A DNA stretch of 64,000 bases from the IMG/VR virus record IMGVR_UViG_3300045988_146774, positions 64,001 to 128,000 of that record, one strand, 5' to 3'. Source of the stretch: a virus. A program made the translations under genes and the position numbers. Positions 1-64,000 of this stretch are shown here, in pieces. The notes below the pieces were generated by a model, which made no database searches, was not told the origin of the DNA, and saw only the letters and a list, made by a program, of their open reading frames with translations. The stretch's first letter is position 1, and the number at the start of each line of letters is the position of its first letter.

Positions 1-203
1 GAGATAAAAAAATTTCTCCAAAAGAAGCATTTGATAAATTATCAAAGCTAGATCTTTCTGATTTAGATAATTTTGAAAAAGTTACAAAGAAACAGATCGA
101 AGAGATTTTTAACTCTCAAAAATCTGCCACAAAAAACACTGCATCAAAAAAGTCAAAAATTGATACCAGTGCAGCAAAAGAAAATAATAAGCCAGTAAAT
201 TAA
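1..203 (+). CDS. hypothetical protein, C-terminal fragment (gene starts left of window)
   Basis: The frame with codons starting at nt 3 is open from the window edge to TAA 201-203. Lys/Ser/Ala-rich tail (..SKKSKIDTSAAKENNKPVN). No start codon in window. Confidence 0.4.
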   Translation, partial: DKKISPKEAFDKLSKLDLSDLDNFEKVTKKQIEEIFNSQKSATKNTASKKSKIDTSAAKENNKPVN

Positions 204-277
204 TTATATAGGGAATATATCAATTATGCTGGTATGTTCCCTATTTTTTACGCTTAATAAGGATTGAAAGGATTAAT

Positions 278-505
278 ATGGATTTTGAAATTAGTAAAAT
301 TAATGGTAAGAAATATCTTCTCAAAGATGTGTGTAGAATAAAAGATCCGAAGCAATATAAGTTGTATATTAAGCATGATGTATATCCTATTGATATGTAT
401 ACAACTCTTGATATGGATACAGGCGAAGATAAACTAATAATGTTGTTTTCAAGAGAAGAAAGTAGACCATTATATCTATTATGGAAGAATCATGAATTAA
501 AATGA
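278..505 (+). CDS. hypothetical protein (75 aa)
   Basis: ATG ORF. Its stop overlaps the next start (ATGA 502-505), suggesting coupled translation. No motif recognised. Confidence 0.5.
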   Translation: MDFEISKINGKKYLLKDVCRIKDPKQYKLYIKHDVYPIDMYTTLDMDTGEDKLIMLFSREESRPLYLLWKNHELK

Positions 506-741
506 AAAAATACAAAGAAAAAGAGAGTAAAAAATATGTAATCGCAGATTTATCAGAAAAGACAAATTACCTTTTTTCTAATAGAAATGGGAATTATAGT
601 TTTATTGATAATATTGCAGCGTGTACAAAATTTTTAAATAAAACTATTGCAGAAGACTTATGCAACGAATGTATGAGAAATTGCGGTGTGCAATTAGTTG
701 TTGTGCCTCTGTTGATTACATACGAGCTGATAGAGGAATAG
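502..741 (+). CDS. hypothetical protein (79 aa)
   Basis: ATG ORF coupled to the upstream ORF. Cys-containing, no motif recognised. Confidence 0.45.
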   Translation: MKKYKEKESKKYVIADLSEKTNYLFSNRNGNYSFIDNIAACTKFLNKTIAEDLCNECMRNCGVQLVVVPLLITYELIEE

Positions 742-857
742 GTTGCTAAAGACAATTAACATAAAAGTAAATGACATACCTGTGAGGACGAATTGGATGT
801 GAACAAAGAACAATAGTCAGGAAGGTCTACTACTCTCCTATTCAGATTGGAGAAATT

Positions 858-1160
858 ATGAAAAAATTGAATTTAAAAGGTGTTACATCTGAAGCGGTAG
901 CCGGTGTATTAATTTTAATCGTAGCACTTGTAAATGCCGTGTTACAAATGTTTGGATATAATACGCTTCCGATTGCTGATGCTGATGTTTCAGAAATTGT
1001 TTCTACTGTATTCTTAATTGGGGCTACATTATATAATACATGGAAAAACCGCAATATAAGTTCTGCTAGTCAGACAGGTCAGAAAGTTGTAGATGCGATT
1101 AAATCTGGAGAATTGCTTGCTGATGAAGTAGAAGAATTATTGGCGAAAGTTCGTAAGTAG
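858..1160 (+). CDS. putative holin (small Gram-positive phage holin, Phage_holin_1/SPP1-like)
   Basis: 100 aa with two hydrophobic helices (AVAGVLILIVALVNAVLQMF; IVSTVFLIGATLY), then NTWKNRNISSAS and a charged tail. This layout and the WKN-N motif match staphylococcal/SPP1-type holins as I recall them. GGAGA RBS lies just upstream. Confidence 0.6.
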   Translation: MKKLNLKGVTSEAVAGVLILIVALVNAVLQMFGYNTLPIADADVSEIVSTVFLIGATLYNTWKNRNISSASQTGQKVVDAIKSGELLADEVEELLAKVRK

Positions 1161-1183
1161 TCAGAAAGGTATGGTGCTTATGA

Positions 1184-1786
1184 ATGGATGCAATCAGACC
1201 AATTATGGAAATTGATTATGTTAAATTAATTACACAATTATGTTTAATTATTATTGGACTTAATTATTTCATACCTATTTGTAAAAATCTGTTTTTTAAA
1301 ATACTTGGAATTGAAACAAAATTTCAACGTGAAAAGAAAGAACAAAAAAATTTACTAGAAGAAACTGTGCAGAAAGTAACAGAATTAAGTGATAAATTTA
1401 ATAAAGCTTCAAATAATACAGATCATTTGTTTGAAGAAAAATTGGTTAAATTTTATACTCCGTACAGGCAACAGTCTATGGACATTCAGAAAGATTTGAA
1501 AGAATCTATAGATCTTTTAACAAAAGCAGATATTACAAGATCAGAACAAATTGAGTCTTTGATGGTTGGCACAAAGGAGTTGCTAGGAGATACCATAGAT
1601 AAAAAGTATGAAAAATATATCCGTTTAAAAGGTATCCCTTCTGATGAAGTTGACGAATTTAATTCTGTTTACGAGGCATATCGGAAGCTTAAGGGCAATC
1701 ACAACAGAGAGAAAAAGTATAATTATGTAACAAATAATTTACCAATTATACCAGTAACAACTTTATATAATAATGATCAAGAATAA
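1184..1786 (+). CDS. membrane-anchored coiled-coil protein (hypothetical)
   Basis: 200-aa ORF with an N-terminal hydrophobic segment (ITQLCLIIIGLNYFIPI) followed by a Lys/Glu-rich helical region. No catalytic motif. Confidence 0.5.
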   Translation: MDAIRPIMEIDYVKLITQLCLIIIGLNYFIPICKNLFFKILGIETKFQREKKEQKNLLEETVQKVTELSDKFNKASNNTDHLFEEKLVKFYTPYRQQSMDIQKDLKESIDLLTKADITRSEQIESLMVGTKELLGDTIDKKYEKYIRLKGIPSDEVDEFNSVYEAYRKLKGNHNREKKYNYVTNNLPIIPVTTLYNNDQE

Positions 1787-1835
1787 ACTAACAATGAATG
1801 ACCGGTTTCAAGCGAAGCCGGTCAATTAAATGTCT

Positions 1836-1873
1836 TTGCCATATATGTTCAGTCATATGGCAAGGGCATTTTT
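1836..1873 (+). terminator. rho-independent terminator-like hairpin
   Basis: ttgccatat (1836-1844) pairs with atatggcaa (1855-1863), followed by gggcattttt. It is flanked by two further hairpins (1800-1823 and 1878-1908). Confidence 0.5.
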
Positions 1874-1952
1874 AATTGGGGAGTAGACCAGACTGAACAC
1901 TACTCTCCTGCTCTTATGAAAGGAATGATAAATTATTAAATTAACTTTAGAT

Positions 1953-2363
1953 ATGGATGTTATAGATAAATATAATGCATATTATTTTTCTCAACATCCA
2001 AGGGCAAAAAAGAAACAAATAGAACATCCGTACCATCCGTCAATAAATGTTTGGAGTATAAAACCGAGAATACAAATGAACGCATTAAAACAAACTTGGA
2101 AGCAATTTATAATGTGGTGGATAAAAGATTTAGGTTATGAAAATCTTGGGTTAGACAATGTTGAAATTGAATATGACATTTATCATCCTACAAAACGAAG
2201 GACTGATCCAGATAATTATTCACCAAAATTTATACATGATGGATTTGTTGAATCTGGTTTTTTAGTAGATGATGACAGAGAACATTTACATAGTTTGACT
2301 ATCCGATGTCATGTGGATAAAGATAATCCAAGGACAGAAATAAATATTATAGAAAAGAAATAG
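1953..2363 (+). CDS. RusA-like Holliday-junction resolvase (putative)
   Basis: 136 aa. KRRTDPDNYSPKFIHDGFVESGFLVDDD matches the RusA signature RRxDxDN...D....G...DD as I recall it from E. coli RusA. Confidence 0.55.
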   Translation: MDVIDKYNAYYFSQHPRAKKKQIEHPYHPSINVWSIKPRIQMNALKQTWKQFIMWWIKDLGYENLGLDNVEIEYDIYHPTKRRTDPDNYSPKFIHDGFVESGFLVDDDREHLHSLTIRCHVDKDNPRTEINIIEKK

Positions 2364-2438
2364 ATAACTGTTTACTTCTCTTCTATTTGGTGATACTCTA
2401 AGAATACAAAATCATAAAGTATTCAAGGAGGTCTTACT

Positions 2439-2789
2439 ATGGCAAGAGGCAAACGTAAGGTTGCGGAAAGAGATTATGAAAAACTAATTTCTTCGACAAA
2501 AGAATGTATTGAGAAACTTGAAACGAAATCTGTAGAGATTAGAGAAGAATTAAAATCTAAAAAAGATGAATTAAAAAAGCTCGAAAAGGATTTCAAAAGT
2601 TATAAGATTCAGAAAGCCGAAGAAGAAAAGCGTCAACAGACACAAGAACTTGCCAAATTACTCATGGAGTCTTGTTTGAGTTTAGACGAAATTAAAGAAA
2701 AACTTGTTAAGAATACTAAAAAGAAAACAGAAAAAGCAGAAAACGTTAAGTCTGTTGAGAAAACAGATGAACAAAAAGAAACTGCATAG
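2439..2789 (+). CDS. Lys/Glu-rich coiled-coil protein (hypothetical)
   Basis: 116-aa ORF with AAGGAGG RBS. Highly charged heptad-like sequence. Confidence 0.5.
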   Translation: MARGKRKVAERDYEKLISSTKECIEKLETKSVEIREELKSKKDELKKLEKDFKSYKIQKAEEEKRQQTQELAKLLMESCLSLDEIKEKLVKNTKKKTEKAENVKSVEKTDEQKETA

Positions 2790-2871
2790 ATATAGAGAAT
2801 ATATAAGAGTCTGGAAACAGGCTCTTATTTTTGTGTAGAAAATTATGGAATAAAAGGAGATTGAATATTTT

Positions 2872-3522
2872 ATGAAAAAGACAGAACTGAAAATCAAAGA
2901 TATCATTACACTCAAAGACAAGATTCGTGCAATCGAGGCAATTTCAGATTCTTGTTTTGTAGATGGGGATTACACTCCTTACTTCTTAGAAAGTAATACC
3001 ATTGAATATATGGCTATTTATTTTATTGAAGGATTTGAATTAGAAGCCGGTGATGATTTATATAGTCTTATTATGGGTGATTCAGAATTCAATTCTCTCA
3101 TCATGAAATTTTTCTGGAATGAAGATTTGACCGATGAAGAAAATCAGAAAAATATGGAATACATTTCTATTCAGAATTTCGTATCAAAGAATGTCGCCAC
3201 AATTGTCGATTATAGAAAACAGCGAATGATTCATTGTGCTGATATTAAAGAGAATCTTTTCAAATCATTAGATGAAATTGGAGAATCTATCGTGCAGATT
3301 AATGATAACCTTGCTCTCGCTGCTAAACCAGTTTTAGAGAATCCATATTTTGCTAAGAAAGCAATTAGTGTTTTAAGTAAACTGGATGCAAAAGATGTTG
3401 TTAATAAAGAAGCGATTGTTGATATTGTAATGGATGTTGCAAAGAAAAGTGGTGCTTTTAGAAAACCGAAAAATCCGAAAAAAGACTTGCATGTTGTTGA
3501 AAATGAACAGAAAACAAAATAG
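2872..3522 (+). CDS. hypothetical protein (possible tail assembly chaperone, by position only)
   Basis: 216-aa ORF with AAGGAGA RBS, located two genes upstream of the tape-measure gene. No motif recognised. Confidence 0.45.
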   Translation: MKKTELKIKDIITLKDKIRAIEAISDSCFVDGDYTPYFLESNTIEYMAIYFIEGFELEAGDDLYSLIMGDSEFNSLIMKFFWNEDLTDEENQKNMEYISIQNFVSKNVATIVDYRKQRMIHCADIKENLFKSLDEIGESIVQINDNLALAAKPVLENPYFAKKAISVLSKLDAKDVVNKEAIVDIVMDVAKKSGAFRKPKNPKKDLHVVENEQKTK

Positions 3523-3537
3523 ATAAAATGTTTAAAT

Positions 3538-3569
3538 CCTCTGGCAGTTATATGTCAGGGGATTTTTTA
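3538..3569 (+). terminator. rho-independent terminator-like hairpin
   Basis: cctctg (3538-3543) pairs with cagggg (3556-3561), followed by attttttaattt. Confidence 0.5.
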
Positions 3570-3581
3570 ATTTGAGGTGAT

Positions 3582-4043
3582 ATGATGGGAAACCCATTTT
3601 TTGAGATTGCTAATAAACTGAGAAAAGCACCGAACGAAATATGTAATATAGCAATTCCAAAATTACAACCGGATGCAGATCAATCATTGCAAAGGGCTAT
3701 AGATAATTATTATAGCTTTTGGGGTGGAGTTATGTATTCACGAACAGGTAATTTTAGAAACTGGACTGCGAAATTACAACATAACGGCGGTGGAAATTGT
3801 TCATTAATTTTAGATAATGGAGCCATGAGCGATTATCATTCAATTATTGGTGGGAGTCCATTGACACAAGAAGGCGCAATGCAACTTATGTTCAAGGGTG
3901 GTGAACATGGTCATGGAAGATTCCAAGCCGGTGTTTCTACTCCACCTCATGATTTAGTAGAACGAGATGTTCAAAGTGGATTTAATGGAAAATTATCAAT
4001 TTATATAAACCAGGCGATTGATCAAGTCCTGGGTAGTTTATAG
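3582..4043 (+). CDS. hypothetical protein (153 aa) immediately upstream of the tape-measure gene
   Basis: GAGGTGA RBS then ATGATG. Gly/His-rich C-terminal half. No motif recognised. Confidence 0.5.
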   Translation: MMGNPFFEIANKLRKAPNEICNIAIPKLQPDADQSLQRAIDNYYSFWGGVMYSRTGNFRNWTAKLQHNGGGNCSLILDNGAMSDYHSIIGGSPLTQEGAMQLMFKGGEHGHGRFQAGVSTPPHDLVERDVQSGFNGKLSIYINQAIDQVLGSL

Positions 4044-4054
4044 GAGGTGATCGT

Positions 4055-5983
4055 TTGGCACAAGACGTATTAGATTTTAAAGTCAATATAGAAACAGAGA
4101 ATGCTGCTACTAAAATGGAAACTCTTGGTACTATGTATGACGAAATCAAAAATAAAATGGAGAAAGATAAAATTACTCCACAAATTGATTTATCGAAGGT
4201 CAAATCACAAGTCAAAGAGGTTCAAAATTTATTTTCAAATGCTGGAAAAGGCTCTGGCAAAAAGATAGATCTTTCTAATTTATTTACGGTTGATCCAAAA
4301 TCTTTTGATAAGGCAATGAGTTCTTTCTTCTCAAAAATGGATAAACAAATGAAGAGTCGTGCTTCCAAAGTAAGTAAAGATCAATCTGATCTTGCTAAAT
4401 TAATGGCAGCTGACAAAGCAAGTTCTTATCCGTATGCAGATGAGTTAAATGCCAAGAATCAAAAGCTTCTGAGACAATATTCTCGGCAAAATGTTTCCGG
4501 AGAAGATAGGAAGAATTTAGAGACTGCCATGAATCTTCAAGCACAAGTAGAGACATATCAGAAGCGAATGGCAAAAAGTATTTCGGATAATAATTTAGAA
4601 GCTGCAATTGCCGATTATGATAAATGGGCTTCATCTGTTGAGCAGTTAAATTCCGTATTGTCCATTCTTGGTAATACAATGGAAAAATCATTAGATACTT
4701 CTGCTGTTGATACCGCTATTTCTAAAGTCGAAAAATATAGAGACAGTCTGAAGAATGTTAGTGATGAGCAAAATAAAATGCTTGATAAAGTTACCAATAT
4801 GTACAATCAAGAAGGACTGACTCGAAGTGAAAAAATCAATGCGGACAAAGAGTTTCAGCAAGTTAAAAATGAGATCGCACATCAGAATAAATTAGCTGAA
4901 ATTCAAAGGGAAGCTTATTCTGGTAAATATTCTCTCACTTCTGCTAAGGCAGATACTTTCTTATCCAGATACAATGGACAAAGCTCTGAAGTTTTAAATA
5001 GAGCAAGGGCTGAGTTGGCTGAATATAAGAAAATATCTGAAGAGGTTGTTGCTCTATCTGATAAGAAGATTAAGGGAGAATTAATTGATACTTCCGGACT
5101 TGAAGAAAGTAAAGTTAAATTAGAAGAATGTGGCGAACGAATGAAGAATGTTCTCGAAGAAGTTCGTGTCGCTGAAAGTAAAACTCTTGATCCAAAGATA
5201 GCAACTTCTTCTGCTAACAGCGTTCAGAAGTATATGAATGACAATACAAAAGCTTTAAAGAAATATAAAGCTGAGTTTGAATCTGTCAGAGATATGTATA
5301 AGAACGCCACTACTGTTGGTGAAAAAAATACAGCGGATGTTGAATTTAAAAGATTGAAGTCTGCTGTTTCTGCTGAAGGATTGAATGGAAAAGGCTTATT
5401 CGGAAACTTAAGACAATCTTTTTCACAGTTATCTAAATTCAGCGGTGTTTGGGCTATGGCTCAAGGTGCTGTTGTTGATATTCCGAGACAAATTATGTCT
5501 GCTGTGACAGAAATTAATTCTGCACAGATTGAATTGAGAAAAGTTAGCAGTGCATCTGATAGTCAGTTGTCACAGTATTGGAATCAAGCTGCGGAAAGTG
5601 CCAAAAAATATGGTGCTACTGTTAGTGATGTTATTAGTAGCACTGCGGATTGGTCAAAACAGGGATATGGTCTAGATGATGCTAAGAAACTTTCTGATAT
5701 CACAACCTTGTATCAGAAAGTTGGAGACAATATGACGCAAGAAACTGCTTCGCAGAGTTTGGTTTCTACATTACAAGGTTTTAATATGCAAGCTGATCAA
5801 GCTGAATCTATTGTTGATAAGTCCAATGAGGTGGCAAACAATTATGCAATAGGATCAGATGGTATTGGAGAAGCTTTGCAGAGAAGTGCTGCATCATTTA
5901 ATGCTGCACACACAGATATTTCAAAGTCAATTGCTTTGATTACTGGAACCAATACAACACTTCAAGACCCGCAACGTGTCGGT
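4055..5983 (+). CDS. tail tape measure protein, exon 1 of 4
   Basis: TTG start 4 nt after GGAGGTGA. Long coiled-coil N-terminal region, then the TP901-type TMP core (..NYAIGSDGIGEALQRSAASF..ALITGTNTTLQDPQRVG). The conserved core motif breaks after GGT 5981-5983 and resumes at 7345 (NMWKTVSARLRG). The ORF-track tail CKHIADYY.. is intron read-through. Confidence 0.85.
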
Positions 5984-7344
5984 TGTAAACATATTGCCGA
6001 CTATTACAGTAATGTAATAAAAATAAAAGTGGCTATATCGGTTAATGTCCAGAAGTGGACAAGACCGAGGAAAGACTTGTATATTTTCGAAGCATATCAA
6101 TTAGGAAGGGTATGCTTTTATTAATTATAAAATTAAAATTAAGGAGATAAAATGCCAAGAAAAGGTAGTAAAACTGGATATACGATAAAATGTGAAAATT
6201 GTGGAAAAGAAATATATCAAACAAAAACTCAGTACAATAGAGCAAAGCATCATTTTTGTAGTAATAAATGTCAAAAGGATTTTCAACATAGACAACTATA
6301 TGAAAATAGAAAATGTCCGATATGTGGCTCCTTATTTGAAATAAGCAAGAAATCAAAACAAAAATTTTGTTCAACTAAATGTCAGAATGAATGGCAGAAA
6401 ACAAATACTGGTGAAAATAATGTTAGATTTAAAGGTTCTATCTGTAATTGCGATTGGTGTAATAAAAGGATAACAATTGGAAAGTCAAATATGGAAAGAT
6501 TTTCTAATCATTTTTGTTCTAATAAATGTAGACAAGCATGGTACTCAAATATTTATTCACAAAATGATACATGGAAAGAAGAATCTAGAATTCGAGCAGT
6601 TAAACTTTTAGAAGAAAGAAAAATAGATACAAATACAAAACCACAGATTATAATAAATAACTTGCTTGATGAATTGCAAATAAATTATATAAATGAAAAA
6701 AATTTGAAATATTATTCATTAGATAATTATTTAAAAGATAATAATTTGGCAATTGAAGTTATGGGAGATTTTTGGCATACCAATCCAATTGTGTATAATG
6801 AATTCCCATCAAAAGAAATACAAATAAAGAGAATATCAAAAGATAAAGCAAAACATACATATATTAAAAAATATTTTGACTATGAAATTTTATATTTATG
6901 GGAAAGTGATATTTATAAAAACTTGAACGTATGTAAAAAATTAATACAAAAATATATAAAAGAAAATGATCATTTACAAAATTATCATTCTTTCAATTAT
7001 CATATCGAAAATAATAATCTTATTTTAAATTCAAAAATAATTTACCCATATTTTGAAAAAGAATTAGTAGCATAGACTAATGCCTAATCATTTGGTTATG
7101 TGAAAAAGAAAATATACAAGAATCCGTAACGACTGTAACACTTTATATGGTAACATATAAAGTTTCGCCACTCTCCTATTAATATAGGATGAAGATCCAG
7201 TCTGAACTGTCAATAGACACTTCTATGAATTATTTCATAGTCGCCACGCTATAACTTAATGAAACGTGGGAATTAGCCAGAAATGACTAATCGCTATATT
7301 TAATATAGTCAGTACCATCTCACAAATGGGAAAGTAACAGGAAG
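5984..7344 (+). mobile_element. group I intron 1 (with homing-endonuclease ORF)
   Basis: P1: exon gtcggt 5978-5983 pairs with gccgac 5996-6001 (U.G at the splice site). P10: acatatt 5989-5995 pairs 7/7 with 3' exon aatatgt 7345-7351. The intron ends in G7344. P7: gactg 7131-7135 with cagtc 7198-7202. J8/7-like gaagatccagtc is present. Removal restores the frame and the TMP core motif. Confidence 0.8.
6152..7075 (+). CDS. intron-encoded homing endonuclease, zinc-ribbon repeats + Vsr-like/PD-(D/E)xK nuclease domain
   Basis: AAGGAGA RBS. Three CxxC...FCSxKC zinc-ribbon repeats at the N-terminus. The C-terminal segment LAIEVMGDFWHTNP...KDKAKH...ILYLWESDI resembles the Vsr/DUF559-type nuclease core (..GCFWH....WE..). 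It lies wholly inside intron 1. Confidence 0.7.
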   Translation: MPRKGSKTGYTIKCENCGKEIYQTKTQYNRAKHHFCSNKCQKDFQHRQLYENRKCPICGSLFEISKKSKQKFCSTKCQNEWQKTNTGENNVRFKGSICNCDWCNKRITIGKSNMERFSNHFCSNKCRQAWYSNIYSQNDTWKEESRIRAVKLLEERKIDTNTKPQIIINNLLDELQINYINEKNLKYYSLDNYLKDNNLAIEVMGDFWHTNPIVYNEFPSKEIQIKRISKDKAKHTYIKKYFDYEILYLWESDIYKNLNVCKKLIQKYIKENDHLQNYHSFNYHIENNNLILNSKIIYPYFEKELVA

Positions 7345-7923
7345 AATATGTGGAAAACGGTTAGCGCAAGATTGCGTGGTTCAGAATCTGAACTTAGTGC
7401 TATGGGTGAAGACACAGATGGTCTTGTAACCTCTACATCTAAGCTTCAGGCAAAAGTCAAAGCACTTACTGGTGGCTTTGACATTATGAAAGATAAAGAT
7501 ACATATAAAGATATCTATGATATTGTAGTTGGAATTGGTGAAGCATTTCCAAAGATGAATGACATAAATCGTGCTAGTTTGCTTGAACTTTTAGCAGGGA
7601 AAAACCAGTCAAATGCCCTCGCAGCAGCACTTCAGAACGTTGATGTGATAAAGAAGGCTTACAACACGGCTGCCAATGAATCAGAAGGATCTGCCGAAAA
7701 AGAATTTGACAATTATAAAAAATCGATCGATTATTCTATTCAAAATTTTAAGGCGCAGTTCCAATCTTTCTCATCATCCTTAGTATCATCTGACTTTGTA
7801 AAAGGAATTGTTGATAGTGGATCATCGGCACTTAATATCATTACGCAACTCATAGATAAAGTAGGCTTATTGAAAACTGCCTTCGCTACATTCGCTGGCG
7901 TAAAACTTTTCAAAAACTTAGAT
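7345..7923 (+). CDS. tail tape measure protein, exon 2 of 4 (3' end provisional: 7923, alternatively 7932)
   Basis: Continues the TMP core (NMWKTVSARLRGSESELSAMGEDTDGL...). The frame matches exon 1 across the 5983/7345 junction. The ORF-track tail (..LFYLNWSLHT) is probably intron read-through. Both 7923 and 7932 end in U and keep the frame with exon 3 at 12410. Confidence 0.7.
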
Positions 7924-8340
7924 TTGTTTTATCTAAACTGGTCACTTCATACATAAGAATATAACGAAAATGGTGTTGTAAACAAGTGTGTGTTGTTAAC
8001 GTTTTAAAATTAGGAAGATTAATTGCTGGGAAGCCTAATGCTTAATGAGCTACAACATAGTCGGAAACGGCAAGTGTGAATGCGACGAAAGTAGAAAAAA
8101 TCATTAAGATGACATATGGTGAAATAAAAGGCATCGGGAAGATGCTCCTAAGTGTCTAGTATAAGGGCAAAGGTTATAATAACCGACTAACTGATCAGCA
8201 ACGCACTGTTATAGAGAATATATAGCTGTATAGCAGGACGCTCAGAGACTACCGATCTTCGAAGTCAATATGACCTTACAGTATTGACTTATAATGTATA
8301 GTCCAAGAAACAATATATGTTTTGTTATTACATATTCAAA
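7924..8340 (+). ncRNA. group I intron catalytic core (ORF-less)
   Basis: P3: gaagat 8014-8019 with atcttc 8255-8260. J3/4-P4 taattgctggg 8020-8030 resembles aaauugcgggaaa of Tetrahymena. P4: ttgctg 8023-8028 with cagcaa 8196-8201. P7: gacta 8247-8251 with tagtc 8299-8303. P8: aagtcaata 8262-8270 with tattgactt 8282-8290. J8/7-P7 aatgtatagtcc resembles the consensus aagauauaguc. Confidence 0.7.
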
Positions 8341-8562
8341 TAAAATAACACGATGCCTTCTATCCCATCGTTATTGGCAATGGATAGAGAATAAATAACT
8401 ATAAACAATAATGGAGATTAGAAAAATATCTAATCTCCAAAATATAATATCGTGTCTCAGACCAGTCATAGTTTGAGATGCATATATTATAAGATATTTT
8501 CCGATTTCTGTAAATGGATTATGGAGAATATACAATTAGCTTACAGAAAGTGAGTGGCAATC

Positions 8563-8599
8563 CCCAACGGAGCTTGTGATGGCTCCGAAGGGTTTTCTT
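8563..8599 (+). terminator. rho-independent terminator (+ strand) inside the intron-2 island
   Basis: ccc-aa-cggagc (8563-8573) pairs with gctccg-aa-ggg (8582-8592), followed by ttttctt. Confidence 0.55.
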
Positions 8600-8642
8600 A
8601 AAAAGGAGGAAATTAATGGAATGATTCACAAATTCAAGTTAA

Positions 8643-8840
8643 TTATTTATTATGTAGTGTGAACATACTATGTGACATCATTTTAGCAATTGCCTTAGCT
8701 TTTTCATCACTGATGTCATCCTTAAAAGCGATAAGGAAAACAGCAATAATTTTAGAAATCTCATGAAGAGAAACATAAAGCATAAACGGAATCACTAAAT
8801 AGATGTTGTTTAAAAGAATTCCAAAAAATTCTTTCAACAC
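8643..8840 (-). CDS. small membrane protein (65 aa, hypothetical)
   Basis: GTG start after AAGGAGGG. Two hydrophobic stretches (IYLVIPFMLYVSL; IIAVFLIAF). A hairpin at 8413-8438 downstream on the - strand could be its terminator. Confidence 0.45.
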   Translation of the reverse strand: MLKEFFGILLNNIYLVIPFMLYVSLHEISKIIAVFLIAFKDDISDEKAKAIAKMMSHSMFTLHNK

Positions 8841-9071
8841 TACCCTCCTTTCTGTAAGATTAATTATCTTATTGGAAAATCAGGCAGAATAGCCCATTAG
8901 ATTTCCATCGTGCCATTGTCTTACACTGGCACTACCACGTAAAGATATGGTTACGAAAATCCGTGGAACTAAGCATATTGTGGTCATATGCTGATTTTGT
9001 AACAAATACATTATACCATTTTGTCAAAATTTGGAAATCCAGAACATACATTCAGAAAATAAATTAAACGG

Positions 9072-9410
9072 CTAATTGTATAAATTTCGGATTTTATCTT
9101 TATATGCAAAAGCAAGCGCACCTAGAAATTGTGCATTTGATGGACATTTGTTTGGAATATAACCGAATATTGGTTTTAGAATATCTTTTTGTTCATTAAA
9201 AAGATGTCGCACGACTGTACGAATGTTTGATTCTACGACCATTGTAGATGTATGGAATTTCTTTGCAATGGAAGGATATATGTCTTTTGTGATAAGATAT
9301 ATCTCATCATCTTCCACTTCGTTAATTAATTCAATCGCATATTTGATATATCGGTATCCTTTGTACCTCCGACTTATGCGACAGATGAATAAAAAGTCAT
9401 CAATTTTCAT
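9072..9410 (-). CDS. Spo0A C-terminal (DNA-binding) domain protein lacking a receiver domain
   Basis: Start at the ATG of MKIDD.. preceded by GAGGTGA. KGYRYIKYAIEL, ITKDIYPSIAKKFHTSTMVVESNIRTVV and FGY...CPSNAQFLGALA follow the Spo0A_C pattern (KGYxYLRxAI..TKxLYPxIAxxxxTTxSRVERAIRHAI..FGY...KPTNSEFIA) as I recall it. Confidence 0.7.
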   Translation of the reverse strand: MKIDDFLFICRISRRYKGYRYIKYAIELINEVEDDEIYLITKDIYPSIAKKFHTSTMVVESNIRTVVRHLFNEQKDILKPIFGYIPNKCPSNAQFLGALAFAYKDKIRNLYN

Positions 9411-9591
9411 ATAAATCACCTCATAAGTAAAAGATGCATTAATAATATACCATATTTAGCATACATTTCAAGATGTGACGTGCTAAGATTGTGTTAAGAT
9501 ATTAGTGTTAAATGTGTCGAATGGCAAAAATCACAATAAAACTATTATATTTTTGTGTATTATTTGTGTAGCATTTTCCCCATGGAACGGG

Positions 9592-9597
9592 TATAAT
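9592..9597 (+). promoter_or_regulatory. candidate -10 box (TATAAT) for the repeat-RNA/toxin operon
   Basis: Perfect TATAAT about 35 nt upstream of the tandem repeats. No convincing -35 was seen. Confidence 0.3.
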
Positions 9598-9631
9598 ATA
9601 AGCAAGAAAACAAAAGTTTTCTTATATACGT

Positions 9632-9751
9632 TTCACAATGTACGCCAAAGAAACATTGTATTTTGAGACAAACGTACTTCGCAATGTGTACCGAATTACA
9701 TTGTATTTTGAGACAAATTCCTTTCACAATGTAGGACAAAGAAACATTGTA
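9632..9751 (+). ncRNA. type III antitoxin-like tandem RNA repeats (ToxI/CptI-like), ~2.6 copies of ~45 nt
   Basis: ttcacaatgtacgccaaagaaacattgtattttgagacaaacgtac / ttcgcaatgtgtaccgaattacattgtattttgagacaaattcct / ttcacaatgtaggacaaagaaacattgta. The period is 45-46 nt. Each unit has an internal acaatgt..acattgt inverted repeat. Confidence 0.7.
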
Positions 9752-9787
9752 GAGGAGTGGTTCTGTTTAACAGATCACTCCTTTTTT
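9752..9787 (+). terminator. rho-independent terminator between repeat array and toxin ORF
   Basis: ggagtg 9754-9759 pairs with cactcc 9776-9781, followed by tttttt. The position matches the attenuating terminator of type III TA loci. Confidence 0.65.
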
Positions 9788-9803
9788 GATACATAGGAGA
9801 AAA

Positions 9804-10349
9804 ATGAAAGAACATGCTTTATATTTTGGGAAAAATGAGTATTATGAAATAATCAGAAGGAATGGTGGAACATGGAATGATTCAAAGGAAAGACCAATTG
9901 TATGTTTGATGAAATCCATAGAACACGAAAAGTTATATTGGGCTATTCCAGTTGGTAATTATTATCATAGAAATGAAGCTGCACGAGAAAGATTAGAAAA
10001 ATATCTTGGAAAAGATAAAAAGAATATACAATCTTGTTTTTATCATGTTGGAAATACAAATGAAAAATCTATTTTCTTTATAAGTGATGTTATACCTATT
10101 ACTGACAAATATATAGAACGGGAATATTTGAATAAAACAAGAAAGGTTCATGAGATAAAAAATAAAAAATTGTTAAATGAATTGGAGTATAAACTTAGTC
10201 GTATATTATCGTTTGAAAACAATAAACCAAATTATTTCCGTCAACACATTACAGACATTAAAACTTATCTGTTAGAAGAATTGAGACAGGAAGAATTACA
10301 ATCTCAAGAAGAAAACACAGAAGAACAAATCCAAGAATCAGAGCAGTAA
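9804..10349 (+). CDS. type III toxin, ToxN/AbiQ/CptN-like endoribonuclease (putative)
   Basis: ATG 9804 lies 3 nt after AGGAGA; the ORF-track start at 9786 overlaps the terminator. 181 aa. ERPIVCLMKS..EHEKLYWAIPVG and FFISDVIPI parallel the RPxxGIV...YxAPLTS and NxxxMIP segments recalled from ToxN/AbiQ. The repeats-terminator-ORF architecture is diagnostic. Confidence 0.65.
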   Translation: MKEHALYFGKNEYYEIIRRNGGTWNDSKERPIVCLMKSIEHEKLYWAIPVGNYYHRNEAARERLEKYLGKDKKNIQSCFYHVGNTNEKSIFFISDVIPITDKYIEREYLNKTRKVHEIKNKKLLNELEYKLSRILSFENNKPNYFRQHITDIKTYLLEELRQEELQSQEENTEEQIQESEQ

Positions 10350-10366
10350 TCACACTGCTCTTTTAT
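10341..10366 (+). terminator. rho-independent terminator after toxin gene
   Basis: gagcag 10341-10346 pairs with ctgctc 10355-10360, followed by ttttatt. Confidence 0.6.
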
Positions 10367-10442
10367 TATGTCAAAAATAAAGAGTAGAGAAAATTTTACC
10401 CTCTTCTATTCTACCACTTATATCCACAATCTTTACATTCAA

Positions 10443-10686
10443 ACTAACTACGTGCTGTTTTACTAAATATTCCAAGCAACCCTACTCCTACTGCTTTTGA
10501 TGCTGCGGAGATACGTTTGATATTTGTAAAATTGCATGTTGGGCAAGTTATTTGTGTGTTTGATTGTTGGCTTGAGGATTGATGTTGGGTGGATGTCGCA
10601 TTCCCTTTTACAGTACTCATTCTGTTTTCGTAGGTTTTTTCTGAAAATTGAAAACCGCCAAATTTATTAGCCAGAATACAGTAATA
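10443..10686 (-). pseudogene. truncated paralog of the C-terminal half of the zinc-ribbon gene 11789..12325
   Basis: The - strand frame reads ..ANKFGGFQFSEKTYENRMSTVKGNATSTQHQSSSQQSNTQITCPTCNFTNIKRISAASKAVGVGLLGIFSKTARS*. This parallels KKYGGNQFSECAYRHRL...THQHQSIQQQHITQVTCPYCKSTNTKKISAVSRAGSILGFGLFSKK. The N-terminal half and a proper start are missing. Confidence 0.55.
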
Positions 10687-10738
10687 TTACTAAATACAAT
10701 ACAATAGATTTATTTTTCATTTTGATATAAATAAAAAA

Positions 10739-10976
10739 AGAATAATACAATAAATAGACTCATCTCAGGTGCTAGACCACCAGGTGCATCAGTGAAATAA
10801 CGCAATTTACTATTATCTAGATGGTAAAGAACGCCAATGCTCACAAACATATTCCAGTCTACCGAAGCGGACTCTCGTATATTCGTGAACGTGTACTGGT
10901 TTCAGCACATTATACGTCATATAGCAATCACCTCCAAGATACACCCTTGAGATGAGCCTGTTTATTGTATTATTCT
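10739..10976. repeat. ~31-bp imperfect inverted repeats bracketing a 176-bp segment
   Basis: Left arm: agaataatacaataaatagactcatctcagg (10739-10769). Reverse complement of the right arm (10946-10976): agaataatacaataaacaggctcatctcaagg. About 28 of 31 positions are identical. Confidence 0.6.
10813..10920 (-). CDS. 35-codon mini-ORF inside the inverted-repeat element (hypothetical)
   Basis: GGAGGTGA then 7 nt then ATG. Product MTYNVLKPVHVHEYTRVRFGRLEYVCEHWRSLPSR. Below the ORF-track length cutoff. Confidence 0.35.
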   Translation of the reverse strand: MTYNVLKPVHVHEYTRVRFGRLEYVCEHWRSLPSR

Positions 10977-10984
10977 ATATTATT

Positions 10985-11677
10985 TTATTTGTTTTTATTT
11001 AATAATTTTTCTGCTTTTTCAAGTTCATATTTATTATGTATAGAACTTATTAATGCCTTTAAGAAACTTTTCATTTGCTCTATGTCGTATTCGGGATGTT
11101 TCACCATGTAATGTGTTTCGTCGTTTCCAAGCCACGTGGCTGCATTCGCTAATTTTTGTATAGGTTCAAATTCGATTTTTTGGCAACATTTTTCCAATCG
11201 GCATTCTCCAATAGCTTCTTTGGTTAGATTTTGTTCTTGTTGTAAATAGTCTTTCACAAGAAATTCAAGAGCTTTTCTGTAACCTGTGCCGGCTATTGTA
11301 AGCAAACCTTGTCTTTCACATTCACACGCCTCAGAAAATATTTTTGTAAAATCTGGATATTTGTCTTTAATATCTTGAGGAATTGAACTTTCTTCAATCT
11401 CTTTCGGATATGGATATCTAACATCTTTTTCAACATTTTTCAAACTACTTTTCATGTGATATAGAGATACATAATATTGTTTACAATTTGTACAATACCA
11501 AACTGCAAATAAAAGAGGCTTCTCCTTTTCATTGAAAGATCTAATTAAACATCCGTTTGCATATTCTGGTTTTCCAGACTTATGACATATTGGACATGTT
11601 GGTTCGATTTCTACAGAACTTGAAACTTTCGCATTTTCAATTTGTTTCGAATCAAATAATTTTATATCAACATTCAT
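10985..11677 (-). CDS. DUF4145 domain protein with N-terminal zinc ribbon
   Basis: 230 aa. N-terminal CPICH...YCTNCKQYY. The C-terminal segment TIAGTGYRKALEFLVKDYL...LGNDETHY fits the DUF4145 pattern (R.alE.l.kd...GN.aaH) as I recall it. Confidence 0.55.
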   Translation of the reverse strand: MNVDIKLFDSKQIENAKVSSSVEIEPTCPICHKSGKPEYANGCLIRSFNEKEKPLLFAVWYCTNCKQYYVSLYHMKSSLKNVEKDVRYPYPKEIEESSIPQDIKDKYPDFTKIFSEACECERQGLLTIAGTGYRKALEFLVKDYLQQEQNLTKEAIGECRLEKCCQKIEFEPIQKLANAATWLGNDETHYMVKHPEYDIEQMKSFLKALISSIHNKYELEKAEKLLNKNK

Positions 11678-11788
11678 TTATTGTCACATCCATTAACCTT
11701 ATACATAAAATTATATATTAATTGCTTTTTATTGTATATACGGAACTAATGTTTTGGTAATTTTTACCATAATTGATACATAAAGCTG

Positions 11789-12325
11789 TTAGAAATCACT
11801 ATTGCAATTGTTACAATGCCATTCTTTTCCCAATTTCTTAGAGAACAATCCAAATCCAAGGATTGATCCTGCTCTGCTTACTGCTGATATTTTTTTAGTG
11901 TTTGTAGATTTACAGTATGGGCAAGTTACCTGAGTTATGTGTTGCTGTTGGATGGACTGGTGTTGGTGGGTGGATTGATTTTTATTTTCTTGTTTTATTA
12001 AACTCAATCTATGACGATATGCACATTCAGAAAATTGATTACCGCCATATTTTTTTGAGAGAATGATATCATAATCATTTTCATTGTCCATATTGTTGAT
12101 AAAATCATTCATGGTTTCTTTTGTAATAATTGTTTTTATATTACAAAAGCGACATTTTTTGTCGGCGTTTAATTCATCGCTTGAGTATATCATTGCACAT
12201 TTTGGACAGATATAAATATAGTCATCTGCTTCTAAATTTGAACTTAAAGGGTATCCACACTGATTGCATTCTTTAGCATAATTACTAATTTCTTTCCCAC
12301 ATTCAGGACACTTTATTAATGCCAT
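11789..12325 (-). CDS. double zinc-ribbon protein (hypothetical)
   Basis: Start at the ATG of MALIKCPECGK.. preceded by GGAGGAA; the ORF-track start is 14 codons further upstream. CPECG..CNQCG, CPKC..CRFC and CPYC..CNNC motifs. Confidence 0.55.
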   Translation of the reverse strand: MALIKCPECGKEISNYAKECNQCGYPLSSNLEADDYIYICPKCAMIYSSDELNADKKCRFCNIKTIITKETMNDFINNMDNENDYDIILSKKYGGNQFSECAYRHRLSLIKQENKNQSTHQHQSIQQQHITQVTCPYCKSTNTKKISAVSRAGSILGFGLFSKKLGKEWHCNNCNSDF

Positions 12326-12373
12326 ATTATTTCCTCCGAACAATCTTATAAATTTATTTAAGTATATCATGAA

Positions 12374-12402
12374 TTGTAAAAGTATGCCAATAATTTTATA
12401 TT
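12374..12402 (+). promoter_or_regulatory. candidate sigma70-type promoter immediately upstream of TMP exon 3
   Basis: TTGTAA 12374-12379, 17-nt spacer, TATATT 12397-12402. The predicted start falls within a few nt of A12407/G12409. No Shine-Dalgarno precedes ATG 12407. Confidence 0.3.
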
Positions 12403-12409
12403 CATTATG

Positions 12410-15400
12410 CAGTTTAAAGACTTAGGAAGTTTATTTGATAGTTTTGGAGAACTTAATTTTAAACATGCAAGTAAAGCCTCTTCTTTTGCGGATTTGGATG
12501 GAATAGATAAAAACACTATAAAAGGTTTGTTTAAAATAGATAACAATGATATTAGTGATTTTACAATGGCTCAAATTCAGGCAAAAGCAAGTACGATGGG
12601 ACTTACTGAGTCATTAACAGATGAATTAATGGCTATGTCAAAAGACGCTGATTTTACAGCCAAAGCAAAAGTCGGTAAAGTAACTTGGGGGGAAGCACTA
12701 AAAGAAGGTTCAACAAATGCGGATCAAATAGGGAAAGCATTAATGAAATCTTCCGATGTTTCCGATAAAGCAAAGAAAAAATTATCGGAAGTTTATGATA
12801 AATTTGGAAGTGGAAGTCAAGTATATCAAAAACAGATAGAAAATATTATAAATGGTGCAAATGGTTTAGATGATATTTCTGGTAAATTTACAACTCTTGG
12901 GGCTGATGTCCAAAAATCTACTGGAATGTTCGAATCCGCTGGTAATATTATCAAAGGATTCTTTGCATCAATAAAAGGGTATATTCCTATTCTTGCTGTT
13001 GCCGGAACAGCTTTCGCAGCGTTTAAACTTTGGGACTATTCTCAAACTGGATATACTAGAGCTAAAGAGAAAGCAGAAACTTCAGCTTCTACTTTTTCAG
13101 AAGATAAATCTAATCTCCAATCTCTTCAACAAGAACTTGATACAACAAAGAGTAAAATTGAAGAACTCAATGCTACAAAAGAACAGAATGGTGGATTGTC
13201 TCTTACTGATGAAGCGGAGTTATCTAGACTTGAACAAGAAAATGCCCAGTTGGAGCGTAAGGTCGCAATTCAGAAACAGCTCACAGAAATTTCCGCACAG
13301 GCTGCTTCAAGTGACGCTCGAAAAGCTGCCAATACTGCCCAAACATATTGGGATCATCTTAAAGAGAAAAATGGCGGAGGATTTTTTGGAACGCTAAAAT
13401 CTATTCCTGAATATTTTGCTACAAAACGTGAAGAAAAAGATGGAAAAGTTTATCTCACTAAGGAGAAAAATACTTGGGAAAAAGAAAATGGTGGTAAAGG
13501 AAATACCACTCTTGAAAATCAAACAAAAGCCAATATTAAAACGCTCAAAGATTACCAAAGTCAATTAGAAGATATTGAAACTCAACTTGGAAGTTCTGAT
13601 TTGACAAAAGGAGAAAGAAAAAGTCTCCAAAAACAGCAAAAAGAACTTAGTGAAAATATTGCTGATACAAAGCAGACTTTATCTACACAGACAGACCAAC
13701 TTCAGCAGTGGATTGATGCTTCATATGGGGCAGATGGAAAACTTGAGTCTGGAGCATCTAAATATGTAGATAATTGGAATAAAATCATTAACGATGTTAA
13801 CAATACTATCGGGCAAAAGACCAAAACACAAATTGACGCAAGTAATTTAGATACTTACTTCAACTCTTCTTCTGGTTCTGCTATGAAAGAATATTTGGAG
13901 AATATTGTTGAGGAAGGCGGATCTGCTCAAGATGCACTTGACGCATTTAGAGAGTCCGGAATGCGTCTCAAAGATATTGATGTTTCAGAAAATGGATTTC
14001 TTACATATTTTGAAGATGTAAAACGTCAGGCAGAGGAAGCAAAGCAAGCTGCGGAAGATTATTCCGCTTCTGTTTCAGATGTAGAATCTGCAACTGAATC
14101 TGCAAATCAGGACAAAGATTGGTCTACTATCCAAAGTGCTTATAAGGCTGCAAAGGAATCATTGAAAGAAGGCAAAACTGGAACCGATGATTTTCAGACT
14201 ATGGCAAAATTCCTTAACTCCAATGCGGTAAAGAAATATGCAGAGCAAGGCGGTAAATATACTGCTGATGCTTATCAGAAAGCTTTCCAAGAGGCAATGG
14301 GAACAGCCGATAGATGGTTTGGTGATGATGAAGCCACTAGTATGAAGAATTTCGTCAATGACTTCAAAAATAAAGGATTGTGGGATGTCTCTACTGACGC
14401 AATGGGTCTTTGGGATATCAAAACAAACTTTAATACAACTGCTGAAGCTGCTGACAAGTTTGGAATGAGTGTTGAATCCGTAGAAACAATGTTGCATGGT
14501 CTTGAAGCCTATGGATATGACTTTAGTGACATTATGTTTTCTGCTGAAGGTCTTGATGAATATAAGACAGCTCTTGACGGGATTAAATCTACATATGATG
14601 AAATGACGGATGGTGCTGCTAAAGATAGACTTGGATCATTGATTGATAGTTTTGAATCTGAATATGATAAATTCCAAAATGGAGATTTAAAGAATCTTAC
14701 AAAGGATCAGATTGTTAAAATTAAATTTGAGTATGATTTATCTCAAGTTGAGCAAAAAACTCAAGAGTTGATTGATCAAGCTGCAAACAGTGGCTCTAAT
14801 AATGATTTAGCCGGAGCAATAGTTTCTCAGAAAAAAGAGCGTGATTTATTAGAGGGACGGACGAAATATACAAAAGATTCTGATGAAGGGTATTCATATT
14901 CTTATGATCAGATTGATAAGCTCCAACAAAAAATGACTGGCGCAACAAAGACAGAACGAGCAGAGATTAATAAGCAAATTCTTGCATATCAAGAAATGCA
15001 AAATAATTTTCAGAAATACAGACTTGATGGTGGAGATTTAAATTGGAATGATTATTTGGATACTCCTTCTGCTACCGCTGCTTTTGATGAGATTATTAAA
15101 AAAGGTCTTATGACAAAAGACCAACTCAAAGATTTGTTTGGAGAAAAAGCAACTTATGAGATTGATGCAAAGCTCAACGACGATAATCTCCAAAGCAAAT
15201 TAAAGAAGCTTAAATCTGGTGAAAGCATTACTTTTAAAGCAGATGTTGGCGATATTGAGACTGATGTAGAGGCTGTAAAAAATGAAGACGGTACGGTAAC
15301 ATACACAGCAAATATTGGTGGAGTCCCAAAAGAAGTAAATAAAATTGCCGACGCTGAAGGCAAGATTCATTATACTGCTGATTTTGATGGTTCGAAGGAA

Positions 15401-18400
15401 TGGCTTGAGAACAATCTTAAAAAAGAAGAAACAATTACATTCAAAGCTGACGTTGCTGGGGTTACACAAGATATCCAAGCTTATAAAGACGAAGACGGTA
15501 CAATTCATTATTATAGTGTTTTAGACAATGGAACACGCAAAGAACTAGAACAACATAAAAATGAAGACGGTACAATTACCTATACTACTACTGCTGACAC
15601 TTCTGGTGTGGAAAAAGCGACCAAGAAAGCTAAGGAAAATGCTGAAAAGAATAAAATCGAATTAGAGATTACTGCAAAAGATACCAATCTTGTAGATAAA
15701 TATATACAAGAAAAACAGAAAAGTGACGCAGCGAAATCAAAACTATCAGATTCTGAAGCTGTACATGGTAATGTAGATAGTCGTGATCGTCCAATGATTT
15801 ATTGGGACAAAGAAAACCTTAAATCTAATAAATCTGCTCTTAAGAGTTGGGGGCAGAATCCAAAGGATTTAAAAGGATCTTATTCTACTGTCATGGGCGG
15901 AAGTGATGAATTTCAAGGTGTAGAAATTGCATATACTCCTGTGCTGAAGACTGGTGATGGAAAAGGTGAAGTTATCAGCAAAAACACAATGAGTAAGTAT
16001 ATTAACACTCTCATTGATCAAGCAAAATCCGCTGGTGACGGAAATTGGACTACTGAAGATTTATTAAAATTAGATTCTGAAGGTTTATTAGTCGACGGGA
16101 AGAAAATTTCTAATATGATTGCAGATGTTGGTGACACTGCCAAAGAAACCGGCGAAAAGATGCATGATATAGATGATTCTCTTTATTCCGAAGAATATGC
16201 AAAATACTGGGATGAAATTTCTGAAAAGGCTGAAAAGGCTAATATGTCCGTCGAGGATTATGTCAATACAGTTGCTTCTACTAGCGTAACATCAGATAAT
16301 CTTGTAACAAAAGATAATGGATTTGATAAAGTTGTTGAAAACGCAAAGAATGCTGTCGAGACATTAAAAGGGCTTGGTAATGAGAATCTTAAGTTAGATT
16401 TTGATTTTAAAACTACTAATCTTACAGATATAGAAAATCAAATTCAGCAAGCAAAGAGTAATCTTGATCAGTTTAAGAATGATGACGGTACTGTTAATAT
16501 GTCAATCAATGGAGCACAAGAAGCAGTTACAATTCTTGAGACATTGATTCAGCAAAAACAGCAAGCCTCTAATCCTGTAATAATGGAAGTAAGCACAAGT
16601 GGACTTGATTCCGGAGTATCTGGTGCGGTTTCAAAATTAAAGGAGTATCAAAATGCCTTAAACCAGCTTAATACTCTTAATGAATTAAAAACTGCCGGGG
16701 TACAAATTGATGATTCTCAAATATCTGATGCCGAGGATAAAGTAAATGGCTTATTTGATGAAATTCAGAAAGCTTCTGAAAAAGGTCAATTTAAAATAAA
16801 TGCCGATGTTTCTGTAGATTCATCTTCACAAGAAAAGCTACAGTCAGACCTTAAAAACATGACTCCGGAGATTAAAGCAAAAATTACTGCGGATGATTCT
16901 GACACAAAGAAAGATGGCAAGACTACTGAAGCAAAAGTAAATTACAAAAAAGGATCACAAGAAAAACCAAGTCCTAAAAATGCCAAAGTTAATTACAAAA
17001 AAGGTTCTCAGGCAAAGCCTAGTCCAAAGAACGCAAAAGTTAACTATAAAAAGGGTAGCCAGGCTAAACCAAGTCCTAAAAATGCCAAAGTTAATTACAA
17101 AAAAGGTTCTCAGGCAAAGCCGACATCTCCTAAAACAGCAACAGTTAACTATAAACTTGGTACAGTTGCAAAACCACCTGCTGTAACAGTTAAAGTTAAT
17201 TACGATACTTCTGGTGCACCTAAAGTTCTTGGAACAGCGCATGTAAAAGGATCTACTGGTGGTTTATATCCTATTCCACAATTATCAAGACGTGCACTGG
17301 CAAGCGGAACATTGTCTGATTCCTCATGGTTGAAAGATAGATGGAAAACGAAAGACTCTGAAATGGCTTTGGTTGGGGAGGTCGGACAGGAACTTGTAGT
17401 TTCTGGAAACAGATGGTACACCGTCGGTGATAATGGTGCGGAATTTGCTCATATTCCTGCCAAATCAATCGTATTCAATTCTAAGCAGACTGAAGAGCTG
17501 TTGAAAAAAGGGTTTACTAATTCTAGAGGCAAAGGCAATATATCATTACCTGGAACAGAAGCATTTGCATCTGGTACTGCTTACAGGTTAGGCAGCGGAG
17601 CCTCTTCTACTACAAATGCTAAGAAAAAAACTTCGTCTGGAACCAAATCCTACGGAACTTCAAAAGCGAAATCAAGCTCTGGTTCAAACACAAAATCCAA
17701 TTCCAATTCAAATCCTGATTCATCTGAATCAGCAGAAAAATCTGAAGAATTATTAGATTGGATTGAAACTCTGCTTTCAAGGACTTCTAGATTGACAGAG
17801 TTAGCCACAAGTGCTGTTGATCGTGCGGTCGGATTGGCTAATAAGCAGAATGCACTTGTAGATGCGGTTACAAAAACTCAGAATGAAATCACTACAAACC
17901 AAAATGCAGCGAATAAATATTTTGCTCAAGCAAATTCTCTTGGTCTTGCTCAAGGATATGTCGACAAGATTAAAAATGGTACTCTTGATATTGAATCAAT
18001 TACTGATGATAATCTTAAAGATAAAATCTCTAAGTACAAAGATTACTATGAGAAAGGCTTGTCTGCTCAAGATAAAGTCCTCGACCTTCAAGACAAACTT
18101 AATGAACTCTACCAGAAACGATTGGAAATCATAGAAAAAGAATATGATACTATCGTTGAGGTAAACGATTCATTAAAGGATATGCTTGATGCTAAAATTA
18201 GTTACAACTCTGCTTATGGCGTAGCAAATGACAATCAAGATAATATAGATAGTATCAATAAGTCTATCAAAGCACAAGAAGATACTATCAATCAGCTTAC
18301 TAAAAAGCTTGATGCATATCAGAAGGAAGTTAATTCTCAGATTACTTCCGGGACATTGAAGAAAGGTTCTGAAGATTATAGGTCTGCACAGAAAAATCTT

Positions 18401-19287
18401 AATGATTTTACGGCAAATATTTATAAAGCATCACAAGAACTTATCGAGTTACGGGATAAACTTGTACAGTTAAGAGCTGATGCAATTCAGACGATTATTG
18501 ATACGTTCAAAAGACGTTCTGATAAATTGGATAAGTATACTTCTCTTCTTGAAGCTAAAGATGAAACTGTACCAGAATCAGTATATCAGGAAAGACTGGA
18601 TAACAACAATGACACAATTCGTAAGAACCAAGAAGCCAGAGCCATTTGGCTAAAACGACAAGCAACCGAAGATGTAAATTCGGACAACTATAAGAAATAT
18701 GCTGAGGAAATCCAGAAACTTGATGAATCCACTCTTGACCTTATGAAAGACAACGAAGATTTAAAGAACTCTATCTATTCTCTCAGAATCAAAAATCTGG
18801 AAGATGCCATCAAAGGTTATGATGATTTGGAAACTGAGTTAAAAGGATTCAGAGATCTTTTAAATGACGATGCTTTCTTAGATAAAAAGGGTGGAATCAC
18901 AGATGAAGGATTGGCTCAGATTACTCTTCTCTCTCAGAGTATCGGAAATGCAAAACAGAAAATTTCTGACCTCACAACCGGACTTCAGAAAGTAAAAGAA
19001 CTTTATGATAATGGTGTTATCTCACTTAAAGAATATAACGAAAAATCTGCGGAATATCGCAAAGAACTTCAGTCTTCTACAAGTGATGTAAAATCTTATC
19101 AGAAGAGTTTGACTGATTTATATCAGAATGCTTTGAAAACAGAAGTGGATGCACTTCAAAAAGTCATAGATAAAAGAAAGTCGGCACAGACCGCCCTTGC
19201 TTCATATTACGATTTTCAAAAAAAAGTTACATCTCAAACAAATGATGTAAACAGCTTAAAAGCTCAAATTGCAGCACTCGAAGGGGT
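12410..19287 (+). CDS. tail tape measure protein, exon 3 of 4
   Basis: 6.9-kb open frame. It has a hydrophobic segment (GYIPILAVAGTAFAAFKLW), long coiled coils, EDGT-I/V-x-Y repeat modules and the TMP-type motif ALVGEVGQELVV. ATG 12407 lies in frame 3 nt upstream. The 3' end is set by the intron 3 P1 pairing; the tail TLFALFV is read-through. Confidence 0.8.
16934..17211 (+). repeat. 51-nt (17-aa) tandem coding repeat within TMP exon 3
   Basis: KVNYKKGSQ(E/A)KPSPKNA occurs four times, followed by degenerate copies (KVNYKKGSQAKPTSPKTA, TVNYKLGTVAKPPAVTV, KVNYDTSGAP). Confidence 0.85.
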
Positions 19288-19529
19288 AACATTATTTGCC
19301 CTATTTGTTTAATTGCTGGAACGCCCTTAGAGCTACATATACTACAACGAATACATGAAATAAGGTAAATCGTGAATGTTAAAAAATATGTAGATTGGGT
19401 AATCAGCAGCGAAATTCCGAACAGGAATACGTTCAACGACTAGGTAGGATGAGTGTACTACCGTAGGATCGCAAGCGATTGGCGATTCGAAAAATACAAA
19501 CTGTTTATTAATTAAATATAGAATTCATA

Positions 19530-19557
19530 AATCACGTTGAGATATACGTGATTTTTT
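19530..19557 (+). terminator. terminator-like hairpin inside intron 3 upstream of the endonuclease ORF
   Basis: aatcacg 19530-19536 pairs with cgtgatt 19547-19553, followed by tttt. It may limit endonuclease expression. Confidence 0.35.
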
Positions 19558-19603
19558 AGTGTGCGAATTTATTTAAAGAGAATAAAAGAAATGGAGGTGA
19601 AAT

Positions 19604-20893
19604 ATGCTAGTACCTAATCAAAAAGTTGAGGTATGCTGGAATAATACAACAAAAAAACATTATATGGAATTGGGATATGAATTTACAAAAATCAGAGATA
19701 AATTTCTTGTAAATGTTGAAGATTTAACACCTCATTCCGGAGAACAAATAAGCGTAATTTGTGATTACTGTGGCAATCAAAAAATGACAACATTCAATGA
19801 TTATAATTGTTCTATTAAAAAATATCCATATAAATATTCTTGTTCAGAATGCATCCCAGTAAAACAAAAAGAAATTAGAGGAAATAAATATAAAGGAAAA
19901 TATTTTAACGTATTTGTCAATAAATGTATTGAGAATAATTGTGTTCCAATTTCAACTATTGATGATTATCAAAATGCATATTCTAAGCTATATTTTATTT
20001 GTAGTAAACACGGACAACAATGTATAACTTATAATAGCATTAAGGCTGGGTCTTGGTGTATAGAATGTGGACATGATAAAGGGGCAAAAAAGATTGCAAC
20101 GCCAATAGATAAAGTAATTAAAATAGTTGAATCAAAAAATAATAATAAAATTATTAATCCAGAAGAGTACATAAATTTTAGCACTTCTAATCTTCTTATT
20201 AGATATGGATGCTGTGGAAAAGTTTCAACTACTTCATTGAACTCGTTAGAGAATAGTGATGGTCTATGCTATGATTGTGGACAAAAGAAAGCAAAAGAAC
20301 ATATAAAATTATCTATGGAAGAAGTAACAAAACGGATAAATTCTGTTAACAATAATAAATTGTTAAATCCAAGTGAATATATTGACAATTCTACAATTAA
20401 TTTAAAGATATTATGTGGAGAATGTAATAAAAATATTTTTATAACAAGCTTGGCTAATTATGAATATAATCAAAAAATACGTTGTGGAACATGTTCTCAG
20501 AGGATAAGCGTCCCGGAAAGAACAACACGAAATATTTTAGAAAAATATGATATAAAGTATCTTCCAGAATACAAATTCAAAGATTGTAAAGACAAAAGAC
20601 CACTGCCATTTGATTTTTATCTTCCAGAATATAATATTTTAATAGAATTAGATGGGGAGCATCACTATCATCCTAAATGGGGTGATGAGCAGTTGAAATA
20701 TATTCAAAATCATGATAAAATGAAAAACGAATATTGCGAAAATAATAATATCACTTTAATTCGAATTCCATTTTGGGAGTTTGATAATCTTGAAAAAATT
20801 CTTATAGAAAAACTTAATCTTCCACAAATCGTGGACATAGAATTATCCAATGGTCGAATTTTTAAATACAAAGCACACAAACCAAAAGAATAA
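19604..20893 (+). CDS. intron-encoded homing endonuclease, multiple zinc ribbons + Vsr/DUF559-like PD-(D/E)xK domain
   Basis: GGAGGTGA RBS. Four CxxC..CxxC modules. The C-terminal segment RPLPFDFYLPEYNILIELDGEHHY...ITLIRIPFWEF is typical of DUF559/Vsr-fold nucleases. It lies inside intron 3 between the P7 strands. Confidence 0.7.
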   Translation: MLVPNQKVEVCWNNTTKKHYMELGYEFTKIRDKFLVNVEDLTPHSGEQISVICDYCGNQKMTTFNDYNCSIKKYPYKYSCSECIPVKQKEIRGNKYKGKYFNVFVNKCIENNCVPISTIDDYQNAYSKLYFICSKHGQQCITYNSIKAGSWCIECGHDKGAKKIATPIDKVIKIVESKNNNKIINPEEYINFSTSNLLIRYGCCGKVSTTSLNSLENSDGLCYDCGQKKAKEHIKLSMEEVTKRINSVNNNKLLNPSEYIDNSTINLKILCGECNKNIFITSLANYEYNQKIRCGTCSQRISVPERTTRNILEKYDIKYLPEYKFKDCKDKRPLPFDFYLPEYNILIELDGEHHYHPKWGDEQLKYIQNHDKMKNEYCENNNITLIRIPFWEFDNLEKILIEKLNLPQIVDIELSNGRIFKYKAHKPKE

Positions 20894-20989
20894 TTAATAA
20901 ATAGAAGATATAGTCTAATCTCATATGAAAGTATGAGGAGAGTTATACTACTCTCTCACTTATGTAGCGAATAAGTGAAAAGATAAATG

Positions 20990-22517
20990 AAATGATGCTG
21001 CAACACTTGCAAAGAAAAAGAAGTTAGAACAACAGCTTAAAGATGCACAGGAAACACTCGATGATACTAAGCGTGACCATCGTAATGACCTCATCTCCAA
21101 AGGTTACGACAAGATATCTGATGACCTCAATCAGATGCTCGAAGATACCGAATATGAAATCTCACACAATGCTGATAAGCAGAATGAAATCATCCAGAGT
21201 ATGCTTAATAAGCAAGTTGGAATGTATCAGGAAGCCTACAGCAAAATCAATTCTATCATCAAGAACACTGGTTGGGTTGGAAGCAATGACTTCAATAACA
21301 ATCAGTCTCAGATGTCATCTCAGACAGGTGCACAGAATCAAGCGTCTAACGCATCTCAATCTCAGCAGACAGCAAACAGCAAACCATCTAGTTCTGCATC
21401 CGGCACAGATACAAGCGGAATCAAAGATAATTCTTCAGAGAACAATAAGATAACTGAAAATATTATGAAGCCTGAAAATACAACAAACAGACCTGTTGCA
21501 GAGCTTAAAGTATCCAAGTCATCAGTATCTATTGAAGAAGGAAAGTCTACTTCTGTTACTACGAAAATCAGACCGAATGATGCTGCCAATAAGAAATTAT
21601 CTTGGAAGTCAAGTAATACTGCTATTGCTACAGTATCAAATGGAACGATTAGTGGTAAGAAGCCGGGTTCATGTCAGGTAACAGTATCTACCACTGATGG
21701 ATCTGGAATTTCTAAGACTATTGCTGTTACCGTTACAAAGAAGCCAGATCCTCCGAAACCAGCACAGAGCAACACAAATAAATCTGGTGGAGATGGAGTA
21801 CCTAGAGTTGGTGATGTTGTAACATTTAATGGAAAATATTACTACGATTCTTGGGGAAAAAGACCTGCCGGAAGTTTATATTCTGGTGTCAAGAATGGTG
21901 TTGTAATTGATAGCTATTCTAGCAGAGAATATGGCGGAAGTGCTAGATATACAGGAGATCTTAAAGTTCATATCAAATCTAGGGATGGAAGATATGGAGA
22001 TTTGGGATGGGTAAGATTAAGTCAGATTAGCGGATATGCGAAAGGTACTCCGGGAGTTGACAGAGATCAAATTGCCATTGTGGATGAAGAAGGTCGTGAA
22101 CTTCAGATTCCTAATGGTAAAGGTGGAAGAATCACAAAGCTTGAAAAAGGCACTGGTGTAATTCCACATACTGCAACCGAAAAACTCATGGCTCTTTCTG
22201 AACAGCTTGATAACAATGGAAACATGGTTATTAATGGTAGAACGATTGAAGAGTATGTTAATGATATGGCTAATATGCAGAGTATTGCTGTGCCAGATTT
22301 CAGTGATGTTACTGCTTCTGTCGTTAGTCAGTTAGAAGGCAAAGGTATGGGTAATGTGACGGTTGAGAATCATTATGATTCGTTGTTGACTGTAGAGGGT
22401 AATGTTGACAAAGATGCATTGCCTGGATTAGAAGATATTCTTAAGAGATCGTATGAATACACGTCTAAGCAGATGGTCAAAGAACTTCGAAAAGGCGGTA
22501 TGCAGATTCGGAGATAA
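20990..22517 (+). CDS. tail tape measure protein, exon 4 of 4
   Basis: The frame is open from 20991 (NDAATLAKKKKLEQQL..). It contains a Big_2-like Ig domain (VSIEEGKSTSVTTKIRPNDAANKKLSWKSSNTAIATV..), an SH3-like segment and a second TMP-type motif IAIVDEEGRELQIP. TAA stop at 22515-22517. Confidence 0.8.
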
Positions 22518-22521
22518 TTAA

Positions 22522-22554
22522 GAGGGAGCAGTGTCACAACTGCTCTCTTCTATT
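22522..22554 (+). terminator. stem-loop after TMP (member of the CTCTTCTATT hairpin family)
   Basis: gagggagcag 22522-22531 pairs with ctgctctctt 22540-22549. The U-tract is poor (ctattat). Confidence 0.4.
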
Positions 22555-22583
22555 ATATAAAAATATGAAAGGATGTGAGAGAT

Positions 22584-23588
22584 ATGGCAAAACAATTTAG
22601 TGATTTCTCATTTTGTGGAAAAAGAATAAGTGATTTACTAAATATAAAATATATATCTGTGGAATATGATTCCGACCCGTCAAAATCACTTGGACTTGAG
22701 CGTGATATGCAAAAGGGTGAATCAACAAGATATCGCATAGAACCAAACTATTTCTATGATACATGGTCTGCTCCATTAGAGTTTGATTTACATATTTTAA
22801 AAGATACGTGTAAATATCAAACACAGACAGAAATGGAAATTACAAAGAGTGAATTAAGAGAAATAACCAGATGGCTAACATCTTCTCATTATCCTGAATG
22901 GATTAGATTCTCAGATGAAGATGGTAATTTAGAAGAATGGCGATATAAAGGATGGTTTTCAAATGTAGAAACGTTTGTAGCTTATGGAACAGTATACGGA
23001 TTAAAGTTGCATTTTAAATGTACTACTTCATTTGCATGGACGGATGTAATAACAAATTCTTGTGCATGTACAACATATAAAAATATGTTAGTCAAAAATG
23101 ATGGGGATGATTTGAACGATTACTCCTACCCTACCATTAGAATTCATCCAACGAAAGATGAAGAAATTTTTATATGTAATGAGAGTGATTACACATTATT
23201 AGAGAACGGTAAAATATCTGTTGCAAGTGATGATGTCTTTAACACCATTATTGATAAGGCTGAAAATTATGCGAAGTTGAATGGATACGATTTAGAATAT
23301 ACAGGCAAAGGTGCTTTTAATATTGTTTCTATTTGCAATGATACAGGAGTTCAATTTAAACTCATTAATAATTATGGTTGCGAAACATTGTGTACTGTTT
23401 TCTATAACACCGATACAAAAGAATACAAAATAATTTCTGGTGGATTTATGTATATGAAAGTATACAAAGATTTGGATGTGGTTATTGACTGTAAAAATAT
23501 GACTATTGAAGATTCTATTGGACGCATGGTTACATATGATAAACTTGGAATTTCAGATATTGGATATATGTATTGGTTATATCATTAG
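22584..23588 (+). CDS. distal tail protein (Dit-like, siphovirus tail component)
   Basis: First gene after the TMP. ..ITRWLTSSHYPEWIRFSDEDG..WRYKGWF..VYGLKLHFKCTTSFAW resembles the Sipho_tail family pattern. The start may be ATG 22584 or GTG 22575. Confidence 0.5.
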   Translation: MAKQFSDFSFCGKRISDLLNIKYISVEYDSDPSKSLGLERDMQKGESTRYRIEPNYFYDTWSAPLEFDLHILKDTCKYQTQTEMEITKSELREITRWLTSSHYPEWIRFSDEDGNLEEWRYKGWFSNVETFVAYGTVYGLKLHFKCTTSFAWTDVITNSCACTTYKNMLVKNDGDDLNDYSYPTIRIHPTKDEEIFICNESDYTLLENGKISVASDDVFNTIIDKAENYAKLNGYDLEYTGKGAFNIVSICNDTGVQFKLINNYGCETLCTVFYNTDTKEYKIISGGFMYMKVYKDLDVVIDCKNMTIEDSIGRMVTYDKLGISDIGYMYWLYH

Positions 23589-23680
23589 AATACAATCCAT
23601 TGTGTTATGACAATAACCTTCAGATTACATTCTCTAATATGATTCAAAGCAGATCATATTTTATTGGAGGGATATTATAT

Positions 23681-24937
23681 ATGGCTGAAAAAGGAAAGAA
23701 AATGATAGGGTCATATGATGTAAAAGTGCCGGAAGATACTGATGTGATACTTGGCTATGATAAGACGACAAATAAAGTTAAAAACTTTAAATTTTCTGGA
23801 ATATGGACATGGATCGTTTCAAAGCTTAAAGGAGAATCTATTTCAGATTTAAATACAACAAATAAAACTGTGGTTGGGGCAATCAAGGAAGTAAACAATC
23901 CGACTTTTACAACAGCAACTTCTAGGATAAATATAAATAGTGGAGAATCACAGTCCATTATTATGGGGAAGGTAAAAAAATGGTTGGCTGATTTAGGTAC
24001 GGCTGCTTTTTGTTCTGTTGTAAATAATCTTACTACTACTGCTGAAGGAAGTGTATTGGATGCTAGGCAGGGGAAAAACTTAAGTGATGCATTAACTAAG
24101 CTGAATACTTTAATGGGAAGTACAGACATATCCGGCATTGGTGGTGGAACCGTAACCGGAGCAATTAATGAATTAAATAGCAATTTAAAAAAAAATAATC
24201 CAACATTTTCATCAAGTCCATACAAGGATAAAACGATAGTAGCATTTGGTGATAGTATCATTGCTGGCTGGGGATGGAAAGAGGGAACAGGAATCATCCA
24301 GCCGTTAAAAGAAAAGTACCAGGATGCTACGTGGATCAATAAGGCTGAATCCGGGGCGAATATGGCAGTAACATCCAGTCCGGCACATACACCGATTGTT
24401 AATCAGATTACATCGTACACGGGTGCTGCGGATGCGATAATTTTCGACGGTGGCGTGAACGATAAGAATAATGGGCTTCCTATCGGATCGATTGAGACTA
24501 ATTATGATGCATCATATAACACAAGTACATTCTGCGGTGCATTGGAAAGATCATTGCAATACATCATGGACAGGTATCCTCTGGCGGTTAAATTATATAT
24601 TATTCCACACAGCTTCGCAAAAGACAACTCTTACGTGGACAGTATCTATTCAAAAGCGATTGAAATCTGTGATAAATGGAATATGCCATATCTGGATATG
24701 CGTGTATACTCACAAATCGCTATGACATCGGTGAATAAAGGCAAATATACTTACAACCCAAACAGTAAGAAAGGTGACGGTGTGCATCCGAACGAAACAT
24801 GGTATCGTACATTCTACTGTCCAGTAATCGACCAGGCATTACAGAATCTGGGAATAGGATATATTACAGCGTCTGTCGCACCGACCGTTATAGCGGTTCA
24901 TACATTAACGAGATTATGCAAGAGAAAGGAGACATAG
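23681..24937 (+). CDS. tail-associated SGNH/GDSL-family hydrolase (esterase)
   Basis: ATG 23681 follows GGAGGG; the upstream extension in the ORF track has no RBS. The N-terminal region has fibre-like VVGAIKEVN and GAINELN motifs. The C-terminal half has VAFGDSIIAG (GDS block), GGVND and DGVHPN blocks. Confidence 0.7.
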   Translation: MAEKGKKMIGSYDVKVPEDTDVILGYDKTTNKVKNFKFSGIWTWIVSKLKGESISDLNTTNKTVVGAIKEVNNPTFTTATSRININSGESQSIIMGKVKKWLADLGTAAFCSVVNNLTTTAEGSVLDARQGKNLSDALTKLNTLMGSTDISGIGGGTVTGAINELNSNLKKNNPTFSSSPYKDKTIVAFGDSIIAGWGWKEGTGIIQPLKEKYQDATWINKAESGANMAVTSSPAHTPIVNQITSYTGAADAIIFDGGVNDKNNGLPIGSIETNYDASYNTSTFCGALERSLQYIMDRYPLAVKLYIIPHSFAKDNSYVDSIYSKAIEICDKWNMPYLDMRVYSQIAMTSVNKGKYTYNPNSKKGDGVHPNETWYRTFYCPVIDQALQNLGIGYITASVAPTVIAVHTLTRLCKRKET

Positions 24938-25240
24938 ATGAGAATATTACAGTTTAAGGTGAACAGCCAGAGTCTTAGCAAAGACGGAGATTTCTCTGGT
25001 ATTGTAGCTGGTACGAAAGGCTATCTGTACACAGCATATAACTTCGATTCGGAATGAGACGGTTGCAAGAAAGCAGCCGTCTTTTCAAGATGCGACAAAG
25101 AATATCCTGTACCGATTGTGAACGCCCGCTGTGCCGTACCAGATGAAATAACAGAATATAAACGTTGGAAGGTGTATCTGGTCGGCGTGAAAGACGGATA
25201 CAAGATTACGACAAATGAAGTGGAGGTGAGACAGTCATGA
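24938..25240 (+). CDS. small tail-module protein with in-frame TGA at codon 40 (read-through, recoding or nonsense allele)
   Basis: AAGGAGA RBS then ATG 24938. A single frame runs to TGA 25238-25240, interrupted only by TGA 25055-25057 (..YNFDSE*DGCKKAAVF..). The downstream 60 codons have no start of their own and end in an ATGA overlap with the next gene. Confidence 0.45.
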
Positions 25241-26181
25241 CATTAGAAGAAGCGTTATCAGCTTCGGAAGTAAATGACACAGGTGCTGACGAAGTTATTA
25301 CCATCGACAACGACCTAAGAAAAATCACCATACCTGCAAGCATCACTCTTCTTGGTGTGGTATCAGATGAAAATGTGCAAACATTACATTTCCAGATGCC
25401 GAAAACCTATAAAGGACTTGACCTGTCGGAGTTTGCTATTCGCATCAACTACATGAATGCAAATAATGTCGGTGATACATACGCTGTGGATGATAGCGAA
25501 ATCTCAGGTGAAAGTATCGTATTCACATGGACAGTTGGACGTGTGGCATGTATGTATAAGGGAAATACAAAATTCATAATCTGTCTTAAGAAAAAGGACA
25601 CTTCTGGCAATGTGCTGAAAGAATTTAACACATCGTTGACGAGTCTTCCGGTATTGGAAGGACTTGAAACAACCGAAGCTGTTGTTGCTGAAAATCCAGA
25701 CATCATCGAGCAGATACTCACGAAGATTGAAAAGCTGACGCAAATATCACCAGAAGATATTGCCAGTGCGGTGTCTGCCTATATGGAAGCAAATCCTATA
25801 GACATCCCAGACACTCTTCCCAATCCACAAGCTCTAACCATAAAATACGGCAACAAAACCCACACATACGATGGAAACGAAGCCCTTGCAATCACAATCG
25901 AGACAGGTGGTATAGAGCGTATCGAAAAACTTGCTACAGACACCACAGTAACCTTAGAGCCTAACAAACTCTATGTATTCCCAGAGATGGAGTCGCTTAC
26001 TTACACTATAGCCGAGGGCACAGGAGAGATACATTTCATTTTTAAATCTGGTGCAACAGCTACAAGGGTGGTACATCCATCCAATGTCAATATCGGAAAC
26101 TTTTCGGTCGAGAGCAACAAGGTATATGAGGTATCAATTTTAGAGGGATTACTTACATCCCAGAATTGGAGTGTGAGCTGA
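25237..26181 (+). CDS. baseplate/tail-fibre-associated structural protein (BppU-N-like, tentative)
   Basis: GGAGGTGA RBS. ..IDNDLRKITIPASITLLGVVSDENVQTLHFQMPKTYKGLDLSEF..IVFTWTV resembles the N-terminal module of baseplate upper proteins as I recall it. Confidence 0.4.
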   Translation: MTLEEALSASEVNDTGADEVITIDNDLRKITIPASITLLGVVSDENVQTLHFQMPKTYKGLDLSEFAIRINYMNANNVGDTYAVDDSEISGESIVFTWTVGRVACMYKGNTKFIICLKKKDTSGNVLKEFNTSLTSLPVLEGLETTEAVVAENPDIIEQILTKIEKLTQISPEDIASAVSAYMEANPIDIPDTLPNPQALTIKYGNKTHTYDGNEALAITIETGGIERIEKLATDTTVTLEPNKLYVFPEMESLTYTIAEGTGEIHFIFKSGATATRVVHPSNVNIGNFSVESNKVYEVSILEGLLTSQNWSVS

Positions 26182-26642
26182 TGGAACGGAGAAGGACATT
26201 GGGAAATGAGGTGGAAAGTGTGATGAGTGAAGAATATGAGCTTGTCGGTACTGCAAGCATAACGGAAGAAACGGCTACTGTAGAAATACAGTTGAGCAAA
26301 CCTTGCACAGATTTGTATATGTTTTGTGAGAATTTAAAAGCAACGGCTAATTCACAATTAATTATTGGTATAGGTAATAACAATACTATATCAGGTACAA
26401 ATAGTGAATTATCAGCAAATGTACAAAATACCATTCAGCATATACGAAAGATAGGAAAGACGTGGATGAGGACGGGAAATAATCATGCGCAGTATCCATT
26501 ATCTACTGCCGCGTCAACAATGTATACTGCAAAAATAAATGCAAATAAGCAAATGCCAGAACAAATTTCTACAATTACATTACTAGCAAATGTGGGCAGT
26601 GCTAAAATCGTATCTGGCACTATAGAAATCTACGGGAGGTAG
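26181..26642 (+). CDS. tail-module paralog A (MERRRT.. family, hypothetical)
   Basis: ATG overlaps the upstream stop (gctgATGg). It shares the N-terminal M-x-RRR motif, ~155-aa length and C-terminal ..I-x-(I/L)(Y/L)GR ending with the next two genes. Confidence 0.55.
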   Translation: MERRRTLGNEVESVMSEEYELVGTASITEETATVEIQLSKPCTDLYMFCENLKATANSQLIIGIGNNNTISGTNSELSANVQNTIQHIRKIGKTWMRTGNNHAQYPLSTAASTMYTAKINANKQMPEQISTITLLANVGSAKIVSGTIEIYGR

Positions 26643-26645
26643 CAG

Positions 26646-26674
26646 TTGACATGAAATACAGAATAAAACACAAT
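26646..26674 (+). promoter_or_regulatory. candidate promoter for paralog B
   Basis: TTGACA 26646-26651, 17-nt spacer, CACAAT 26669-26674. The microsatellite begins 4 nt after the -10 box. Confidence 0.4.
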
Positions 26675-26677
26675 CTT

Positions 26678-26705
26678 GTCAGTCAGTCAGTCAGTCAGTC
26701 AGTCA
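26678..26705. repeat. tetranucleotide microsatellite (GTCA)x7
   Basis: Seven perfect GTCA units, counted directly. Confidence 0.95.
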
Positions 26706-26755
26706 GCGGATCATAAGCTAGCTGATTCGCTCCTGTCAAGTTGGGCGGTGGAATT

Positions 26756-27223
26756 ATGAACCGCCGGAGAACAATGCTTATGAATGGACAGGAGGAAGAT
26801 GGAATGAAAGAATGGGGTGAATTGCTGAATGAAAGCAAAGAAGTAACAGACCAAAAGACTGTAGAATTTAATCTTGCTAATGCTGAAAAACATGAGGAAT
26901 ATTGGATATACATACAGATAGAAAAGCATACCGGAGCAGAACAATGTAAAGGTAATTGTAAACCGATAATAAACGGAGCATGGATTGGATATTACAGTTT
27001 TAATGTGGATTTCTCGGGAGACCAGTATGTATCGTATCATATTTGGACAAATCCAATAAGTGTGTTGGAAATGTCGAAAGGTATGAGTAAGCCACAGTTT
27101 AATACTGTACAAATATTAAGACAGATAGAAGCTATTGGAAATGAAACAGGTACAGGAAAATTCGCATTAGAATTTCCAGCAAATTATACGGGAAAGATAA
27201 CAGCAAAAATACTCGGTAGATAG
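26756..27223 (+). CDS. tail-module paralog B (MNRRRT.. family, hypothetical)
   Basis: ATG 26756 follows GGTGGA. It shares EDGMKEWGEL with paralog C (EVEEMKEWKTL) and the C-terminal KILGR ending. Confidence 0.55.
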   Translation: MNRRRTMLMNGQEEDGMKEWGELLNESKEVTDQKTVEFNLANAEKHEEYWIYIQIEKHTGAEQCKGNCKPIINGAWIGYYSFNVDFSGDQYVSYHIWTNPISVLEMSKGMSKPQFNTVQILRQIEAIGNETGTGKFALEFPANYTGKITAKILGR

Positions 27224-27227
27224 GAGG

Positions 27228-27255
27228 TTGAAATAAAAATGGTAAATAGTAAAAT
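27228..27255 (+). promoter_or_regulatory. candidate promoter for paralog C
   Basis: TTGAAA 27228-27233, 16-nt spacer, TAAAAT 27250-27255. The microsatellite begins 5 nt after the -10 box. Confidence 0.45.
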
Positions 27256-27259
27256 CCTA

Positions 27260-27292
<33 letters not shown>

Positions 27293-27341
27293 GCTTAGCT
27301 GATTCTAAATCCTGTGTCAAGTCTGAGATTGCCGTGGGAAT

Positions 27342-27800
27342 ATGTTGAGGCGGCGAATGATGATGGCAAAGGCACAGGAGGTAGAAGAGATGAAAGAATG
27401 GAAAACATTAGATACCGTTGTTCTGGAAGAAGATGCGAAAATTATTACAGTCAAAATTCCAGATGCAAATGAAATAATAGTACTATTCTGTGGGAGAGAG
27501 AACAACGGTGATGATAGCATAAGTGGCACAGGAGTGGGGTCTGATGGACTAAGAATAAATAATAAAGGAGTATCAAATTATCCATTGACATATCTGAGGA
27601 AAGCAGGAAGTGAATATTATACAAAGATTACAGCGGAAATTATAAATGGATTTTTGGATGGAACAATATCAAAAAAAGGAAATAATGAACTTGTAGGATT
27701 TCAAAATCTTTTGACGAATGTAGAATCCATAAAAGAAATATCGCTCGTTACGAACAATTTATTCAAAACAGGCAGTAAAGTAATGGTATTATATCGTTAG
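27342..27800 (+). CDS. tail-module paralog C (MLRRRM.. family, hypothetical)
   Basis: ATG follows GTGGGA. Paralogous to A and B. Confidence 0.55.
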   Translation: MLRRRMMMAKAQEVEEMKEWKTLDTVVLEEDAKIITVKIPDANEIIVLFCGRENNGDDSISGTGVGSDGLRINNKGVSNYPLTYLRKAGSEYYTKITAEIINGFLDGTISKKGNNELVGFQNLLTNVESIKEISLVTNNLFKTGSKVMVLYR

Positions 27801-27820
27801 ATAAGGAGTTGATACAAAAA

Positions 27821-28471
27821 ATGTATGCAAAATTACAATACGGATTCTTGCGCAGTGCACCGAAGACGATTGCGTTTGATGGCAAGACGATAAACAATCC
27901 ATTGCCGGAAGAACTGGAACAGTTAGGATATAAACAGGTGGTGTACACAGATATGCCTACTGGGGTAACAGATGGCAAGCACTGGGAATCTGGATGGACG
28001 GAAGAAGAGAATGCGATTAGGCAGGTGTGGAAATTTGTGGACGATTACGACTTAGAGCAAATCAGAGCTCTTAAGAAAAGTGAAATTTCAGAATCTTGTG
28101 AACAGACAATTTACAATGGAATTGATGTTGAAATGTCTACAGGAACACAACACTTCTCTCTCACTGAAAAAGATCAAATTAATATATTCGGATTACAAGC
28201 AACTATTGAATCCGGTCAAACACAGATTGAATATCACAGTGATGGTAATCCTTGTATATACTATAGTGTTGAAGATATTCAGAAATTAATTGCTGCTGCA
28301 ATGGGATTCGTAAAATATAACACTACATATTGCAATAGCTTAAATGTATGGATTAGCAAAGAAACGAATGCGCAGACAATTAGCGAAATGTATTATGGAA
28401 TGGAAATTCCAGAAGAACATCAATCAGAAGTTCTTAAGAACTATATTAGAATTAAAGCAAAAGATTTGTAA
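27821..28471 (+). CDS. DUF4376-like protein (tail-fibre accessory/chaperone-like), copy 1
   Basis: ATG 27821 follows AAGGAG. The C-terminal ~120 aa (..IYNGIDVEMSTGTQHFSLTEKDQ...YHSDGNPCIYYSVEDIQ..NTTYCNSLN..YGMEIPEE) are paralogous to 32598..33485. Confidence 0.45.
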   Translation: MYAKLQYGFLRSAPKTIAFDGKTINNPLPEELEQLGYKQVVYTDMPTGVTDGKHWESGWTEEENAIRQVWKFVDDYDLEQIRALKKSEISESCEQTIYNGIDVEMSTGTQHFSLTEKDQINIFGLQATIESGQTQIEYHSDGNPCIYYSVEDIQKLIAAAMGFVKYNTTYCNSLNVWISKETNAQTISEMYYGMEIPEEHQSEVLKNYIRIKAKDL

Positions 28472-28502
28472 AAGAGGGCGGTTACTACTGCCCTCTTCTA
28501 TT
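28472..28502 (+). terminator. stem-loop (member of the CTCTTCTATT hairpin family)
   Basis: aagagggc 28472-28479 pairs with gccctctt 28490-28497, followed by ctatt. Confidence 0.4.
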
Positions 28503-28519
28503 AATAAAAAGGAGGTCAC

Positions 28520-28819
28520 ATGGAAACTTTTGATACAACATCCGTTTCTGGACTTCTCGGAGAAACAATAACATGCGGTCATGTGACTTGTACTGAAACC
28601 GCAACATTAAGGTTAAATAATACAATTAAAATAGCCGATAATTATGTATATCAGATAGTTATTAAATCTGCTGCTACATCAAACATTGTATTAAAAATCG
28701 GCACACAATCTTTTAATCTCGCCTCTACTACTTCGTGGCAAAGATTAATTCAGAAATTTACAATTGAAAACAATAATACAAATTACATAGATTTAATATT
28801 CTCTCCGGTCAGAATTTAA
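28520..28819 (+). CDS. truncated duplicate of the receptor-binding/fibre protein N-terminal domain (99 aa)
   Basis: ITCGHVTCTETATLRLNNTIK..YVYQIVIKS...TSWQRLIQKF..YIDLIFSP parallels IQCGHLTCDEISTLRLNDVLK..YIFQTKMKS...PTWQKFVNKF..YIELTFPP at the start of 28958..30535. Confidence 0.5.
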   Translation: METFDTTSVSGLLGETITCGHVTCTETATLRLNNTIKIADNYVYQIVIKSAATSNIVLKIGTQSFNLASTTSWQRLIQKFTIENNNTNYIDLIFSPVRI

Positions 28820-28957
28820 TCAAAGGGCAGACCAAATTGGAATGAAAATTTCATCCGAAAATGTGATGTCAAAAGTGCCCATTTTAAGGGCTTTTTTGAG
28901 ATCGCATTTTTTGTGATTTCTGTAAATTATTAACTTTTCACTCAAGGAGGTGATTTT

Positions 28958-30535
28958 ATGTACAAGATGGAACAAACAACCACATATGATGATAATCTTG
29001 ACGAAATTCAGTGCGGACATCTTACTTGTGACGAAATAAGTACGCTTCGTTTGAATGATGTCTTAAAAGAGTCAGGAAAATACATTTTTCAAACAAAAAT
29101 GAAATCCAAGTCCTCTTCTGCTGTTGTTTTATCTATAACAAATCAAGAATGTACTTTTAATACAACTCCAACATGGCAGAAGTTCGTAAATAAATTTGAC
29201 AGTATTGATACAACGACTCGAAAATATATAGAACTTACTTTTCCGCCTGGTGAATATTGGTTTTATCATACAAAACTTGAAGTCGGCTCTGTTCCTACTG
29301 TTTGGTCAGAAGCTACAGAAGACATTAATTATAAGCTTACAACTATATATTCTCAATTCACTCAAAGGGCTGATGGTATAGAAGCAGTTGTTGGTCAAAA
29401 GCAAGATGCAAATATTACATCCGTTAGATATATTCGTGATTGGCTGGATGGAAATAATGTTGACAACAAGAACTATTGGGGTGAAATTAACGTAATTACG
29501 CATGATGGAGAAAATGTATTAGATAGTTCTCTTATTAGATTGCAAGCGAAAAACGAAGCTTTAAGTACAATAATGATTAATGATATAGAAAGAATTAAAG
29601 ATGGAACATTGTCATCTTACACAATTGATAGTGATGGGAATACTGTATATCATTATTCAGAAGATGACTATGTTATCAACACCGGGAAAGCATGTATCGA
29701 AATTGATCTTGGTCAAATATATAATGATATCGACTATATTCGCATATGGCATAGATTCGCTGACGGTAAATTCGTTTTTAATCATAAACTCCAAACTTCT
29801 ATAGATGGTGTCACATGGGTAACATTATATGACAGCAGTATAACTGGTGGATATGAAGAATCTGTTGATGGTAAATTATACTATCTAAACGAATCTAATA
29901 TCATTTCTTCCATGAACAAATTAAGCATGACACTTAACGAAACAAGGTCACAATTATCTGATACTTCTGGTAATTTAAGTACATTGACACAAACAGTAAA
30001 AGGAATCAATGAGACTGTTTCTAAAAACTATGAAGATGCAAATAGTGCATTGGTAAAATTACGGGAAGATTTGAATGCAAAGATATCAGAAACAGAAAAG
30101 GCATTGGCTAACTTCCGAATTGAAGCAGGTAATATATATGCAACCGCTGAATCAGTGGATAAAAATAATAATAAATTAGCGTCATTAATCCAACAGAGTT
30201 CTAATGGATGGGAAGCTTTATTTGCCGAACTTAATATGGGTGAAAACAAAGGTAAATATAATATTCAGACAAATATCACGCTTAACAAAAATGGTATAAC
30301 AGTTACCAACCCAATTACAGGACAAACCACACAAATGACGATCGATCAATTTTGTGGATTATATCATGGAGAAAAAGTATTCTGGATAGATAAAGATACA
30401 ACGAAAACACGAAGGTTGCTGTGTGAAAAAGGATGGGATACTGATTATATCAAAATGACGACGAATGCATATAAGTATGCTAATGGAACAGTTGTAAAAG
30501 GAGTTGCATTTGTTAAGTCTGGAGGTACAAGTTAA
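28958..30535 (+). CDS. tail fibre / receptor-binding protein with discoidin (F5/8 type C)-like domain and coiled coil
   Basis: AAGGAGGTGA RBS. 525 aa. ..IEIDLGQIYNDIDYIRIWHRFADGKFVFNHKLQTSIDGVTWVTLYD is discoidin/galactose-binding-like. It is followed by a heptad-rich segment. Confidence 0.55.
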   Translation: MYKMEQTTTYDDNLDEIQCGHLTCDEISTLRLNDVLKESGKYIFQTKMKSKSSSAVVLSITNQECTFNTTPTWQKFVNKFDSIDTTTRKYIELTFPPGEYWFYHTKLEVGSVPTVWSEATEDINYKLTTIYSQFTQRADGIEAVVGQKQDANITSVRYIRDWLDGNNVDNKNYWGEINVITHDGENVLDSSLIRLQAKNEALSTIMINDIERIKDGTLSSYTIDSDGNTVYHYSEDDYVINTGKACIEIDLGQIYNDIDYIRIWHRFADGKFVFNHKLQTSIDGVTWVTLYDSSITGGYEESVDGKLYYLNESNIISSMNKLSMTLNETRSQLSDTSGNLSTLTQTVKGINETVSKNYEDANSALVKLREDLNAKISETEKALANFRIEAGNIYATAESVDKNNNKLASLIQQSSNGWEALFAELNMGENKGKYNIQTNITLNKNGITVTNPITGQTTQMTIDQFCGLYHGEKVFWIDKDTTKTRRLLCEKGWDTDYIKMTTNAYKYANGTVVKGVAFVKSGGTS

Positions 30536-30542
30536 TTTTTAT

Positions 30543-30568
30543 GAGAGGTTTAATTACCTCTCTTTTTT
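30543..30568 (+). terminator. rho-independent terminator
   Basis: gagaggt 30543-30549 pairs with acctctc 30556-30562, followed by tttttt. Confidence 0.7.
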
Positions 30569-30592
30569 AATTTAGAAAGATGAGGTGATTGA

Positions 30593-32605
30593 ATGGCAAG
30601 TGGTTCATGGACATTTGGGACAAGGAATAGTTATATTCAAGGATGGGTTAATTGGTCTTCTTCAAGCAATGGATCCTCTGCGAATAGTTCAAATGTTAGC
30701 GTAGCTGTATATTTTAGAAGAACAAATTATGGATATACAAGTTACGGAAAAGTTAACACATATTGTGTAATCAATGGTGGCAGCCAGAAAAACGAAACTG
30801 GTTTTTCGGTGTCGATGTCTGATCCAAACAAATGGATATTGGTATATGCAAAAAATTGGACGGTTGGACACAATTCGGATGGCTCTAAGCAGATTAATAT
30901 TCGTGTTTGGGGAAATGGTAACTTTTCTATTGGTTCGTATGATACGAATAAAACTGTGACATTAGACAAAATTCCAAGATATACATCTATCAAAACTTGG
31001 TCTGTTGCTGAAGTTGGAAAAACATACGCTAAAATGAATTGGGGAACAGCGGATACGGTAGACTGGGTAAGAGTATATCTTAATGACTCTTCTCAATGGA
31101 CTGATAATCCTGGCTCTGTTAATGGGACTTCTGGTTCATTTGTTTATACTGGAGCTGCATCTTCCGGTGCAAGTATACCAAGCGTAAGTACATTAAAACC
31201 GGGAACGACATATAAACTTAAATGTTGGGTAAAAAGAAAAGATTCTCAATTGAGTACGACTTCTTCCAATATTGAATTTACTACAAAATCTGTAGCTTCA
31301 ATTTCTAACTTGAATGAAGGATTTTCTTACAATATAGGAGACGATCTTAATTTAACATTTGATAATTCTTCTGAAAACAAATCATGGTTAGCTTTTTATA
31401 TAAAAGATGAATCTGATAACTGGGAAGAAATTTTAAAAACAGACGAAGTTATTCAAGCGAATTCGTATACATGGCAGTTGTCAAATTATGCTTCTATCTT
31501 CTATTCCAAACTTCCAAACGATAATTCTAAGAAATGTAAAATTGAATGTGGAACAACAATTACAGAAAATAAACAAACTATAAGTTGTATCTCAAGTAAA
31601 TTTGTAGGTACTATCAATGTTAAAAATTCTAATCCAGTATTTACAGATTTTAATTATGGCGACGAAGACACCTCTACGCAAGCTGTATTAGGCAATAAAA
31701 CATACATGATAAAAAACTATGGCTCAATGAAAGTAAGAATCCCAGTTGCTAAAAAAGCAGTTGCTAAAAATGGAGCCTCGATAATTAAATATATAATATC
31801 TGTTGATGGAGTTGCTATTGATTCGTATGAGAAAAAGTATAGCGATAGTTCAGAAATTTTGTGCGAGCTTGGTAAATATAACATAGATGGAATTGGAACA
31901 ATTAGTATTTATGCTATTGATTCAAGAGGTAATGTTTCTGATACAGTTAAAAAATCTTTTACTGTATTACCATATTCTCTTCCTCGATTTTCTGTAATTA
32001 ATTTAAAACGTCTTAATGATTATGAATCAGAAATCGTCTTAGACTTTCAAGGAGTTATTTCAAAACTTTCAGTTAACAATGTTGAAAAGAATACAATAAA
32101 AACTGTTGGATATAGATATGCAGAAGAGGGGAGTTCGTATCCTACTAATTTTTCTGTAATTAATGGAGTTACTATATCTTCTACTTCTTCAGAATATATT
32201 TTATCTTTTGTTCAAAACACAAGTGATGATACTTTTGGGATTACTGGTTCTGGATCAAGCAAATTAGTTTTGGATAATAACAAGTCTTATAATTTTCAAT
32301 TTTATATTAGAGATTCTTTTTCAAATGAAGACCATTATGAGTTAAATATTGAGCAAGGCGTTCCAATTATGTTTATTGGAGACAATAACCAAGTATCAGT
32401 TGGAATGATTCCAGATATTACAAGAGATGAAAAATTTCAAGTTGCTACAGATATCCTTGCTACAAATGCGAATGGTGAACTAGTCGGAATTTTGGATTTG
32501 ATAAGTAAGATGATTATTCCTAGCGACATTGAACCAGAAGACCAACCAAATGGAGGATTCTGGTTAAAGACAAGTACTATAGGAGAGGAGAATATAGTTG
32601 GATAG
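30593..32605 (+). CDS. minor structural/tail protein with DUF859-like N-terminus and FN3 domain
   Basis: 670 aa. The N-terminus (..WSSSSNGSSANSSNVSVAVYFRR..) is typical of siphovirus DUF859 proteins as I recall them. An FN3-like segment follows (..YAKMNWGTADTVDWVRVYL...LKPGTTYKLKCWV). Confidence 0.5.
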   Translation: MASGSWTFGTRNSYIQGWVNWSSSSNGSSANSSNVSVAVYFRRTNYGYTSYGKVNTYCVINGGSQKNETGFSVSMSDPNKWILVYAKNWTVGHNSDGSKQINIRVWGNGNFSIGSYDTNKTVTLDKIPRYTSIKTWSVAEVGKTYAKMNWGTADTVDWVRVYLNDSSQWTDNPGSVNGTSGSFVYTGAASSGASIPSVSTLKPGTTYKLKCWVKRKDSQLSTTSSNIEFTTKSVASISNLNEGFSYNIGDDLNLTFDNSSENKSWLAFYIKDESDNWEEILKTDEVIQANSYTWQLSNYASIFYSKLPNDNSKKCKIECGTTITENKQTISCISSKFVGTINVKNSNPVFTDFNYGDEDTSTQAVLGNKTYMIKNYGSMKVRIPVAKKAVAKNGASIIKYIISVDGVAIDSYEKKYSDSSEILCELGKYNIDGIGTISIYAIDSRGNVSDTVKKSFTVLPYSLPRFSVINLKRLNDYESEIVLDFQGVISKLSVNNVEKNTIKTVGYRYAEEGSSYPTNFSVINGVTISSTSSEYILSFVQNTSDDTFGITGSGSSKLVLDNNKSYNFQFYIRDSFSNEDHYELNIEQGVPIMFIGDNNQVSVGMIPDITRDEKFQVATDILATNANGELVGILDLISKMIIPSDIEPEDQPNGGFWLKTSTIGEENIVG

Positions 32606-33485
32606 ATATTTAAGATTGCCAAATGGTAAAAAAATAAAATATTATAATTTTGCAATTACTAATGCATTGATTGTAAAATTTATTGACGCAGATATAAAAG
32701 AATTAAAATCATTCTTCGGGACGGATATCATTGATTATATTGATATTGTAGATGAAACTGATAACATATTAGAAAATCATAATCTCTATATGAAAAGGAC
32801 TTCTATCTTAACAGAGTCATCTTTTATTGTTGAATATGAAGATCGTGTTGTAAAAGAAGCATGGACGGATGAAGACGGAGTTGAGCATCCGGCAGAAACA
32901 GAAAAAATATCAAAGGAAATTCCTTGTGATATAACTACTGTTATTTTAGAGAAACCTTCTGTGTCGGAAGAATTAGATAATGTGAAATCAATTGTTGGAA
33001 TTGTAAACCCAAACAATATGACATTGGATGAGTTTAAAGATTATTATAAAACGCAAATTGGGAAAGAATGTACTGCTGCGATTGAAAATGGTGTTGATGT
33101 AGAAACAACGCTTGGTAAGAAACATTTTTCTTATACAATTGAAGATCAAAGCAATGTAAAAGATTTGATTATAACTGCTATTTTTACTGATTTTACTCTT
33201 CCACTTCCGTATCATGCTGATGGCGAATTGTGTACTTTATATCAGCCAAACGACATTCAGAATATCTACATGTCTTTATGTTCAAATAAAACTTATCATA
33301 CAACTTATTGCAATGTTTTAAATGCCATGATTAATGAAGCAAAAGATCTTGTGTCTGTAAAAGCAATTACATATGGCATGGAAATTACAGATGAAAAGTA
33401 TCTTGAAGTAATGACAAAGATTAATGAATCTAAAGATGCATTGCTTGCATATGTTGAAAAGAAATTTAATACAAGTGGTGAATAA
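32598..33485 (+). CDS. DUF4376-like protein (tail-fibre accessory/chaperone-like), copy 2
   Basis: TTG start overlaps the upstream stop, after GGAGAGGAG. The C-terminal region is paralogous to 27821..28471. Confidence 0.45.
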   Translation: MDRYLRLPNGKKIKYYNFAITNALIVKFIDADIKELKSFFGTDIIDYIDIVDETDNILENHNLYMKRTSILTESSFIVEYEDRVVKEAWTDEDGVEHPAETEKISKEIPCDITTVILEKPSVSEELDNVKSIVGIVNPNNMTLDEFKDYYKTQIGKECTAAIENGVDVETTLGKKHFSYTIEDQSNVKDLIITAIFTDFTLPLPYHADGELCTLYQPNDIQNIYMSLCSNKTYHTTYCNVLNAMINEAKDLVSVKAITYGMEITDEKYLEVMTKINESKDALLAYVEKKFNTSGE

Positions 33486-33487
33486 AT

Positions 33488-33970
33488 ATGAATAAAATAA
33501 AATATTATTTAAAACGAATTTTTTGTCATGTATTTATATTCTTATTCTCTGGTACGGTTTATTACTTAATGGAAGTTTTATTTAAAGATGCTCATAGTTC
33601 TCATTGGACAATGTTCTTATTAGCTGGATTCTCAGCATTGTTTTTCATTGATGGATTAAATGATTTATTTGGATATGATATGGATTATTTATTGCAATGC
33701 ATTATTTGTGCTACCGCAATAACAATTGGAGAATTATGCGTTGGTTTAATCTGGAATTTTGATTATGGAATATGGGACTATCGTAATATGCCATTAAATT
33801 TTAAAGGGCAAATATGTTTGCCATTTTATTTTTTATGGGTGTTATTATCTGCAATTTTTATTCCTGTGCTGGATTATATCGAATGGAAATGGTTTAACTA
33901 TGAAGTCGATAATCCTCCATATTATAAAATTTTTGGAAAAGTTATATTTAGATTTGGTGGTGATAGATAA
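33488..33970 (+). CDS. polytopic membrane protein (DUF1113/CmpB-like); possible holin-like role by position
   Basis: 160 aa with 4-5 hydrophobic helices. ..GELCVGLIWNFDYGIWDYRNMPLNFKGQICLPFYFLW resembles the family annotated as putative ABC-transporter type IV. It lies two genes upstream of the endolysin. Confidence 0.5.
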   Translation: MNKIKYYLKRIFCHVFIFLFSGTVYYLMEVLFKDAHSSHWTMFLLAGFSALFFIDGLNDLFGYDMDYLLQCIICATAITIGELCVGLIWNFDYGIWDYRNMPLNFKGQICLPFYFLWVLLSAIFIPVLDYIEWKWFNYEVDNPPYYKIFGKVIFRFGGDR

Positions 33971-34441
33971 ATGGCAATATTAGCTCAAAAGAAGAGAATA
34001 AAACTTTTGTTTAAAATTGTAACAGGTTATGTAAAATATCTTTTATCATCAGAGTATGTTGTTATGAATGACGATATTGATTTAGAGACAACGATAACTA
34101 ATATTAGAAATGATATAGGTAGTAAATACAAATGGACAAAACTTTGTGAATTAGCTGGTAATAGTGCAACATCTAAAACATTTACAGTAAAAAATTTACG
34201 TAATTATTCTGAAATATTGTTGACATGTGGTCCCGCCGTTGCTTATCAAACGGGTAGAATTTTATCTTCAACAGTTATTCCAATAGCAAATTGGAATTGG
34301 TCAACAAGTGACTATAATAGCGGTGCATTCCAAGCAGTATATGATGGAAAAACATATGTTGCTGGTGTTTCTAGGATGTCTGATACATCCGTAAAATTAT
34401 ATGCAAATACAAAAACAGTTGCTGGTTTATTTGTTCGATAA
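33971..34441 (+). CDS. hypothetical protein (156 aa)
   Basis: ATG abuts the upstream stop (TAAATG). No motif recognised. Confidence 0.5.
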   Translation: MAILAQKKRIKLLFKIVTGYVKYLLSSEYVVMNDDIDLETTITNIRNDIGSKYKWTKLCELAGNSATSKTFTVKNLRNYSEILLTCGPAVAYQTGRILSSTVIPIANWNWSTSDYNSGAFQAVYDGKTYVAGVSRMSDTSVKLYANTKTVAGLFVR

Positions 34442-34540
34442 TTACGATAATTATTTTTTTTTTGATCACTCTAAGAGTCAAGTTTAAAAGCTTGGCTCTT
34501 TTTATTTTGCAATTTTTTACAATGAAAGGAGAATTTCATT

Positions 34541-35698
34541 ATGAATATTATTGAGACAAATTTAAAATTTGGGGCAATGACTAACAGAAAATCAACGAGT
34601 AGAATCATTCTGCATCATGCAGAAGCAAGTCATTGTACAGCAGCAGATATTCATCGTTGGCATTTAAATAATGGATGGGCTGGAGCTGGCTATCATTTTC
34701 TTGTAAGGAAAGATGGATCAATTTATAGATTGCGTCCAGAAAATAAAGTTGGCTCTCATGCGAAAGGTGCTAACTCAAATAGTATTGGAATCTGTTTTGA
34801 GGGAGCATACATGACAGAAACCATGCCACGGGCACAGATCAATGCCGGAAAGGAATTAGTGGCTTACTTAAAAAGTAAATATGGAATTTCGAAAGTACAG
34901 AGACATAGTGATGTTTATCCTACAAGTTGCCCAGGAACTAATTTCCCATTTGATGAAATTGCAGGTGCTTCCGGTAAAGTAAATGCGAACGTAATAAAGA
35001 ATAATTCTAATAATAACTCTTCTACTCTTTTAAAGGTTGGAAGTCGTGGAGCTTCTGTACAGGATGTTCAGAAAAAGTTAGTTGCTTTAGGATATAATGT
35101 TGGATCAACTGGAGCCGATGGTATTTTTGGTAATGCCACAAAAAATGCTGTTATTAAGTTCCAAGGCTCTGTTAGAATTTCAAAAGATGGCATCGTTGGT
35201 TCACAAACTCTTGCGAAATTAAATGAAGCATATAATAACAGAAATAAAGGACAGTCTGTTACTTCTACTACTTCTTATACAGGCAAAGATTATGTAAGAA
35301 AAGCTCAGGTACATATGAACAATTTTGCCGGTGCTGGTTTAGCAACTGACGGATTATGGGGAGCAAATAGTAGAAAAGGTCTTGTTAAATGTTTACAGAG
35401 AGCATTGAATAAAGATTATAAATTAAAATTAGGCGAAGATGGAATTAGAGGCAATGCCACTAATAACGCTCTTGGAAACCATTATGTAAAACGTGCTGAG
35501 ACTCAGTATCTTGTAACATTTGTTGAGATTGGATTAATGGCACTTGGATATTACAATAGTTCTGTAGAAGCTCCGGGAGTATTTGGTGGTGGATTAGAGA
35601 CTGCTGTTAGAAACTTCCAGTCAGCTCATGGATTAGTTTGCGATGGTATTGCTGGCAAAGGTACTATCTTAAAGATTCTTGCATGTCTTGGATGCTAA
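34541..35698 (+). CDS. endolysin: N-acetylmuramoyl-L-alanine amidase (Amidase_2/PGRP) with PG_binding_1 repeats
   Basis: ILHHAEAS..IHRWHLNNGWAGAGYHFLV..GSHAKGANSNSIGICFEG..HSDVYPTSCPG. Three repeats of the type G.RG..V..VQ..L...GY..G..DGIFG..T..AV..FQ follow. Confidence 0.9.
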   Translation: MNIIETNLKFGAMTNRKSTSRIILHHAEASHCTAADIHRWHLNNGWAGAGYHFLVRKDGSIYRLRPENKVGSHAKGANSNSIGICFEGAYMTETMPRAQINAGKELVAYLKSKYGISKVQRHSDVYPTSCPGTNFPFDEIAGASGKVNANVIKNNSNNNSSTLLKVGSRGASVQDVQKKLVALGYNVGSTGADGIFGNATKNAVIKFQGSVRISKDGIVGSQTLAKLNEAYNNRNKGQSVTSTTSYTGKDYVRKAQVHMNNFAGAGLATDGLWGANSRKGLVKCLQRALNKDYKLKLGEDGIRGNATNNALGNHYVKRAETQYLVTFVEIGLMALGYYNSSVEAPGVFGGGLETAVRNFQSAHGLVCDGIAGKGTILKILACLGC

Positions 35699-35713
35699 AA
35701 TTAGATATAATTA

Positions 35714-35747
35714 TAGGGAATGGCTTAATCGTCATTCCCTATTTTTT
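35714..35747. terminator. terminator hairpin between convergent endolysin and integrase genes
   Basis: tagggaatg 35714-35722 pairs with cattcccta 35733-35741, followed by tttttt on the + strand. Confidence 0.65.
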
Positions 35748-35755
35748 ACGATTTT

Positions 35756-37093
35756 CTATTCAAATATTTCTTTAAGTTTTAAATATGCTTCATACAATTC
35801 TTGATTTTCTTTTGTTACGTTTTTTGGAAGTTTTTCATCTTCTTTTTTATAATCTGCGAGGATAGCTTGAGAAGGAGTCGTCACAGAACTAAGTCCCTCT
35901 TCTGTTGCATGTGTGTAAATGTTTTCTACACTGATGGCATTATGACCCATCATTAATGCGGTATTAATTACATTTGCTCCTTTTGATGAATTGGCAATTG
36001 TATCCATAGTATGTCTAAGAGAATGAATGCTTAATCCTCTCATTCCATTTCTTGTCATATGGACATCTCTGTCTACGCCAAGTTTGTCACAAAGAGTTTT
36101 AAATCCAACTTCTATCGTTTCATGAGTTCTTCTTTTGCCAGTGCTAAATACAGGGTAAAGTAAGTTGTCTGGATTATTTTTACAATAGATTTTCGTTTGT
36201 TCCATCATATATTGAGCACATTCTTTGGCTAAAGAAGACATGATAATAAATCTTGGTTTAGTATTTTTAGGAACCTTTGTATATCTTTCCAATCCTTTTG
36301 TTTTATCATTATCTATATATCTTGTTGCTTGAGATTCTACAACATATATTTTATTATTCTCGAAATCTATGTTGTCATTTCTAAGAGATGAAAATTCTCC
36401 AGATCTCAATCCTGTTTCAAGAATGAACATAACGACTACTGCATATTGCCCCATGTTATTTTTGTATGCATAATAAAATTTTTCGATGTCCTCTGGAGTA
36501 AATACTTCTTTTCTGTTTTTAACTTCTTCGTCTAATTTTTTGTCATATTCATCAATAATTTCTTTTTTTACTCTTGCTTGTTCTGCATAATTTTCTTTCA
36601 GAAGACTTCTATTGACTAACCATTTACAGCATCTTCGTGTTAATTGAATTGGGAAGCTGCAAGTTTTTCTGCTTTTTAATCCTAAAATAGTATCATAATA
36701 ACTTTCAAATTCTACTGCACTCAACATATGAAGTTGATATTTTGCTATTGGGAAATTATCAAAATTTGCCCTCATTGTATTAACATAGGAATGATACGTA
36801 CTTCCAGCAACAGTTGGTTTTACTTCTGTTTCTATATACTCATCCATATACTCACCGAAAGTTTTCTTTTTATCTACTTTGATATCTTTTCCCCTCTCGT
36901 ATTCCTTTTCCCAAGCATCTCTAGCCATTATAGATAATCGTCTTGCTTCTTTTTCTGTCTTGGCTGTTCGTTTAAATCTTTTTGGGTTTGCTGTTTTTGG
37001 ATTAAGATACTTTGCTTGGGTGATACATTCCCAAGAACCATTTTTTAATTGTCTGGTACTTCCTTCTCTGTTATCATTTTTATCCATTTTCAT
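35756..37093 (-). CDS. int: tyrosine recombinase / phage integrase
   Basis: 445 aa. TGLRSGEF (Arg box), HSLRHTMDT and GHNAISVENIYTH (catalytic Tyr region) form the tyrosine-recombinase signature. Confidence 0.85.
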   Translation of the reverse strand: MKMDKNDNREGSTRQLKNGSWECITQAKYLNPKTANPKRFKRTAKTEKEARRLSIMARDAWEKEYERGKDIKVDKKKTFGEYMDEYIETEVKPTVAGSTYHSYVNTMRANFDNFPIAKYQLHMLSAVEFESYYDTILGLKSRKTCSFPIQLTRRCCKWLVNRSLLKENYAEQARVKKEIIDEYDKKLDEEVKNRKEVFTPEDIEKFYYAYKNNMGQYAVVVMFILETGLRSGEFSSLRNDNIDFENNKIYVVESQATRYIDNDKTKGLERYTKVPKNTKPRFIIMSSLAKECAQYMMEQTKIYCKNNPDNLLYPVFSTGKRRTHETIEVGFKTLCDKLGVDRDVHMTRNGMRGLSIHSLRHTMDTIANSSKGANVINTALMMGHNAISVENIYTHATEEGLSSVTTPSQAILADYKKEDEKLPKNVTKENQELYEAYLKLKEIFE

Positions 37094-37099
37094 CCCTCC

Positions 37100-37386
37100 G
37101 ATATCACCATATCACTTTTTGAAAATTTAGTGATATCCTTCGCAAAAAGTGATATCACTTAGTGATATTGGAGTAATTATAAAACACCTCCAAACATATT
37201 TCAATACAGAATTTATTTCTATATTTACTATATTTGGAGGTGTTTTGATGTGTTTTATTTGTTTATGTTATACAAGATTAATGACTTATTTGTAGTTTAC
37301 GACTATAAGTACAACCACAGGATTTTCCCGTTTTTACTGCATTCTACAGTTATTTGATTATTATGGTGATATTTATGAGTGATATC
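37100..37386. promoter_or_regulatory. integrase-proximal control region: >=7 copies of (G)TGATAT(C/T) plus a 14-bp inverted repeat
   Basis: GATATCAC 37100, ATATCAC 37109, GTGATATC 37130, palindrome GTGATATCAC 37149-37158, GTGATATT 37162 and 37366, GTGATATC 37379. Inverted repeat aaaacacctccaaa 37181-37194 with tttggaggtgtttt 37233-37246. Confidence 0.5.
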
Positions 37387-37413
37387 TAAAACATTATGAA
37401 ACGACACAAAATG

Positions 37414-37719
37414 TTATATATACACTTCCTTTCCTGCCATTTTCTTCATAAAATTTTGATACGCTTCATAAGTGATATAATATTCTTTCCCGATTTTATT
37501 GCCATATCCCATCTGGAACATCACTTTCAAAATCTTTAAAGCTTTATTACTTTCACATTTATATAAACTCATAATATCACTTTTATTTATAATTTCTAAT
37601 TGATTATGTTTTAATTCTTCTATAGCCGTGTCTTTGTTAAAACATTGTTCAATTAGTTCTTCCTTGGTCATTCTATCATATAATCTTGTATTGTTCAAAC
37701 ATATTCCTCCGTAAAACAA
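37414..37719 (-). CDS. small DNA-binding (excisionase/HTH-like) protein, tentative; start uncertain
   Basis: C-terminal ..IMSLYKCESNKALKILKVMFQMGYGNKIGKEYYITYEAYQNFM looks like a winged-helix/HTH_17-type fold. It lies adjacent to the integrase control region. Confidence 0.35.
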   Translation of the reverse strand: MFYGGICLNNTRLYDRMTKEELIEQCFNKDTAIEELKHNQLEIINKSDIMSLYKCESNKALKILKVMFQMGYGNKIGKEYYITYEAYQNFMKKMAGKEVYI

Positions 37720-37776
37720 AATGCAAATAGGGTGATTTTAGTATCACCCAAATTTTTATGTTATTTACTTAATAGT

Positions 37777-38316
37777 TTAGTCTGTAGTACTTCCAAATCC
37801 ACCATTCCTTACGCCATCACAATTATCATCTGCTGTAATTCCATACTGCATAAACACCCCCTGTGCGAATCCTTTCCCGGAAGGAATATTAATTTCTTTA
37901 TCTCCACGATTTACAAGCTTAATCATAATATGCCCTTCATTATCAGAATAAAAATAATCAGAATCTATTAGTGCTAAAGTATTTGACAGCATCATCTGAT
38001 ATTTAAAACCAAGTCCACTTCTAGGCAAAATAAACAATGCATAATCTGGATTCATTTCACAGCGAATACCTGTAGGGATCGTAACTGATTTGCCCGGTTT
38101 GAGCCTAATATTCATAGGGGCAAAGAAATCATAACCGGCTGATCCTGTCGTAGCTCTTTCTGGCAATTCTAATTTATCATAAGCACTTTCAGCGAGATAC
38201 CAATGATTATCTGCACAGTCACTAAAAAACTGATCTTTACTTACTTTGTGGAATTTTGCCACTCTTCTTGCTGTGCTTGTCATGTTTACTTTTTCTGTTG
38301 TTTTTGTATTTTCCAT
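37777..38316 (-). CDS. dut: dUTP diphosphatase (trimeric dUTPase)
   Basis: GSAGYDFFAP, IPTGI, PRSGLG, IDSDY and GHIMIKLVN motifs. GGAGG RBS 9 nt upstream. Confidence 0.8.
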   Translation of the reverse strand: MENTKTTEKVNMTSTARRVAKFHKVSKDQFFSDCADNHWYLAESAYDKLELPERATTGSAGYDFFAPMNIRLKPGKSVTIPTGIRCEMNPDYALFILPRSGLGFKYQMMLSNTLALIDSDYFYSDNEGHIMIKLVNRGDKEINIPSGKGFAQGVFMQYGITADDNCDGVRNGGFGSTTD

Positions 38317-38617
38317 ATTTTTTAGCCTCCAAAATTTCTTCTTTTACCATTTCATTAATTACTTCATTTATAACCTTATCGATCTTTTCAACGACTTCGT
38401 TAATACCATATTCTCTGTCATAATATTGGGCATATATATTATTGTCTTTGTCTACTACTTGATAAGACCAGTCGTTATTATCTTCGTCAATTACCATTAA
38501 AAAATAAAACATATCCTTGTAGACATTGCATCTATACGTACCATTTTTGAATCCATTTTTACGAAGTTTTAGTGCAGTAAGATTTTTTGATAATTTATAT
38601 TTTTCTCGTTTAAGCAT
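38237..38617 (-). CDS. hypothetical protein (126 aa), 3' end overlaps dut
   Basis: ORF in the - strand operon. Lys-rich tail overlaps the dut start by 80 nt. No motif. Confidence 0.4.
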   Translation of the reverse strand: MLKREKYKLSKNLTALKLRKNGFKNGTYRCNVYKDMFYFLMVIDEDNNDWSYQVVDKDNNIYAQYYDREYGINEVVEKIDKVINEVINEMVKEEILEAKKYGKYKNNRKSKHDKHSKKSGKIPQSK

Positions 38618-39341
38618 TCGGAATCTCCTTCCTCAAATATTTTAAATAATCATTCCAGTGTCCTTCAGAGTGAATAAATTCTTTTCCTTTTAACATCTTT
38701 TTACGCATATAGGTTTTCATGTCAACCCCTCTATACAAACGCTTTTTATTCAATAATTTGATGTAATTTTGAGTCAGTTTTGATAAGGCAAGCAATTTAC
38801 CATCTTCTTTCAAAGGAGCGATTATATCTTCATATTCTCTTAATTCGTCCTTTGGTATGAGGTATTCTATCTTAGGAAGATTCTTAGGGCTGAATGGAGA
38901 AATATCACCACCGGATGTCTTTGGTTTTAATAATGGAATGATTTTATCTGAATTTTTCTCATAAAATTTGAACATGACTTCTGAGTTTGTTTCCAGAATA
39001 TCAAAAATAAATTTTGAGTTTTTGATATCAGAATTGAATTGTTTGTGATCGATTATTTTATATGTAGTACCTTTTCCGGATTTTAAAATAGATACGTTTT
39101 CCGGATTAATATTCTCTGCATATAACTTACGAATAATATTTCTACCTCGTTGAAGAGATGGAATATACGATTGCAAAATTCCTTTACCATAATAAAATAT
39201 TTTATTCCCGAAGCTGCAATCAATATAAACATCTGCATCCTCATACGTATCTTTCAATGTTTTAGGAAAATCATTTGTCACTTTATCAACTTCACATTTC
39301 AGACGGTATTTGCCTTTATATTTTGTTGTAAGGTATCCCAA
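38610..39341 (-). CDS. hypothetical protein (243 aa)
   Basis: ORF overlaps the downstream start by 8 nt. No motif recognised. Confidence 0.5.
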   Translation of the reverse strand: MGYLTTKYKGKYRLKCEVDKVTNDFPKTLKDTYEDADVYIDCSFGNKIFYYGKGILQSYIPSLQRGRNIIRKLYAENINPENVSILKSGKGTTYKIIDHKQFNSDIKNSKFIFDILETNSEVMFKFYEKNSDKIIPLLKPKTSGGDISPFSPKNLPKIEYLIPKDELREYEDIIAPLKEDGKLLALSKLTQNYIKLLNKKRLYRGVDMKTYMRKKMLKGKEFIHSEGHWNDYLKYLRKEIPNA

Positions 39342-39359
39342 TTATTTATCACTTCTTTC

Positions 39360-39638
39360 TTAATCTTCTTCATAGAATCTTTCGTTGCTAACTTTTGGTT
39401 TATCTTTTTCTGCATCAGTTATAAGAGTTAATGCTTCCAATTTATTTGCAAAAAGAATTCTGTCGATATCGGAATAATTGAATAAATATCTTTTCTTTTC
39501 ACGCTTATCCATGCAAGCAAAATAATCTTCGTATAAAGTACAGACTATCATTTCACAAACATTATATATGCCAACATTAGGAAGTATTTGAGCATAATAT
39601 AGGATGTCTTTCTTCTTTATTCCTTGTTCATTTGTCAA
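39360..39638 (-). CDS. hypothetical protein (92 aa)
   Basis: ORF in the co-directional operon. No motif. Confidence 0.45.
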   Translation of the reverse strand: MTNEQGIKKKDILYYAQILPNVGIYNVCEMIVCTLYEDYFACMDKREKKRYLFNYSDIDRILFANKLEALTLITDAEKDKPKVSNERFYEED

Positions 39639-39719
39639 TTTATTATTCTCTTTTCTTTTATTTTTAGGAGTGCTATAGGAAATATAACACTCCTATTTTT
39701 TTACGATTTTAGATGGATC

Positions 39720-40217
39720 TTAATCGCAATATAGAATTATTTTATTCTGTTTTAATGTTTCTGGGATATTGATGACTCTTTGATTTGACGAGCCACGAAA
39801 TTTTAGACTTGGATTTTTTAAAGTTTCATCATAACGTCCATCGACAAGAACATCTACGAAAAGTAAAACTTTAAATTGTTCACTACTTAATGATTCATAT
39901 TGATATCCAGAATATAACCAAATCTTTTTCTCTGGAAATTTATCTTTGATTTCTTTACAGAGTTTACAAATGTCTTGCATATTTTGTTTGGCTAAAGGTT
40001 CTCCACCTAACACACTAAATCGTGAAATATATGGTTTATTTAATAATTCTAATAACTTATTTTTCTTTTCTTCAGTCCATTCTTTACCACCATTAAAATC
40101 CCATGCCTCTGAATTAAAGCATCCTTTGCAATGGATTGGACATCCTTGTACAAAAATGGAGACTCCAATTGCTTCTCCATTCGAAATGTCCATTGATCTG
40201 ATTTGTGCATAATTCAT
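39720..40217 (-). CDS. nrdG: anaerobic ribonucleoside-triphosphate reductase activating protein (radical SAM)
   Basis: SIFVQGCPIHCKGCFN cluster (CxxxCxxC). 165 aa, directly downstream of nrdD. Confidence 0.85.
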   Translation of the reverse strand: MNYAQIRSMDISNGEAIGVSIFVQGCPIHCKGCFNSEAWDFNGGKEWTEEKKNKLLELLNKPYISRFSVLGGEPLAKQNMQDICKLCKEIKDKFPEKKIWLYSGYQYESLSSEQFKVLLFVDVLVDGRYDETLKNPSLKFRGSSNQRVINIPETLKQNKIILYCD

Positions 40218-40220
40218 TTT

Positions 40221-42479
40221 TTATTCCTCATATTCCGTATCATCTAAATGATATACTCTGTCATGAATATCCCCATATCTTCCTTGATTTCCGCCATTTT
40301 TTGCAGTGCCGATGTATCCACAAACTCTAAATGCAATATCCATTGTTGTGTTATCTGTATTGCCACAATTCGGGCACTTCCATTTAAGAAGACCGTCTTC
40401 ATCCTCAACCAATGGAATGTCTCCATCGAATCCGCATTTTTCACAATAACAATTTTTTGTATTAATCTCTGCATACATAATATTATTATAAATAAATTTA
40501 ATCACTTCTAAAATTGCCGGAATATTATGCGTCATACTTGGAATCTCTATATATGAAATTGCTCCGCCAGGACTTAACTTCTGGAATTTTGATTCGATTC
40601 TAAGTTTCTCAAAAGCAGTAATTGGTTCAAAGACTGGAATATGATAAGAATTTGTTATATAATTTCTATCCTTGCCATCAATTTTTACAAACACATCTTT
40701 TCCGAATCTATTCTTTAAACTTTTGGCAAATTTATAAGTTGTCGATTCTAATGGTGTCCCATAAATGCTATAATCAATGTTCTCTTCTTCTTTCCATTGA
40801 TTACACTTGTCATTTAGGGCTTGCATAATTTTTAAACCAAATTCTTCTCCTACGCCTTCATCAGAATGAGAATGACCTGTCATAAATTTTACACACTCAT
40901 ATAATCCTGCATATCCAAGTGAAATGGTAGAATATCCATCATAAAGAAGACGACTAATTTTTTCATGTTTTTTCAAACGTGCTAATGCACCATATTGCCA
41001 AAGAATTGGAGCTACATCCGAAGAAGTTCCAAGTAAGCGGTTGTGTCTAGATTTTAATGCTTTATGGCATAACTCAGCTCGTTCGTCAAAAATCTCCCAA
41101 AATTTATTAATATCACCGTCCGAAGATAAAGCAATGTCGGGTAAGGAAATTGTTACAACCCCCTGATTGAAACGTCCATAATATTTATGTTTTGTTTTAT
41201 CAAAGTTTTTTGCATTAGAAATATTGCCAACTTTATCAGAGAACCTATCTACTGTAAGAAAAGATCTGCATCCCATACAAGTGAATACATCGCCTTTTAA
41301 TTCAAGCATAACCTTTTCAGAAATATAATCTGGTACAAGACGTTTTGAAGTGCACTCCGCTGCAAGTTTTGTTAAATACCAATATTTAGATTCTTCTGTA
41401 ATATTATCTTCTTCTAAAACATAAATGAGTTTTGGGAAAGCAGGAGCAATATAAACTCCATCTTCATTTTTAACACCAATCATTCTTTGACGAAGCATTT
41501 CTTCAATTAATAACGCTAAATCTGCTTTTTCTTGTTCGTTTTTTGCCTCGTTTAAATACATGAAAATTGTAATAAATGGGGCTTGTCCATTGGTTGTCAT
41601 TAGTGTGACTAATTGATATTGAATAGTTTGAATACCTTTTTCGATTTCTGAAGTAAGTCGTTCTTTTGTAATCTTATCAATAACATTGTTTAATTCTTCA
41701 CCCTCTAAAAGTGTATCAGCAATATCGCATAATTCATGTTCGACTTCATCACGAATTTTTTTTCTTGAGACATCTACGAATGGTGCTAAATGAGCTAATG
41801 ATATGCTTTGCCCCCCATATTGACTACTTGCAACTTGTGCAATAATTTGAGTCGTAACAGTACAAGCTGTAGATAAACTGTGCGGTTTTTCAATTAATGT
41901 TTCAGAAATAACCGTTCCATTCTGAAGCATATCTTCTAGATTAATTAAATCACAGTTATGTTCTTTCTGCATAAAGTAATCCGCATCATGGAAATGAATA
42001 ATGCCTTCATCATGAGCCTGAACAATCTCTGGTGGAAGAAGATACCTTCTTACAGCATCCGTACTTACAATCCCAGCCATATAATCACGTACAGTTGTAT
42101 TTAAAATTGGATTTTTATTAGCATTTTCATGCATCAAATAATCGTTATTGCCATTGACAAGATCAATTACATCATCGTCTGTTGTATTATTGCTTTCTCT
42201 CTGAAACTCTCTGGTACTTCTATAACCTTCGTAAGCCCTTGCTGTAAGACGTTGCTTTTTTGTAATCAGCTTATCGAATACCATTAATTCAATATCTGAA
42301 ATATCAACGCTTTCTTTTCCTTTGCATTCTTCGTGAATTTCTTTTGCAATGCTTTCTGCAATTTTAGGTTTAATAATTCCAGAACCGTTTTCCATAGCCT
42401 TCATGATTGCATTATAAATTTTTGATTCATCGAATGCTTGCTCGCTACAATCTCTTTTAACTACTAAAAGTTCGCTCAA
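40221..42479 (-). CDS. nrdD: anaerobic ribonucleoside-triphosphate reductase, large subunit
   Basis: N-terminal ATP-cone (VVKRDCSEQAFDESKI). C-terminal zinc site CEKCG..CPNCG. Glycyl-radical motif FRVCGYIG. Confidence 0.9.
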   Translation of the reverse strand: MSELLVVKRDCSEQAFDESKIYNAIMKAMENGSGIIKPKIAESIAKEIHEECKGKESVDISDIELMVFDKLITKKQRLTARAYEGYRSTREFQRESNNTTDDDVIDLVNGNNDYLMHENANKNPILNTTVRDYMAGIVSTDAVRRYLLPPEIVQAHDEGIIHFHDADYFMQKEHNCDLINLEDMLQNGTVISETLIEKPHSLSTACTVTTQIIAQVASSQYGGQSISLAHLAPFVDVSRKKIRDEVEHELCDIADTLLEGEELNNVIDKITKERLTSEIEKGIQTIQYQLVTLMTTNGQAPFITIFMYLNEAKNEQEKADLALLIEEMLRQRMIGVKNEDGVYIAPAFPKLIYVLEEDNITEESKYWYLTKLAAECTSKRLVPDYISEKVMLELKGDVFTCMGCRSFLTVDRFSDKVGNISNAKNFDKTKHKYYGRFNQGVVTISLPDIALSSDGDINKFWEIFDERAELCHKALKSRHNRLLGTSSDVAPILWQYGALARLKKHEKISRLLYDGYSTISLGYAGLYECVKFMTGHSHSDEGVGEEFGLKIMQALNDKCNQWKEEENIDYSIYGTPLESTTYKFAKSLKNRFGKDVFVKIDGKDRNYITNSYHIPVFEPITAFEKLRIESKFQKLSPGGAISYIEIPSMTHNIPAILEVIKFIYNNIMYAEINTKNCYCEKCGFDGDIPLVEDEDGLLKWKCPNCGNTDNTTMDIAFRVCGYIGTAKNGGNQGRYGDIHDRVYHLDDTEYEE

Positions 42480-42482
42480 TCT

Positions 42483-42635
42483 CTATTCCTCCTGTTTCTT
42501 TTCATTCTTTTCTTTTAAATATTTCTCCCAAAGTTCACCTGACTTCTCATCAGATTTTTTTGCAGTATCCATTAATGCATACATAAACATAACTACGCAC
42601 ATAAGAATAACTACACAAAAGATTCCAAATTTCAT
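42483..42635 (-). CDS. small membrane protein (50 aa, hypothetical)
   Basis: Below the ORF-track cutoff. ATG follows GAGAAGG. MKFGIFCVVILMCVVMFMYALM then a charged tail. Confidence 0.4.
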   Translation of the reverse strand: MKFGIFCVVILMCVVMFMYALMDTAKKSDEKSGELWEKYLKEKNEKKQEE

Positions 42636-42647
42636 CCTTCTCACTTC

Positions 42648-42845
42648 CTATCTTTTTATATTGCCATCTCCACCATCTTTGCAAATGAGCTTGATATGAG
42701 TGGATAAAGCATCAAAGTAATTTGGCACACGTCTGATTGTGTCAATTACATATTCTCTTCCATTCACTTCAACTGTAATGAATTCATCGTCAAACTTTTT
42801 CAATTCACGTTGAAGTAATCCACATGATGCGACTATATTTATCAC
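42648..42845 (-). CDS. hypothetical protein (65 aa)
   Basis: ORF in the operon. No motif. Confidence 0.4.
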   Translation of the reverse strand: MINIVASCGLLQRELKKFDDEFITVEVNGREYVIDTIRRVPNYFDALSTHIKLICKDGGDGNIKR

Positions 42846-42853
42846 CTCTTTTC

Positions 42854-43273
42854 TTAAAAGTATCCTGCAACATGCATCATTACTTTTGTTAATGCGTCTT
42901 TGCCGGTTTCAACCCTGTCAATTTGTTCTATTTTTTGATCATCAATATTTGAATTACTATCTGAAAATGCAATTACAGGAACATTGTTTAAATATGCATA
43001 TAAAATATCATCACTTGTTTCTATATCAATATTGTTTAGATTTACAAGCAAAACATCGGATTGTTTGATTGCCCGAAATCTATACCTCATAACTTCTTTG
43101 TAAGTGTATTGGTTGTCTGAATGATTGCTATAATAAATAACTGGATCAAAAATATTGAATCGATCTTCATAATATAATCCAAACCATTTCTTCACAGTTT
43201 TTCTCCATTTATATGGCATCATGTCATCTTTGTCAGAACCTAAAGCACCAGACAAATAAATTCGTTTCTTCAT
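42854..43273 (-). CDS. nucleoside 2-deoxyribosyltransferase-like protein (tentative)
   Basis: KKRIYLSGAL.. at the N-terminus and ..DVLLVNLN...SDDILYAYLNNVPVIAF resemble the NDT-like family pattern (iYlAG...D.G...E.G.A...pv). Confidence 0.4.
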   Translation of the reverse strand: MKKRIYLSGALGSDKDDMMPYKWRKTVKKWFGLYYEDRFNIFDPVIYYSNHSDNQYTYKEVMRYRFRAIKQSDVLLVNLNNIDIETSDDILYAYLNNVPVIAFSDSNSNIDDQKIEQIDRVETGKDALTKVMMHVAGYF

Positions 43274-43277
43274 TCTT

Positions 43278-43841
43278 TTAGCCCTCTGTTTTATGCGCTT
43301 CTTTAAGATAAGAAATAATTTTGTCTACAACTTCCGGAATCGTATTTCTGTCATTGTTATAAACAATGTGATCAACTTTATCTTCCAGACCTTTGAAATC
43401 TGCTAAGTCTGCTTCAATACGTCTTGCAGCTTCTTCTTTCTTATCTCCACGCTTTTTTAATCTGTTTTTAATTGTTTTGATATTGGAATAAATATAGAAG
43501 GAAGTTATATCTTCCTTGTTAAGATTTTTTAAGATTTGCTCATATCCGCTAGGGTTTAGAATAATAATTGAGTCTGAATTGCTTTCATAATCATCAATTG
43601 CAGAACCGTAAAGCCATGTACCTTCTTTAGTATCATACGATGTATATTCTGCGAAAAAACCCTTTGGTATGAGTGTTTCGAATTCTTCTTTAGTTATAAA
43701 ATGATATGTCTCATCTTGGACTTCGCCTGGTCGCATAGGTCTTGTAGTATATGTAACCAACTTTTTATATCCTTTTTGAATTAGTTGGTTACATACTGTG
43801 TCTTTACCAGAGGAAGTTTTACCTAGTAATACTACGATCAT
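43278..43841 (-). CDS. guanylate kinase-like (d)NMP kinase
   Basis: P-loop LLGKTSSGKDT. TTRPMRPGEVQDETYHFITKEEF matches the guanylate-kinase signature TTRxxRxGExdGxdYxFvs.eeF. Confidence 0.65.
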   Translation of the reverse strand: MIVVLLGKTSSGKDTVCNQLIQKGYKKLVTYTTRPMRPGEVQDETYHFITKEEFETLIPKGFFAEYTSYDTKEGTWLYGSAIDDYESNSDSIIILNPSGYEQILKNLNKEDITSFYIYSNIKTIKNRLKKRGDKKEEAARRIEADLADFKGLEDKVDHIVYNNDRNTIPEVVDKIISYLKEAHKTEG

Positions 43842-44177
43842 CTATTCTCCTTCGTTTTCTCTGACATCTACAATAATATTTTGCTGACCATCTTTTCCTG
43901 TGATATTAACAATGCCATAACACTCAAAATCAACATTGCCATCTTTATCAATAATTACAACATGAGCTGGTTCATTAAAATCATTATTAATTACAAGATT
44001 CTGTACTTCTATAGATTCTTTCTTTTTGCGATTCGTCTCTACGCTAGGTTCTTTCGCACATCCAACGAGTAAATAAGCGATTAAACCAATAATCACACAT
44101 AATACTACGGTGAATAGAGAAGCCCATGCGAAATCCTTCATCTTTTCGATAAAACCCTTGTTTTCTTCTTCAAACAT
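43842..44177 (-). CDS. membrane-anchored protein (hypothetical)
   Basis: The likely start is the ATG of MFEEENKG.. (44177), after GGGGGT and just past the upstream stop. One TM helix (WASLFTVVLCVIIGLIAYLLVG). Confidence 0.45.
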   Translation of the reverse strand: MFEEENKGFIEKMKDFAWASLFTVVLCVIIGLIAYLLVGCAKEPSVETNRKKKESIEVQNLVINNDFNEPAHVVIIDKDGNVDFECYGIVNITGKDGQQNIIVDVRENEGE

Positions 44178-44178
44178 G

Positions 44179-44433
44179 CTATTGTACCCCCACAAACCAC
44201 TTTGAAATGCGTCTTTCATACGAATTTAACGAATTTTCGACCCTCGAAAAAGCCCGCAAAATAGCGGTTTTTTGAAAACACGATAAAATGCCCATGATTG
44301 ACTTTCCGTCAACAATATATCTTCCGACGCAATAATCAATATTTATGTCAGAAAACGTGTTTGAAATGTCTGCAAACTCTTTAATATCGTCTAAAGTCGG
44401 TAATTTGATATTATATTCTCTAATTTGAATCAC
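44179..44433 (-). CDS. HPr-family (Crh-like) protein lacking the His15 phosphorylation site
   Basis: ..INIDYCVGRYIVDGKSIMGILS.. aligns with HPr ..[21 protein letters not shown] (Ser46 region). The N-terminal GIHARPA motif is replaced by PTLDDIKEF. Confidence 0.5.
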   Translation of the reverse strand: MIQIREYNIKLPTLDDIKEFADISNTFSDINIDYCVGRYIVDGKSIMGILSCFQKTAILRAFSRVENSLNSYERRISKWFVGVQ

Positions 44434-46396
44434 CTCCTAAATATTTTTCAATGAAATCATCTTCAGACAAGATTGGCACTCCTAAATTTTTTGCTTTTTT
44501 ATTTTTGGATGACGTTGATTCCGCATCGTTATTAATAAGTGCCGTCGTTTTTGAGCTGACTGATCCAGCAACCTTACCTCCAAGAGATTCGATTTTCTCC
44601 TTTAGAGCATCACGGTTTTTAAATTTATTTAGTGAGCCAGTGATTACAAATGACATTCCGGATAGGCTTGTACCATTCTTCTTGTTGTTCTGCACATTAA
44701 ACTTAAATTCCTGAGACAATTCCCACATTTCCTCATAATGTTTTTCGAAATAATCATCCAAAGATTTTACAAGTGAATCGTCAATACCAGAGATTCTTTT
44801 GAAATATCTTGCATGATTTACAAGCATAATCTGAATAAACTTACCAATCATTCCGTCACATTCATTAGATATTGCCTTACTTGCTGCCTTACCAACCATA
44901 GGAATAGAAAGGCTGCATAAAAATCTATCAAATGTTGTGTGTCTACTATCTTCAATTGATTTCATGAGCTTATTTACTGATTTCGTTCCGAATCCTTCAA
45001 GAACTGACATCTTTGATTTAAAATCACTAAGATGATAGATATCTTTGATTGAGCTTAACCAACCAAGATTAATGAATTTCTGAATTGTTGCTTTTGATAA
45101 CCCATCGAGATCAAGAGCATTTTTGCTAACCGCATGTGTAAGTTTCCCAAGAAGTTTGCCCTTACAATCTAGATTAGTACAGATAAGAACCTCTGAGTCA
45201 TTCTCTTTTACTATTTTTGTTTCTCCTCCACAAACAGGGCATTTGTCCGGAATGGTAAAATTGCCAGACTTATCAATGCTGTCATGAACTTTTGGAATGA
45301 CCATATTTGATCTGTAGATTCTAATTCTATCGCCAATTCCTAACATCATATCCTTAATGTATGTAATATTATGAAGTGTGGCTCTTGTTGTAATAGCCCC
45401 AGACAAATTCACTGGATCAAAAATCGCAACTGGGTTAATAAGTCCTGTCTTAGAAGTATTCCATTCAATATCTCTAAGGGTTGTCTCAAATAATTCATCT
45501 TCATATTTATATGCTATGGAATGACGGAAGAATGTTTCTGTGCGCCCCATAGACTCTGCAATTTTGTAATCATCGGTAGCCATTACTGCACCATCATAAG
45601 GAATATTGTATTTATCAGCTGCTTCTCTTAAGCTTTCCAACATGTCTGGTAAATTCTCTCTGTCTTCAGAAGAGTTAGAATATGTATACATTGGAACTAT
45701 TTCAAATCCAAGTTCCTCTGCCCTTTTTAAATCTTTAAATACAGATTTATGTTCGAATCCTTTGATCACTCTCCATGCAATGAATCGCATATTCCTCTCA
45801 GCAGCTTCTGCGCTATCGAATAGCTGAAGCGAACCAGACACAAGATTTCTAGGATGCTTGTATTTTTTATCTTCTGGAAGAGGTTCGTTAATTTTTCTGA
45901 AAGAATCCCACCCAATAATTGTCTCTCCATCAATAATTAATTCATCTGTATAAGGAATAGTATGTGGAATATTCTTGATTGTAAGCACGTTTTGGAGGAC
46001 ATTAACACCTCGTACACCATCCCCCCTAGTTTCTGCACCGGTTAATTTACCATTAGAATAGTATAGAGAAGTGGTTAATCCATCACATTTTACAGATAAA
46101 AAACAATTTCTATTTCCTGCGAAATCTCTAAGTTCATCTATACTCTTTGTTTTGTCCAACGAAAGCATTGGGTGATTATGTACAACCTCTTCTAAATCTT
46201 CTGCTACAGTGTATCCAACATTTTGAGTTGGACTGTTATTGTAAATGATACCTGTTTGTTCTTCCAATGCTTTTAAGTCATCGTACATTTTATCCCATTC
46301 GTAATCAGAGATGACTGGTTCAGAATTGTAATATGCCTCAGAAGCTTTGTTAAGAGTATCAATTAAATAATTGATTCTTTTAATATCTTTTGTCAT
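44420..46396 (-). CDS. ligA: NAD-dependent DNA ligase
   Basis: Adenylation motif SVKCDGLT (KxDG). Zn finger CPVCGG..CTNLDC. HhH region. C-terminal BRCT (MSFVITGSL..). Confidence 0.9.
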   Translation of the reverse strand: MTKDIKRINYLIDTLNKASEAYYNSEPVISDYEWDKMYDDLKALEEQTGIIYNNSPTQNVGYTVAEDLEEVVHNHPMLSLDKTKSIDELRDFAGNRNCFLSVKCDGLTTSLYYSNGKLTGAETRGDGVRGVNVLQNVLTIKNIPHTIPYTDELIIDGETIIGWDSFRKINEPLPEDKKYKHPRNLVSGSLQLFDSAEAAERNMRFIAWRVIKGFEHKSVFKDLKRAEELGFEIVPMYTYSNSSEDRENLPDMLESLREAADKYNIPYDGAVMATDDYKIAESMGRTETFFRHSIAYKYEDELFETTLRDIEWNTSKTGLINPVAIFDPVNLSGAITTRATLHNITYIKDMMLGIGDRIRIYRSNMVIPKVHDSIDKSGNFTIPDKCPVCGGETKIVKENDSEVLICTNLDCKGKLLGKLTHAVSKNALDLDGLSKATIQKFINLGWLSSIKDIYHLSDFKSKMSVLEGFGTKSVNKLMKSIEDSRHTTFDRFLCSLSIPMVGKAASKAISNECDGMIGKFIQIMLVNHARYFKRISGIDDSLVKSLDDYFEKHYEEMWELSQEFKFNVQNNKKNGTSLSGMSFVITGSLNKFKNRDALKEKIESLGGKVAGSVSSKTTALINNDAESTSSKNKKAKNLGVPILSEDDFIEKYLGGDSN

Positions 46397-46597
46397 CTAC
46401 TTACTCCTTCCAACAAATTCATTTATATAGATTTTTAATTTTTCATCATCTTCGACAAAGAATGGATCTAATCCCTTGTTTCGAAGAAAACTGAAGAAGT
46501 TATCAAGGAACTGGCACACTCTCATGTCAGGATAATAGATAGAATGCATACATAACAGATGCATATATAATGGTGGTAATCTTTTAGGGTTTCTCAT
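46397..46597 (-). CDS. hypothetical protein (66 aa)
   Basis: ORF abutting the ligA start. No motif. Confidence 0.4.
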   Translation of the reverse strand: MRNPKRLPPLYMHLLCMHSIYYPDMRVCQFLDNFFSFLRNKGLDPFFVEDDEKLKIYINEFVGRSK

Positions 46598-46868
46598 AGA
46601 TTACACCTCCTTCTGATAATCTTTGTCCACATCGGTCACAATATCTTTGGAATGGAACGTTATGATCAACCACATAATCACATTTAGGACAATGGCGGAA
46701 ACCATTTTTAAATATTTTTCTCATTGGTTTTTCTCGTTCTTCTCTCTTTTTATATTCATCTATCTCTTCTTCTAATCTCCAACATTTATTGCGAAAATAA
46801 GAGAAGTCTCTATGCCATGCTTCATATTCTTCTACTTCACGACCGGTTAATACTAATTGTTTTTGCAT
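46584..46868 (-). CDS. zinc-ribbon protein (94 aa, hypothetical)
   Basis: CPKC...CDRCG pair. Confidence 0.45.
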   Translation of the reverse strand: MQKQLVLTGREVEEYEAWHRDFSYFRNKCWRLEEEIDEYKKREEREKPMRKIFKNGFRHCPKCDYVVDHNVPFQRYCDRCGQRLSEGGVIYEKP

Positions 46869-47413
46869 ACTGTTCCTCTATATTCTGAAAGTTCCTCCTG
46901 AAATGCTTCTGTTTTTGAGTATCCACATGGGAACATTTCTGGACAAAAACCTCTATAAATACATTCTCTAACCATACAAGAAGCCAACTCTGGTTCTGTT
47001 TTTGCTACATCATCTTTTACTTCTTGCCATGCTTTACGTGTTTCAGGGCTTGCACAATTACATAATCTCTTTCTACTTATATTAATAAGAGCCTGAGCAT
47101 CAGCTTCACAAGCGTGATTTACTGGTGTTCCCTGTGGCGATTCATCTCTATTGACACCGGTTCTATCTGTTCTCTGAGTAGAAACCCAATGTTCAATTCC
47201 AATTTTATGTCTTACAAAATGAACACTTACCCAACTTTTTAAATCTTTCCATCTCCAATAAAACTTCATTCTTCTAATTGGTGAATGTTCAGATAAAATA
47301 AGTCTTCTTTTCCAGTCTGATGTGGGATACTTACCAGTTGTTTTACCAATTGTATTCATTGTAGAATCCTTAATATCCTGCCAATTGTCTTCGTGTTTAA
47401 AAATGTCTATCAA
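46853..47413 (-). CDS. thyX: flavin-dependent thymidylate synthase (ThyX-like), tentative
   Basis: SEHSPIR...HFVRHKIGIEHWVSTQRTDR loosely follows the ThyX pattern HsP.E...l.RHR..s..q.SqRy. The motif is not a perfect RHRxxSxxxxSxR. Confidence 0.5.
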   Translation of the reverse strand: MIDIFKHEDNWQDIKDSTMNTIGKTTGKYPTSDWKRRLILSEHSPIRRMKFYWRWKDLKSWVSVHFVRHKIGIEHWVSTQRTDRTGVNRDESPQGTPVNHACEADAQALINISRKRLCNCASPETRKAWQEVKDDVAKTEPELASCMVRECIYRGFCPEMFPCGYSKTEAFQEELSEYRGTVCKNN

Positions 47414-47611
47414 TTAATCTTCCTCCGCAATAACTTTTTCTTTCACTATTTTTAATAATTTTGTCGCTAACGTTGTTACGCCATCAATGAAGTTTCCAAC
47501 TTCTTTACCGGATACGTTAGATTCAAAGCACCAATCTTCTACGTCCATCATGGTCTCAAAAGCCTTTTTGTAAATTACATTCTCATCAATCTCCATCTGA
47601 ATCCTCCTCAC
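47414..47611 (-). CDS. hypothetical protein (65 aa)
   Basis: ORF in the operon. No motif. Confidence 0.4.
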   Translation of the reverse strand: MRRIQMEIDENVIYKKAFETMMDVEDWCFESNVSGKEVGNFIDGVTTLATKLLKIVKEKVIAEED

Positions 47612-47807
47612 TTCCTAAAACTTTGTCATTTGTCCATACTGAAAATCTGCCAATCCAATTGCCTAGCTTATAACTTCCAATCATTGCTAGGATCGTTGTG
47701 GAACATTTATAATAATTTGCAATCCAAAATACAATCATAAGAAATAAAATTGCAAATGTAACAAACATCACCCAGTTTCTTTTCATCCATTTCCCTATAA
47801 GTTTCAT
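47586..47807 (-). CDS. small membrane protein (73 aa, hypothetical)
   Basis: Two hydrophobic segments (WVMFVTFAILFLMIVFWIANYY; ILAMIGSYKLG). Confidence 0.4.
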   Translation of the reverse strand: MKLIGKWMKRNWVMFVTFAILFLMIVFWIANYYKCSTTILAMIGSYKLGNWIGRFSVWTNDKVLGSEEDSDGD

Positions 47808-48025
47808 CTTTTCTTTTCATCCTCCAACTGCGCTGCATATGCCGGTAAGCACATTCTCAATGCCTCATTGTCGATAAAGTCTGGTCTTCTGCAATTCAAA
47901 CTTACATAATTTAAAAAGCCAATTAAAAATGAACCTATGGTACAATCCGGTAGATGTTTTTTCTGAACCTCTAATAAATCATTATAAAACGATTCCATTT
48001 CTTCAAAATTCACTTCTGTTTTCAT
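47804..48025 (-). CDS. hypothetical protein (73 aa)
   Basis: 4-nt overlaps with both neighbours. Confidence 0.4.
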   Translation of the reverse strand: MKTEVNFEEMESFYNDLLEVQKKHLPDCTIGSFLIGFLNYVSLNCRRPDFIDNEALRMCLPAYAAQLEDEKKR

Positions 48026-48264
48026 ACAAAATCCTCCTTGATAAATTCTTTCTTTACTTCTTCTATTCTCTGTTGGAAATAATCTATCTTCTTCTGTACG
48101 AGACTGTTATATAATTTGATGCATTCTTCTTCGGTATCTGCATATTCTCTTGCTTTTGGAAAAACTTTCTTTGATCTTGACGGAGTTCCATCTTTCTTCA
48201 TTGTTGTAAAATAGCATACCTTATCACCTGTTACATCGTTCCACCCGTCTGTCAGTATTCCCAA
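48022..48264 (-). CDS. hypothetical protein; frame is open a further 39 codons upstream without a start
   Basis: TTG start in the ORF track. The same frame is open up to 48381 (..FKPGDKIWACAYEFDNKK..), overlapping the end of 48354..48566. Confidence 0.35.
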   Translation of the reverse strand: MGILTDGWNDVTGDKVCYFTTMKKDGTPSRSKKVFPKAREYADTEEECIKLYNSLVQKKIDYFQQRIEEVKKEFIKEDFV

Positions 48265-48353
48265 TATTGGTTTTATATTGCTCTTTACTATCTTTTTGTT
48301 ATCAAATTCATATGCACAAGCCCAGATTTTATCTCCAGGCTTAAAGTCTCTTG

Positions 48354-48566
48354 TTATCTCTCTGCTTGTATATGTTCCTTTTCAATTGTACTGGTGAATG
48401 ATAATGTTGTTTCACCTTTCTTTATATTTATATTCTCTACATTTCCAAGAATATCTCTTTCTTTAGTTGCTGAAGTCAGCGCAACTTCGTCTACATTATC
48501 TAGCGCAAGAACATTGTTACCATCATTATCTTGAAAGAACAGTGTTCCATTTTTCATTTCGTACAT
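48354..48566 (-). CDS. hypothetical protein (70 aa)
   Basis: ATG follows AAAGGAGA. No motif. Confidence 0.4.
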   Translation of the reverse strand: MYEMKNGTLFFQDNDGNNVLALDNVDEVALTSATKERDILGNVENINIKKGETTLSFTSTIEKEHIQAER

Positions 48567-48903
48567 GCTATCTCCTTTTTAATGACTGACTCTCAATTAC
48601 AAGAGTCAGCCGTTGAAACCAAAATTTCATAATTAGAAGCACGTTCATTTCCGTACTTCATGAGAGCATTCTTGTTCCTCATATGTAGGATTGCGGTATG
48701 TTCTTGAGTATTATATTCTGAATGCACAGTGTCAACTCATACGCTCATCGGTTGACTGAAGTGTTACCAACAGCCTTCACCTTTACCTTTTCACCATCTC
48801 AGGCTTTCAGTTCTTTTCACCGCATTACCGATTCATTAGTTTGATCAAGACTAATGAATGAAAATTCAATTTCACAACTAGATGTTTGCAACCATCTAAT
48901 ATA

Positions 48904-49056
48904 TTATTCTCTTTGCAAATCACTATTGTCGTTATCGACAGGCTTAAATTCAAAAGGATCTTTTTGTCCTGCTTCAACAGTATTTACGCAAGATCCGGCA
49001 ATAAATCCACATAATACAAATCCTGCTGCAAATATAATTCCTTTAATTTTCTTCAT
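48904..49056 (-). CDS. small putative lipoprotein (50 aa)
   Basis: Below the ORF-track cutoff. GGAGA RBS. MKKIKGIIFAAGFVLCGFIAGSC has a lipobox-like IAGSC. Confidence 0.45.
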   Translation of the reverse strand: MKKIKGIIFAAGFVLCGFIAGSCVNTVEAGQKDPFEFKPVDNDNSDLQRE

Positions 49057-49071
49057 AATTGTATCTCCATC

Positions 49072-49434
49072 TTAATTTATAACAGTTCCATTTTTATCAA
49101 AGCTTATTGATATGGATCCATCCATGTTCTTATATCTTGGGATATCTTCTGCCTTAATTACAATTTTCCTTGTTTTTACAAGACAATAATATGCAATAAA
49201 GAATTCATAATTAGATGAATTCGGAACTATTCTATATTCATCTTCTCCAGCTACTTGGATATCAAAGGGAACTTGCCTTCCAAGCTCTCCATCTCTGATT
49301 TCATATACTTGAATTGTATTTAATATGACATCATCTTTATGCAAATCAAAATAACGTCCTTTAAAGTAGTGTCTCATTAACAATCGTGTTATTTCTTTTG
49401 TATTTGTCATTTCTACCTCGTATTCTTCTTGCAA
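49072..49434 (-). CDS. hypothetical protein (120 aa)
   Basis: ORF in the operon. No motif. Confidence 0.45.
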   Translation of the reverse strand: MQEEYEVEMTNTKEITRLLMRHYFKGRYFDLHKDDVILNTIQVYEIRDGELGRQVPFDIQVAGEDEYRIVPNSSNYEFFIAYYCLVKTRKIVIKAEDIPRYKNMDGSISISFDKNGTVIN

Positions 49435-49610
49435 TATTTAATAATATTCTCTTTACATTTATCACAAATTCTTGCTTTGTAATTTCTTTGTACTATACAA
49501 GGGTCATCTCCACGGAATCCTAAGCCTTTCATGTCTGAAAAAACTATTGTAATACCATTGTACTTTGAAACTTCTTCTCTACAAATATCACAAACTTCAA
49601 CTACTGCCAT
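49413..49610 (-). CDS. zinc-ribbon protein (65 aa, hypothetical)
   Basis: CDIC...CDKC pair. Confidence 0.4.
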   Translation of the reverse strand: MAVVEVCDICREEVSKYNGITIVFSDMKGLGFRGDDPCIVQRNYKARICDKCKENIIKYCKKNTR

Positions 49611-49911
49611 TTACAATTTCCTCATATCTTTCGCATCTATTTTGTAATACACTAGAATAATCTTCTAATTCTGATATCTTCTCATTTAGAGTGTCCACTT
49701 TTTCTTGCAATGCATCTACTTCATCTTCGGCATCTCGCAGATAACCGTCAGATTTTTCAAGTTCTTTCTCTAACTCATAATATTCCTCGTCTGTATGAAC
49801 CGGAAGTAATTCTACAATCTTAGCAGCAAGTTCTTTATTATATTCTCCGATAAGGTTCAGGCATTTGTCTAATGTTGAAACTGATTCCCAATTATTGTTT
49901 ATGTAAATCAA
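49597..49911 (-). CDS. acidic coiled-coil protein (104 aa, hypothetical)
   Basis: Glu/Asp-rich heptad sequence. Confidence 0.4.
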   Translation of the reverse strand: MIYINNNWESVSTLDKCLNLIGEYNKELAAKIVELLPVHTDEEYYELEKELEKSDGYLRDAEDEVDALQEKVDTLNEKISELEDYSSVLQNRCERYEEIVNGSS

Positions 49912-50114
49912 TTAATCACCTCTGGTTCTTTCTCAATTTCTCTGCAAAATTCTAAGTAGTCATCCACCGCATCGTGAAATTTTTCTTCAATTTTTAAACA
50001 ATCATCTGTATGAAAATTTACAAAATCACGTATTCCTTCAATTTTACCGTAGAAAATATTATCTTCTCGATCGAATTCTATCTTTGTCCTATATCCTTTA
50101 TATTCTAAAATCAT
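49908..50114 (-). CDS. HicB-family antitoxin-like protein (N-terminal domain only)
   Basis: The start at MILEYKGY.. follows GGAGA. YKGYRTKIEFDREDNIFYGKIEGIRDFVNFHTDDCLKIEEKFHDAVDDYLEFCREIEKEPE matches the HicB-like pattern YKGY.g.vefd.ed..f.G.v.gi.d...f.g.s..el...F...vDdYl..C...gkeP. Confidence 0.6.
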   Translation of the reverse strand: MILEYKGYRTKIEFDREDNIFYGKIEGIRDFVNFHTDDCLKIEEKFHDAVDDYLEFCREIEKEPEVIN

Positions 50115-50144
50115 TATTTTTCTCCAATGAAAGCGCAGTTTCAT

Positions 50145-50366
50145 CTACTCAAAATAGCCACCAAGATACGTTTCGTTGCGCTCATTTAGACTTATTTCAT
50201 TCACTTCAAAATAGTAATCGTATTCCTTTTGCAATTCTTTTAGTGCATCGTATACATGTTCTTCATCAAATACTCCAAACATACTAATCTGAGAACCCCA
50301 TGAATCGTTGTATGTATCTGCACTTATGACATATAATTTCATTCTTCTATTAATCCTTTCTTCCAT
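50145..50366 (-). CDS. hypothetical protein (73 aa)
   Basis: ORF in the operon. It is not HicA-like. Confidence 0.4.
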   Translation of the reverse strand: MEERINRRMKLYVISADTYNDSWGSQISMFGVFDEEHVYDALKELQKEYDYYFEVNEISLNERNETYLGGYFE

Positions 50367-50535
50367 TTAATTTCCTACCACACCACGGGCAGTATTTGAT
50401 ATATTCTCTCTGATGTATAAATTCATCATCATACTCATCCCATTCTGAAGTTTCGATGTCTAAGTAATATTGGTTGTCCAAGGGATCAATGAAAATGCAG
50501 CATTCAGGAGAATTTTCTTCACAGTAATTACACAT
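50350..50535 (-). CDS. zinc-ribbon protein (61 aa, hypothetical)
   Basis: CNYC...CPWCG pair. Confidence 0.4.
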   Translation of the reverse strand: MCNYCEENSPECCIFIDPLDNQYYLDIETSEWDEYDDEFIHQREYIKYCPWCGRKLNGRKD

Positions 50536-50544
50536 ATGTATTCT

Positions 50545-50898
50545 CTACTCCTTCTCGCTTACAAGCTTAATCTTATATCCAAGTTTTCTTTCAATTTCTG
50601 AAATAGTCATCTCATGTTCTTTCTTACATATATTTTCATATGTAATCTTGTCATCTACGCATCTCAAATCTCCAAATCCAAGATCTACGAAAGTTCCGTA
50701 AGTTCCATAACCACACATTTCTCTAGATATTTTGATTGCATCCATATTGAACGGTAATTCAAGTTTTGCCTTACATCTATCAACAGAACTTTCTGTTTCG
50801 ATAATCACGGATAAGTTAATATAATATTTATTATCTTCTTCTACAAATTCTATATTTTCTATTTCTTTGATATTTCTATTTAATATTGAAATCTGCAA
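50545..50898 (-). CDS. hypothetical protein (117 aa)
   Basis: ORF in the operon. No motif. Confidence 0.45.
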   Translation of the reverse strand: MQISILNRNIKEIENIEFVEEDNKYYINLSVIIETESSVDRCKAKLELPFNMDAIKISREMCGYGTYGTFVDLGFGDLRCVDDKITYENICKKEHEMTISEIERKLGYKIKLVSEKE

Positions 50899-50925
50899 AA
50901 TTCTCGCCTCCTTTGGAAGAATGAT

Positions 50926-51363
50926 TTACTCATTACATGCATATGTATCTCTTACAGACACTTCCTTAATGAATCTTATAATGTCATCTATTGTTTCTTC
51001 GTCCAATAATTTACCGCTTATTGCTTTACTTCCTCCGTATTTGAACATTTTATTTTTGACATAAGAATATTCCATAAGCAATTCTTTTAACCTATCGATG
51101 CTGTTGGTGAATTCGATTTTAATAGATTCTTTTGCATATTGTTTTACTAATTTTTCTACATCTTCTTTAGAAAAATCTACTTTTACGGTTGCGATACATT
51201 GAGGTTCCGCTGTTGGTTGATCTTTAATGCGTTCAATTGCTAATAAAATTCCTTCCAAAATTTCTGGGTTGCGAACTTCTACAATGTTCATTTTCAATTC
51301 TGTCATAAGCTTGTCAGCATCAATCAATCTCATATTATCTATTATCCCTTCATTTTTACACAT
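50926..51363 (-). CDS. hypothetical protein (145 aa)
   Basis: ORF in the operon. No motif. Confidence 0.45.
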   Translation of the reverse strand: MCKNEGIIDNMRLIDADKLMTELKMNIVEVRNPEILEGILLAIERIKDQPTAEPQCIATVKVDFSKEDVEKLVKQYAKESIKIEFTNSIDRLKELLMEYSYVKNKMFKYGGSKAISGKLLDEETIDDIIRFIKEVSVRDTYACNE

Positions 51364-51393
51364 CGTTTATTATAGATATTCTCTATTCCTTGA

Positions 51394-52206
51394 TTATTTC
51401 ATTACGTTTTTTAACAACGTGACTCTTGTAAGCAATCCCACTCCTCCAGGCACAGGTGTTACATAACAACAATTACCAAAATAATCTTCAACATCTTTTT
51501 GATCAATATCTCCACATAACTTTCCGTTTTCATCTCTGTTTATACCAACATCTATAATAATAGTGTCGATGCCGAAACAAAATGAATCAAACTTCTTAGG
51601 CTTGCCAATTGCAGAAATAACGATGTCTGACATTTTCATGAAATTCTCCATGTGATATTTTTGTGTCTTACTATTACAACTAATAACTGTTGCACCTTTA
51701 TCAATAAGCATATCTACAAGTGGTTTTCCTACTATCTCGCTTCTTCCTAATACAGTTACTAATTTACCTCTTAGATCAATGTTATTAACTTCAAGCCAGT
51801 CAATAATTCCCTGTGGCGTACATGGATTATAAAGTGAATCTTTTCTAAATCCATCAACATCTTTTTCTGGACTAATAAACTGTTGTAATATTTTTATGTT
51901 GTATTTATCCGGAATAGGAAGTTGAATAATGATTCCATCAACTTCTTTAGAATTGTCTAGACCTTTAATAATTTGACATAAATCTGATTCATCAAGATTT
52001 TCATAATCTGTAATATGAATATGATTAAACTTTATACCAACATATTCACAATCTTTTCTTTTACCTTTTATATAAGAGTTACTTGCTTTATTGTCTCCAA
52101 TCTGAATTACTGTAAGGCAACGCTGTCTTAGTGAGTTTTTGCATAACTCTTTTAGTTCTTCTTTTAGACTGGCTGCATATTCTTTACATGAAATAAATTC
52201 TGTCAT
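51394..52206 (-). CDS. folD: bifunctional methylenetetrahydrofolate dehydrogenase/cyclohydrolase
   Basis: ..VIQIGDNKASNSYIKGKRK..QLPIP..DVDGF..LGRSEIVGKPL..DVGINR..YVTPVPGGVGLLT is the full FolD signature. Confidence 0.85.
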   Translation of the reverse strand: MTEFISCKEYAASLKEELKELCKNSLRQRCLTVIQIGDNKASNSYIKGKRKDCEYVGIKFNHIHITDYENLDESDLCQIIKGLDNSKEVDGIIIQLPIPDKYNIKILQQFISPEKDVDGFRKDSLYNPCTPQGIIDWLEVNNIDLRGKLVTVLGRSEIVGKPLVDMLIDKGATVISCNSKTQKYHMENFMKMSDIVISAIGKPKKFDSFCFGIDTIIIDVGINRDENGKLCGDIDQKDVEDYFGNCCYVTPVPGGVGLLTRVTLLKNVMK

Positions 52207-52209
52207 TTT

Positions 52210-52368
52210 TTATTCTCCATCGTCGATAAACTCAGTTCGTGAATATCCATTCCAATAATGCTCGTTTCCACAATACTGTTGACACACTATATCGGAATCA
52301 CATACATGGTCACATCTATTACAATTTGGTTCTTCGTCATCGACTGTGTATATTTTTACGTTACTCAT
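52210..52368 (-). CDS. Cys-rich small protein (52 aa, hypothetical)
   Basis: Below the ORF-track cutoff. MSNVKIYTVDDEEPNCNRCDHVCDSDIVCQQYCGNEHYW... Start and stop overlap the neighbouring genes. Confidence 0.4.
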   Translation of the reverse strand: MSNVKIYTVDDEEPNCNRCDHVCDSDIVCQQYCGNEHYWNGYSRTEFIDDGE

Positions 52369-52811
52369 TGTTTTTTATTCCCCTTGTAGTGTTGTGGCAA
52401 TGGCATCCAAGCCTTACACTCTCCAAAAATTCTACCCCATCTCCAGATATGTTTATCTCCATAATCTTGTATTCTTTGGACTTTTGTAACTTTTCCAGTT
52501 GCTGTCGTTACTAATACATTCAGAATTTTATTGCCTTTATAATTAAAATCTTCGGGCATTTGACCATCTTTGCAAACGATCCACGGATTATCTTCATCAT
52601 TTTCACACACAATCAGTTCAAAATACTTTTTCTTATAGTCAAGTACAATACCTAAATCATAAGAACTATAACCAATGTGATAAAAATTCTCTCCTACTTC
52701 CTTATATTTAATTTCATAATACGGCTTGTCCCCATGTATGGTTACGATAATGTCAAGACTCGTTACTTTGATTTTATTTATTTTTTCTTCTTTCTCTGAA
52801 CTCTTATCCAT
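52365..52811 (-). CDS. hypothetical protein (148 aa; C-terminus DUF551-like, tentative)
   Basis: ..PWIVCKDGQMPED...VLVTTATGKVT...AWMPLPQ resembles DUF551. Confidence 0.4.
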   Translation of the reverse strand: MDKSSEKEEKINKIKVTSLDIIVTIHGDKPYYEIKYKEVGENFYHIGYSSYDLGIVLDYKKKYFELIVCENDEDNPWIVCKDGQMPEDFNYKGNKILNVLVTTATGKVTKVQRIQDYGDKHIWRWGRIFGECKAWMPLPQHYKGNKKQ

Positions 52812-52848
52812 TTTTTATCACCTCGCTTGAAATCGACCTTTCTTTATA

Positions 52849-55173
52849 TTATTCTCTGTCTAATAATTCAACTAAGAAAGTATTTTTATTTATAACTCCG
52901 CTTGTTTTTGTTGCGTTGTATAAAGCTGTGTTTTGAGCAACTGTAATACATTCTTTTTCAGCTCTTGTCCACAATGTATAAAGAAGTTCTTTTGTTCTCA
53001 TCATAGGTGGCGTAGTATTATCGAAAGCACCTATAATAATTCGAGCAGAAGATCCTTGGTATTTATGAACGGTAGAAGCATAACCCAATATGACACCATT
53101 AATTAAATCACTGGTGCTAAAAGTCATCGTGTCATGAATCATAGGGATATAAACTTTATGAAAACCATAATCGGTTATTTCTGTTAATATTCCACACCAA
53201 CCATTGAACACTCCAGTCTTGTGTTCGCCCACTACTTTATAATTATTCTTTATACACATTACTTTGTCTCCTTCACGTAATGTATAATTTTTATCTTTAG
53301 ACTGTTTTACAACAATTTCTTTTTTATCTGGACTAGGTGGATTTATATAATTCTGAACGTCAAGATTTAAGTTAAATACGCTAGAATCTCCACGATCTTT
53401 GCATGGACATAAAATTTGTATATCCATAATATTTTTAACTATTTCACTGTCGTATTTTTCTTTAAACCATTTCATAACTTTAGAACGTGTATTTTCTGTT
53501 GTGTCAGAGATATCATAATACATGTCCTGTAATTCACCATGAACTACTTCACCTACGAAATTTTTATCTAATACAGGAATTTGATTTCGAAGCTTTAGCG
53601 AATCAGTAATAATTCCTGATTTTTGTGCCTGTCTATGTACTTTAGTCAATTCTATTGTTGTAATAAAGTTGCTATTATACAAATCAAAAGCAAGATTCAT
53701 ACATCCAATCGAAGGGAGCTGCCCCATATCTCCAAGGATAATCAATTTAGTACCATTTGGAATAGCTTTAAGCAGAGAAAGAAAAATTTCTCCACCTACC
53801 AATGAAATTTCATCAAGAATAATAATGTCATATGTTAATGGGTCATTTTCATTAAAAGCAAAACCATATGGAGGCTTGAATCCAAGAAGTCTATGAATCG
53901 TATATCCTTCTTCTCCTGTTACTTCTTGTAATCTTGCCGAAGCTTTACCTGCCAAAGCAGTTTGTGCAAATGTGTAATTTTTTAATGATTCAAGAATGCC
54001 TGATACCAAAGAACTTTTGCCTGTTCCAGCACCACCTGTAATGAAGCATACTTGCTTATCTAAACCTAATTTGATACCGGCTCTTTGTTCTTCAGTAAAC
54101 GTCCAGCCTTGCTTTATTTCTTGTTGTTTTAAAATTTCTTCCCAATCATCATACTTAAATTTATTTTCTGCTTTCGCAATTCGTTTAAGGTGCTTCGCAA
54201 TTTCTTCTTCTAATCGATAATATTTTGTTAAATACACTCTACGTTGAGATTTAGATTCATTTTCTTCAATTTGAATAATTCCATTATCCTTTAAGCCTTT
54301 AATTGCCTCATTAATATTATTCCCTATAATGTTGTCATTTTCATCTTTATAAACTTCAAGTATATTTTCTTTTCCACCAAACTCTTCAAAAATAAACGAT
54401 GTTAATTCTCCAGAAGTAATGAATGAATTACCTTCTTGAGCTTGTTCATTAAGGATATAGTTGATATAACCTTTAATTCTATCCGGGTCAGTTCTTTTTA
54501 TCCCACCTTTTAGAGCGATATCATCTGCTGTTTTAAATCCAATTCCCTCTACATCAAAACTTAGTTGGTACGGATTATTTTTAACAATTTCAATTACTTT
54601 TTGAGGATTGCTGTACTTTTTCACTAATTTTTGAATAAATTTAGGTGTTAATCCATATTTATCTAATTCAATATACATTTCACAATTATCACGATTTTCT
54701 TCAAAGCGTTCAATTATACAATTAGCAATATAATCTCCGACACCATGTACTTTCTTTAAAGATTCAATATCATGCTCTTTTATTACTTCTAAAGGATTGT
54801 CTAAAACTTTATACATTTCTTTTATCTGTATATCAGAAAGGAACGTCTTTAAAAAAGCTTTTTGATTCTTTACTTTAGATAAATCTAAATTCTTTGCAAA
54901 ATATAATAATTCATATTGCAAGCCACGATCCTGACTGTGAACTTCTTTAGCAATGATAATGTAATCATCAGCATATTCTATCTTTTCTTCATAGTTTCCT
55001 TTGACTACTATAGTTCCCCATGAATCAATATGAGGTTCACCTTCAATAACATCTATAGGATTCCAACTTACAATACCAAAATTGTTTCCACCCTCCCCAA
55101 GTACATCTGGATACTTAGGGAATAAGATACGATTCATTCTTGCTTGTATCTTAATGATATTAGAGTCCGTCAT
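52849..55173 (-). CDS. RecD2-like SF1B ATP-dependent DNA helicase
   Basis: HhH segment VHGVGDYIANCIIERF. Walker A ITGGAGTGKS. IILDEISLVG. LGDMGQLPSIG. C-terminal TVHKYQGSSARIII. The start is taken at ATG 55173 (MTDSN..). Confidence 0.8.
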   Translation of the reverse strand: MTDSNIIKIQARMNRILFPKYPDVLGEGGNNFGIVSWNPIDVIEGEPHIDSWGTIVVKGNYEEKIEYADDYIIIAKEVHSQDRGLQYELLYFAKNLDLSKVKNQKAFLKTFLSDIQIKEMYKVLDNPLEVIKEHDIESLKKVHGVGDYIANCIIERFEENRDNCEMYIELDKYGLTPKFIQKLVKKYSNPQKVIEIVKNNPYQLSFDVEGIGFKTADDIALKGGIKRTDPDRIKGYINYILNEQAQEGNSFITSGELTSFIFEEFGGKENILEVYKDENDNIIGNNINEAIKGLKDNGIIQIEENESKSQRRVYLTKYYRLEEEIAKHLKRIAKAENKFKYDDWEEILKQQEIKQGWTFTEEQRAGIKLGLDKQVCFITGGAGTGKSSLVSGILESLKNYTFAQTALAGKASARLQEVTGEEGYTIHRLLGFKPPYGFAFNENDPLTYDIIILDEISLVGGEIFLSLLKAIPNGTKLIILGDMGQLPSIGCMNLAFDLYNSNFITTIELTKVHRQAQKSGIITDSLKLRNQIPVLDKNFVGEVVHGELQDMYYDISDTTENTRSKVMKWFKEKYDSEIVKNIMDIQILCPCKDRGDSSVFNLNLDVQNYINPPSPDKKEIVVKQSKDKNYTLREGDKVMCIKNNYKVVGEHKTGVFNGWCGILTEITDYGFHKVYIPMIHDTMTFSTSDLINGVILGYASTVHKYQGSSARIIIGAFDNTTPPMMRTKELLYTLWTRAEKECITVAQNTALYNATKTSGVINKNTFLVELLDRE

Positions 55174-58100
55174 TTTCACCAATCCTTTCTGATTGAAGCT
55201 TTAATTCACCTTTTTCATTAATATCTGTAATTAACTGCAATGTATGTCTATAAGCAGAATCTGCATATTTCTTTGGAACGAATTGTTCTTCACGCCTATA
55301 ACCGGTTACAAGAAGCTTGTTCCCTCTACCAAACCATGATTTTTCGAGAACCGTTTTTGTTCCATCTTCATTTAATTCAGATATTTGTTTGTCATAAAAA
55401 CTAAATTGACCTTTGTAGAATTTAATTGTCACAACTCCTGAAGGAGTAAGTAGTGTAACCATATGTTTATTTTTATCTTTGTCTAACACTGTTCCGCAAA
55501 TTCTTGTAAGCTTAAAGCGTGGTTTCTCCTGTCCACGATATACATAATATTCAGAAATTTGCGGTTCTTCAGGCAAAGTTGAGAAATCAGATATTAGATA
55601 TTCTTCTTTATTAACATGAGCTAATTCGTGTTCATGATAATAATAACTAAGTGAGTCCATTTCCCATTTGGAAATATTACCTTCGACCTTTTCATTCCAC
55701 TTTGTTACAAAACGATTTTCATTAACTGCTTGTAGCATTTCAGGTTTCTTTAATATATTCTCTTCAAATGATTTCATTAATTTCTTAAATTCACGATCGA
55801 TACTTCCTCTTTTTACTAGAATTCTTCCATCATCAGAATATTTGTAGTCCTTGTCTTCTTGCATGTTGGTTTCAAAATGCTCAAAGAAAAATGGTTCTGC
55901 AAATTGTTGATCAAGTTGATAAAAATAAGTATTTTGTGATTTTCCAGCTTTTTCTTTTAAGAATTTACTTTGAAGGATATATTTCCTAAATTTTACTAAT
56001 CGTAATTCATACTGCTCTTGTTCTTTCGTTAATAAACCCAGTTCATGCAGAACAAAAATTGAGTCAATCTGCAAAGTTTTTAATGGTTTTGATATTTGAC
56101 GAATATAATCCTTCATAATATCTTCTCTTTTTTTATTCTCTAAATGATCAAAAGCACCTGCTTTGATAAGTGTAATTACCGCACTTTCTCCGAATTTATT
56201 CTCTTTCGCAAGTGTTTTATATTTTTCTATTTTTTCAAGGAAATTATTTAGACTTGTATATGGACGATTAGATATAATTGCTTGAGCTTCTGTATCACCA
56301 ATTCCAGAAATTCCTTTTAGACCAAAAAGAATTATATTGTCACGTTCTTCCGGTTTAAAACCAAAACCTGATTCATTAATATCCGGCACTTCAACTGTTG
56401 TTCCTGTATTTTGGAATTTTCCAATCGCTGTTGCAATTTTTCCATAATTCGTAGTTTTTTTGTTGCCTTCTAAGCTACCAGAATCTACAATTAAATTAGC
56501 TGTGTTCCAATATATAATTGGATAACGATAGCATAAATTTAATTCTTGTAGACCTATTAATGAATATGCGAGTGTATGCGATCGATTAAATCCGTACCCT
56601 CGCTGCGTTCTAATAAGAACATTCCACACATAATTTGTTAAATTCTCGTCCAAATGCTTGTCTTTAGCATTCTGAAAGAATTCTTTTTGCAATTGTTCGA
56701 AATCCTGTGGTTTCTTTTTTGCAACAGCTTTTCGTAATTTATCACCCCAAGCAAGTGAAAATCCTCCAATTTTGGGATGCATAGTAAGAAGAATTAAATA
56801 CTCTTGAGCTTCACAAATTCCGCAAGATACACTTAATATATCTTTTAATATTTCTTGATCTTCTGGCTTTACTCCATGCTCATCCATCTCGTTATACCAT
56901 TCTGTTATATTTTTCTTGAAACGAGCATACTTTTCTAAAGGGGATTCCCCTTCGTCATCAGCCATAAGTCTCATAACCGAATTAATGGTAGCAAGATCAT
57001 CGACTGATTCCGGCTTTGTTAAAGCTACCGCTTGAATACCACTTTGTTTCTCCATCTGAAAAAATGACATAATTTCACGATTCCAAAGCATTTTCCACAT
57101 ATCTTTGTTATCACGTTCAAGATTATAAATGCCTATGCAATGTTCGTAGGTTTCTTTTAAAGTGGGATATTTCTTTATTTTTCCATACTCTACCAAAAGA
57201 TTTAAGCATGTATTAATCTTGTCTAATCCTTCAGTAGCAAGTAAATCTACTTTAATAAGTGATACGTCTTCACATTCGTGTAAGTCATATTGAGTAATAA
57301 TTTCTCCAGAATTCGTTTTCATTAAAGCAGTGGTTTTTGTAAAAGGCTCATCTACAATAATTACTCCACCTGCATGAGATCCACATCCATTAACCACGCC
57401 TTCAATCTTTTGAGCAACTTCCCATAATTCCGGATATTTATTCATTTCGTTACGAAACGTAGTATCTGGAGCATAATCCTTATCACCATAATACATTTGC
57501 GTTAAGGTTCGTAATTGTCCTCTATCCGAAATAATCAAAGACGATAAATAAATTGCAATATCATCATTAATTCCCAACCCTCTTGCAGCGGTTTGAATTG
57601 CACTTTTACTTTTTTCAGTATTTAAGGTAAGCACTTTACTTACTCTATCATGCCCATAAGTATCTTTAATTGCATTAATTACTTCATCTCGTTTACTACT
57701 GCATACATCGACATCAATATCAAGAACTGATGCTCTTTCCGGATTAAGGAACCTCCAACTATATGTTTTAGTTTTTTCTCGCAGAGGATTAATTTGTGTG
57801 ATTCCAAGCATATACAGAAGAATGAATCCAACACCTGAGCCTCGACCAGGGCAGACTAAACTTTTCGTCCATGCTATATCAACATAATCTGCAATTTGTA
57901 AAAGATAAGCTGACCAAGGAACTTTCATTTTTTCTGAACTTGTTTTAATAGAATTAAGACACTCCGTAACTGCATCATATGTTTTTTGATTTTGAAATTG
58001 TTTGTCTTTACTAAAGGCATTTAGAAGTCTTGACACCATATGTCTATCAGATGGTTCTTTTGATTCGCTAAAATATTTTAAGAGAGGAACTTTTTCATAA

Positions 58101-59068
58101 TAATCACTATTATTTGGCGGATCTTCCTTGTACAAAGGAATATAAGGAATATGTAATGGCTTACATAAGTCGTAATACTCAACCATATCATAAATTAACA
58201 TCGTATTGTTAATCCCGGTTTCTACTGCTTCATACCCTAAATACATATCCATATATGAATGAATTTCATCTTCTGACATCATATAAGTTGTTGCGTAAAA
58301 AGAATCTACTTCTCGTTCAACATCCTGCGCCTTCAAAAATGCTGAATGCGCTTTTGCATCTTCTTTTTTTAGATAATGAACATCTGTTGTAATGATGTAA
58401 TTAATACCTGTTTTATCTGATATTTCCTTTATATATTTATTTACAAATACTTGTTCTTCACCATGAGAAGGCTGCATTTCTAAAAAGAAATTTTCTTGAC
58501 CAAATAATCGAACCATTTTCTCAATCCATCTAAAGCACATATCATAATATTTTTCTTCTCCGGTATCTTTATAAAGAAGAAGCATTCTTCCCAAAGTTCC
58601 TCCAATACACGCTGTAGATGCTATCAAATGACCTTTATTTTTACTTACCACTTCAATTAAGTTATTATAATATGTAGGAACTCGCATCATTACATTCATG
58701 AAAGAGTTCTTTGTCCATGCAATATTGGACAAAATACATAGCTGTTCAAAGCCAATTCTATCTTTTGCCAGCAAAATAAAATGAGGAAATATTGAAGGCT
58801 TTTCTCCTTCTGGGACATCCTTACACAAATAAATCTCATTCCCATTAATAACTTTAAAATCTTTCCAATCTTCTTCACTCATTTTGCTAGTAATATATTT
58901 ATTAGCTTTAAGTGAAGAAGAGATTGTTTCATGATTTGTGATTGCAACACCTTTATGTCCTAATTCATGAGCATAGTCAATTAATTCAGTTGTTCTAACC
59001 AAAGCGTCTCTGCCCCTGAAATTACTTCGTTCGTCATGACAATGACATGGAACAAACATCTTCTCCAC
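55160..59068 (-). CDS. dnaE: DNA polymerase III alpha subunit (DnaE-type replicative polymerase)
   Basis: 1302 aa. N-terminal PHP domain (VPCHCHDERSN..TNHE). Palm motif GRGSGVGFILLYMLGITQINPL. HhH and OB regions downstream. Confidence 0.9.
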   Translation of the reverse strand: MEKMFVPCHCHDERSNFRGRDALVRTTELIDYAHELGHKGVAITNHETISSSLKANKYITSKMSEEDWKDFKVINGNEIYLCKDVPEGEKPSIFPHFILLAKDRIGFEQLCILSNIAWTKNSFMNVMMRVPTYYNNLIEVVSKNKGHLIASTACIGGTLGRMLLLYKDTGEEKYYDMCFRWIEKMVRLFGQENFFLEMQPSHGEEQVFVNKYIKEISDKTGINYIITTDVHYLKKEDAKAHSAFLKAQDVEREVDSFYATTYMMSEDEIHSYMDMYLGYEAVETGINNTMLIYDMVEYYDLCKPLHIPYIPLYKEDPPNNSDYYEKVPLLKYFSESKEPSDRHMVSRLLNAFSKDKQFQNQKTYDAVTECLNSIKTSSEKMKVPWSAYLLQIADYVDIAWTKSLVCPGRGSGVGFILLYMLGITQINPLREKTKTYSWRFLNPERASVLDIDVDVCSSKRDEVINAIKDTYGHDRVSKVLTLNTEKSKSAIQTAARGLGINDDIAIYLSSLIISDRGQLRTLTQMYYGDKDYAPDTTFRNEMNKYPELWEVAQKIEGVVNGCGSHAGGVIIVDEPFTKTTALMKTNSGEIITQYDLHECEDVSLIKVDLLATEGLDKINTCLNLLVEYGKIKKYPTLKETYEHCIGIYNLERDNKDMWKMLWNREIMSFFQMEKQSGIQAVALTKPESVDDLATINSVMRLMADDEGESPLEKYARFKKNITEWYNEMDEHGVKPEDQEILKDILSVSCGICEAQEYLILLTMHPKIGGFSLAWGDKLRKAVAKKKPQDFEQLQKEFFQNAKDKHLDENLTNYVWNVLIRTQRGYGFNRSHTLAYSLIGLQELNLCYRYPIIYWNTANLIVDSGSLEGNKKTTNYGKIATAIGKFQNTGTTVEVPDINESGFGFKPEERDNIILFGLKGISGIGDTEAQAIISNRPYTSLNNFLEKIEKYKTLAKENKFGESAVITLIKAGAFDHLENKKREDIMKDYIRQISKPLKTLQIDSIFVLHELGLLTKEQEQYELRLVKFRKYILQSKFLKEKAGKSQNTYFYQLDQQFAEPFFFEHFETNMQEDKDYKYSDDGRILVKRGSIDREFKKLMKSFEENILKKPEMLQAVNENRFVTKWNEKVEGNISKWEMDSLSYYYHEHELAHVNKEEYLISDFSTLPEEPQISEYYVYRGQEKPRFKLTRICGTVLDKDKNKHMVTLLTPSGVVTIKFYKGQFSFYDKQISELNEDGTKTVLEKSWFGRGNKLLVTGYRREEQFVPKKYADSAYRHTLQLITDINEKGELKLQSERIGENDGL

Positions 59069-59080
59069 ACCTCCTAGATT

Positions 59081-60922
59081 CTAAAATAGAAAATCATCGT
59101 CTATTTCAAATAACTTATTATTTGTTTCATCAGGTATATATTCTCTGCTTTCATAATATTTAATCTTTACTTGTGGATATTTATTACCATTCCACTCATT
59201 TACTACAAAATTACCAATAATATTTAATTGCAGTTGTTTTTTATTTTCACCAAGAGTATTTCTATCTCTCAAAGTCATGTTTTCCCATTCATCTTTACTG
59301 CAATATTTTTTTACATAATCTATTCCATTGTAAGTAAACTTAATAAAATTCTTATTGTCTCCGTATCCGATAATATCCTTTGCCGGAATATTAATTCCTG
59401 TAATTGCAAATGTCGGCTCTGGAATTCCTTTCCCCCAAATCTGATAAGATTGAGCTACTTTCATTACTGATAAAGGAATCAATTCATCTGCTGATACTTC
59501 ATAATCTACTTGGTGAATTGTAACTAAATCTTCCAATTTAAGTTTAGAATTACATAAAATAATTGCTTTATTGAGTTCTTCCTTTTTCAAAGAAACTCCA
59601 AAAGCATTAGGATGCCCCATGCATTCAAATACACCTGTCTCTTCTAAAAAAGAATTAAAATTGTCAATGGTTCCTTTATCGTATCCTCGTCCTGACCCAC
59701 CATAATAATCTTTATCTTTAGCTCTTAAGATCACAATTGGTCTCCGGTACTTCTCTGCTAATTTATTCGCCACAAGACCTGTAACTGTTTTCTTATCTAC
59801 TATGTCAGTAGCATCAATAATAATTACACTGTTTTTATCTAATTCTTTTTTTTCAATTTCCTCTTCAAGCTTCTTCATAAAAGACCGAACATCTTTGTCT
59901 TGGCGATTTTTTACATTCGAGCATACTCTAGCCATTGTTTGCTGAAGTGTATGAATTTCAATAGGCGGTTTTGGATCAGAGGCATGTTTTCTTCTTGGCT
60001 GATATTCTCTATCTTCTTTTTCTCCACACAACGCCCTAAACAAATCATCTTGCTCCTCTTTTTTACCATATCGAATTGTACCATTTAATTTAGGTGCAAT
60101 TACCCACCCAATACTTTCCAAAGTAAAGCCCAGTTTCATATCATCGGCATTTCTTTTGGCTAATTCTTGAATTAAAAGATTATGAATATTTTCTTCTTTT
60201 AACCCTTCTAAAGCATAATAACGAGTCTCAAAATTCCTCATATCCATAGAATCAGCAATCATACCTAAAGCAACTAAATCTAAATAATAATTACATACTT
60301 CTTCATTAATGCTATAAGTTTGTGCATAAGCAAGACAAAACTTGTGTACAACACCAACACCTGACAAAGTATTGTTAGGATAATATCCATCAGTACAATT
60401 AATCACCGTTGCATATTTTAATACTTCATTGTCAATTTCATGATGGTCAAGAACTAAAATTGGAACATCATATTTTTCTTTAATTGTTTTAAATACTTGA
60501 ATGGATTCACTGCCGGAACCGGCATCCGGAATAATAATCAGACTTAAATGATCTATGTATGGTTCTATATCTTTTAAAATTAGTCCATGTTCCTTTTGAT
60601 AATTTCCAACACAAACAACTTCTGTTTCTGGAGAAATATCTTCAATAAAACCTTTTATATATGCTGCGGATGTATAACCATCCACATCGGGATCTCTTTT
60701 TATTAAAATTGTTTTCCCTAAATTCTGATGTAAAAGTTCAATTCCTTTCTTCATATTTTTAAAAAGAAAGGGGTCGTAAGTATCATTTTTATTTACATGT
60801 AAGAAACCATAAATATCTTCAATCCCAGCTTGCGTAAGAATAGTTTCTAAAAAATCATTCTCTTTATTAAAATTGCATTTATTTAAAGTTTTCCATAAAA
60901 GTTTTTCGTTAATCAAAATCAC
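59081..60922 (-). CDS. DHH-family phosphoesterase, RecJ-like single-strand DNA exonuclease
   Basis: DPDVDGYTSAA, IIPDAGSGS, VLDHH (DHH motif) and YGGSGRGY (DHHA1-like). Confidence 0.7.
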   Translation of the reverse strand: MILINEKLLWKTLNKCNFNKENDFLETILTQAGIEDIYGFLHVNKNDTYDPFLFKNMKKGIELLHQNLGKTILIKRDPDVDGYTSAAYIKGFIEDISPETEVVCVGNYQKEHGLILKDIEPYIDHLSLIIIPDAGSGSESIQVFKTIKEKYDVPILVLDHHEIDNEVLKYATVINCTDGYYPNNTLSGVGVVHKFCLAYAQTYSINEEVCNYYLDLVALGMIADSMDMRNFETRYYALEGLKEENIHNLLIQELAKRNADDMKLGFTLESIGWVIAPKLNGTIRYGKKEEQDDLFRALCGEKEDREYQPRRKHASDPKPPIEIHTLQQTMARVCSNVKNRQDKDVRSFMKKLEEEIEKKELDKNSVIIIDATDIVDKKTVTGLVANKLAEKYRRPIVILRAKDKDYYGGSGRGYDKGTIDNFNSFLEETGVFECMGHPNAFGVSLKKEELNKAIILCNSKLKLEDLVTIHQVDYEVSADELIPLSVMKVAQSYQIWGKGIPEPTFAITGINIPAKDIIGYGDNKNFIKFTYNGIDYVKKYCSKDEWENMTLRDRNTLGENKKQLQLNIIGNFVVNEWNGNKYPQVKIKYYESREYIPDETNNKLFEIDDDFLF

Positions 60923-62036
60923 CTTCTCTTTCAGTGCTTACTTCTATCTTGTTTTTCATAATTTCCTCTAATACATCTTTTCCCCTATCGAAAGGAGAAT
61001 CTTTTCTTTGAAGCAACCCGTCAAAATCCCAAAGTATATAAGTTCTACAATAAGCTGTAAATTTATATGCAAGGGAATATAAACGTTTTATATACCTAAG
61101 ATATTTCTTATATTCAATATTATCTTCGTCAGCGTTTTCGAAATCAGAAGGCTCGAAATCTTTATCATAACCAAGCATTACTTCTTCAACTCCAAGGCTT
61201 AGTATCATGTCTCGTTGCCAATTTGAAATATTAAATCCGCAAGTTGCAATTACAAAAGCATCATCCCCATAATAATCATGGGCAAGCATTACACTTTTTT
61301 CAGATTCTACAAGCACTACTTTTTTAATTCTCTGGATACCTTTGACATGCATATTTAAACCATAAAGATTGAAATTTAATGAATGGTTGTACTGTATTCC
61401 CTCTATGATTTCAGGCATATATTTGTTATTCTTGTCTTTTTCTTGTAAACTACGTCTACGAATCCCGATAAGATTCCCAGCAATATCATAATGTGGAATT
61501 ATAATATGTTTCTCAGACTCATACCATCTAATATTAAAAGTCTTCATTGTATCAATTGATATTCCTTCGTCAATCCACCCCTGGTAAAAAACGTCATCCT
61601 CAAAATAGTCCAGAATTTTTCCATTGATGGGTGCTAAGTTCTTTACGGTTTTTTGCATTTTTTTGTTTTTTCGCAAAGAGATATATTTATCAATTTTATT
61701 TATTTCCTGTGTCATTTGAGAGATTTTCGTATTAAAGCCATAACGATTATTTATCCCCAATCGTTTAGCCACGAAAAGAATTGATTCTGAAAAATTACAA
61801 TCTAAGACTTTCATTATTAGATTAAATAATGACATTTTACCGCAGTTTGTATAACAGTAAAATGTTTTGGTATTTCTATAGTAACAGAGTTTGTGACTAT
61901 CACCACCATGACATATGGTATTAAACCATATCTCATTTTCTTTAGCAGCCCCATATTGTTCTGCTCCGAATTCTCGTAGTAACTCCAATATCTGATCTTC
62001 AGTTATTGTTTGGATCAAATAATCTTTGTCAATCAT
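60909..62036 (-). CDS. dnaG: DNA primase (zinc finger + Toprim)
   Basis: CHGGDSHKLCYY...FYCYTNCG zinc finger. Toprim acidic motifs VVLVESEKSV and LGYDKD. Confidence 0.7.
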   Translation of the reverse strand: MIDKDYLIQTITEDQILELLREFGAEQYGAAKENEIWFNTICHGGDSHKLCYYRNTKTFYCYTNCGKMSLFNLIMKVLDCNFSESILFVAKRLGINNRYGFNTKISQMTQEINKIDKYISLRKNKKMQKTVKNLAPINGKILDYFEDDVFYQGWIDEGISIDTMKTFNIRWYESEKHIIIPHYDIAGNLIGIRRRSLQEKDKNNKYMPEIIEGIQYNHSLNFNLYGLNMHVKGIQRIKKVVLVESEKSVMLAHDYYGDDAFVIATCGFNISNWQRDMILSLGVEEVMLGYDKDFEPSDFENADEDNIEYKKYLRYIKRLYSLAYKFTAYCRTYILWDFDGLLQRKDSPFDRGKDVLEEIMKNKIEVSTEREGDFD

Positions 62037-62047
62037 TAACTCACCCC

Positions 62048-63670
62048 TTAGAAATTGATTTCGTCATTAGAATTATCTGTAATGACTAATTTATCTAAAG
62101 GTTTTCTACTAGCTGTATTTGAAGCAAAGTCTTCATCATTAACATTAATATAAGTTTTCTCAATGTCTTTAATTAATTTATATTCATAATCTGTTACAAA
62201 CAAATCGTGTACTCGCATAGTCGAATACTCGATGTACATCCAAATTTTAATCTTATTCCATTTACCCCCACGATTTTTATAAAGGGAATAAATTAAATTC
62301 GGAGTAGGTTTATTAATCATTTCACGTAAAATTGGTTCTACTTTTTTTAACTCTTTTTCTGTTGGTGGCATTGCAATTAATGCCCCATCAGCTTTATCAA
62401 TAATTGATTTCGCACCTCTTACAATAGTTTGATCACGATTGGCTTCATTCTTGAAATCTCCTGTAACCTGTGTAAAACTATCAATTGAAACATCAAATTT
62501 ACGTGTGAAATTTTTCAACTTCTTTGAAAGATTTGCTAATACTTGATCTTCTCTCACAACCATTTTAGTTTTAGATTCTGCTGCGAATTCACTATTCAAT
62601 TCTACAGTAGCAGCAATATAATCAAACCATACATATTCAATGTCGTGTTCAAGCTTATGAGTTTCTATAATCTCTTCCAAGGTATTGGCATCATATTCTG
62701 GCACATATTCAAACCAAATATTTGCTTCATGTTCTAGAATATCAATTGCTTTATCTACTCTTTCTTCTTCCCCATCTTCATACATATTGAACTCAATATG
62801 ATCCTGTGGAACATCGGCAATATATGCCCAAAGAATCGGGTCGATTTCTTCAAGTAATTCCATCTCAGTTCCTATGTATAATGCCCCATTATGTTTACCA
62901 TTAGGATTCTCACACCATTTATTTAATGACTTATCGTAGTAATATGGAGCGCAAGCATAACCAATATCTGCAATACTCGTCCTGGTTTTTCCAACCCCAG
63001 TTCCAGCAGATTTTACGTTAAATCTTCGTTTTCTAATTCCATGCAAAGCTGTGGTCAGATAAGAACTTGAATATCCGATTCCCCATGCCGTATCTTGTTT
63101 CCATCGTTCTTTTTGTTCATGACCACCCACACCAGCTTTTTTTGAATCACGACCTTCATTATTTAAAAAGGGAGCTATAATTTCAGAATGCATTCTTTTA
63201 AAATGATTAATGATATCTTGAATAGAACTGTTATCCAATTTCTTTCGCTGATTTTCGATAGTTATTGGATCAATTTCATCTGGATCAAAGAATTCTGACA
63301 CGTCTATACCTTTTTCAACATATCGACGCAATAAAGAGAACTTTTTTAATTGCTCATAATAATATTTAAAGTTACAGGAAAGAGCCATTTCATATGCTTT
63401 TTCAATATAAGAAACCCCTTCATTTTTCGTAAAAACTTGATATTGAGTTTCGTAATTAGATAAATAATCATCAATTGCCACTGCATCTATAGATTCTGCT
63501 CCATTTTTGTACAAATTATTTATTGCGCTGAAAATTAACTTATGAAATTTCTCTGGAAAATCGCTCGTAACAATTTTATATTTTCGAATCAATGAAGGAT
63601 CTTGCAACAAACCACCTATTACTTCTCTAATAGCTTGTTTGTTTGTATAACTATTTACTTTCTTCTTCAA
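62048..63670 (-). CDS. dnaB: replicative DNA helicase (DnaB-like)
   Basis: DnaB-type N-terminus (NKQAIREVIGGLLQDPSL). Walker A SAGTGVGKT. RecA-like C-terminal domain. Confidence 0.75.
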   Translation of the reverse strand: MKKKVNSYTNKQAIREVIGGLLQDPSLIRKYKIVTSDFPEKFHKLIFSAINNLYKNGAESIDAVAIDDYLSNYETQYQVFTKNEGVSYIEKAYEMALSCNFKYYYEQLKKFSLLRRYVEKGIDVSEFFDPDEIDPITIENQRKKLDNSSIQDIINHFKRMHSEIIAPFLNNEGRDSKKAGVGGHEQKERWKQDTAWGIGYSSSYLTTALHGIRKRRFNVKSAGTGVGKTRTSIADIGYACAPYYYDKSLNKWCENPNGKHNGALYIGTEMELLEEIDPILWAYIADVPQDHIEFNMYEDGEEERVDKAIDILEHEANIWFEYVPEYDANTLEEIIETHKLEHDIEYVWFDYIAATVELNSEFAAESKTKMVVREDQVLANLSKKLKNFTRKFDVSIDSFTQVTGDFKNEANRDQTIVRGAKSIIDKADGALIAMPPTEKELKKVEPILREMINKPTPNLIYSLYKNRGGKWNKIKIWMYIEYSTMRVHDLFVTDYEYKLIKDIEKTYINVNDEDFASNTASRKPLDKLVITDNSNDEINF

Positions 63671-63680
63671 TTAAGCCACC

Positions 63681-64000
63681 TCATAAATTTCCGATATCTA
63701 TTAGTGCCAAATCTTTGTAAGTCTTCTTTGCTTTTGTTTTTTTTACTTTTATGATTTTTTTATTTTTTTCTTTATAATCTTTGGCACTATCTTTTACAGC
63801 AAGTCTATCAATATAAAATTTTTTGGCTTCTTCATATACAAAAGGAATGATCCCCACTCCCAAAGAATCAGCAGGATCATTGTGTTCTATTTCATAAAAA
63901 TAATGTAAAGTTGTTTTCATCCCCTTATATGAATAATGAAACTGCTCCTTAAAATCTTTTATTTGTTTTACTATCCATCCTGTAGGTGCATCAATTTGAT
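63681..64000 (-). CDS. hypothetical protein (frame remains open to the window edge; start uncertain)
   Basis: The ORF-track ATG is at 63920, but the same frame (..QIDAPTGWIVKQIKDFKEQFHYSYKG-M..) is open through 63998. The gene may be partial. Confidence 0.4.
   Translation of the reverse strand, partial: QIDAPTGWIVKQIKDFKEQFHYSYKGMKTTLHYFYEIEHNDPADSLGVGIIPFVYEEAKKFYIDRLAVKDSAKDYKEKNKKIIKVKKTKAKKTYKDLALIDIGNL

Follow-up and report, generated by a model that had tools for sequence, protein, structure and literature searches.

A tail tape-measure gene in a window of 64,000 nt (positions 64,001 to 128,000 of the IMG/VR virus record IMGVR_UViG_3300045988_146774) is very probably one gene of a large phage divided by three group I introns, with the ligated exons coding for a protein of 3,637 residues. 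Joined together, the four exons listed in Table 1 give 10,914 nt, namely 3,637 codons and a stop codon with no internal stops, which agrees with the roughly 3,640 codons of the preliminary description, where the same division into four exons had been proposed. In the DNA itself the plus-strand open frames are separate (4037–6121, 7309–7953, 12380–19309 and 20991–22514). A tape-measure pre-mRNA of about 18.5 kb would be transcribed and three group I ribozymes would excise themselves from it, and we infer that this splicing occurs in vivo.

Table 1 Features of the tape-measure protein (TMP) gene and its introns, in window positions.
Feature	Position	Strand	Details
TMP exon 1	4055–5983	+	643 codons; TTG start; last codon GGT complete at 5983
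Intron 1, group I	5984–7344	+	1,361 nt; terminal G at 7344
Intron 1 P1	5978–5983/5996–6001	+	exon end gtcggt with gccgac
Intron 1 P10	5989–5995/7345–7351		guide acatatt with aatatgt
Intron 1 P6	6076–6087/7109–7120		closes loop holding ORF
HE1	6152–7075	+	free-standing 307-aa ORF in P6 loop; putative homing endonuclease
Intron 1 P7	7131–7135/7198–7202		gactg/cagtc
TMP exon 2	7345–7923	+	193 codons; rest of TP901-type core
Intron 2	7924–12409		4,486 nt
Intron 2 5′ ribozyme piece	7924–8379	+	
Intron 2 P10 guide	7934–7940		IGS 7941–7943 pairs with GAT 7921–7923
Intron 2 P3	8014–8019/8255–8260		
Intron 2 P4	8023–8028/8196–8201		
Intron 2 P7	8247–8251/8299–8303		
Intron 2 P8	8263–8270/8282–8289		
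Intron 2 J8/7	8290–8298		
Intron 2 hairpin	8351–8355/8366–8370		
Intron 2 closing helix	8370–8379/12385–12394		3′ strand TGCCAATAAT
Intron 2 cargo island	8380–12384	mixed	about 4 kb
Terminator	8439–8412	−	shields intron 2 core
Spo0A_C-domain gene	9072–9419	−	cargo
Fusobacteriales-1 RNA motif (RF02920)	9624–9750	+	cargo
Cargo ORF	9786–10349	+	
Terminator-like hairpin	10340–10361	+	at end of ORF 9786–10349
Truncated zinc-ribbon paralogue	10423–10686	−	cargo
DUF4145/phrog_1305 gene	10985–11677	−	cargo
Zinc-ribbon gene	11789–12325	−	cargo
Intron 2 3′ tail	12385–12409	+	terminal G 12409 doubles as the last base of an apparent ATG
TMP exon 3	12410–19287	+	6,878 nt; opens with CAGTTTA
Intron 3, group I (IA2-like)	19288–20989	+	1,702 nt; terminal G at 20989
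Intron 3 P1	19283–19287/19298–19302		ggggt with gccct (IGS)
Intron 3 P10	19291–19297/20990–20996		guide attattt with aaatgat
Intron 3 P3–P7	19303–19501		
Intron 3 P7	19439–19443/20911–20915		gacta/tagtc
Intron 3 P8	19504–19514/20891–20901		closes ORF loop
HE3	19604–20893	+	free-standing 429-aa ORF in P8 loop
Intron 3 J8/7 and P7′	20902–20915		P9 to about 20937
TMP exon 4	20990–22517	+	1,528 nt; first base finishes split codon GT/A
DUF6558 tail gene	22575–23588		downstream of exon 4

Exon 1, the TTG start of which is preceded by the strong Shine-Dalgarno sequence aggaggtga, carries the N-terminal half of the TP901-type core (PF10145, E 1.5e-12), and exon 4 carries a Big_2 domain (PF02368, E 3.5e-10). 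The end of exon 2 (..KLFKNLD) is the first hydrophobic segment, and at this point the conserved coding stops in all the relatives, being followed by a stop codon or a short non-conserved tail. Alignment to intron-less TMP homologues is contiguous at all three junctions, as would be expected from the earlier proposal. Junction 1 (5983/7345) is uninterrupted in 25 or more relatives as well as in the TMP of Brevibacillus phage Sundance, and junction 3 (19287/20990) in nine related loci (L003, L037, L021, L001, L026/27, L007 and L006/8). Junction 2 (7923/12410) is uninterrupted in P0247, one unbroken coding stretch on contig L045, which aligns without a gap (..KLFKNLD/QFKDLGSLF.. in the window, ..GLFKNRDTLTDIGSVF.. 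in P0247), and further single-stretch matches over it are P0250, P0374, P0312 and P0357. Searches of the protein collections brought up no spliced product from any close relative. At the sequence level, these comparisons establish where the exons begin and end, which frame is read and that the exons are collinear with intron-less alleles.

Introns 1 and 3 belong to the ordinary type of mobile group I intron in phages, each with a homing endonuclease of the zinc-finger and Vsr/EDxHD type, and the P1, P10 and P7 elements and terminal G residues quoted for them in the preliminary description were all found in place. Searches with the Rfam group I model (Intron_gpI, RF00028) supported intron 3 with two matches below the gathering score, one to P3–P7 (37.8 bits, E 1.3e-7) and one to J8/7-P7′-P9 (25.6 bits, E 6e-4); the covariance-model search gave no match to intron 1, intron 2 or the intron-2 RNAs of relatives, and comparative structure was used in place of the Rfam test for introns 1 and 2. 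For the intron-1 family, RNAalifold applied to seven members produced a consensus of 55 pairs, of which 22 show compensatory changes, and all seven have U.G at the cleavage site. The intron-1 ribozyme is found at three different insertion sites with an internal guide sequence (IGS) suited to each exon (GTCGGT/GCCGAC, GTAGGT/GCCTAC and GAGGT/GCCTC). A relative, L045, has an intron of about 715 nt at a site identical to that of intron 3.

The HE3 protein consists of DUF4379-type zinc-finger repeats, DUF4379 being present in 17 of 24 HE3 homologues, and an EDxHD/Vsr-like nuclease domain, and matches PHROGs 559, 9084 and 7140, annotated as HNH, homing and intron-encoded endonucleases. Its AlphaFold2 model (pLDDT 89.6) displays an endonuclease fold, with the catalytic domain of I-Bth0305I (3r3p_B) as the top PDB match (probability 1.0, TM 0.74) and with Vsr and a DUF559-like protein next. 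Like I-Bth0305I, a member of the EDxHD family (Taylor et al. 2011, PMC3239194), it is encoded by a phage intron and is predicted to have a Vsr-like fold, but this putative nuclease shares only 21% identity with that enzyme and has a long N-terminal DUF4379-type zinc-finger array. HE1 includes three zinc-finger repeats (treble-clef/zinc-finger Pfam matches at aa 9–44, 53–84 and 98–129) and then a Vsr-like C-terminal domain with a weak Vsr match (PF03852, E 0.08, aa 159–210), and also matches PHROG 1271 and PADLOC HEase. Comparison with the HE3-family nuclease domain (hhalign E 6e-4) weakly suggests a shared nuclease fold, so that of the two Vsr/DUF559-like endonucleases claimed earlier HE3 is borne out by structure while HE1 is only weakly linked. 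Both would spread their introns into intron-less alleles.

Intron 2 is organized differently, with the core at its 5′ end, then cargo, then a 3′ tail of about 25 nt. The frame break near 7923 had been noted before, but the interval of about 500 nt assigned to it (7900–8400) includes only the core (about 8014–8323) of the real span; the length of 4.5 kb, the missing homing endonuclease and the multi-gene island, partly on the opposite strand, had been overlooked. The P3, P4, P7, P8 and J8/7 elements occur in canonical order, and over 55 nt the 5′ piece is 89% identical to an intron of the relative L037 that carries an endonuclease. The RNA following exon 2 in relatives has 5′ and 3′ ends homologous to those of intron 2. 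The catalytic core of about 450 nt would adjoin exon 2 and the last 25 nt or so exon 3, the 3′ splice site being recognised through a 7-bp P10 that joins the internal guide to the opening 7 nt of exon 3, through the terminal G and through a helix of 7–10 bp closing the loop that holds the cargo.

The first seven nucleotides of exon 3 are the exact complement of the P10 guide, and this complement is unique in the window (0 of 10,419 other G-preceded sites). Across 15 related lineages, 90.8% of the P1 and P10 cells are paired vs 62.5% in shuffles (0/500) and 25–38% in slid controls, these figures being inflated because the splice sites of some relatives were picked by maximal complementarity. 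Changes on both sides are seen at 7/7 P10 pairs and 5/6 P1 pairs, and U.G is found at the cleavage site in 14 of the 15 lineages; P1 and P10 can be said, from the alignments, to covary with the exon ends.

It has only a slight probability that intron 2 no longer splices here, with P1 degraded and the cargo overgrown, leaving a defective element or a truncated tape measure. In relatives the exon part of P1 has 5–6 bp, here only 3 (GAT/GTC), and the hairpin TTAGAT/ATCTAA, which overlaps with the guide, would compete. On the other hand, P1 can be lengthened via GTTT/AAAC, the tRNA introns of Azoarcus and Anabaena function with exon pairings of 3 bp, P10 is perfect over its 7 bp, the four exons are still open across 10.9 kb, and a near-identical 3′ piece exists on another viral contig (L043, 122 kb).

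The guide also bears on the improbable reading of the locus as two genes, one for a TP901-core protein of about 836 residues (exons 1 and 2) and one for a protein of about 2,800 residues (exons 3 and 4), separated by an accessory island, the group-I-like core after exon 2 being a relic or having another role. PF10145 proteins of about 780 aa are indeed called as ending here in hundreds of relatives, and the window offers an ATG at 12407 with a promoter-like site over 12374–12402. However, the codon before exon 3 is ATG, TTG, AAG, TCG, ACG or TAG in relatives, with the final G kept in every lineage; where it is AAG, TCG, ACG or TAG, as in several lineages, it is not a start codon, and the conserved N-terminus of the large ORF has none. 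No Shine-Dalgarno sequence lies upstream of exon 3, whereas strong ones precede exon 1 and both endonuclease genes. Moreover, the guide beside the IGS and the opening 7 nt of the large ORF covary, both parts form one polypeptide in intron-less alleles, and the pair of hydrophobic segments split at junction 2 is unbroken in the Sundance TMP.

Hardly credible is the idea that site-specific excision, and not RNA splicing, takes the 4.4-kb island out of the DNA ahead of late expression, in the manner of the intervening elements of sporulation genes. A short stretch at the end of exon 2 (AAAAACTTAGAT) resembles one at the start of exon 3 (TTTAAAGACTTAGGA), and the two might wrongly be taken for a direct repeat, but the window's cargo has no recombinase, a ribozyme core is present, and every lineage follows the group I boundary rules (U.G at the 5′ site, terminal G, P10 adjacent to the IGS).

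As one self-splicing intron, intron 2 would carry about 4 kb of unrelated accessory genes in its 3′-terminal peripheral region. The cargo contains four ORFs of more than 100 codons, three of them on the minus strand, and no homing endonuclease was found in the intron. Among 23 related loci the interval measures between 2.6 and 7.1 kb, its ORFs fall into 56 clusters, and its content is highly variable; the only widely conserved gene is the minus-strand zinc-ribbon gene (19/23 loci). The closing helix that would bring the two ends together is probably functional. Of its cells, 88.6% are paired vs 23–53% in slid controls and 83.2% in shuffles, a modest covariation equalled by 31 of 500 shuffles, and when the cargo is deleted the helix is absent from the minimum-free-energy fold of the 3′ region.

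For intron 2 we infer splicing in cis, out of a single long transcript, a continuous 4.5-kb intron transcript being less certain because of the plus-strand terminator-like hairpin in the cargo and the three antisense cargo genes. The same features, together with the shielding of the core by a minus-strand terminator, would suit trans-splicing, in which exon 2 with the core and the tail of about 25 nt with exon 3 lie on two transcripts, P10 and the closing helix bring the halves together, and no precursor ever includes the cargo; the 5′ piece holds all the catalytic elements, and the 3′ piece requires no more than its strand of the closing helix, the terminal G and the target of P10. We regard this as rather unlikely, as in 35 of 35 viral-contig relatives the two halves lie next to each other with order and strand unchanged, which matches the expectation for cis-splicing. 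Nor is there a convincing plus-strand promoter upstream of 12385, the best candidate being the promoter-like site already mentioned, which would initiate downstream of the closing-helix strand, and we know of no natural trans-spliced group I intron in bacteria or phages. Natural trans-spliced, fragmented group I introns exist in organelles (placozoan and lycophyte cox1), where each part is transcribed on its own and the break falls inside the core, typically in L8 or L9. Intron 2 is like them in having 5′ and 3′ parts kilobases apart with other genes between and in needing base pairing, but unlike them has the whole core on the 5′ part.

Multi-intron tape-measure genes are already known: those of Bacillus cereus-group prophages hold the group I introns TMP-IVS1, IVS2 and IVS3, with no gene reported to have more than two and all introns ordinary-sized (Tourasse and Kolsto 2008, PMC2504315). 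The likeness extends to the host gene type, several sites within the conserved TMP region, related ribozymes with P1 and P10 adapted to different sites, different ribozymes at one site, and the IA1/IA2-type phage intron classes. The differences are the three introns in one gene here, one of 4.5 kb with a multi-gene island and no endonuclease, and the at least seven insertion sites in related phages. Two or three group I introns per phage gene are known from Twort orf142 (Landthaler and Shub 1999), and polymerase and terminase genes of Bastillevirinae are likewise multi-intron, with introns of about 800 nt on average (PMC11878797). These resemble our gene in having three self-splicing introns per structural or essential gene and endonuclease ORFs in peripheral loops, but each has at most one endonuclease gene and no unrelated or antisense genes have been reported in them. 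Compared with the giant ND5-717 group I intron of hexacoral mitochondria (Chi et al. 2019, PMC6545197), intron 2 has a phage host and a cargo that lies after P9 in the 3′-terminal region, is hypervariable among close relatives and is partly antisense. In a limited literature search no phage precedent turned up for a giant group I intron with cargo, and such an intron appears to be new.

The tail tape-measure protein (TMP) gene of the window lies on the plus strand in four open frames (see the list of features), and the 4.4 kb between the second and the third of them (7953-12380) hold no long plus-strand frame continuing the gene. It starts with a TTG codon at position 4055 preceded by a strong Shine-Dalgarno site (aggaggtga). 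The first frame encodes the TP901-type minor-tail core (PF10145, PhageMin_Tail, E = 1.5e-12) and the last one a Big_2 domain, and a DUF6558 phage tail gene is located directly 3' of the TMP gene. The joined first two frames matched 135 phage records in a tblastn search, the matches listed being mostly annotated as tape-measure protein. The core domain, the hydrophobic segments and the gene position place the product among the TP901-type TMPs. The two ORFs upstream gave no family match, and tail chaperone genes were not identified there.

In the preliminary description the gene was considered to be split by three group I introns and to encode roughly 3,640 codons once these are removed. The join of the four exons is 10,914 nt long and contains 3,637 codons without an internal stop. 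The three-intron model is supported, and we hold it as a whole to be highly probable, all three introns being predicted from their sequences to be self-splicing.

Coordinates of the features of the TMP gene and of the genes inside intron 2 (window positions)
Feature	Position	Strand	Basis
TMP open frames	4037-6121, 7309-7953, 12380-19309, 20991-22514	+	ORF reading
TMP exons 1-4	4055-5983, 7345-7923, 12410-19287, 20990-22517	+	
Introns 1 and 3	5984-7344, 19288-20989	+	
Free-standing ORFs in two gaps: HE1 (intron 1, 307 aa), HE3 (intron 3, 429 aa)	6152-7075, 19604-20893	+	ORF reading
Intron 2 P3	8014-8019/8255-8260	+	complementarity, motif order
Intron 2 P4	8023-8028/8196-8201	+	complementarity, motif order
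Intron 2 P7	8247-8251/8299-8303	+	complementarity, motif order
Intron 2 P8	8263-8270/8282-8289	+	complementarity, motif order
Intron 2 J8/7, TATAATGTA		+	motif order
Spo0A_C-domain gene	9072-9419	-	PF08769, 1e-20
Fusobacteriales-1 RNA motif	9624-9750	+	RF02920, 73.5 bits
ORF directly after the RF02920 motif	9786-10349	+	ORF reading
Truncated zinc-ribbon paralogue	10423-10686	-	45% identity to residues 100-190
DUF4145/phrog_1305 gene	10985-11677	-	family matches
Zinc-ribbon gene	11789-12325	-	family matches

The IMG/VR scan revealed 35 related loci, whose contigs measure 25-211 kb, and the GenBank gut phage MT835469 is also related; close relatives occur in metagenome 3300045988; the family consists of 90-210-kb genomes from human-associated metagenomes. 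No near match to the 20-kb region was found with megablast among 50,697 phage records. A single weak match, to Bariatricus massiliensis, was obtained in the scanned GTDB genome contigs, so none of the representative genomes contains the window as a prophage. Near position 36000 of the window the cumulative GC skew peaks and both GC and AT skew change sign, which indicates a switch from plus-strand to minus-strand genes and two divergently or convergently organised modules.

Every motif previously quoted for introns 1 and 3 was present at its coordinates, and intron-less homologues, proposed as a refutation test, were found to be contiguous across all three junctions (5983|7345, 7923|12410 and 19287|20990). 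Intron 1 possesses a P1 helix GTCGGT/GCCGAC, a P10 helix ACATATT/AATATGT and the terminal g7344. At least 25 relatives read straight through its junction (..DPQRVG|NMWKTV..), with up to 75% identity over 138 residues, and so does the 2,528-residue TMP of Brevibacillus phage Sundance. The same ribozyme family occupies three insertion sites, with the internal guide altered to fit each exon (see the list of guide sequences). The RNAalifold consensus of seven members with the ORFs removed contains 55 pairs, and compensatory changes occur in 22 of these; P1 has U.G in 7/7 members and P7 is invariant (GACTG/CAGTC). The P6 stem closing the ORF loop (6076-6087/7109-7120) has a wholly different sequence in each lineage yet stays fully complementary, and is fully compensated in six lineages. 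RF00028 did not match at E values up to 10 in 5900-7400, which is plausibly a limitation of the model, as P6 holds a 924-nt ORF and RF00028 has a subgroup bias.

Guide sequences of introns 1 and 2 and their exon partners in the window and related loci
Intron	Source	Exon sequence	Guide
Intron 1 family, P1	window	GTCGGT (exon end)	GCCGAC
Intron 1 family, P1	L030	GTAGGT (exon end)	GCCTAC
Intron 1 family, P1	L026, L033	GAGGT (exon end)	GCCTC
Intron 1 family, P1	L010	AGAGGT (exon end)	GCCTCC
Intron 2, P10	window, L010	CAGTTTA (exon 3 start)	TAAACTG
Intron 2, P10	L003, L033	CAAGTTA (exon 3 start)	TAACTTG
Intron 2, P10	L004	CTTGCAC (exon 3 start)	GTGCAAG
Intron 2, P10	L005	ACATTCA (exon 3 start)	TGAATGT
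Intron 2, P10	L008, L026	ATATTCA (exon 3 start)	TGAATAT
Intron 2, P10	L022	TTGTAAA (exon 3 start)	TTTACAA

Intron 3 was matched by RF00028 at 19303-19501 (P3-P7; 37.8 bits, E = 1.3e-7) and at 20758-20937 (J8/7, P7' and P9; 25.6 bits, E = 6e-4). Both matches fall short of the 50-bit gathering score, since the model is interrupted by the ORF. This ORF is situated in the P8 loop, closed by 19504-19514/20891-20901. The intron has a P1 helix GGGGT/GCCCT with U.G, a P10 helix ATTATTT/AAATGAT and the terminal g20989, and its removal completes the split codon GT|A to give ..AALEGV|NDAATL.., a junction which is contiguous in relatives L003, L037, L021, L001, L026/27, L007 and L006/8. The related contig L045, which lacks intron 2, carries a group I intron of about 715 nt (6320-7033) exactly at this site (GGGGT|GTTTGCCCT..), in which no gene was called and no plus-strand frame of at least 60 codons is open, suggesting that either the endonuclease gene was lost or the site was invaded before an ORF was acquired.

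Introns 1 and 3 add new examples to types that are already known: TMP group I introns with P1 and P10 adapted to each site have been described at three sites in B. cereus-group prophages (PMC2504315), and two or three introns per phage gene are known from Bastillevirinae, where the mean intron length is about 800 nt, and from Twort orf142 (PMC11878797).

The ORF products of introns 1 and 3, HE1 and HE3, had been assigned to a class combining zinc ribbons with a Vsr/DUF559-like PD-(D/E)xK domain. HE3 falls into PHROG families annotated as HNH, homing or intron-encoded endonuclease, and DUF4379 treble-clef zinc fingers are present in 17/24 of its homologues. Sequence searches of the PDB with HE1, HE3 and the HE3 profile gave nothing useful, and only structure comparison worked: the best Foldseek match of the HE3 AlphaFold2 model (mean pLDDT 89.6) was 3r3p_B, the catalytic domain of I-Bth0305I (probability 1.0, target TM 0.74), followed by Vsr (1vsr) and a DUF559-like protein (3hrl). 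HE3 is predicted from this model to adopt a Vsr-like PD-(D/E)xK fold; I-Bth0305I is the enzyme from which the EDxHD homing endonuclease family is known (PMC3239194). HE1 has three zinc-finger repeats and is weakly tied to the HE3 fold (Vsr PF03852, E = 0.08; hhalign to the HE3-family nuclease domain, E = 6e-4). The proposed class is thus supported for HE3 by its fold match and plausible for HE1 with its weak links.

The TMP core of the relatives is interrupted at exon-1 residues ~537, 593 and 632/643 and at exon-2 residues ~12, 77-85 and 126, each of these sites being uninterrupted in other relatives. Such scattered interruption is the pattern expected of mobile introns, and the patchy presence of the introns is consistent with mobility. 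With at least seven insertion sites, the TMP core is a hotspot for introns in this phage family. Additional introns at sites not used in the window, namely exon-1 residues ~537 and 593 and the exon-2 sites just listed, were seen in L001 (MT835469.1, 21057-25029), L015, L017, L034 and others, some with HE3-like or HE1-like ORFs and some without any ORF (about 540 nt in L034).

Intron 2 (7924-12409) separates exon 2 from the giant third frame. In every relative the last conserved residues of the exon-2-like frame are ..FKN[LVI][DG] or an equivalent, followed immediately by a stop codon or by a short non-conserved tail, and the giant ORF comes 2.6-7.1 kb later. The codon before its conserved start is ATG, TTG, AAG, TCG, ACG or the stop codon TAG; it ends in G in every lineage and is often not a start codon, and there is no Shine-Dalgarno site upstream. 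At first the split between exons 2 and 3 seemed universal, no fused protein having been found in a word-indexed protein search with a query spanning the junction. This was overturned by an exhaustive phmmer search of 1.84 billion representatives, where the homologous proteins P0247 (1,893 aa) and P0250 aligned in a single stretch with query residues 4-301 and 2-300, respectively, and P0374 (2,331 aa) spanned the junction at its residues 1109-1233. BLASTP aligned ..GVKLFKNLD|QFKDLGSLF.. of the window without gaps to ..GVGLFKNRDTLTDIGSVF.. of P0247, a stretch that is uninterrupted DNA on contig L045, which occurs in run SRR32503442. Two separate genes, one of exons 1+2 and one of exons 3+4, are therefore unlikely.

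The 7-nt stretch directly 5' of the guide pairing with exon 2 is the complement of the first 7 nt of the giant ORF, which is the canonical P10-P1 arrangement of group I introns. In the window P10 is paired at 7/7 positions and P1 comprises just GAT/GTC; the complement of the guide occurs at 0/10,419 other G-preceded sites. Mini-constructs of P1 and P10 from 15 lineages had standard pairs in 90.8% of cells, with the sites of several lineages picked by maximal complementarity under an in-frame constraint, compared to 62.5% in shuffled sets (0/500 reaching the observed value) and 25-38% in slid registers. Two-sided changes were found in all seven P10 pairs and in five of the six P1 pairs, and the cleavage-site pair is U.G in 14/15 lineages. 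L019 has C.A there (GTCGGC/ACCGAC, ~11161/11213), which would keep the wobble geometry. No P10 partner was found for relative L030. In the window, the last 6 nt of exon 2 (TTAGAT, 7918-7923) can also pair with ATCTAA at 7931-7936, 7 nt downstream; this hairpin shares 3 nt with the P10 guide and is in competition with the very short P1, and one may speculate that it holds back the first step of splicing as long as exon 3 is not yet available.

The predicted core helices of intron 2 follow the canonical order in the window, and a segment of the P5 extension shares 89% identity with an intron of relative L037 that carries an endonuclease gene. No Rfam group I match was obtained in a permissive scan of 7850-12500 or with the intron-2 RNAs of L005 and L010, so the core is assigned by its complementarity and motif order. 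The check with the Rfam model thus gave two partial matches under the threshold for intron 3 and nothing for introns 1 and 2; since the comparative structure is strong, these misses are taken as insensitivity of RF00028 and not as refutation. An RNAalifold run on three IA2-like cores was discarded, the 3' half of the window's intron 2 being mis-aligned, and a regular-expression scan for core motifs proved too noisy for mapping introns.

A means of finding the remote 3' splice site may lie in a conserved hairpin with covarying stems (CGATG/CATCG, ACGCCAG/CTGGCGT and CGTCAG/CTGACG), shared by the window and the lineages closest to it. The strand after this hairpin (8370-8379, GTTATTGGCA) is complementary to 12385-12394 (TGCCAATAAT), located 15-25 nt upstream of the terminal G. 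The corresponding pairs in relatives are TGTTGGA/TCCAACA, TTGTTGGAT/ATCCAA[CT]AA and GTTTGTTGG/CCAACAAAT. This putative closing helix pairs in 88.6% of cells, compared to 23-53% in slid registers and 83.2% in shuffles, 31/500 of which match or beat the observed value; when the best long-range helix joining the two intron-2 pieces was sought without bias, the result did not exceed that of shuffled controls. The helix is a candidate suggested by its positional conservation. A second set of relatives has, in the 3' piece, a local hairpin instead, with covarying stems (GATG/CATC, CAAGT/ACTTG and TGCTT/AAGCA) and a conserved loop TCAAACA. Just downstream of the closing-helix strand, the minus strand of the window contains a strong hairpin (8412-8439, GGAGATTAG..CTAATCTCC) followed by a T-rich run, which looks like a terminator keeping antisense cargo transcription out of the ribozyme core.

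A terminator-like hairpin on the plus strand (10340-10361) and the antisense genes of the cargo, as the genes inside intron 2 are called here, mean that the two pieces of the intron may be transcribed separately and spliced in trans. The conserved synteny speaks against this possibility, and so does the fact that no suitable promoter lies upstream of 12385; both favour cis-splicing, and we consider cis-splicing the probable mode, with less confidence than is given to the three-intron model.

The cargo of 23 loci is 2.6-7.1 kb long, and its 111 ORFs with 80 or more codons form 56 clusters, of which only the antisense zinc-ribbon gene adjoining the 3' splice site is widely conserved (19/23 loci). 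In the window this gene lies on the strand opposite to intron 2, right at the 3' end of the intron, with a truncated second copy 1.1 kb away. No Rfam family other than RF02920 exceeds its gathering score in the 64-kb window; the motif consists of three similar hairpins (CAATGT..ACATTG), lies 36 nt upstream of the following ORF, and hints at a Fusobacterium-type host. The window's cargo genes had no match in PADLOC. Other loci carry genes coding for GmrSD_N, DUF3800, TnpB (OrfB_IS605; L003 11668-12777, L021 11410-12519) and an IS21-like transposase (rve, L019 14806-16362), and transposable elements evidently land in intron 2 without disrupting the TMP gene. Between loci with near-identical intron ends the cargo ranges from 3.4 to 7.0 kb, which makes the island a hotspot of gene turnover. 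Intron 2, which is 4.5 kb long, lacks an endonuclease and is widespread across this phage family, is a probable group I intron of a new variant, with a 3'-terminal loop that hosts a hypervariable island.

The only known giant group I introns harbouring other genes are those of hexacoral mitochondria, where the 18-19-kb ND5-717 intron has its genes in P8 and is excised through back-splicing (PMC6545197); unlike these, the cargo of intron 2 is placed in the 3'-terminal loop. Literature searches yielded no description of multi-gene or antisense cargo in a group I intron of a phage or bacterium. Phage group I introns are usually viewed as small selfish elements of 0.2-1.5 kb with at most one endonuclease gene, and a family-wide conserved intron tolerating a 3-7-kb island of interchangeable genes would alter this picture. 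The chances are about even, in our estimation, that the terminal loop of a group I intron in the TMP gene has become the hotspot at which a hypervariable accessory island with genes on both strands inserts into the genome; tail assembly would then depend on a ribozyme that, splicing in cis or in trans, spans kilobases of foreign and partly antisense DNA, and TMP production may be coupled to transcription of the island.

Hundreds of such TMP genes are annotated by gene callers as two unrelated proteins, and recognition of the introns gives a product of 3,637 residues. With the general tape-measure rule of about 1.5 angstrom of tail length per residue, this would imply a tail of roughly 0.5 micrometre. 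If the proposed organisation is true, ribozyme loops would be safe harbours for accessory and defence-related genes inside essential genes, the size limit of bacterial and phage group I introns would be raised several-fold, and the family would offer a tractable system for studying how a 3' splice site is found over kilobases and whether phages splice in trans.

Follow-up and report, generated by a model that had tools for sequence, protein, structure and literature searches.

Introduction

IStrons (CdISt1, BcISt1 and others) combine a group I ribozyme with an IS200/IS605 or IS607 element in one unit (PMC4227781; bioRxiv 10.1101/2023.11.20.567912), and in vivo such ribozymes can bridge about 2 kb of cargo on their 3' side when they splice (PMC4227781). 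Since the whole unit is excised from the host mRNA, the insertion is harmless. Group I introns with homing-endonuclease ORFs occur in phage genes, including T4 td, nrdB and sunY, SPO1 and Twort, in structural genes of Bacillus and Staphylococcus phages and in tail genes of cluster J mycobacteriophages (PMC3984707, PMC3706429, PMC2504315). As a rule these stay below 1.5 kb, and they have either no ORF or a lone endonuclease ORF, on the sense strand, within a peripheral loop. Trans-spliced (bipartite) group I introns are found in organelles, in placozoan and lycophyte cox1, where the break lies inside a helix or loop, so that the halves reassemble by complementary strands. Prophage moron and defence hotspots in late operons, as known so far, lie between genes.

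We analyzed a 64,000-nt stretch of viral DNA, hereafter the window, in which the tape-measure protein (TMP) gene is interrupted at 7924-12409. The closest known thing to this intron is the IStron, a nearer relative than was implied by the first-pass annotation, which knew of no description of its readings for a phage tape-measure gene. As in IStrons, which occur in Clostridia, Fusobacteria and their phages, the ribozyme lies wholly at the 5' end, kilobases of protein-coding cargo separate it from the 3' splice site, and all of this would be excised together from the host mRNA; TnpB follows directly after the core in four related loci (L026, L038, L039, L061). The cargo here differs in being a non-transposon, variable multi-gene island of 2-7 kb, compared with about 1.4-2.6 kb in an IStron survey table. 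Many of its genes run antisense and bring promoters and terminators of their own; its 3' end carries a conserved zinc-ribbon gene that encodes no transposase, a place that TnpB, where present, does not occupy. Whereas IStrons occupy many sites defined by a pentanucleotide, this intron occupies one fixed codon of one gene, and it has neither the 3' TCAG end nor an inverted-repeat closing stem.

With the homing-endonuclease introns the locus shares a predicted self-splicing intron in an essential phage gene, an in-frame stop a short way into the intron, and relatives with and without the intron; it differs in carrying several unrelated genes, with no recognizable homing endonuclease in the window cargo, and in a P10 of 7-13 bp. 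Introns 1 and 3 of the window are of the ordinary phage group I kind. As in the organellar bipartite introns, the 5' exon with its intron part and the 3' exon may be on separate transcripts, but in the window the complete core belongs to the 5' part, and complementary intron halves were not found. Like the prophage hotspots, the island holds self-contained accessory or defence genes with their own promoters and terminators among tail genes and turns over rapidly between related phages; it differs in lying inside a gene, where a ribozyme would be needed to restore the reading frame.

Results

Homology to the N-terminal part of the TMP (TMP-N) stopped exactly at 7923, both by tblastn and in a homolog alignment, and in more than 100 homologs of TMP-N the chain stops 0-42 aa after the same motif, in unrelated tails. 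The TMP frame was open again from 12380, with an ATG at 12407, and the 7923/12410 junction was in frame (..KNLD|QFKDLG..), as the first-pass annotation had read it. The first 262 aa of exon 3 were 98% identical to P0001-P0005. As had also been observed before, the ATG is in frame with exon 3 and has no Shine-Dalgarno sequence. Gene callers place a start at MQFKDLG... in relatives, and the codon at this position varied: it is ACG in L042, L009, L017 and L029, TTG in L003 and L056, CAG in L055, and AAG in L026 and L061. Independent translation of the C-terminal part (TMP-C) is unlikely, given an intron-end ATG that is not conserved and has no Shine-Dalgarno sequence. No junction-spanning protein of the window or the L003 family was present among 5.8 billion database proteins.

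Table 1. Features of the interrupted tape-measure gene (window coordinates).
Feature	Position	Strand	Remarks
TMP exon 2	7345..7923	+	ends ..KLFKNLD, with its last base U7923 as 5' splice site
P1 hairpin	7921..7943	+	exon GAU with GUC 7941-43 (U7923·G7941); intron 7924-29 with 7935-40
In-frame stop codon	7954..7956	+	10 codons inside intron, 5' of P3; ORF 7348-7956
Ribozyme: P2, P3, P4, extended P5 domain, P6, P7, P8, J8/7, P9	7944..8323	+	manual model and RNAfold sub-domains
P3	8014-20/8254-60
P4	8024-29/8195-8200
P6	8206-13/8229-36
P7	8245,8247-51/8299-8304		A8246 bulged
P8	8262-70/8282-90
P9	8307-12/8318-23
Peripheral hairpins 8412-39, 8452-81, 8563-99	8412..8599	one or both	terminator-like
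Antisense ORF	8643..8840	-	65 aa, no family; also in L001
Antisense gene, Spo0A_C-type DNA-binding domain	9072..9419	-	Pfam PF08769, E 1.2e-20
CptI-type antitoxin RNA	9624..9750	+	~2.7 tandem repeats of 45 nt (TRF); Rfam RF02920 (Fusobacteriales-1), 73.5 bits
CptN type III toxin	9804..10349	+	PDB 4RMO CptN, E 4.3e-7
Pseudogene	10444..10677	-	partial copy of zinc-ribbon gene c0 (cluster c0); direct repeats D1, D2 link to 11946-12064
Inverted-repeat-flanked element	10727..10988		arms 10727-67, 10948-88; 41 nt, 85% complementary, 180 nt apart
DUF4145 / PHROG 1305 'DNA binding protein' gene, antisense	10985..11677	-	cluster c9, in 5 loci
Multi-zinc-ribbon gene c0, antisense	11789..12325	-	Pfam zinc ribbons
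3' intron tail and divergent promoter-like region	12340..12408	both
Promoter-like TTGGCA-18-TGaTATACT	12390->12361	-
Promoter-like TTGTAA-17-TATATT	12374-12402	+	9/12 match
Terminal G12409 (omega G), 3' splice site and P10 target CAGUUUA 12410-16	12409..12416	+
TMP exon 3	12410..19312	+	~2300 codons

A full group I core with P3, P4, P7, P8 and J8/7 had been proposed within about 400 nt of exon 2. It held up, with compensatory support: the P3-P9 core, with its P3/P7 pseudoknot, occupies 8014-8323, and on a four-sequence alignment 98.2% of the cells of the model paired. Comparison of the window with L042 yielded 11 compensatory pair changes, where slid controls gave 0-2 and shuffles 3.0±1.4 (0/500). 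Rfam Intron_gpI gave no match to the core even at E<=10 on a 551-nt query, and no closing stem joining the 3' end to the core was found.

The exon part of P1 in the window lineage is only 3 bp. Of two earlier proposals for this helix, the 3-bp gaU/Guc proved canonical, extended by the intron pairing, while ttagat/atctaa had the wrong strand order. The GAU/GUC form is common to the window, L042 and L026, and L038 has 5 bp; P1 pairs were kept at 8/8 in the window, L001 and L002 and at 7/8 in L042. In L009 P1 showed a compensating change from GAGU/GCUCAG to GAAU/GUUCAG.

Directly 5' of the P1 strand, inside the internal guide sequence, taaactg at 7934-40 is complementary over 7 bp to cagttta immediately after G12409, as first reported. 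CAGTTTA occurs once in 7924-12500 and four times in the 64 kb. The arrangement recurred in at least 7 intron lineages: a stretch of 6-13 nt immediately 5' of the P1 guide could pair with the opening bases of the distal exon, without exception following a G and in frame (7/7 lineages). The covarying pairs were CAGUUUA/uaaacug, CAAGUUAAAG/uuuuaacuug, AUAUUCAAAACA/uguuuugaauau, CUUGCACA/ugugcaag, GCAGUACAAU/auuguacugc and CGAAUAAA/uuuauucg. In 15 non-redundant loci all in-ORF null windows fell below the observed P10, and in an unconstrained search the 8-mer complement lay at the TMP-C start in 7/7 lineages, in frame and preceded by a G. The usual group I P10 is 3-6 bp, so that P10 here, at up to 13 bp, is much longer. 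The window's P1 and P10 were both retained in L042 and L026, whose exons have about 55% amino acid identity.

Nearly all the elements previously listed between the core and G12409 were present where they had been placed, including four antisense genes, a pseudogene, an inverted-repeat-flanked element and a plus-strand type III toxin-antitoxin operon with terminators. The operon is CptIN, with a terminator-like hairpin (10340-61) at the end of the toxin gene; the toxin also matched the NCBIfam CptIN model at E 8.8e-17, under that model's cut-off. The plus-strand terminator proposed at 8563-8599 folds as described, a hairpin followed by UUUUCUU, and a simple terminator scan did not list it. A strong promoter-like site was found on the minus strand (8514->8486). 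Gene c0 probably starts at 12325 (MALIKCPECG), with a GGAGG Shine-Dalgarno sequence in front. Relatives of c0 formed 130 database clusters, none of them named, and its AF2 model (pLDDT 75.6) had no fold match in the PDB.

Just upstream of the 3' splice site, a sigma70-like promoter starting at about A12407-G12409 had been proposed. This now looks weak: matches like TTGTAA-17-TATATT (9/12) numbered 50 in 5.5 kb against 30 expected by chance, its position is not conserved in relatives, and its -35 is mutated in L001. Since the match is near chance and its position unconserved, a promoter firing at G12409 is a weak argument for trans splicing. Plus-strand promoter-like sites in the last 90 nt of introns scored above background by about 1 SD, and in 8 lineages a gap of 37-41 nt separated the end of their -10 element from the terminal G, L034 with an 11/12 match among them. 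In the L010/L013/L017/L027/L029/L034/L052 lineage, sequences read directly revealed a hairpin that covaries and lies 15-25 nt 5' of the 3' splice site; its loop (YUCAAACA) is identical to the P10 target.

What had been treated as a one-off belongs to a family that is widespread and marked by a conserved antisense zinc-ribbon gene. Breaks at the same tape-measure codon, with gaps of 0.8-7 kb, occurred in about 50 of 71 related loci from Clostridia phages. Gene c0 was present in 42 of 53 loci, always on the minus strand, and in 39 no other gene separated it from the 3' splice site. Cargo elsewhere included an NsnA-like DUF262 protein, MazF-like toxins and TnpB, and cargo was swapped between conserved ends even in relatives 94-97% identical. 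Plus-strand terminator-like hairpins lay between core and 3' splice site in 24 of 28 related introns and were absent from the other four. L002 showed a gross rearrangement of the TMP region, a change that its lineage tolerates. A comparison with island-less relatives, suggested in the first-pass annotation, agreed with the junction: the intron-less allele L057 was an exact match to the predicted junction of L055, which, spliced at 10609|12668, is collinear with L057 in protein and in DNA (1-945 at 90%), and the TMP was uninterrupted across the site in nine outgroup loci.

Discussion

Our favored reading of 7924-12409, at a probability of about 55%, is a functional group I intron with the architecture of an IStron and its cargo after P9. 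That the core uses a 3' splice site at G12409, 4.5 kb off across a gene island, is strongly supported in the sequence comparisons by the P1/P10 covariation, by the terminal G and frame in 7/7 lineages, by the intron-less allele and by the uninterrupted outgroup TMPs. The whole ribozyme (P1-P9) would occupy the first ~400 nt, the remaining ~4.1 kb being cargo, and the far end would be marked only by the terminal G and the guide-pairing exon sequence. In late transcription the TMP message would read through the island. The ribozyme would cut after U7923, held by the P1 guide G7941; the guide would then pair with CAGUUUA, G12409 would enter the G-binding site of P7, and the ligated exons would encode one ~3,600-aa tape-measure protein. 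The cargo would consist of self-contained transcription units, presumably expressed from the prophage: antisense genes, the CptIN toxin-antitoxin and an own-promoter zinc-ribbon gene adjoining the 3' splice site.

Several observations count against an intron that splices in cis, namely the plus-strand terminator-like hairpins at 8452-81, 8563-99 and 10340-61 and the antisense transcription units, which could hinder read-through. They fit a bipartite intron, possible if doubtful, in which an exon 2-ribozyme transcript ends at the hairpins or terminators past the core and a second transcript, starting in the divergent promoter region, is captured by the long P10 and terminal G for ligation of the exons in trans. 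The frequency of such hairpins after the core and after plus-strand cargo genes, the mostly antisense cargo, a P10 that exceeds the usual length and is the only long-range contact found, and the promoter-like sites with their -10 spacing in 8 lineages are all consistent with this, and through the YUCAAACA loop a separate RNA could be tethered to the guide. Against it, the promoter match in the window itself does not rise above chance, promoter position is not conserved in all lineages, and the predicted start in L034 would fall inside the conserved hairpin; moreover, four introns lack any plus-strand terminator, complementary halves of the organellar kind are absent, and a literature search found no bacterial or phage precedent. 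Of the three readings first offered (cis, trans and dead), cis and trans are not separable by sequence alone, and the dead intron is disfavored.

Also counting against the favored reading are the missing Rfam match, the 3-bp exon part of P1, the lack of a closing stem and the lack of a junction-spanning protein. The short P1 and the absent spliced product, together with the in-frame ATG annotated as a start in relatives and the rearrangement tolerated in L002, would suit an intron that in this particular phage is dead or negligibly spliced and whose P10 match is a relic; the TMP would then consist of two polypeptides, a TMP-N that terminates at the 7954 stop and a TMP-C that starts at ATG 12407, possibly from a leaderless mRNA. 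We consider this unlikely, because the splice-site pairings are kept by compensatory change, the intron-end ATG is replaced in relatives (ACG in L042) and no Shine-Dalgarno sequence precedes it; the weak P1 and P10 persist despite divergent exons, core changes relative to L042 are compensatory rather than disruptive, and some relatives have a single continuous TMP. A still more radical view, which we find highly improbable and strongly disfavor, has two adjacent tail genes separated by an ordinary moron island, the RNA structure and complementarities being coincidental or serving another purpose; the native C-terminus of TMP-N would then be ..NLDLFYLNWSLHT. Accessory-gene islands are indeed common in late operons, and Rfam recognizes no group I intron, but P1 and P10 covary with terminal G and frame in 7/7 lineages, the intron-less allele gives the exact junction, the core shows the topology of a P3/P7 pseudoknot and an A bulging from P7, and TMP-N homology stops in the middle of a codon string, with unrelated read-through tails and no conserved C-terminus.

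If the IStron-like intron is real, it would be a safe harbor and an exchange hotspot for accessory and defence genes inside an essential late gene.

The tape-measure gene breaks off at a conserved codon

The window phage is temperate, with integrase and lysin genes downstream of the tape-measure protein (TMP) gene, as read from the gene table of a close relative, locus L002, and its mapping. We found that homology between TMP exon 2 and more than 100 PF10145 TMP proteins ceases exactly at ..KLFKNLD (7923). Beyond this point the exon-2 frame stays open for 10 codons and then meets a stop. On the plus strand no further long frame opens until 12380; that frame contains ATG 12407, where a Shine-Dalgarno sequence is absent. 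An IMG/VR pattern search returned 71 loci from phages of 80-200 kb; TMP was broken at the same codon in about 50 of them, where another giant frame follows after 0.8-7 kb, and was uninterrupted in 9. Hosts, inferred from genome bins, were Clostridia/Lachnospiraceae, including Butyrivibrio, Faecalibacillus, and Blautia. Phages of the L003 type are the most abundant. Megablast of 10 kb against GenBank phages gave no close relatives, and tblastn of the spliced junction against the same phages gave only three weak TMP matches. No spliced or intron-less junction protein was found in a set of 5.8 billion proteins; four matches that apparently spanned the junction turned out to be read-through into the intron.

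Locus L002 (SRR30940047_8618, 18.9 kb) aligned to window positions 7662-13742 and 28473-38378. It keeps the exon-2 tail, the ribozyme, the island, and the first 459 codons of TMP-C, the part of TMP after the break, and then jumps directly to distal tail, lysis, and integrase genes, with a dUTPase region upstream. It arose by deletion, is a small element of a defective or satellite-like kind, or is an assembly chimera. In both L002 and L001, the other close relative, homology to the window starts abruptly at 7662-7675, within exon 2.

Features of the TMP gene and of intron 2 in the window
Feature	Position	Strand	Remark
TMP exon 1	4055 to about 5987		followed by intron 1
TMP exon 2	7345-7923		followed by the intron 2 region
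P1	exon GAU with GUC 7941-43, U7923·G7941 at the splice site; intron 7924-29 with 7935-40	+	hairpin
P2		+	
P3	8014-20/8254-60	+	
P4	8024-29/8195-8200	+	
P5		+	large domain
P6	8206-13/8229-36	+	
P7	8245,8247-51/8299-8304	+	A8246 bulged, beside the G-binding pair
P8	8262-70/8282-90	+	
J8/7		+	8 nt
P9	8307-12/8318-23	+	
Antisense ORF, 65 aa	window intron 2	-	
Spo0A_C-domain gene	window intron 2	-	
CptIN type III toxin-antitoxin	window intron 2	+	CptN-like toxin and terminator
Truncated zinc-ribbon gene copy	window intron 2		
Inverted-repeat element	window intron 2		
DUF4145/PHROG-1305 gene	window intron 2	-	
Multi-zinc-ribbon gene c0	window intron 2	-	
TMP exon 3	12410-19312		followed by intron 3 and exon 4

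A ribozyme core directly after exon 2

The first-pass annotation had read a full group I core right after TMP exon 2, and this was borne out. Group I architecture occupies the first ~400 nt after 7923, where P3 to P9 could all be assigned: P3-P8 with the P3/P7 pseudoknot, the P4-P6 domain, J8/7, and a bulged P7. We aligned the window core with those of L001 and L002 (94-97% relatives) and of the distant L042, whose TMP exon has about 55% protein identity, four sequences only. In this alignment 98.2% of the cells pair in the core model, a percentage that is biased, since part of the structure came from the minimum-energy fold of the window itself. The compensatory counts are free of this bias: 11 pairs were changed on both sides, versus 3.0±1.4 in shuffles (0/500) and 0-2 with slid partners. 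P3 compensates in L042 (GAAGAU/GAUCUUC to GAGGAU/GAUCCUC), a change identified by eye, as MAFFT had misaligned the L042 strand. Structural support for the predicted core is good, if not exhaustive.

The Rfam model Intron_gpI (RF00028) did not match the core at the gathering threshold, at E<=10 on 17 kb, or at E<=10 on 551 nt, which leaves intron 2 outside that family. The model is insensitive to the introns of this phage, since it gives intron 3 (19303-19600), the only window sequence that it touches, just 37.8 bits against a cut-off of 50. We therefore kept the predicted group I assignment of intron 2 despite Rfam, on structural and comparative grounds.

P1 joins U7923·G7941 to an A-U pair, a G-C pair, and extension pairs within the intron. 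Out of the two P1 options proposed earlier, the second, gaU/Guc, proved right and makes a respectable hairpin with its intron-side extension; the first, ttagat/atctaa, is non-canonical because its P1 strand would stand 5' of the P10 strand. Among relatives the exon part of P1 measures 3-7 bp, U·G is present in all, and L009 shows compensation (GAGU/GCUCAG to GAAU/GUUCAG).

On the minus strand, 8410-8514 carries the best promoter match of the region (TTTACA-17-TATAAT, 11/12). It is directed leftwards into two strong hairpins, the second of which (8439-8412) is followed by a minus-strand T-run, and could produce an antisense small RNA of ~70 nt over the ribozyme periphery.

A predicted distal splice site is marked by P10 pairing

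The guide segment uaaacug (7934-40) lies immediately 5' of the P1 strand, the canonical position of a P10 strand, and is perfectly complementary, with 7/7 pairs, to CAGUUUA (12410-16) directly after G12409, the terminal G (omega G). The frames are joined as ..KNLD|QFKDLG... CAGTTTA occurs once in 7924-12500, which leaves no other 3' site closer to the core. This in-frame match had been singled out in the first-pass annotation, and pairing and comparative tests now agree with it.

We searched the related loci for P1/P10 solutions, with a U at the 5' site, a guide G, a terminal G, and frame continuity as the only criteria. In most loci the best solution fell exactly at the homologous codon, with a P1 exon part of 3-7 bp and a P10 of 6-13 bp. 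P10 varies by lineage yet stays complementary (CUUGCACA/ugugcaag, AUAUUCAAAACA/uguuuugaauau, CAAGUUAAAG/uuuuaacuug, GCAGUACAAU/auuguacugc, and CGAAUAAA/uuuauucg). The observed P10 exceeded every null in 15 non-redundant loci, the null being windows inside the same TMP-C ORF. When whole loci were searched without constraint, a perfect complement to the 8-mer preceding the guide G was found at the TMP-C start, after a G and in frame, in 7/7 lineages, and background 8-mer matches elsewhere in the locus lay in random context. A null that paired each guide with the 3' exons of other loci was contaminated by homologous loci, and we used the in-ORF windows and the unconstrained 8-mer search in its place. 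An unrestricted P1/P10 search offered 7891/12525 as the window junction; this was rejected, as it deletes conserved residues and lies off the conserved site.

One locus has near-identical intron-less alleles. The intron of L055 is 2.06 kb long and holds a DUF3800 gene and a zinc-ribbon gene, while L057 and L058, ~97% identical to L055 upstream, are intron-less. Spliced at GGU|...cag|GCAGUAC, L055 equals L057 residue for residue (..LTGHG|AVQYD..), and the DNA alignment of the two is contiguous across the predicted junction, a match that lends indirect support to exon ligation by a putative self-splicing intron. Together, the P10 covariation, the null tests, the intron-less allele, and the shared break point show that the distal junction is selected for RNA pairing and that each ORF encodes one half of a single protein. 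We put at about 0.9 the probability that 7923/12410 is a true group I splice junction maintained by selection.

In one lineage (L010 16620-16655, L013 14665-14701, L017 17395-17428, L027, L029, L034, and L052) the last ~45 nt of the intron contain a hairpin that precedes the 3' splice site by 15-25 nt. Its stems covary (UGAUG/CAUCA, ACAAGU/ACUUGU, UAUACU/AGUAUA, and UGCUU/AAGCA), and its loop, YUCAAACA, repeats the first 3'-exon bases, the P10 target, and is hence complementary to the guide. The hairpin was read by eye only, from 3'-tail sequences, and is absent from L021 and from the window lineage. RNAalifold gave no pairs on the 3' tails because MAFFT lost the stem register. Through its loop the hairpin could tether the far end of the intron to the guide, or it could be a decoy for P10.

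Other introns of the tape-measure gene

Intron 1 (5988-7344) has the canonical guide acatattGCCGAC, with a P1 of 6 bp with exon GUCGGU and a P10 of 7 bp with AAUAUGU after G7344. Within it lies a sense ORF of 307 aa (6152-7075) whose product has several treble-clef zinc fingers and belongs to no recognized endonuclease family. The GUCGGU/GCCGAC P1 of intron 1 is also seen at the intron-2 site in L010, L021, L029, and L034, which hints that one intron lineage moved between two TMP sites. Using nhmmer with the intron-2 core, we found related P3-P5 segments further down TMP-C in L042, L056, L059, and L060; these giant TMP genes therefore contain several introns.

The cargo island

In the window island a tandem-repeat antitoxin RNA lies directly upstream of a CptN-family toxin gene. 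The RNA scored 73.5 bits with RF02920 and has about 2.7 repeats of 45 nt; the toxin resembles 4RMO and NCBIfam CptIN, with an NCBIfam score of 61 that is below the model cut-off of 90. Rfam assigns 9624-9750 to Fusobacteriales-1, typed as 'Cis-reg'. Here the segment consists of tandem repeats immediately upstream of the CptN-like toxin and behaves as a type III antitoxin array, not as a cis-regulatory leader. PADLOC matched nothing in the window cargo.

We clustered cargo ORFs across 53 loci. The zinc-ribbon gene c0 (11789-12325 in the window) was present in 42 of these, always on the minus strand, and in 39 no other gene lay between it and the 3' splice site. Pfam, PHROGs, NCBIfam, PADLOC, AlphaFold2, and Foldseek against the PDB were uninformative as to its family, name, or fold. 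A DUF262/GmrSD_N protein of ~330 aa, encoded on the plus strand in 20 loci, matches PADLOC NsnA (E 1.5e-34) and PD-T4-2_A. Other cargo is variable and includes MazF/PemK-like toxins, DUF3800, DUF2513, DUF3825, and a trypsin-like protein. Insertion sequences also occur, with IS21 istA/istB in one locus (L012 13574-15903) and TnpB in four (L026 11224-12396; L038, L039, and L061; cluster c21). This TnpB combines OrfB_IS605 with a Cas12f-like TNB domain and directly follows the ribozyme; the four loci look like intermediates between classical IStrons and cargo introns. L001 and L002 share both island ends with the window and differ in the island middle.

Joining of the exons in cis or in trans

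We favor ordinary cis splicing, in which a read-through late transcript would undergo the two steps of group I splicing and the island would ride along as a passenger, with its own promoters driving expression, probably in the lysogen. Splicing predicts a ..FKNLDQFKDLGSLF.. junction peptide in a TMP of ~3,600 aa. For the window phage we rate splicing in cis at somewhat better than even odds. Plus-strand terminator-like hairpins, which occur in 24 of 28 introns, argue against simple cis splicing, as do the antisense units, the short P1 of the window lineage, and the missing closing stem; RNAduplex and an inverted-repeat search for an IStron-like closing stem gave nothing above shuffled background. 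These same features, together with the unusually long P10, keep alive a model in which the exons lie on separate transcripts and are spliced in trans. We consider this unlikely. The signs of separate transcription are only promoter- and terminator-like motifs, weak and inconsistent ones. The promoter TTGTAA-17-TATATT, proposed earlier for a separate exon-3 transcript, is a 9/12 match, and the 50 such matches in the region against 30 expected put it near the chance number; across lineages the best plus-strand promoter sites are ~1 SD above background and inconsistent in position. Complementary intron halves were not found: the first 700 nt formed no significant duplex with the last 60 nt except P10, and no long-range inverted repeat was detected. 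We are similarly doubtful of a broader proposal, that the ribozyme is a safe harbor for defense islands of gut-Clostridia phages and that exon 2-ribozyme and separately initiated exon-3 RNAs are joined in trans via the extended P10, with the hairpin-loop mimic helping in one lineage.

Were the window intron not spliced in this phage, TMP-N, the part before the break, would end in ..NLDLFYLNWSLHT and a separate polypeptide would start with (M)QFKDLG. In many lineages the last three intron bases (12407-12409 in the window) do read AUG, and this triplet shares the frame of the 3' exon. In sister lineages, close relatives among them, the triplet is ACG, UUG, CAG, or AAG, within a shared U/A-A/U-Y-G pattern. 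This variation of the AUG and the preservation of the pairings by compensation both speak against a dead intron, which had been one of the first-pass readings and which we regard as improbable. That the interruption is not an intron at all we think very improbable. An intein was rejected, as there are no intein motifs, and so was ribosomal bypass or frameshift, the gap being 4.5 kb with genes on both strands.

Relation to known introns

The usual view of group I introns is of compact elements, 0.25-0.5 kb long, whose cargo does not go beyond a homing endonuclease or, in the case of IStrons, a transposon. Cis splicing over a longer distance has a counterpart in IStrons, in which splicing by a 5' ribozyme across coding cargo is experimentally established (PMC4227781). 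Like them, intron 2 has a 5' group I ribozyme (core 7924-8323) and a distal 3' splice site beyond the cargo (12409). Unlike IStrons, which gain mobility from IS200/IS605 or IS607 cargo (tnpA and/or tnpB), the window cargo has no transposase, and TnpB is found in only 4 of the 53 related loci, never at the 3' end. IStrons also occupy many sites set by a 5' penta-nucleotide, in several copies per genome, whereas the 50-odd copies here all sit at one homologous TMP codon. Bipartite trans-spliced group I introns differ in having complementary halves that rebuild a broken helix, of which intron 2 has none. We classify intron 2 as an IStron-like cargo intron. Our full-text literature search, in an incomplete library, turned up IStrons as well as phage introns located in tail and TMP genes, and found no description of a multi-gene, largely antisense accessory island in a group I intron or of the TMP-site family.

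The finding points to a phage intron family in which exchangeable cargo of 2-7 kb sits within an essential structural gene. This cargo, most of it antisense and probably transcribed independently, includes toxins (type III and MazF-like), DUF262 proteins resembling NsnA/PD-T4-2, DNA-binding proteins, and insertion sequences. Nothing but the terminal G and a long pairing of guide with exon marks the far splice site. If splicing is true, this would be a new type of hotspot for accessory and defense genes, one missed by gene-neighborhood searches because annotators see two unrelated 'tail proteins'. It would also raise the question of how a ribozyme holds its 5' exon and finds a 3' site kilobases, or another transcript, away. 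The length of the tape-measure gene sets tail length, and splicing would provide a rule for re-joining split tape-measure genes in gut phage catalogs. If the exons were joined in trans, intron 2 would be the first example from bacteria or phages of a group I intron that naturally splices in trans, and tail assembly would be coupled to the transcriptional state of the island.

Follow-up and report, generated by a model that had tools for sequence, protein, structure and literature searches.

In type III toxin-antitoxin (TA) systems, the toxin cuts a repeat-containing RNA precursor into units, the bound units inhibit the toxin, and the toxin alone is toxic. The described system closest to the locus analysed here is CptIN of Eubacterium rectale (PDB 4RMO; Rao et al. 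2015, PMC4627078), with which it shares a homologous toxin and the same predicted fold. In CptIN loci a promoter, two to three copies of a repeat of about 45 nt, a terminator and the toxin gene follow one another in this order (PMC4627078; Blower et al. 2012, PMC3401426), the published ranges being 40-48 nt for the repeat, 1.9-3.4 for its copy number and 45-213 aa for the toxin (PMC3401426 Table 2). RNA and protein of this family form a 2:2 heterotetrameric complex, and CptN_Er is toxic and is countered by one RNA unit (PMC4627078). ToxIN (Pectobacterium, Bacillus, E. coli) and AbiQ/antiQ follow the same principle and gene order with a related toxin fold, although ToxI differs in its units of 34-36 nt, its up to 5.5 copies and its 3:3 triangular complexes.

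The window, i.e., the whole 64-kb stretch of DNA that was analysed, carries at 9521-10378 what is very probably a functional CptIN-family type III TA cassette of an SPbeta-like temperate phage, a further example of an already known kind of system rather than a new kind. The features of the cassette are as follows.

9521..10378, plus strand: whole cassette, 858 bp, moving as a unit (100% identical stretch in locus L006)
9592..9597, plus strand: TATAAT hexamer read from the sequence, putative -10 element of a candidate promoter
9604..9623, plus strand: 5' stem-loop at the predicted transcript start, just after the -10 box (8-bp stem, -6.5 kcal/mol, z = -4.8)
9624..9750, plus strand: cptI-like antitoxin repeat array (cmscan match to Rfam RF02920; Tandem Repeats Finder, 45 nt x 2.7)
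9628..9659, plus strand: unit 1 pseudoknot (S1a ACGT, TTC, S2a ACAATGT, S1b ACG(C), loop CAAAGAA, S2b ACATTGT)
9660..9673, plus strand: linker 1, ATTTTGAGACAAAC, single-stranded, probable region of toxin recognition and cleavage
9674..9704, plus strand: unit 2 pseudoknot (S1 GTAC/GTAC, S2 GCAATGT/ACATTGT)
9705..9718, plus strand: linker 2, ATTTTGAGACAAAT
9719..9750, plus strand: unit 3 pseudoknot (S1 TCCT/AGGA), truncated after S2b and running directly into the terminator
9752..9787, plus strand: intrinsic terminator between array and toxin gene (GAGGAGTGG..CACTCC plus T6; -17.1 kcal/mol, z = -4.8)
9795..9800, plus strand: ribosome binding site AGGAGA, read from the sequence
9804..10349, plus strand: cptN-like toxin gene, 181 aa, of the Gly clade, catalytic loop IPVGNYYHR (profile HMM, PDB, fold and hhalign evidence)
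10340..10369, plus strand: second terminator at the cassette end, overlapping the TAA stop (-11.4 kcal/mol, z = -4.5)

The initial annotation had recognised the defining layout of a type III TA locus and assigned it to a ToxIN/CptIN-like family. All the elements it had listed, including the TATAAT box, the AGGAGA site and the 181-aa ORF (which starts with ATG), were recovered in place or a few bases away, and the order of promoter, repeats, terminator and toxin was also kept in relatives. As to family, the CptIN half of the assignment stood, and the repeat period of 45 nt, the 2.7 copies and the 181 aa all fall within the published cptIN ranges (PMC3401426 Table 2); the ToxIN/AbiQ half did not, as Pfam and PADLOC gave no match. 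This analysis establishes that the toxin is a CptN homologue with a matching predicted fold, how the locus is built, that covariation supports a pseudoknot in its RNA, and that the cassette is modular and carried by phages.

The profile search proposed for the ORF returned the NCBIfam CptIN model NF047359 (E 8.7e-17, residues 5-154). Its score of 61.4 bits is below the equivalog cut-off of 90; the toxin belongs to a divergent subfamily and is not an equivalog of CptN_Er. No family, ToxN and AbiQ included, was hit in Pfam-A and PADLOC scans of the toxin even at E <= 10. The best PDB sequence match was 4RMO (CptN, E 4.3e-7), and the structural comparison agreed: the AF2 model (pLDDT 97.1) had 4RMO_A as its best Foldseek match (E 3.1e-10, TMt, the target-normalised TM-score, 0.82), followed by later matches to MazF, CcdB and AbiQ (4GLK, E 7e-4). 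In hhalign, the toxin aligned with canonical CptN at 99.7% probability (E 4e-26); sequence identity to CptN toxins is only 22-27%. A TTG start at 9786, giving 187 aa, was rejected as unlikely because it lies inside the T-run of the terminator. The toxin bears an acidic C-terminal helix that CptN_Er lacks. In deposited plasmids it is labelled 'hypothetical protein'; with this label, no Pfam or PADLOC model and a score below the NCBIfam cut-off, it will be missed by defence-system surveys.

The active site differs from that of canonical CptN. hhalign pairs R30, R56, S89 and Y108 of the toxin with R30, R53, S85 and Y104 of CptN_Er, whereas D81 of CptN_Er is aligned to Thr85, and the canonical loop IPLSSR is replaced by IPVGNYYHR, with Gly for the first Ser/Thr and three inserted residues. 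Thus Ser51/Ser52 of CptN_Er correspond to G51/N52 (or to Y54/H55 in the hhalign register). The CptIN paper numbers no triad residues, so we placed the Ser-Ser-Arg triad of CptN_Er at S51-S52-R53 of IPLSSR by way of the ToxN motif APL-T52-S53-x-K55, whose equivalent sits at the same fold position in the window toxin. In ToxN, whose catalytic motif is APLTSxK, the T52V mutant is non-toxic. Given the altered loop, RNase activity of the window toxin is not to be assumed.

The Gly-type loop occurs in 117 of the 120 closest homologues, and this recurrence, together with the loss of ToxN toxicity on an equivalent change, would fit a CptN relative that is catalytically dead or repurposed and binds RNA without cleaving it, e.g., for RNA-guided regulation or sequestration. 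We regard this as improbable. The four paired residues, which are catalytic or position the RNA, are kept; His55-Arg56 is invariant across the clade alignment; and an intermediate clade with IPTSDLSHR still has the Ser and already has the His-Arg, which suggests an active site remodelled rather than destroyed. The RNA units are separated by a conserved linker motif, which fits its continued recognition and cutting, and a tight terminator before the ORF fits a harmful product. A more far-reaching reading, which we find doubtful as a whole and offer tentatively, is that the toxin comes from a large unannotated CptN subfamily (WAIPxG[ND]xxHR) with a rebuilt active site, in which Ser/Thr was lost, three residues were inserted and His-Arg stayed invariant; that it would use another catalytic set, possibly one in which His serves as the general base (as it does in RNase A), and another target motif (..ACAA..); and that the mobile cassette would be exchanged among temperate phages as a weapon against rivals. 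If true, this would give the CptIN family a first natural role. The altered loop is in any case a natural experiment on which residues are essential in RNases of the ToxN/CptN fold.

Upstream of the toxin gene, Tandem Repeats Finder reported a 45-nt period in 2.7 copies (71% matches, score 142, 9631-9751), in line with the roughly 2.6 repeats counted earlier. The internal inverted repeat, CAATGT..ACATTG, was confirmed at 9636-9658, 9682-9703 and 9727-9749. These three are its only occurrences in the 64-kb window, against a chance expectation of 0.06, and none of 100 shuffles reached three. Phage PhiTE is known for a pseudo-antitoxin against ToxIN; a comparable copy elsewhere in the window was rejected, since only the three units of the array are present in the 64 kb. 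The array matched RF02920 in cmscan with 73.5 bits over the full model (1-113), above the gathering score of 52.1. Rfam names this family 'Fusobacteriales-1' and types it as Cis-reg.

Related loci were searched for with an alignment of the closer toxin homologues. Tandem repeats of 39-46 nt ending 40-70 nt before the ATG were found in 109 of 142 upstream regions, and exactly three hairpins in 106 of the 142 loci; among the loci listed, the sequence after the third unit is non-linker. Arrays scoring above the RF02920 gathering threshold also precede the Gly-clade toxin genes of Fusobacterium (127.5 bits), IMG/VR phages, Erysipelotrichaceae and Selenomonas. Because repeats linked to CptN homologues match RF02920, this family represents the antitoxin array of Gly-clade toxins. 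One such locus (L092) is in F. nucleatum subsp. vincentii ATCC 49256 and is presumably the single cptIN locus listed for that strain by Blower et al. (PMC3401426 Table 1).

Covariation was assessed on 140 distinct units from 135 related loci, selected without the use of helix S1. This 3-bp helix, which Rfam does not model, was 98-100% paired at its three positions, every one of which showed 4-5 pair types, and double changes were seen in 31, 37 and 64 units, respectively; none of 500 shuffles reached the observed values, and slid controls paired at 20-52%. Each unit is therefore a pseudoknot of the H type that includes an A-rich loop and has the same topology as in the CptI_Er crystal (S1a, short loop, S2a, S1b, A-rich loop, S2b). 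The plain hairpin that Rfam draws three times is the S2 helix of this pseudoknot, to which S1 is added. The two RNAs nevertheless differ in detail. On our reading of locus L146, which we matched to the numbering of the CptI_Er paper, the helix lengths are reversed (S1 3-4 bp and S2 7 bp in the window; S1 about 5-6 bp and S2 about 4-6 bp in CptI_Er); the short loop has 3 nt (TTC) instead of 1 nt; and, at 71% matches, the window units differ from one another within the array. CptI_Er RNA has no detectable sequence similarity to the window array, and RF02920 does not match L146. The linkers follow a family consensus, T(G/T)ATACAA(A)(T), with CAA in 142 of 146. Cleavage would probably fall within them, by analogy with the CptI_Er cut, which was placed at GA^AA through the same matching of L146. 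As unit 2 alone has linkers on both sides, it is expected to be the sole full processed unit.

The Rfam type would suit another reading of the array, as a cis-regulatory leader or attenuator that acts on the downstream gene through the terminator without any trans-acting antitoxin, and the position of the array, within the ORF's 5' leader and ahead of a terminator, is what such a reading predicts. We judge it very improbable: the downstream gene is a homologue of CptN, in whose family the antitoxin is just such an upstream repeat array; the pseudoknot units and conserved single-stranded linkers are as in CptI; and three near-equivalent units are atypical for an attenuator. The cis-regulatory and antitoxin readings are also compatible, because the terminator sets the toxin-to-antitoxin ratio. 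With the array taken as antitoxin and the downstream gene identified as a CptN-type toxin gene, the orphan family RF02920 acquires a function, and its model of three plain hairpins is corrected to one of pseudoknots. RF02920 reportedly emerged from a motif screen (Weinberg et al. 2017); no paper mentioning Fusobacteriales-1 by name was found in the searchable literature, and the name is absent from the main text of that article.

The signals flanking the array were scored separately. The strong terminator with T6 seen earlier held up on folding; a simple terminator scan missed it owing to an internal bulge. In relatives, the interval from unit 3 to the ATG had a median predicted dG of -15.5 kcal/mol. 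A strict rule (T >= 4 and dG <= -8) recognised just 37 of 73, and conservation of the terminator therefore rests mainly on the median dG and not on a clean count. The second terminator was found by both the terminator scan and folding. No convincing -35 element or TG extension accompanies the TATAAT at 9592-9597, and a consensus promoter scan did not call the site; in 55 of 73 distinct related loci, the 70 nt before the first unit contain a TAnAAT, at varying distance. The 5' stem-loop may have a role such as protecting the 5' end.

By analogy with ToxIN and CptIN, the transcription, RNA cleavage, inhibition, toxicity and role of the cassette can be pictured as follows. A single promoter would give a short RNA with three pseudoknot units. 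The majority of transcripts would end at 9752-9787, and a minority would read through to yield the 181-aa CptN-like endoribonuclease. The toxin would cleave the array within its single-stranded linkers, whose sequence is conserved (..GAGACAAA..), and be held on the processed pseudoknot, chiefly unit 2, as an inactive ribonucleoprotein. Should transcription of the cassette be switched off, the labile RNA would decay and free toxin would cut cellular and viral RNA; possible triggers are a competing phage that shuts off host transcription, or loss of the prophage. PMC12373285 cites a precedent in which ToxIN is activated when host transcription is shut off.

The cassette lies in an island that separates two tape-measure-homologous ORFs, with the following neighbours.

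7348..7953, plus strand: tape-measure fragment upstream of the island (phrog_4211 positions 800-942; collinear with the tape-measure protein, TMP, of L006)
9072..9419, minus strand: divergent ORF with a Spo0A_C domain (Pfam PF08769, 74 bits), a conserved neighbour outside the cassette
12407..19312, plus strand: large tape-measure ORF downstream of the island, 2301 aa (collinear tblastn matches to the L006 TMP)

The description of the cassette as nested in a structural gene was thus right in that the 4.4-kb island, with genes on two strands, parts the two ORFs, and wrong in that the cassette is outside any reading frame and its identical L006 copy is outside the tape-measure gene. L006 and the window have only the 858-bp cassette in common, at 100% identity and in different genomic contexts: in L006 it is upstream of the TMP gene, which is unbroken at the site of the window's island. 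In other relatives, homology with the window stops at 10412-10434.

Carriage by a phage, as initially proposed, was corroborated by the exact protein on SPbeta-like contigs that encode YomU, YomV, YomW, YonD and YonG families, and the carrier is a large SPbeta-like phage of gut bacteria. In the assembly collection, 708 index blocks list exactly this toxin protein, and cassette relatives were found in 55 IMG/VR viral contigs. Megablast of window positions 1-25000 against 50,697 phage records found no near-identical phage. The only match otherwise seen, a distant one, is to Clostridioides phage pCD1602_4, a record without annotation. In contrast to the window locus, each of the 33 cptIN loci described in 2012 was on a chromosome (PMC3401426), and no report of a phage-borne cptIN was found in the literature search. 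Phage-borne relatives in kind are toxIN on Clostridium phage D-1873 (PMC3401426), tenpN in Caudoviricetes genomes (PMC12283969) and AbiF/RCd22 on C. difficile prophages (PMC12373285), which are likewise type III or type III-like systems on temperate Firmicutes phages with a presumed part in defence or prophage biology but belong to other toxin families; according to PMC12283969, the only phage-borne type III TA systems on record were that of D-1873 and its own tenpN matches.

We consider it most likely that the cassette lets the prophage abort infections or exclude rival phages; prophage stabilisation ranks second. ToxIN and TenpIN abort phage infection (PMC3401426), whereas the one published test of cptIN, made in E. 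coli, saw no protection against phages, and an anti-phage role is therefore without direct precedent in the CptIN family; that test covered six coliphages in a heterologous host (PMC3401426). The negative result could also mean a selfish addiction module that serves only to keep itself, the prophage or a phage-plasmid in the cell and leaves other phages unaffected. The identical 858-bp cassette in two contexts points the same way, as do relatives on large Clostridium plasmids or plasmid-prophages and on phage pCD1602_4, and the plasmid-maintenance traits of CptIN_Er reported in PMC4627078. This is a serious possibility, if on balance an unlikely one, as integrated SPbeta-like prophages need post-segregational killing less than plasmids do; it bears on role rather than mechanism, and both roles may coexist. 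CptIN is the type III TA family with the least clear biological role, and a clade that recurs in phages provides a way to test for a function between phages or in prophage maintenance.

The remaining island sequence was also screened. No group I or group II intron that could underlie the split tape-measure gene was detected in the whole window at the Rfam gathering threshold, and PADLOC found no defence gene among the other island ORFs adjoining the cassette. The Spo0A_C ORF accompanies the toxin gene in nine of ten contigs with the identical toxin, L006 being the one that lacks it. Downstream of the large tape-measure ORF, a 429-aa ORF at 19604-20893 drew weak nuclease-like PADLOC matches only.

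Every element that the initial annotation had named for a type III toxin-antitoxin locus was found when the sequence was read directly. The features of the locus are as follows:

9592-9597, TATAAT box
9604-9623, 8-bp stem-loop at the expected transcript start
9631-9751, tandem repeat with a 45-nt period, 2.7 copies (TRF score 142)
9636-9658, 9682-9703 and 9727-9749, three copies of the inverted repeat CAATGT..ACATTG
9752-9787, first terminator, a bulged 14-bp hairpin followed by T6 (-17.1 kcal/mol, z = -4.8)
9795-9800, AGGAGA
9804-10349, ATG ORF of 181 aa
10340-10369, second terminator, overlapping the stop codon (-11.4 kcal/mol)

The third repeat ends directly after its own hairpin, and the 64-kb window contains no copies of CAATGT..ACATTG beyond these three (0.06 expected by chance). 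The TATAAT site at 9592-9597 was not called in the promoter scan, and a usable -35 was absent.

The initial annotation had noticed segments resembling ToxN/AbiQ in the ORF product and proposed a profile search and a structure prediction. Searches of the 181-aa protein against Pfam-A and PADLOC generated no match. The NCBIfam profile NF047359 (type III toxin-antitoxin system CptIN family toxin) matched residues 5-154 (E 8.7e-17), with a score of 61.4 bits, under the curated equivalog cut-off of 90. The sole meaningful PDB sequence match was 4RMO, CptN of Eubacterium rectale (CptN_Er; E 4.3e-7), and 4RMO_A was also the best fold match (E 3.1e-10, TMt 0.82) of an AlphaFold2 model built with 48 homologues (pLDDT 97.1), with MazF and CcdB toxins and AbiQ next in rank. 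Profile-profile comparison of the window clade with canonical CptN gave 99.7% probability (E 4e-26). Based on these four lines of evidence the protein is a CptN homologue; its resemblance to AbiQ is at the level of the fold, with no hit in Pfam-A or PADLOC. The family comprises 791 clusters at 90% identity and 237 representatives at 50% identity (both at E <= 1e-3), and all of its sequences with a source name are annotated as hypothetical protein. At its C-terminal end the toxin is strongly acidic (EELRQEELQSQEENTEEQIQESEQ, residues 160-181, window 10281-10346), and this tail is predicted to form part of one long helix (residues 149-180); it is not in CptN_Er and varies across homologues.

K33, T52, S53 and K55 are the catalytic residues of ToxN (motif APL-T-S-x-K), and toxicity is lost in the T52V mutant (PMC8860590). 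The CptN_Er counterpart of this motif is I-P-L-S51-S52-R53. The CptIN paper reports a Ser-Ser/Thr-Arg triad together with D81, S85 and Y104, leaving the triad residues unnumbered (PMC4627078); we take the triad to be S51-S52-R53. In the window toxin the loop reads I48-P49-V50-G51-N52-Y53-Y54-H55-R56, so that both CptN_Er serines are lost and three residues are inserted. R30, R56, S89 and Y108 of the window toxin align with CptN_Er R30, R53, S85 and Y104, while D81 is aligned to T85. Three loop motif classes were found across homologues: the canonical WxIPLSSR (118/120 CptN_Er relatives), the intermediate WxIPTS[DN]xxHR, and WAIPxG[ND]xxHR, the class of the window toxin and 117 of its 120 closest relatives. 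No sequence in the clade alignment deviates at G51, H55 or R56. The active site of the window clade was probably remodelled rather than dead.

The repeat array matched the full model of Rfam RF02920 (Fusobacteriales-1 RNA) at 73.5 bits (gathering score 52.1), the sole Rfam match in the window. RF02920 also matched sequence preceding related toxin genes in Selenomonas, Fusobacterium vincentii ATCC 49256 (127.5 bits), an Erysipelotrichaceae genome and two phage contigs of IMG/VR; wherever found by the scan (window 9624-9750 and the related loci L012, L018, L092, L136 and L145) it lay directly 5′ of a CptN-clade toxin gene. Rfam assigns this family to the type Cis-reg, with a model of three plain hairpins. 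Loci of the same toxin clade (55 viral and 80 genomic) were collected for comparison. A 39-46-nt tandem repeat of 2-3.4 copies, ending 40-70 nt before the ATG, was present in 109 of 142 upstream regions, and exactly three hairpins in 106 of 142. The order of elements in each unit is S1a (4 nt), TTC, S2a ([A/G]CAATGT), S1b (4 nt), an A-rich loop of 3-7 nt (CAAAGAA) and S2b (ACATTG[T/C]), where a and b are the 5′ and 3′ strands of helices S1 and S2. The S1 pairs in the window (ACGT/ACG(C), GTAC/GTAC and TCCT/AGGA) are unit-specific yet complementary. Covariation was tested on an alignment of 140 distinct units, in the selection of which S1 had no part. The three inner S1 pairs were 98-100% paired, with 4-5 pair types each and double changes in 31, 37 and 64 units, and the seventh S2 pair, likewise unselected, was paired in 139/140 units (AU 78, GC 37, GU 15, UA 9). 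None of 500 shuffles reached the observed covariation scores, and a control with partners slid by 1-3 columns gave 20-52% pairing. The covariation of S1 and S2 over the 140 units indicates that each unit is an H-type pseudoknot, of which the RF02920 hairpin is the S2 helix. It seems that the RF02920 entry should be re-annotated as a type III antitoxin.

The linkers between units in the family of the window locus are 10-14 nt long and have T(G/T)ATACAA(A)(T) as their consensus; 142 of 146 contain CAA. By analogy, we propose them as the candidate region of toxin recognition and cleavage. Because there are only two linkers, unit 2 alone would be releasable with cuts at both ends; this applies equally to CptI_Er, the antitoxin RNA of E. 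rectale with about two repeats. In the canonical CptIN_Er locus (L146), the 45-nt unit AAGTTTACCACTGACCGATATGTGGTATATAAATGGTCGGGTTGA agrees with the published numbering (G13, U30, L2 = A27-G35, G44-A45; PMC4627078), which places CptI_Er cleavage at GA^AA. CptI_Er and the window units have a common element order with an A-rich loop 3′ of S1b, but no sequence similarity; RF02920 has no match in L146, and the helix lengths are the reverse of those in the window units. As in ToxIN/CptIN biology, one promoter would drive the array, and the terminator would pass only part of the transcripts on to the toxin gene. The toxin would cut the linkers and remain on the pseudoknot as an inactive complex, to be freed by decay of the RNA once transcription of the cassette stops.

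[quoted passage not shown] By the NCBIfam threshold, the window toxin does not qualify as an equivalog of CptN_Er, from which its catalytic loop also differs. In the broad sense of Blower et al. [quoted passage not shown] Table 1 of that study has a single cptIN entry for F. nucleatum subsp. vincentii ATCC 49256 (PMC3401426). The window clade is present in the same strain as L092, and the two are presumably the same locus. All 33 cptIN loci of 2012 were chromosomal (PMC3401426), and our literature search for phage-borne cptIN found no report. Phage-borne precedents are toxIN of Clostridium phage D-1873 (PMC3401426), tenpN in Caudoviricetes genomes (PMC12283969) and the type III-like AbiF/RCd22 of C. 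difficile prophages (PMC12373285), and such a module on a prophage would not surprise a specialist. Three modest additions come with this locus: the CptIN clade that it represents recurs on phages, the pseudoknotted antitoxin of that clade is identified as RF02920, and the catalytic loop is a variant one.

In the assembly collection, the exact 181-aa protein was listed under 708 index blocks. The ten contigs listed with it (56-958 kb) encode YomU tube, YomV, YomW, YonD, YonG and an SPP1-type holin, and one also has an integrase. These SPbeta-type structural families indicate that the host element is an SPbeta-like temperate phage or prophage of gut bacteria. Among genomes, the nearest matches were Lachnospiraceae MAGs (68-75% identity); deposited records with a relative were only Clostridioides phage pCD1602_4 (unannotated) and five Clostridium plasmids, where it is annotated as hypothetical protein. 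Among the possible roles, we would rank defence of the lysogen against other phages first, prophage retention second and purely selfish persistence last; the sole published phage test of cptIN, with six coliphages in E. coli, was negative (PMC3401426). The locus could serve as a natural starting point for working out the role of CptIN. In L146 (899-3480), the neighbours of canonical CptIN are an RNA-ligase-domain gene (PF09414) on the upstream side and a possibly endolysin-like Peptidase_M15_4 gene on the downstream side, with an HTH regulator nearby; an RNA ligase beside an RNase toxin is a hint of RNA repair or of a prophage setting there too.

The cassette lies in a 4.4-kb island (about 7954-12406) flanked by two tape-measure ORFs: ORFs 4055-6121 and 7348-7953 matched tape-measure profiles, and the tape-measure protein of L006, a relative with an identical cassette elsewhere, aligns collinearly with the 2301-aa ORF 12407-19312. 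The island also carries opposite-strand genes for Spo0A_C-domain, DUF4145/phrog_1305 and zinc-ribbon proteins. In L006 the tape-measure gene is unbroken across the island site, and the sole DNA in common with window 7000-13500 is 9521-10378 (858 bp, 100% identity), located upstream of the entire tape-measure gene. In the other relatives, homology to the window stops at 10412-10434, just past the second terminator, beyond which the genes differ. These patterns mark the cassette as a discrete module that can be exchanged. Its nesting in a structural gene, as initially described, is better put as a position within a variable island by which the tape-measure coding region is split. A 72%-identical toxin on a 160-kb IMG/VR contig (L011) is in the same kind of site, between a tape-measure fragment and a phrog_1305 gene. 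A group of 58%-identical toxins was found in 65-115-kb viral contigs, in one of which (L018) the toxin is near an anti-repressor and an integrase.

Several further features of this region were observed. The Spo0A C-terminal DNA-binding domain (PF08769, 74 bits) is the whole of a 115-aa ORF (9072-9419, minus strand), which is divergent from the cassette and adjoins it in 9 of the 10 contigs listed; this phage Spo0A-like regulator could interfere with host sporulation control. Downstream, window 10413-12406 is a swap region (also in the related loci L001-L010), with minus-strand ORFs of 230 aa (DUF4145/phrog_1305) and 193 aa (zinc ribbon) in the window version and 466-aa and 257-aa, or 262-aa and 186-aa, ORFs in relatives. 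PADLOC recognised none of the swap-region genes tested; the region may be a hotspot for accessory or defence genes. A 58-aa ORF (10444-10620, minus strand) resembles the C-terminal end of the 193-aa ORF (11789-12370, minus strand) in CPxC followed by KKISA..G..G.FSK, and both weakly match Zn_ribbon_PaaD, suggesting a duplicated or remnant module. The N-terminal tape-measure region (4055-7953) is interrupted by an insert (about 6122-7347) encoding an HNH-endonuclease-like ORF (6152-7075, phrog_1271). In the relative L010 the flanking pieces are fused in one 767-aa ORF, where the matches abut (7547 and 7551). The insert looks like an intron or homing-endonuclease insertion; it gave no Rfam match to group I or II introns at the gathering threshold. 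A second insert (19313-21042) carries a 429-aa ORF (19604-20893) with weak PADLOC matches of PD-(D/E)XK / methyl-directed restriction-enzyme-like type (E 2.5e-5); its flanks are contiguous in the L006 tape-measure gene, and the ORF is present in L010 at 99% identity.
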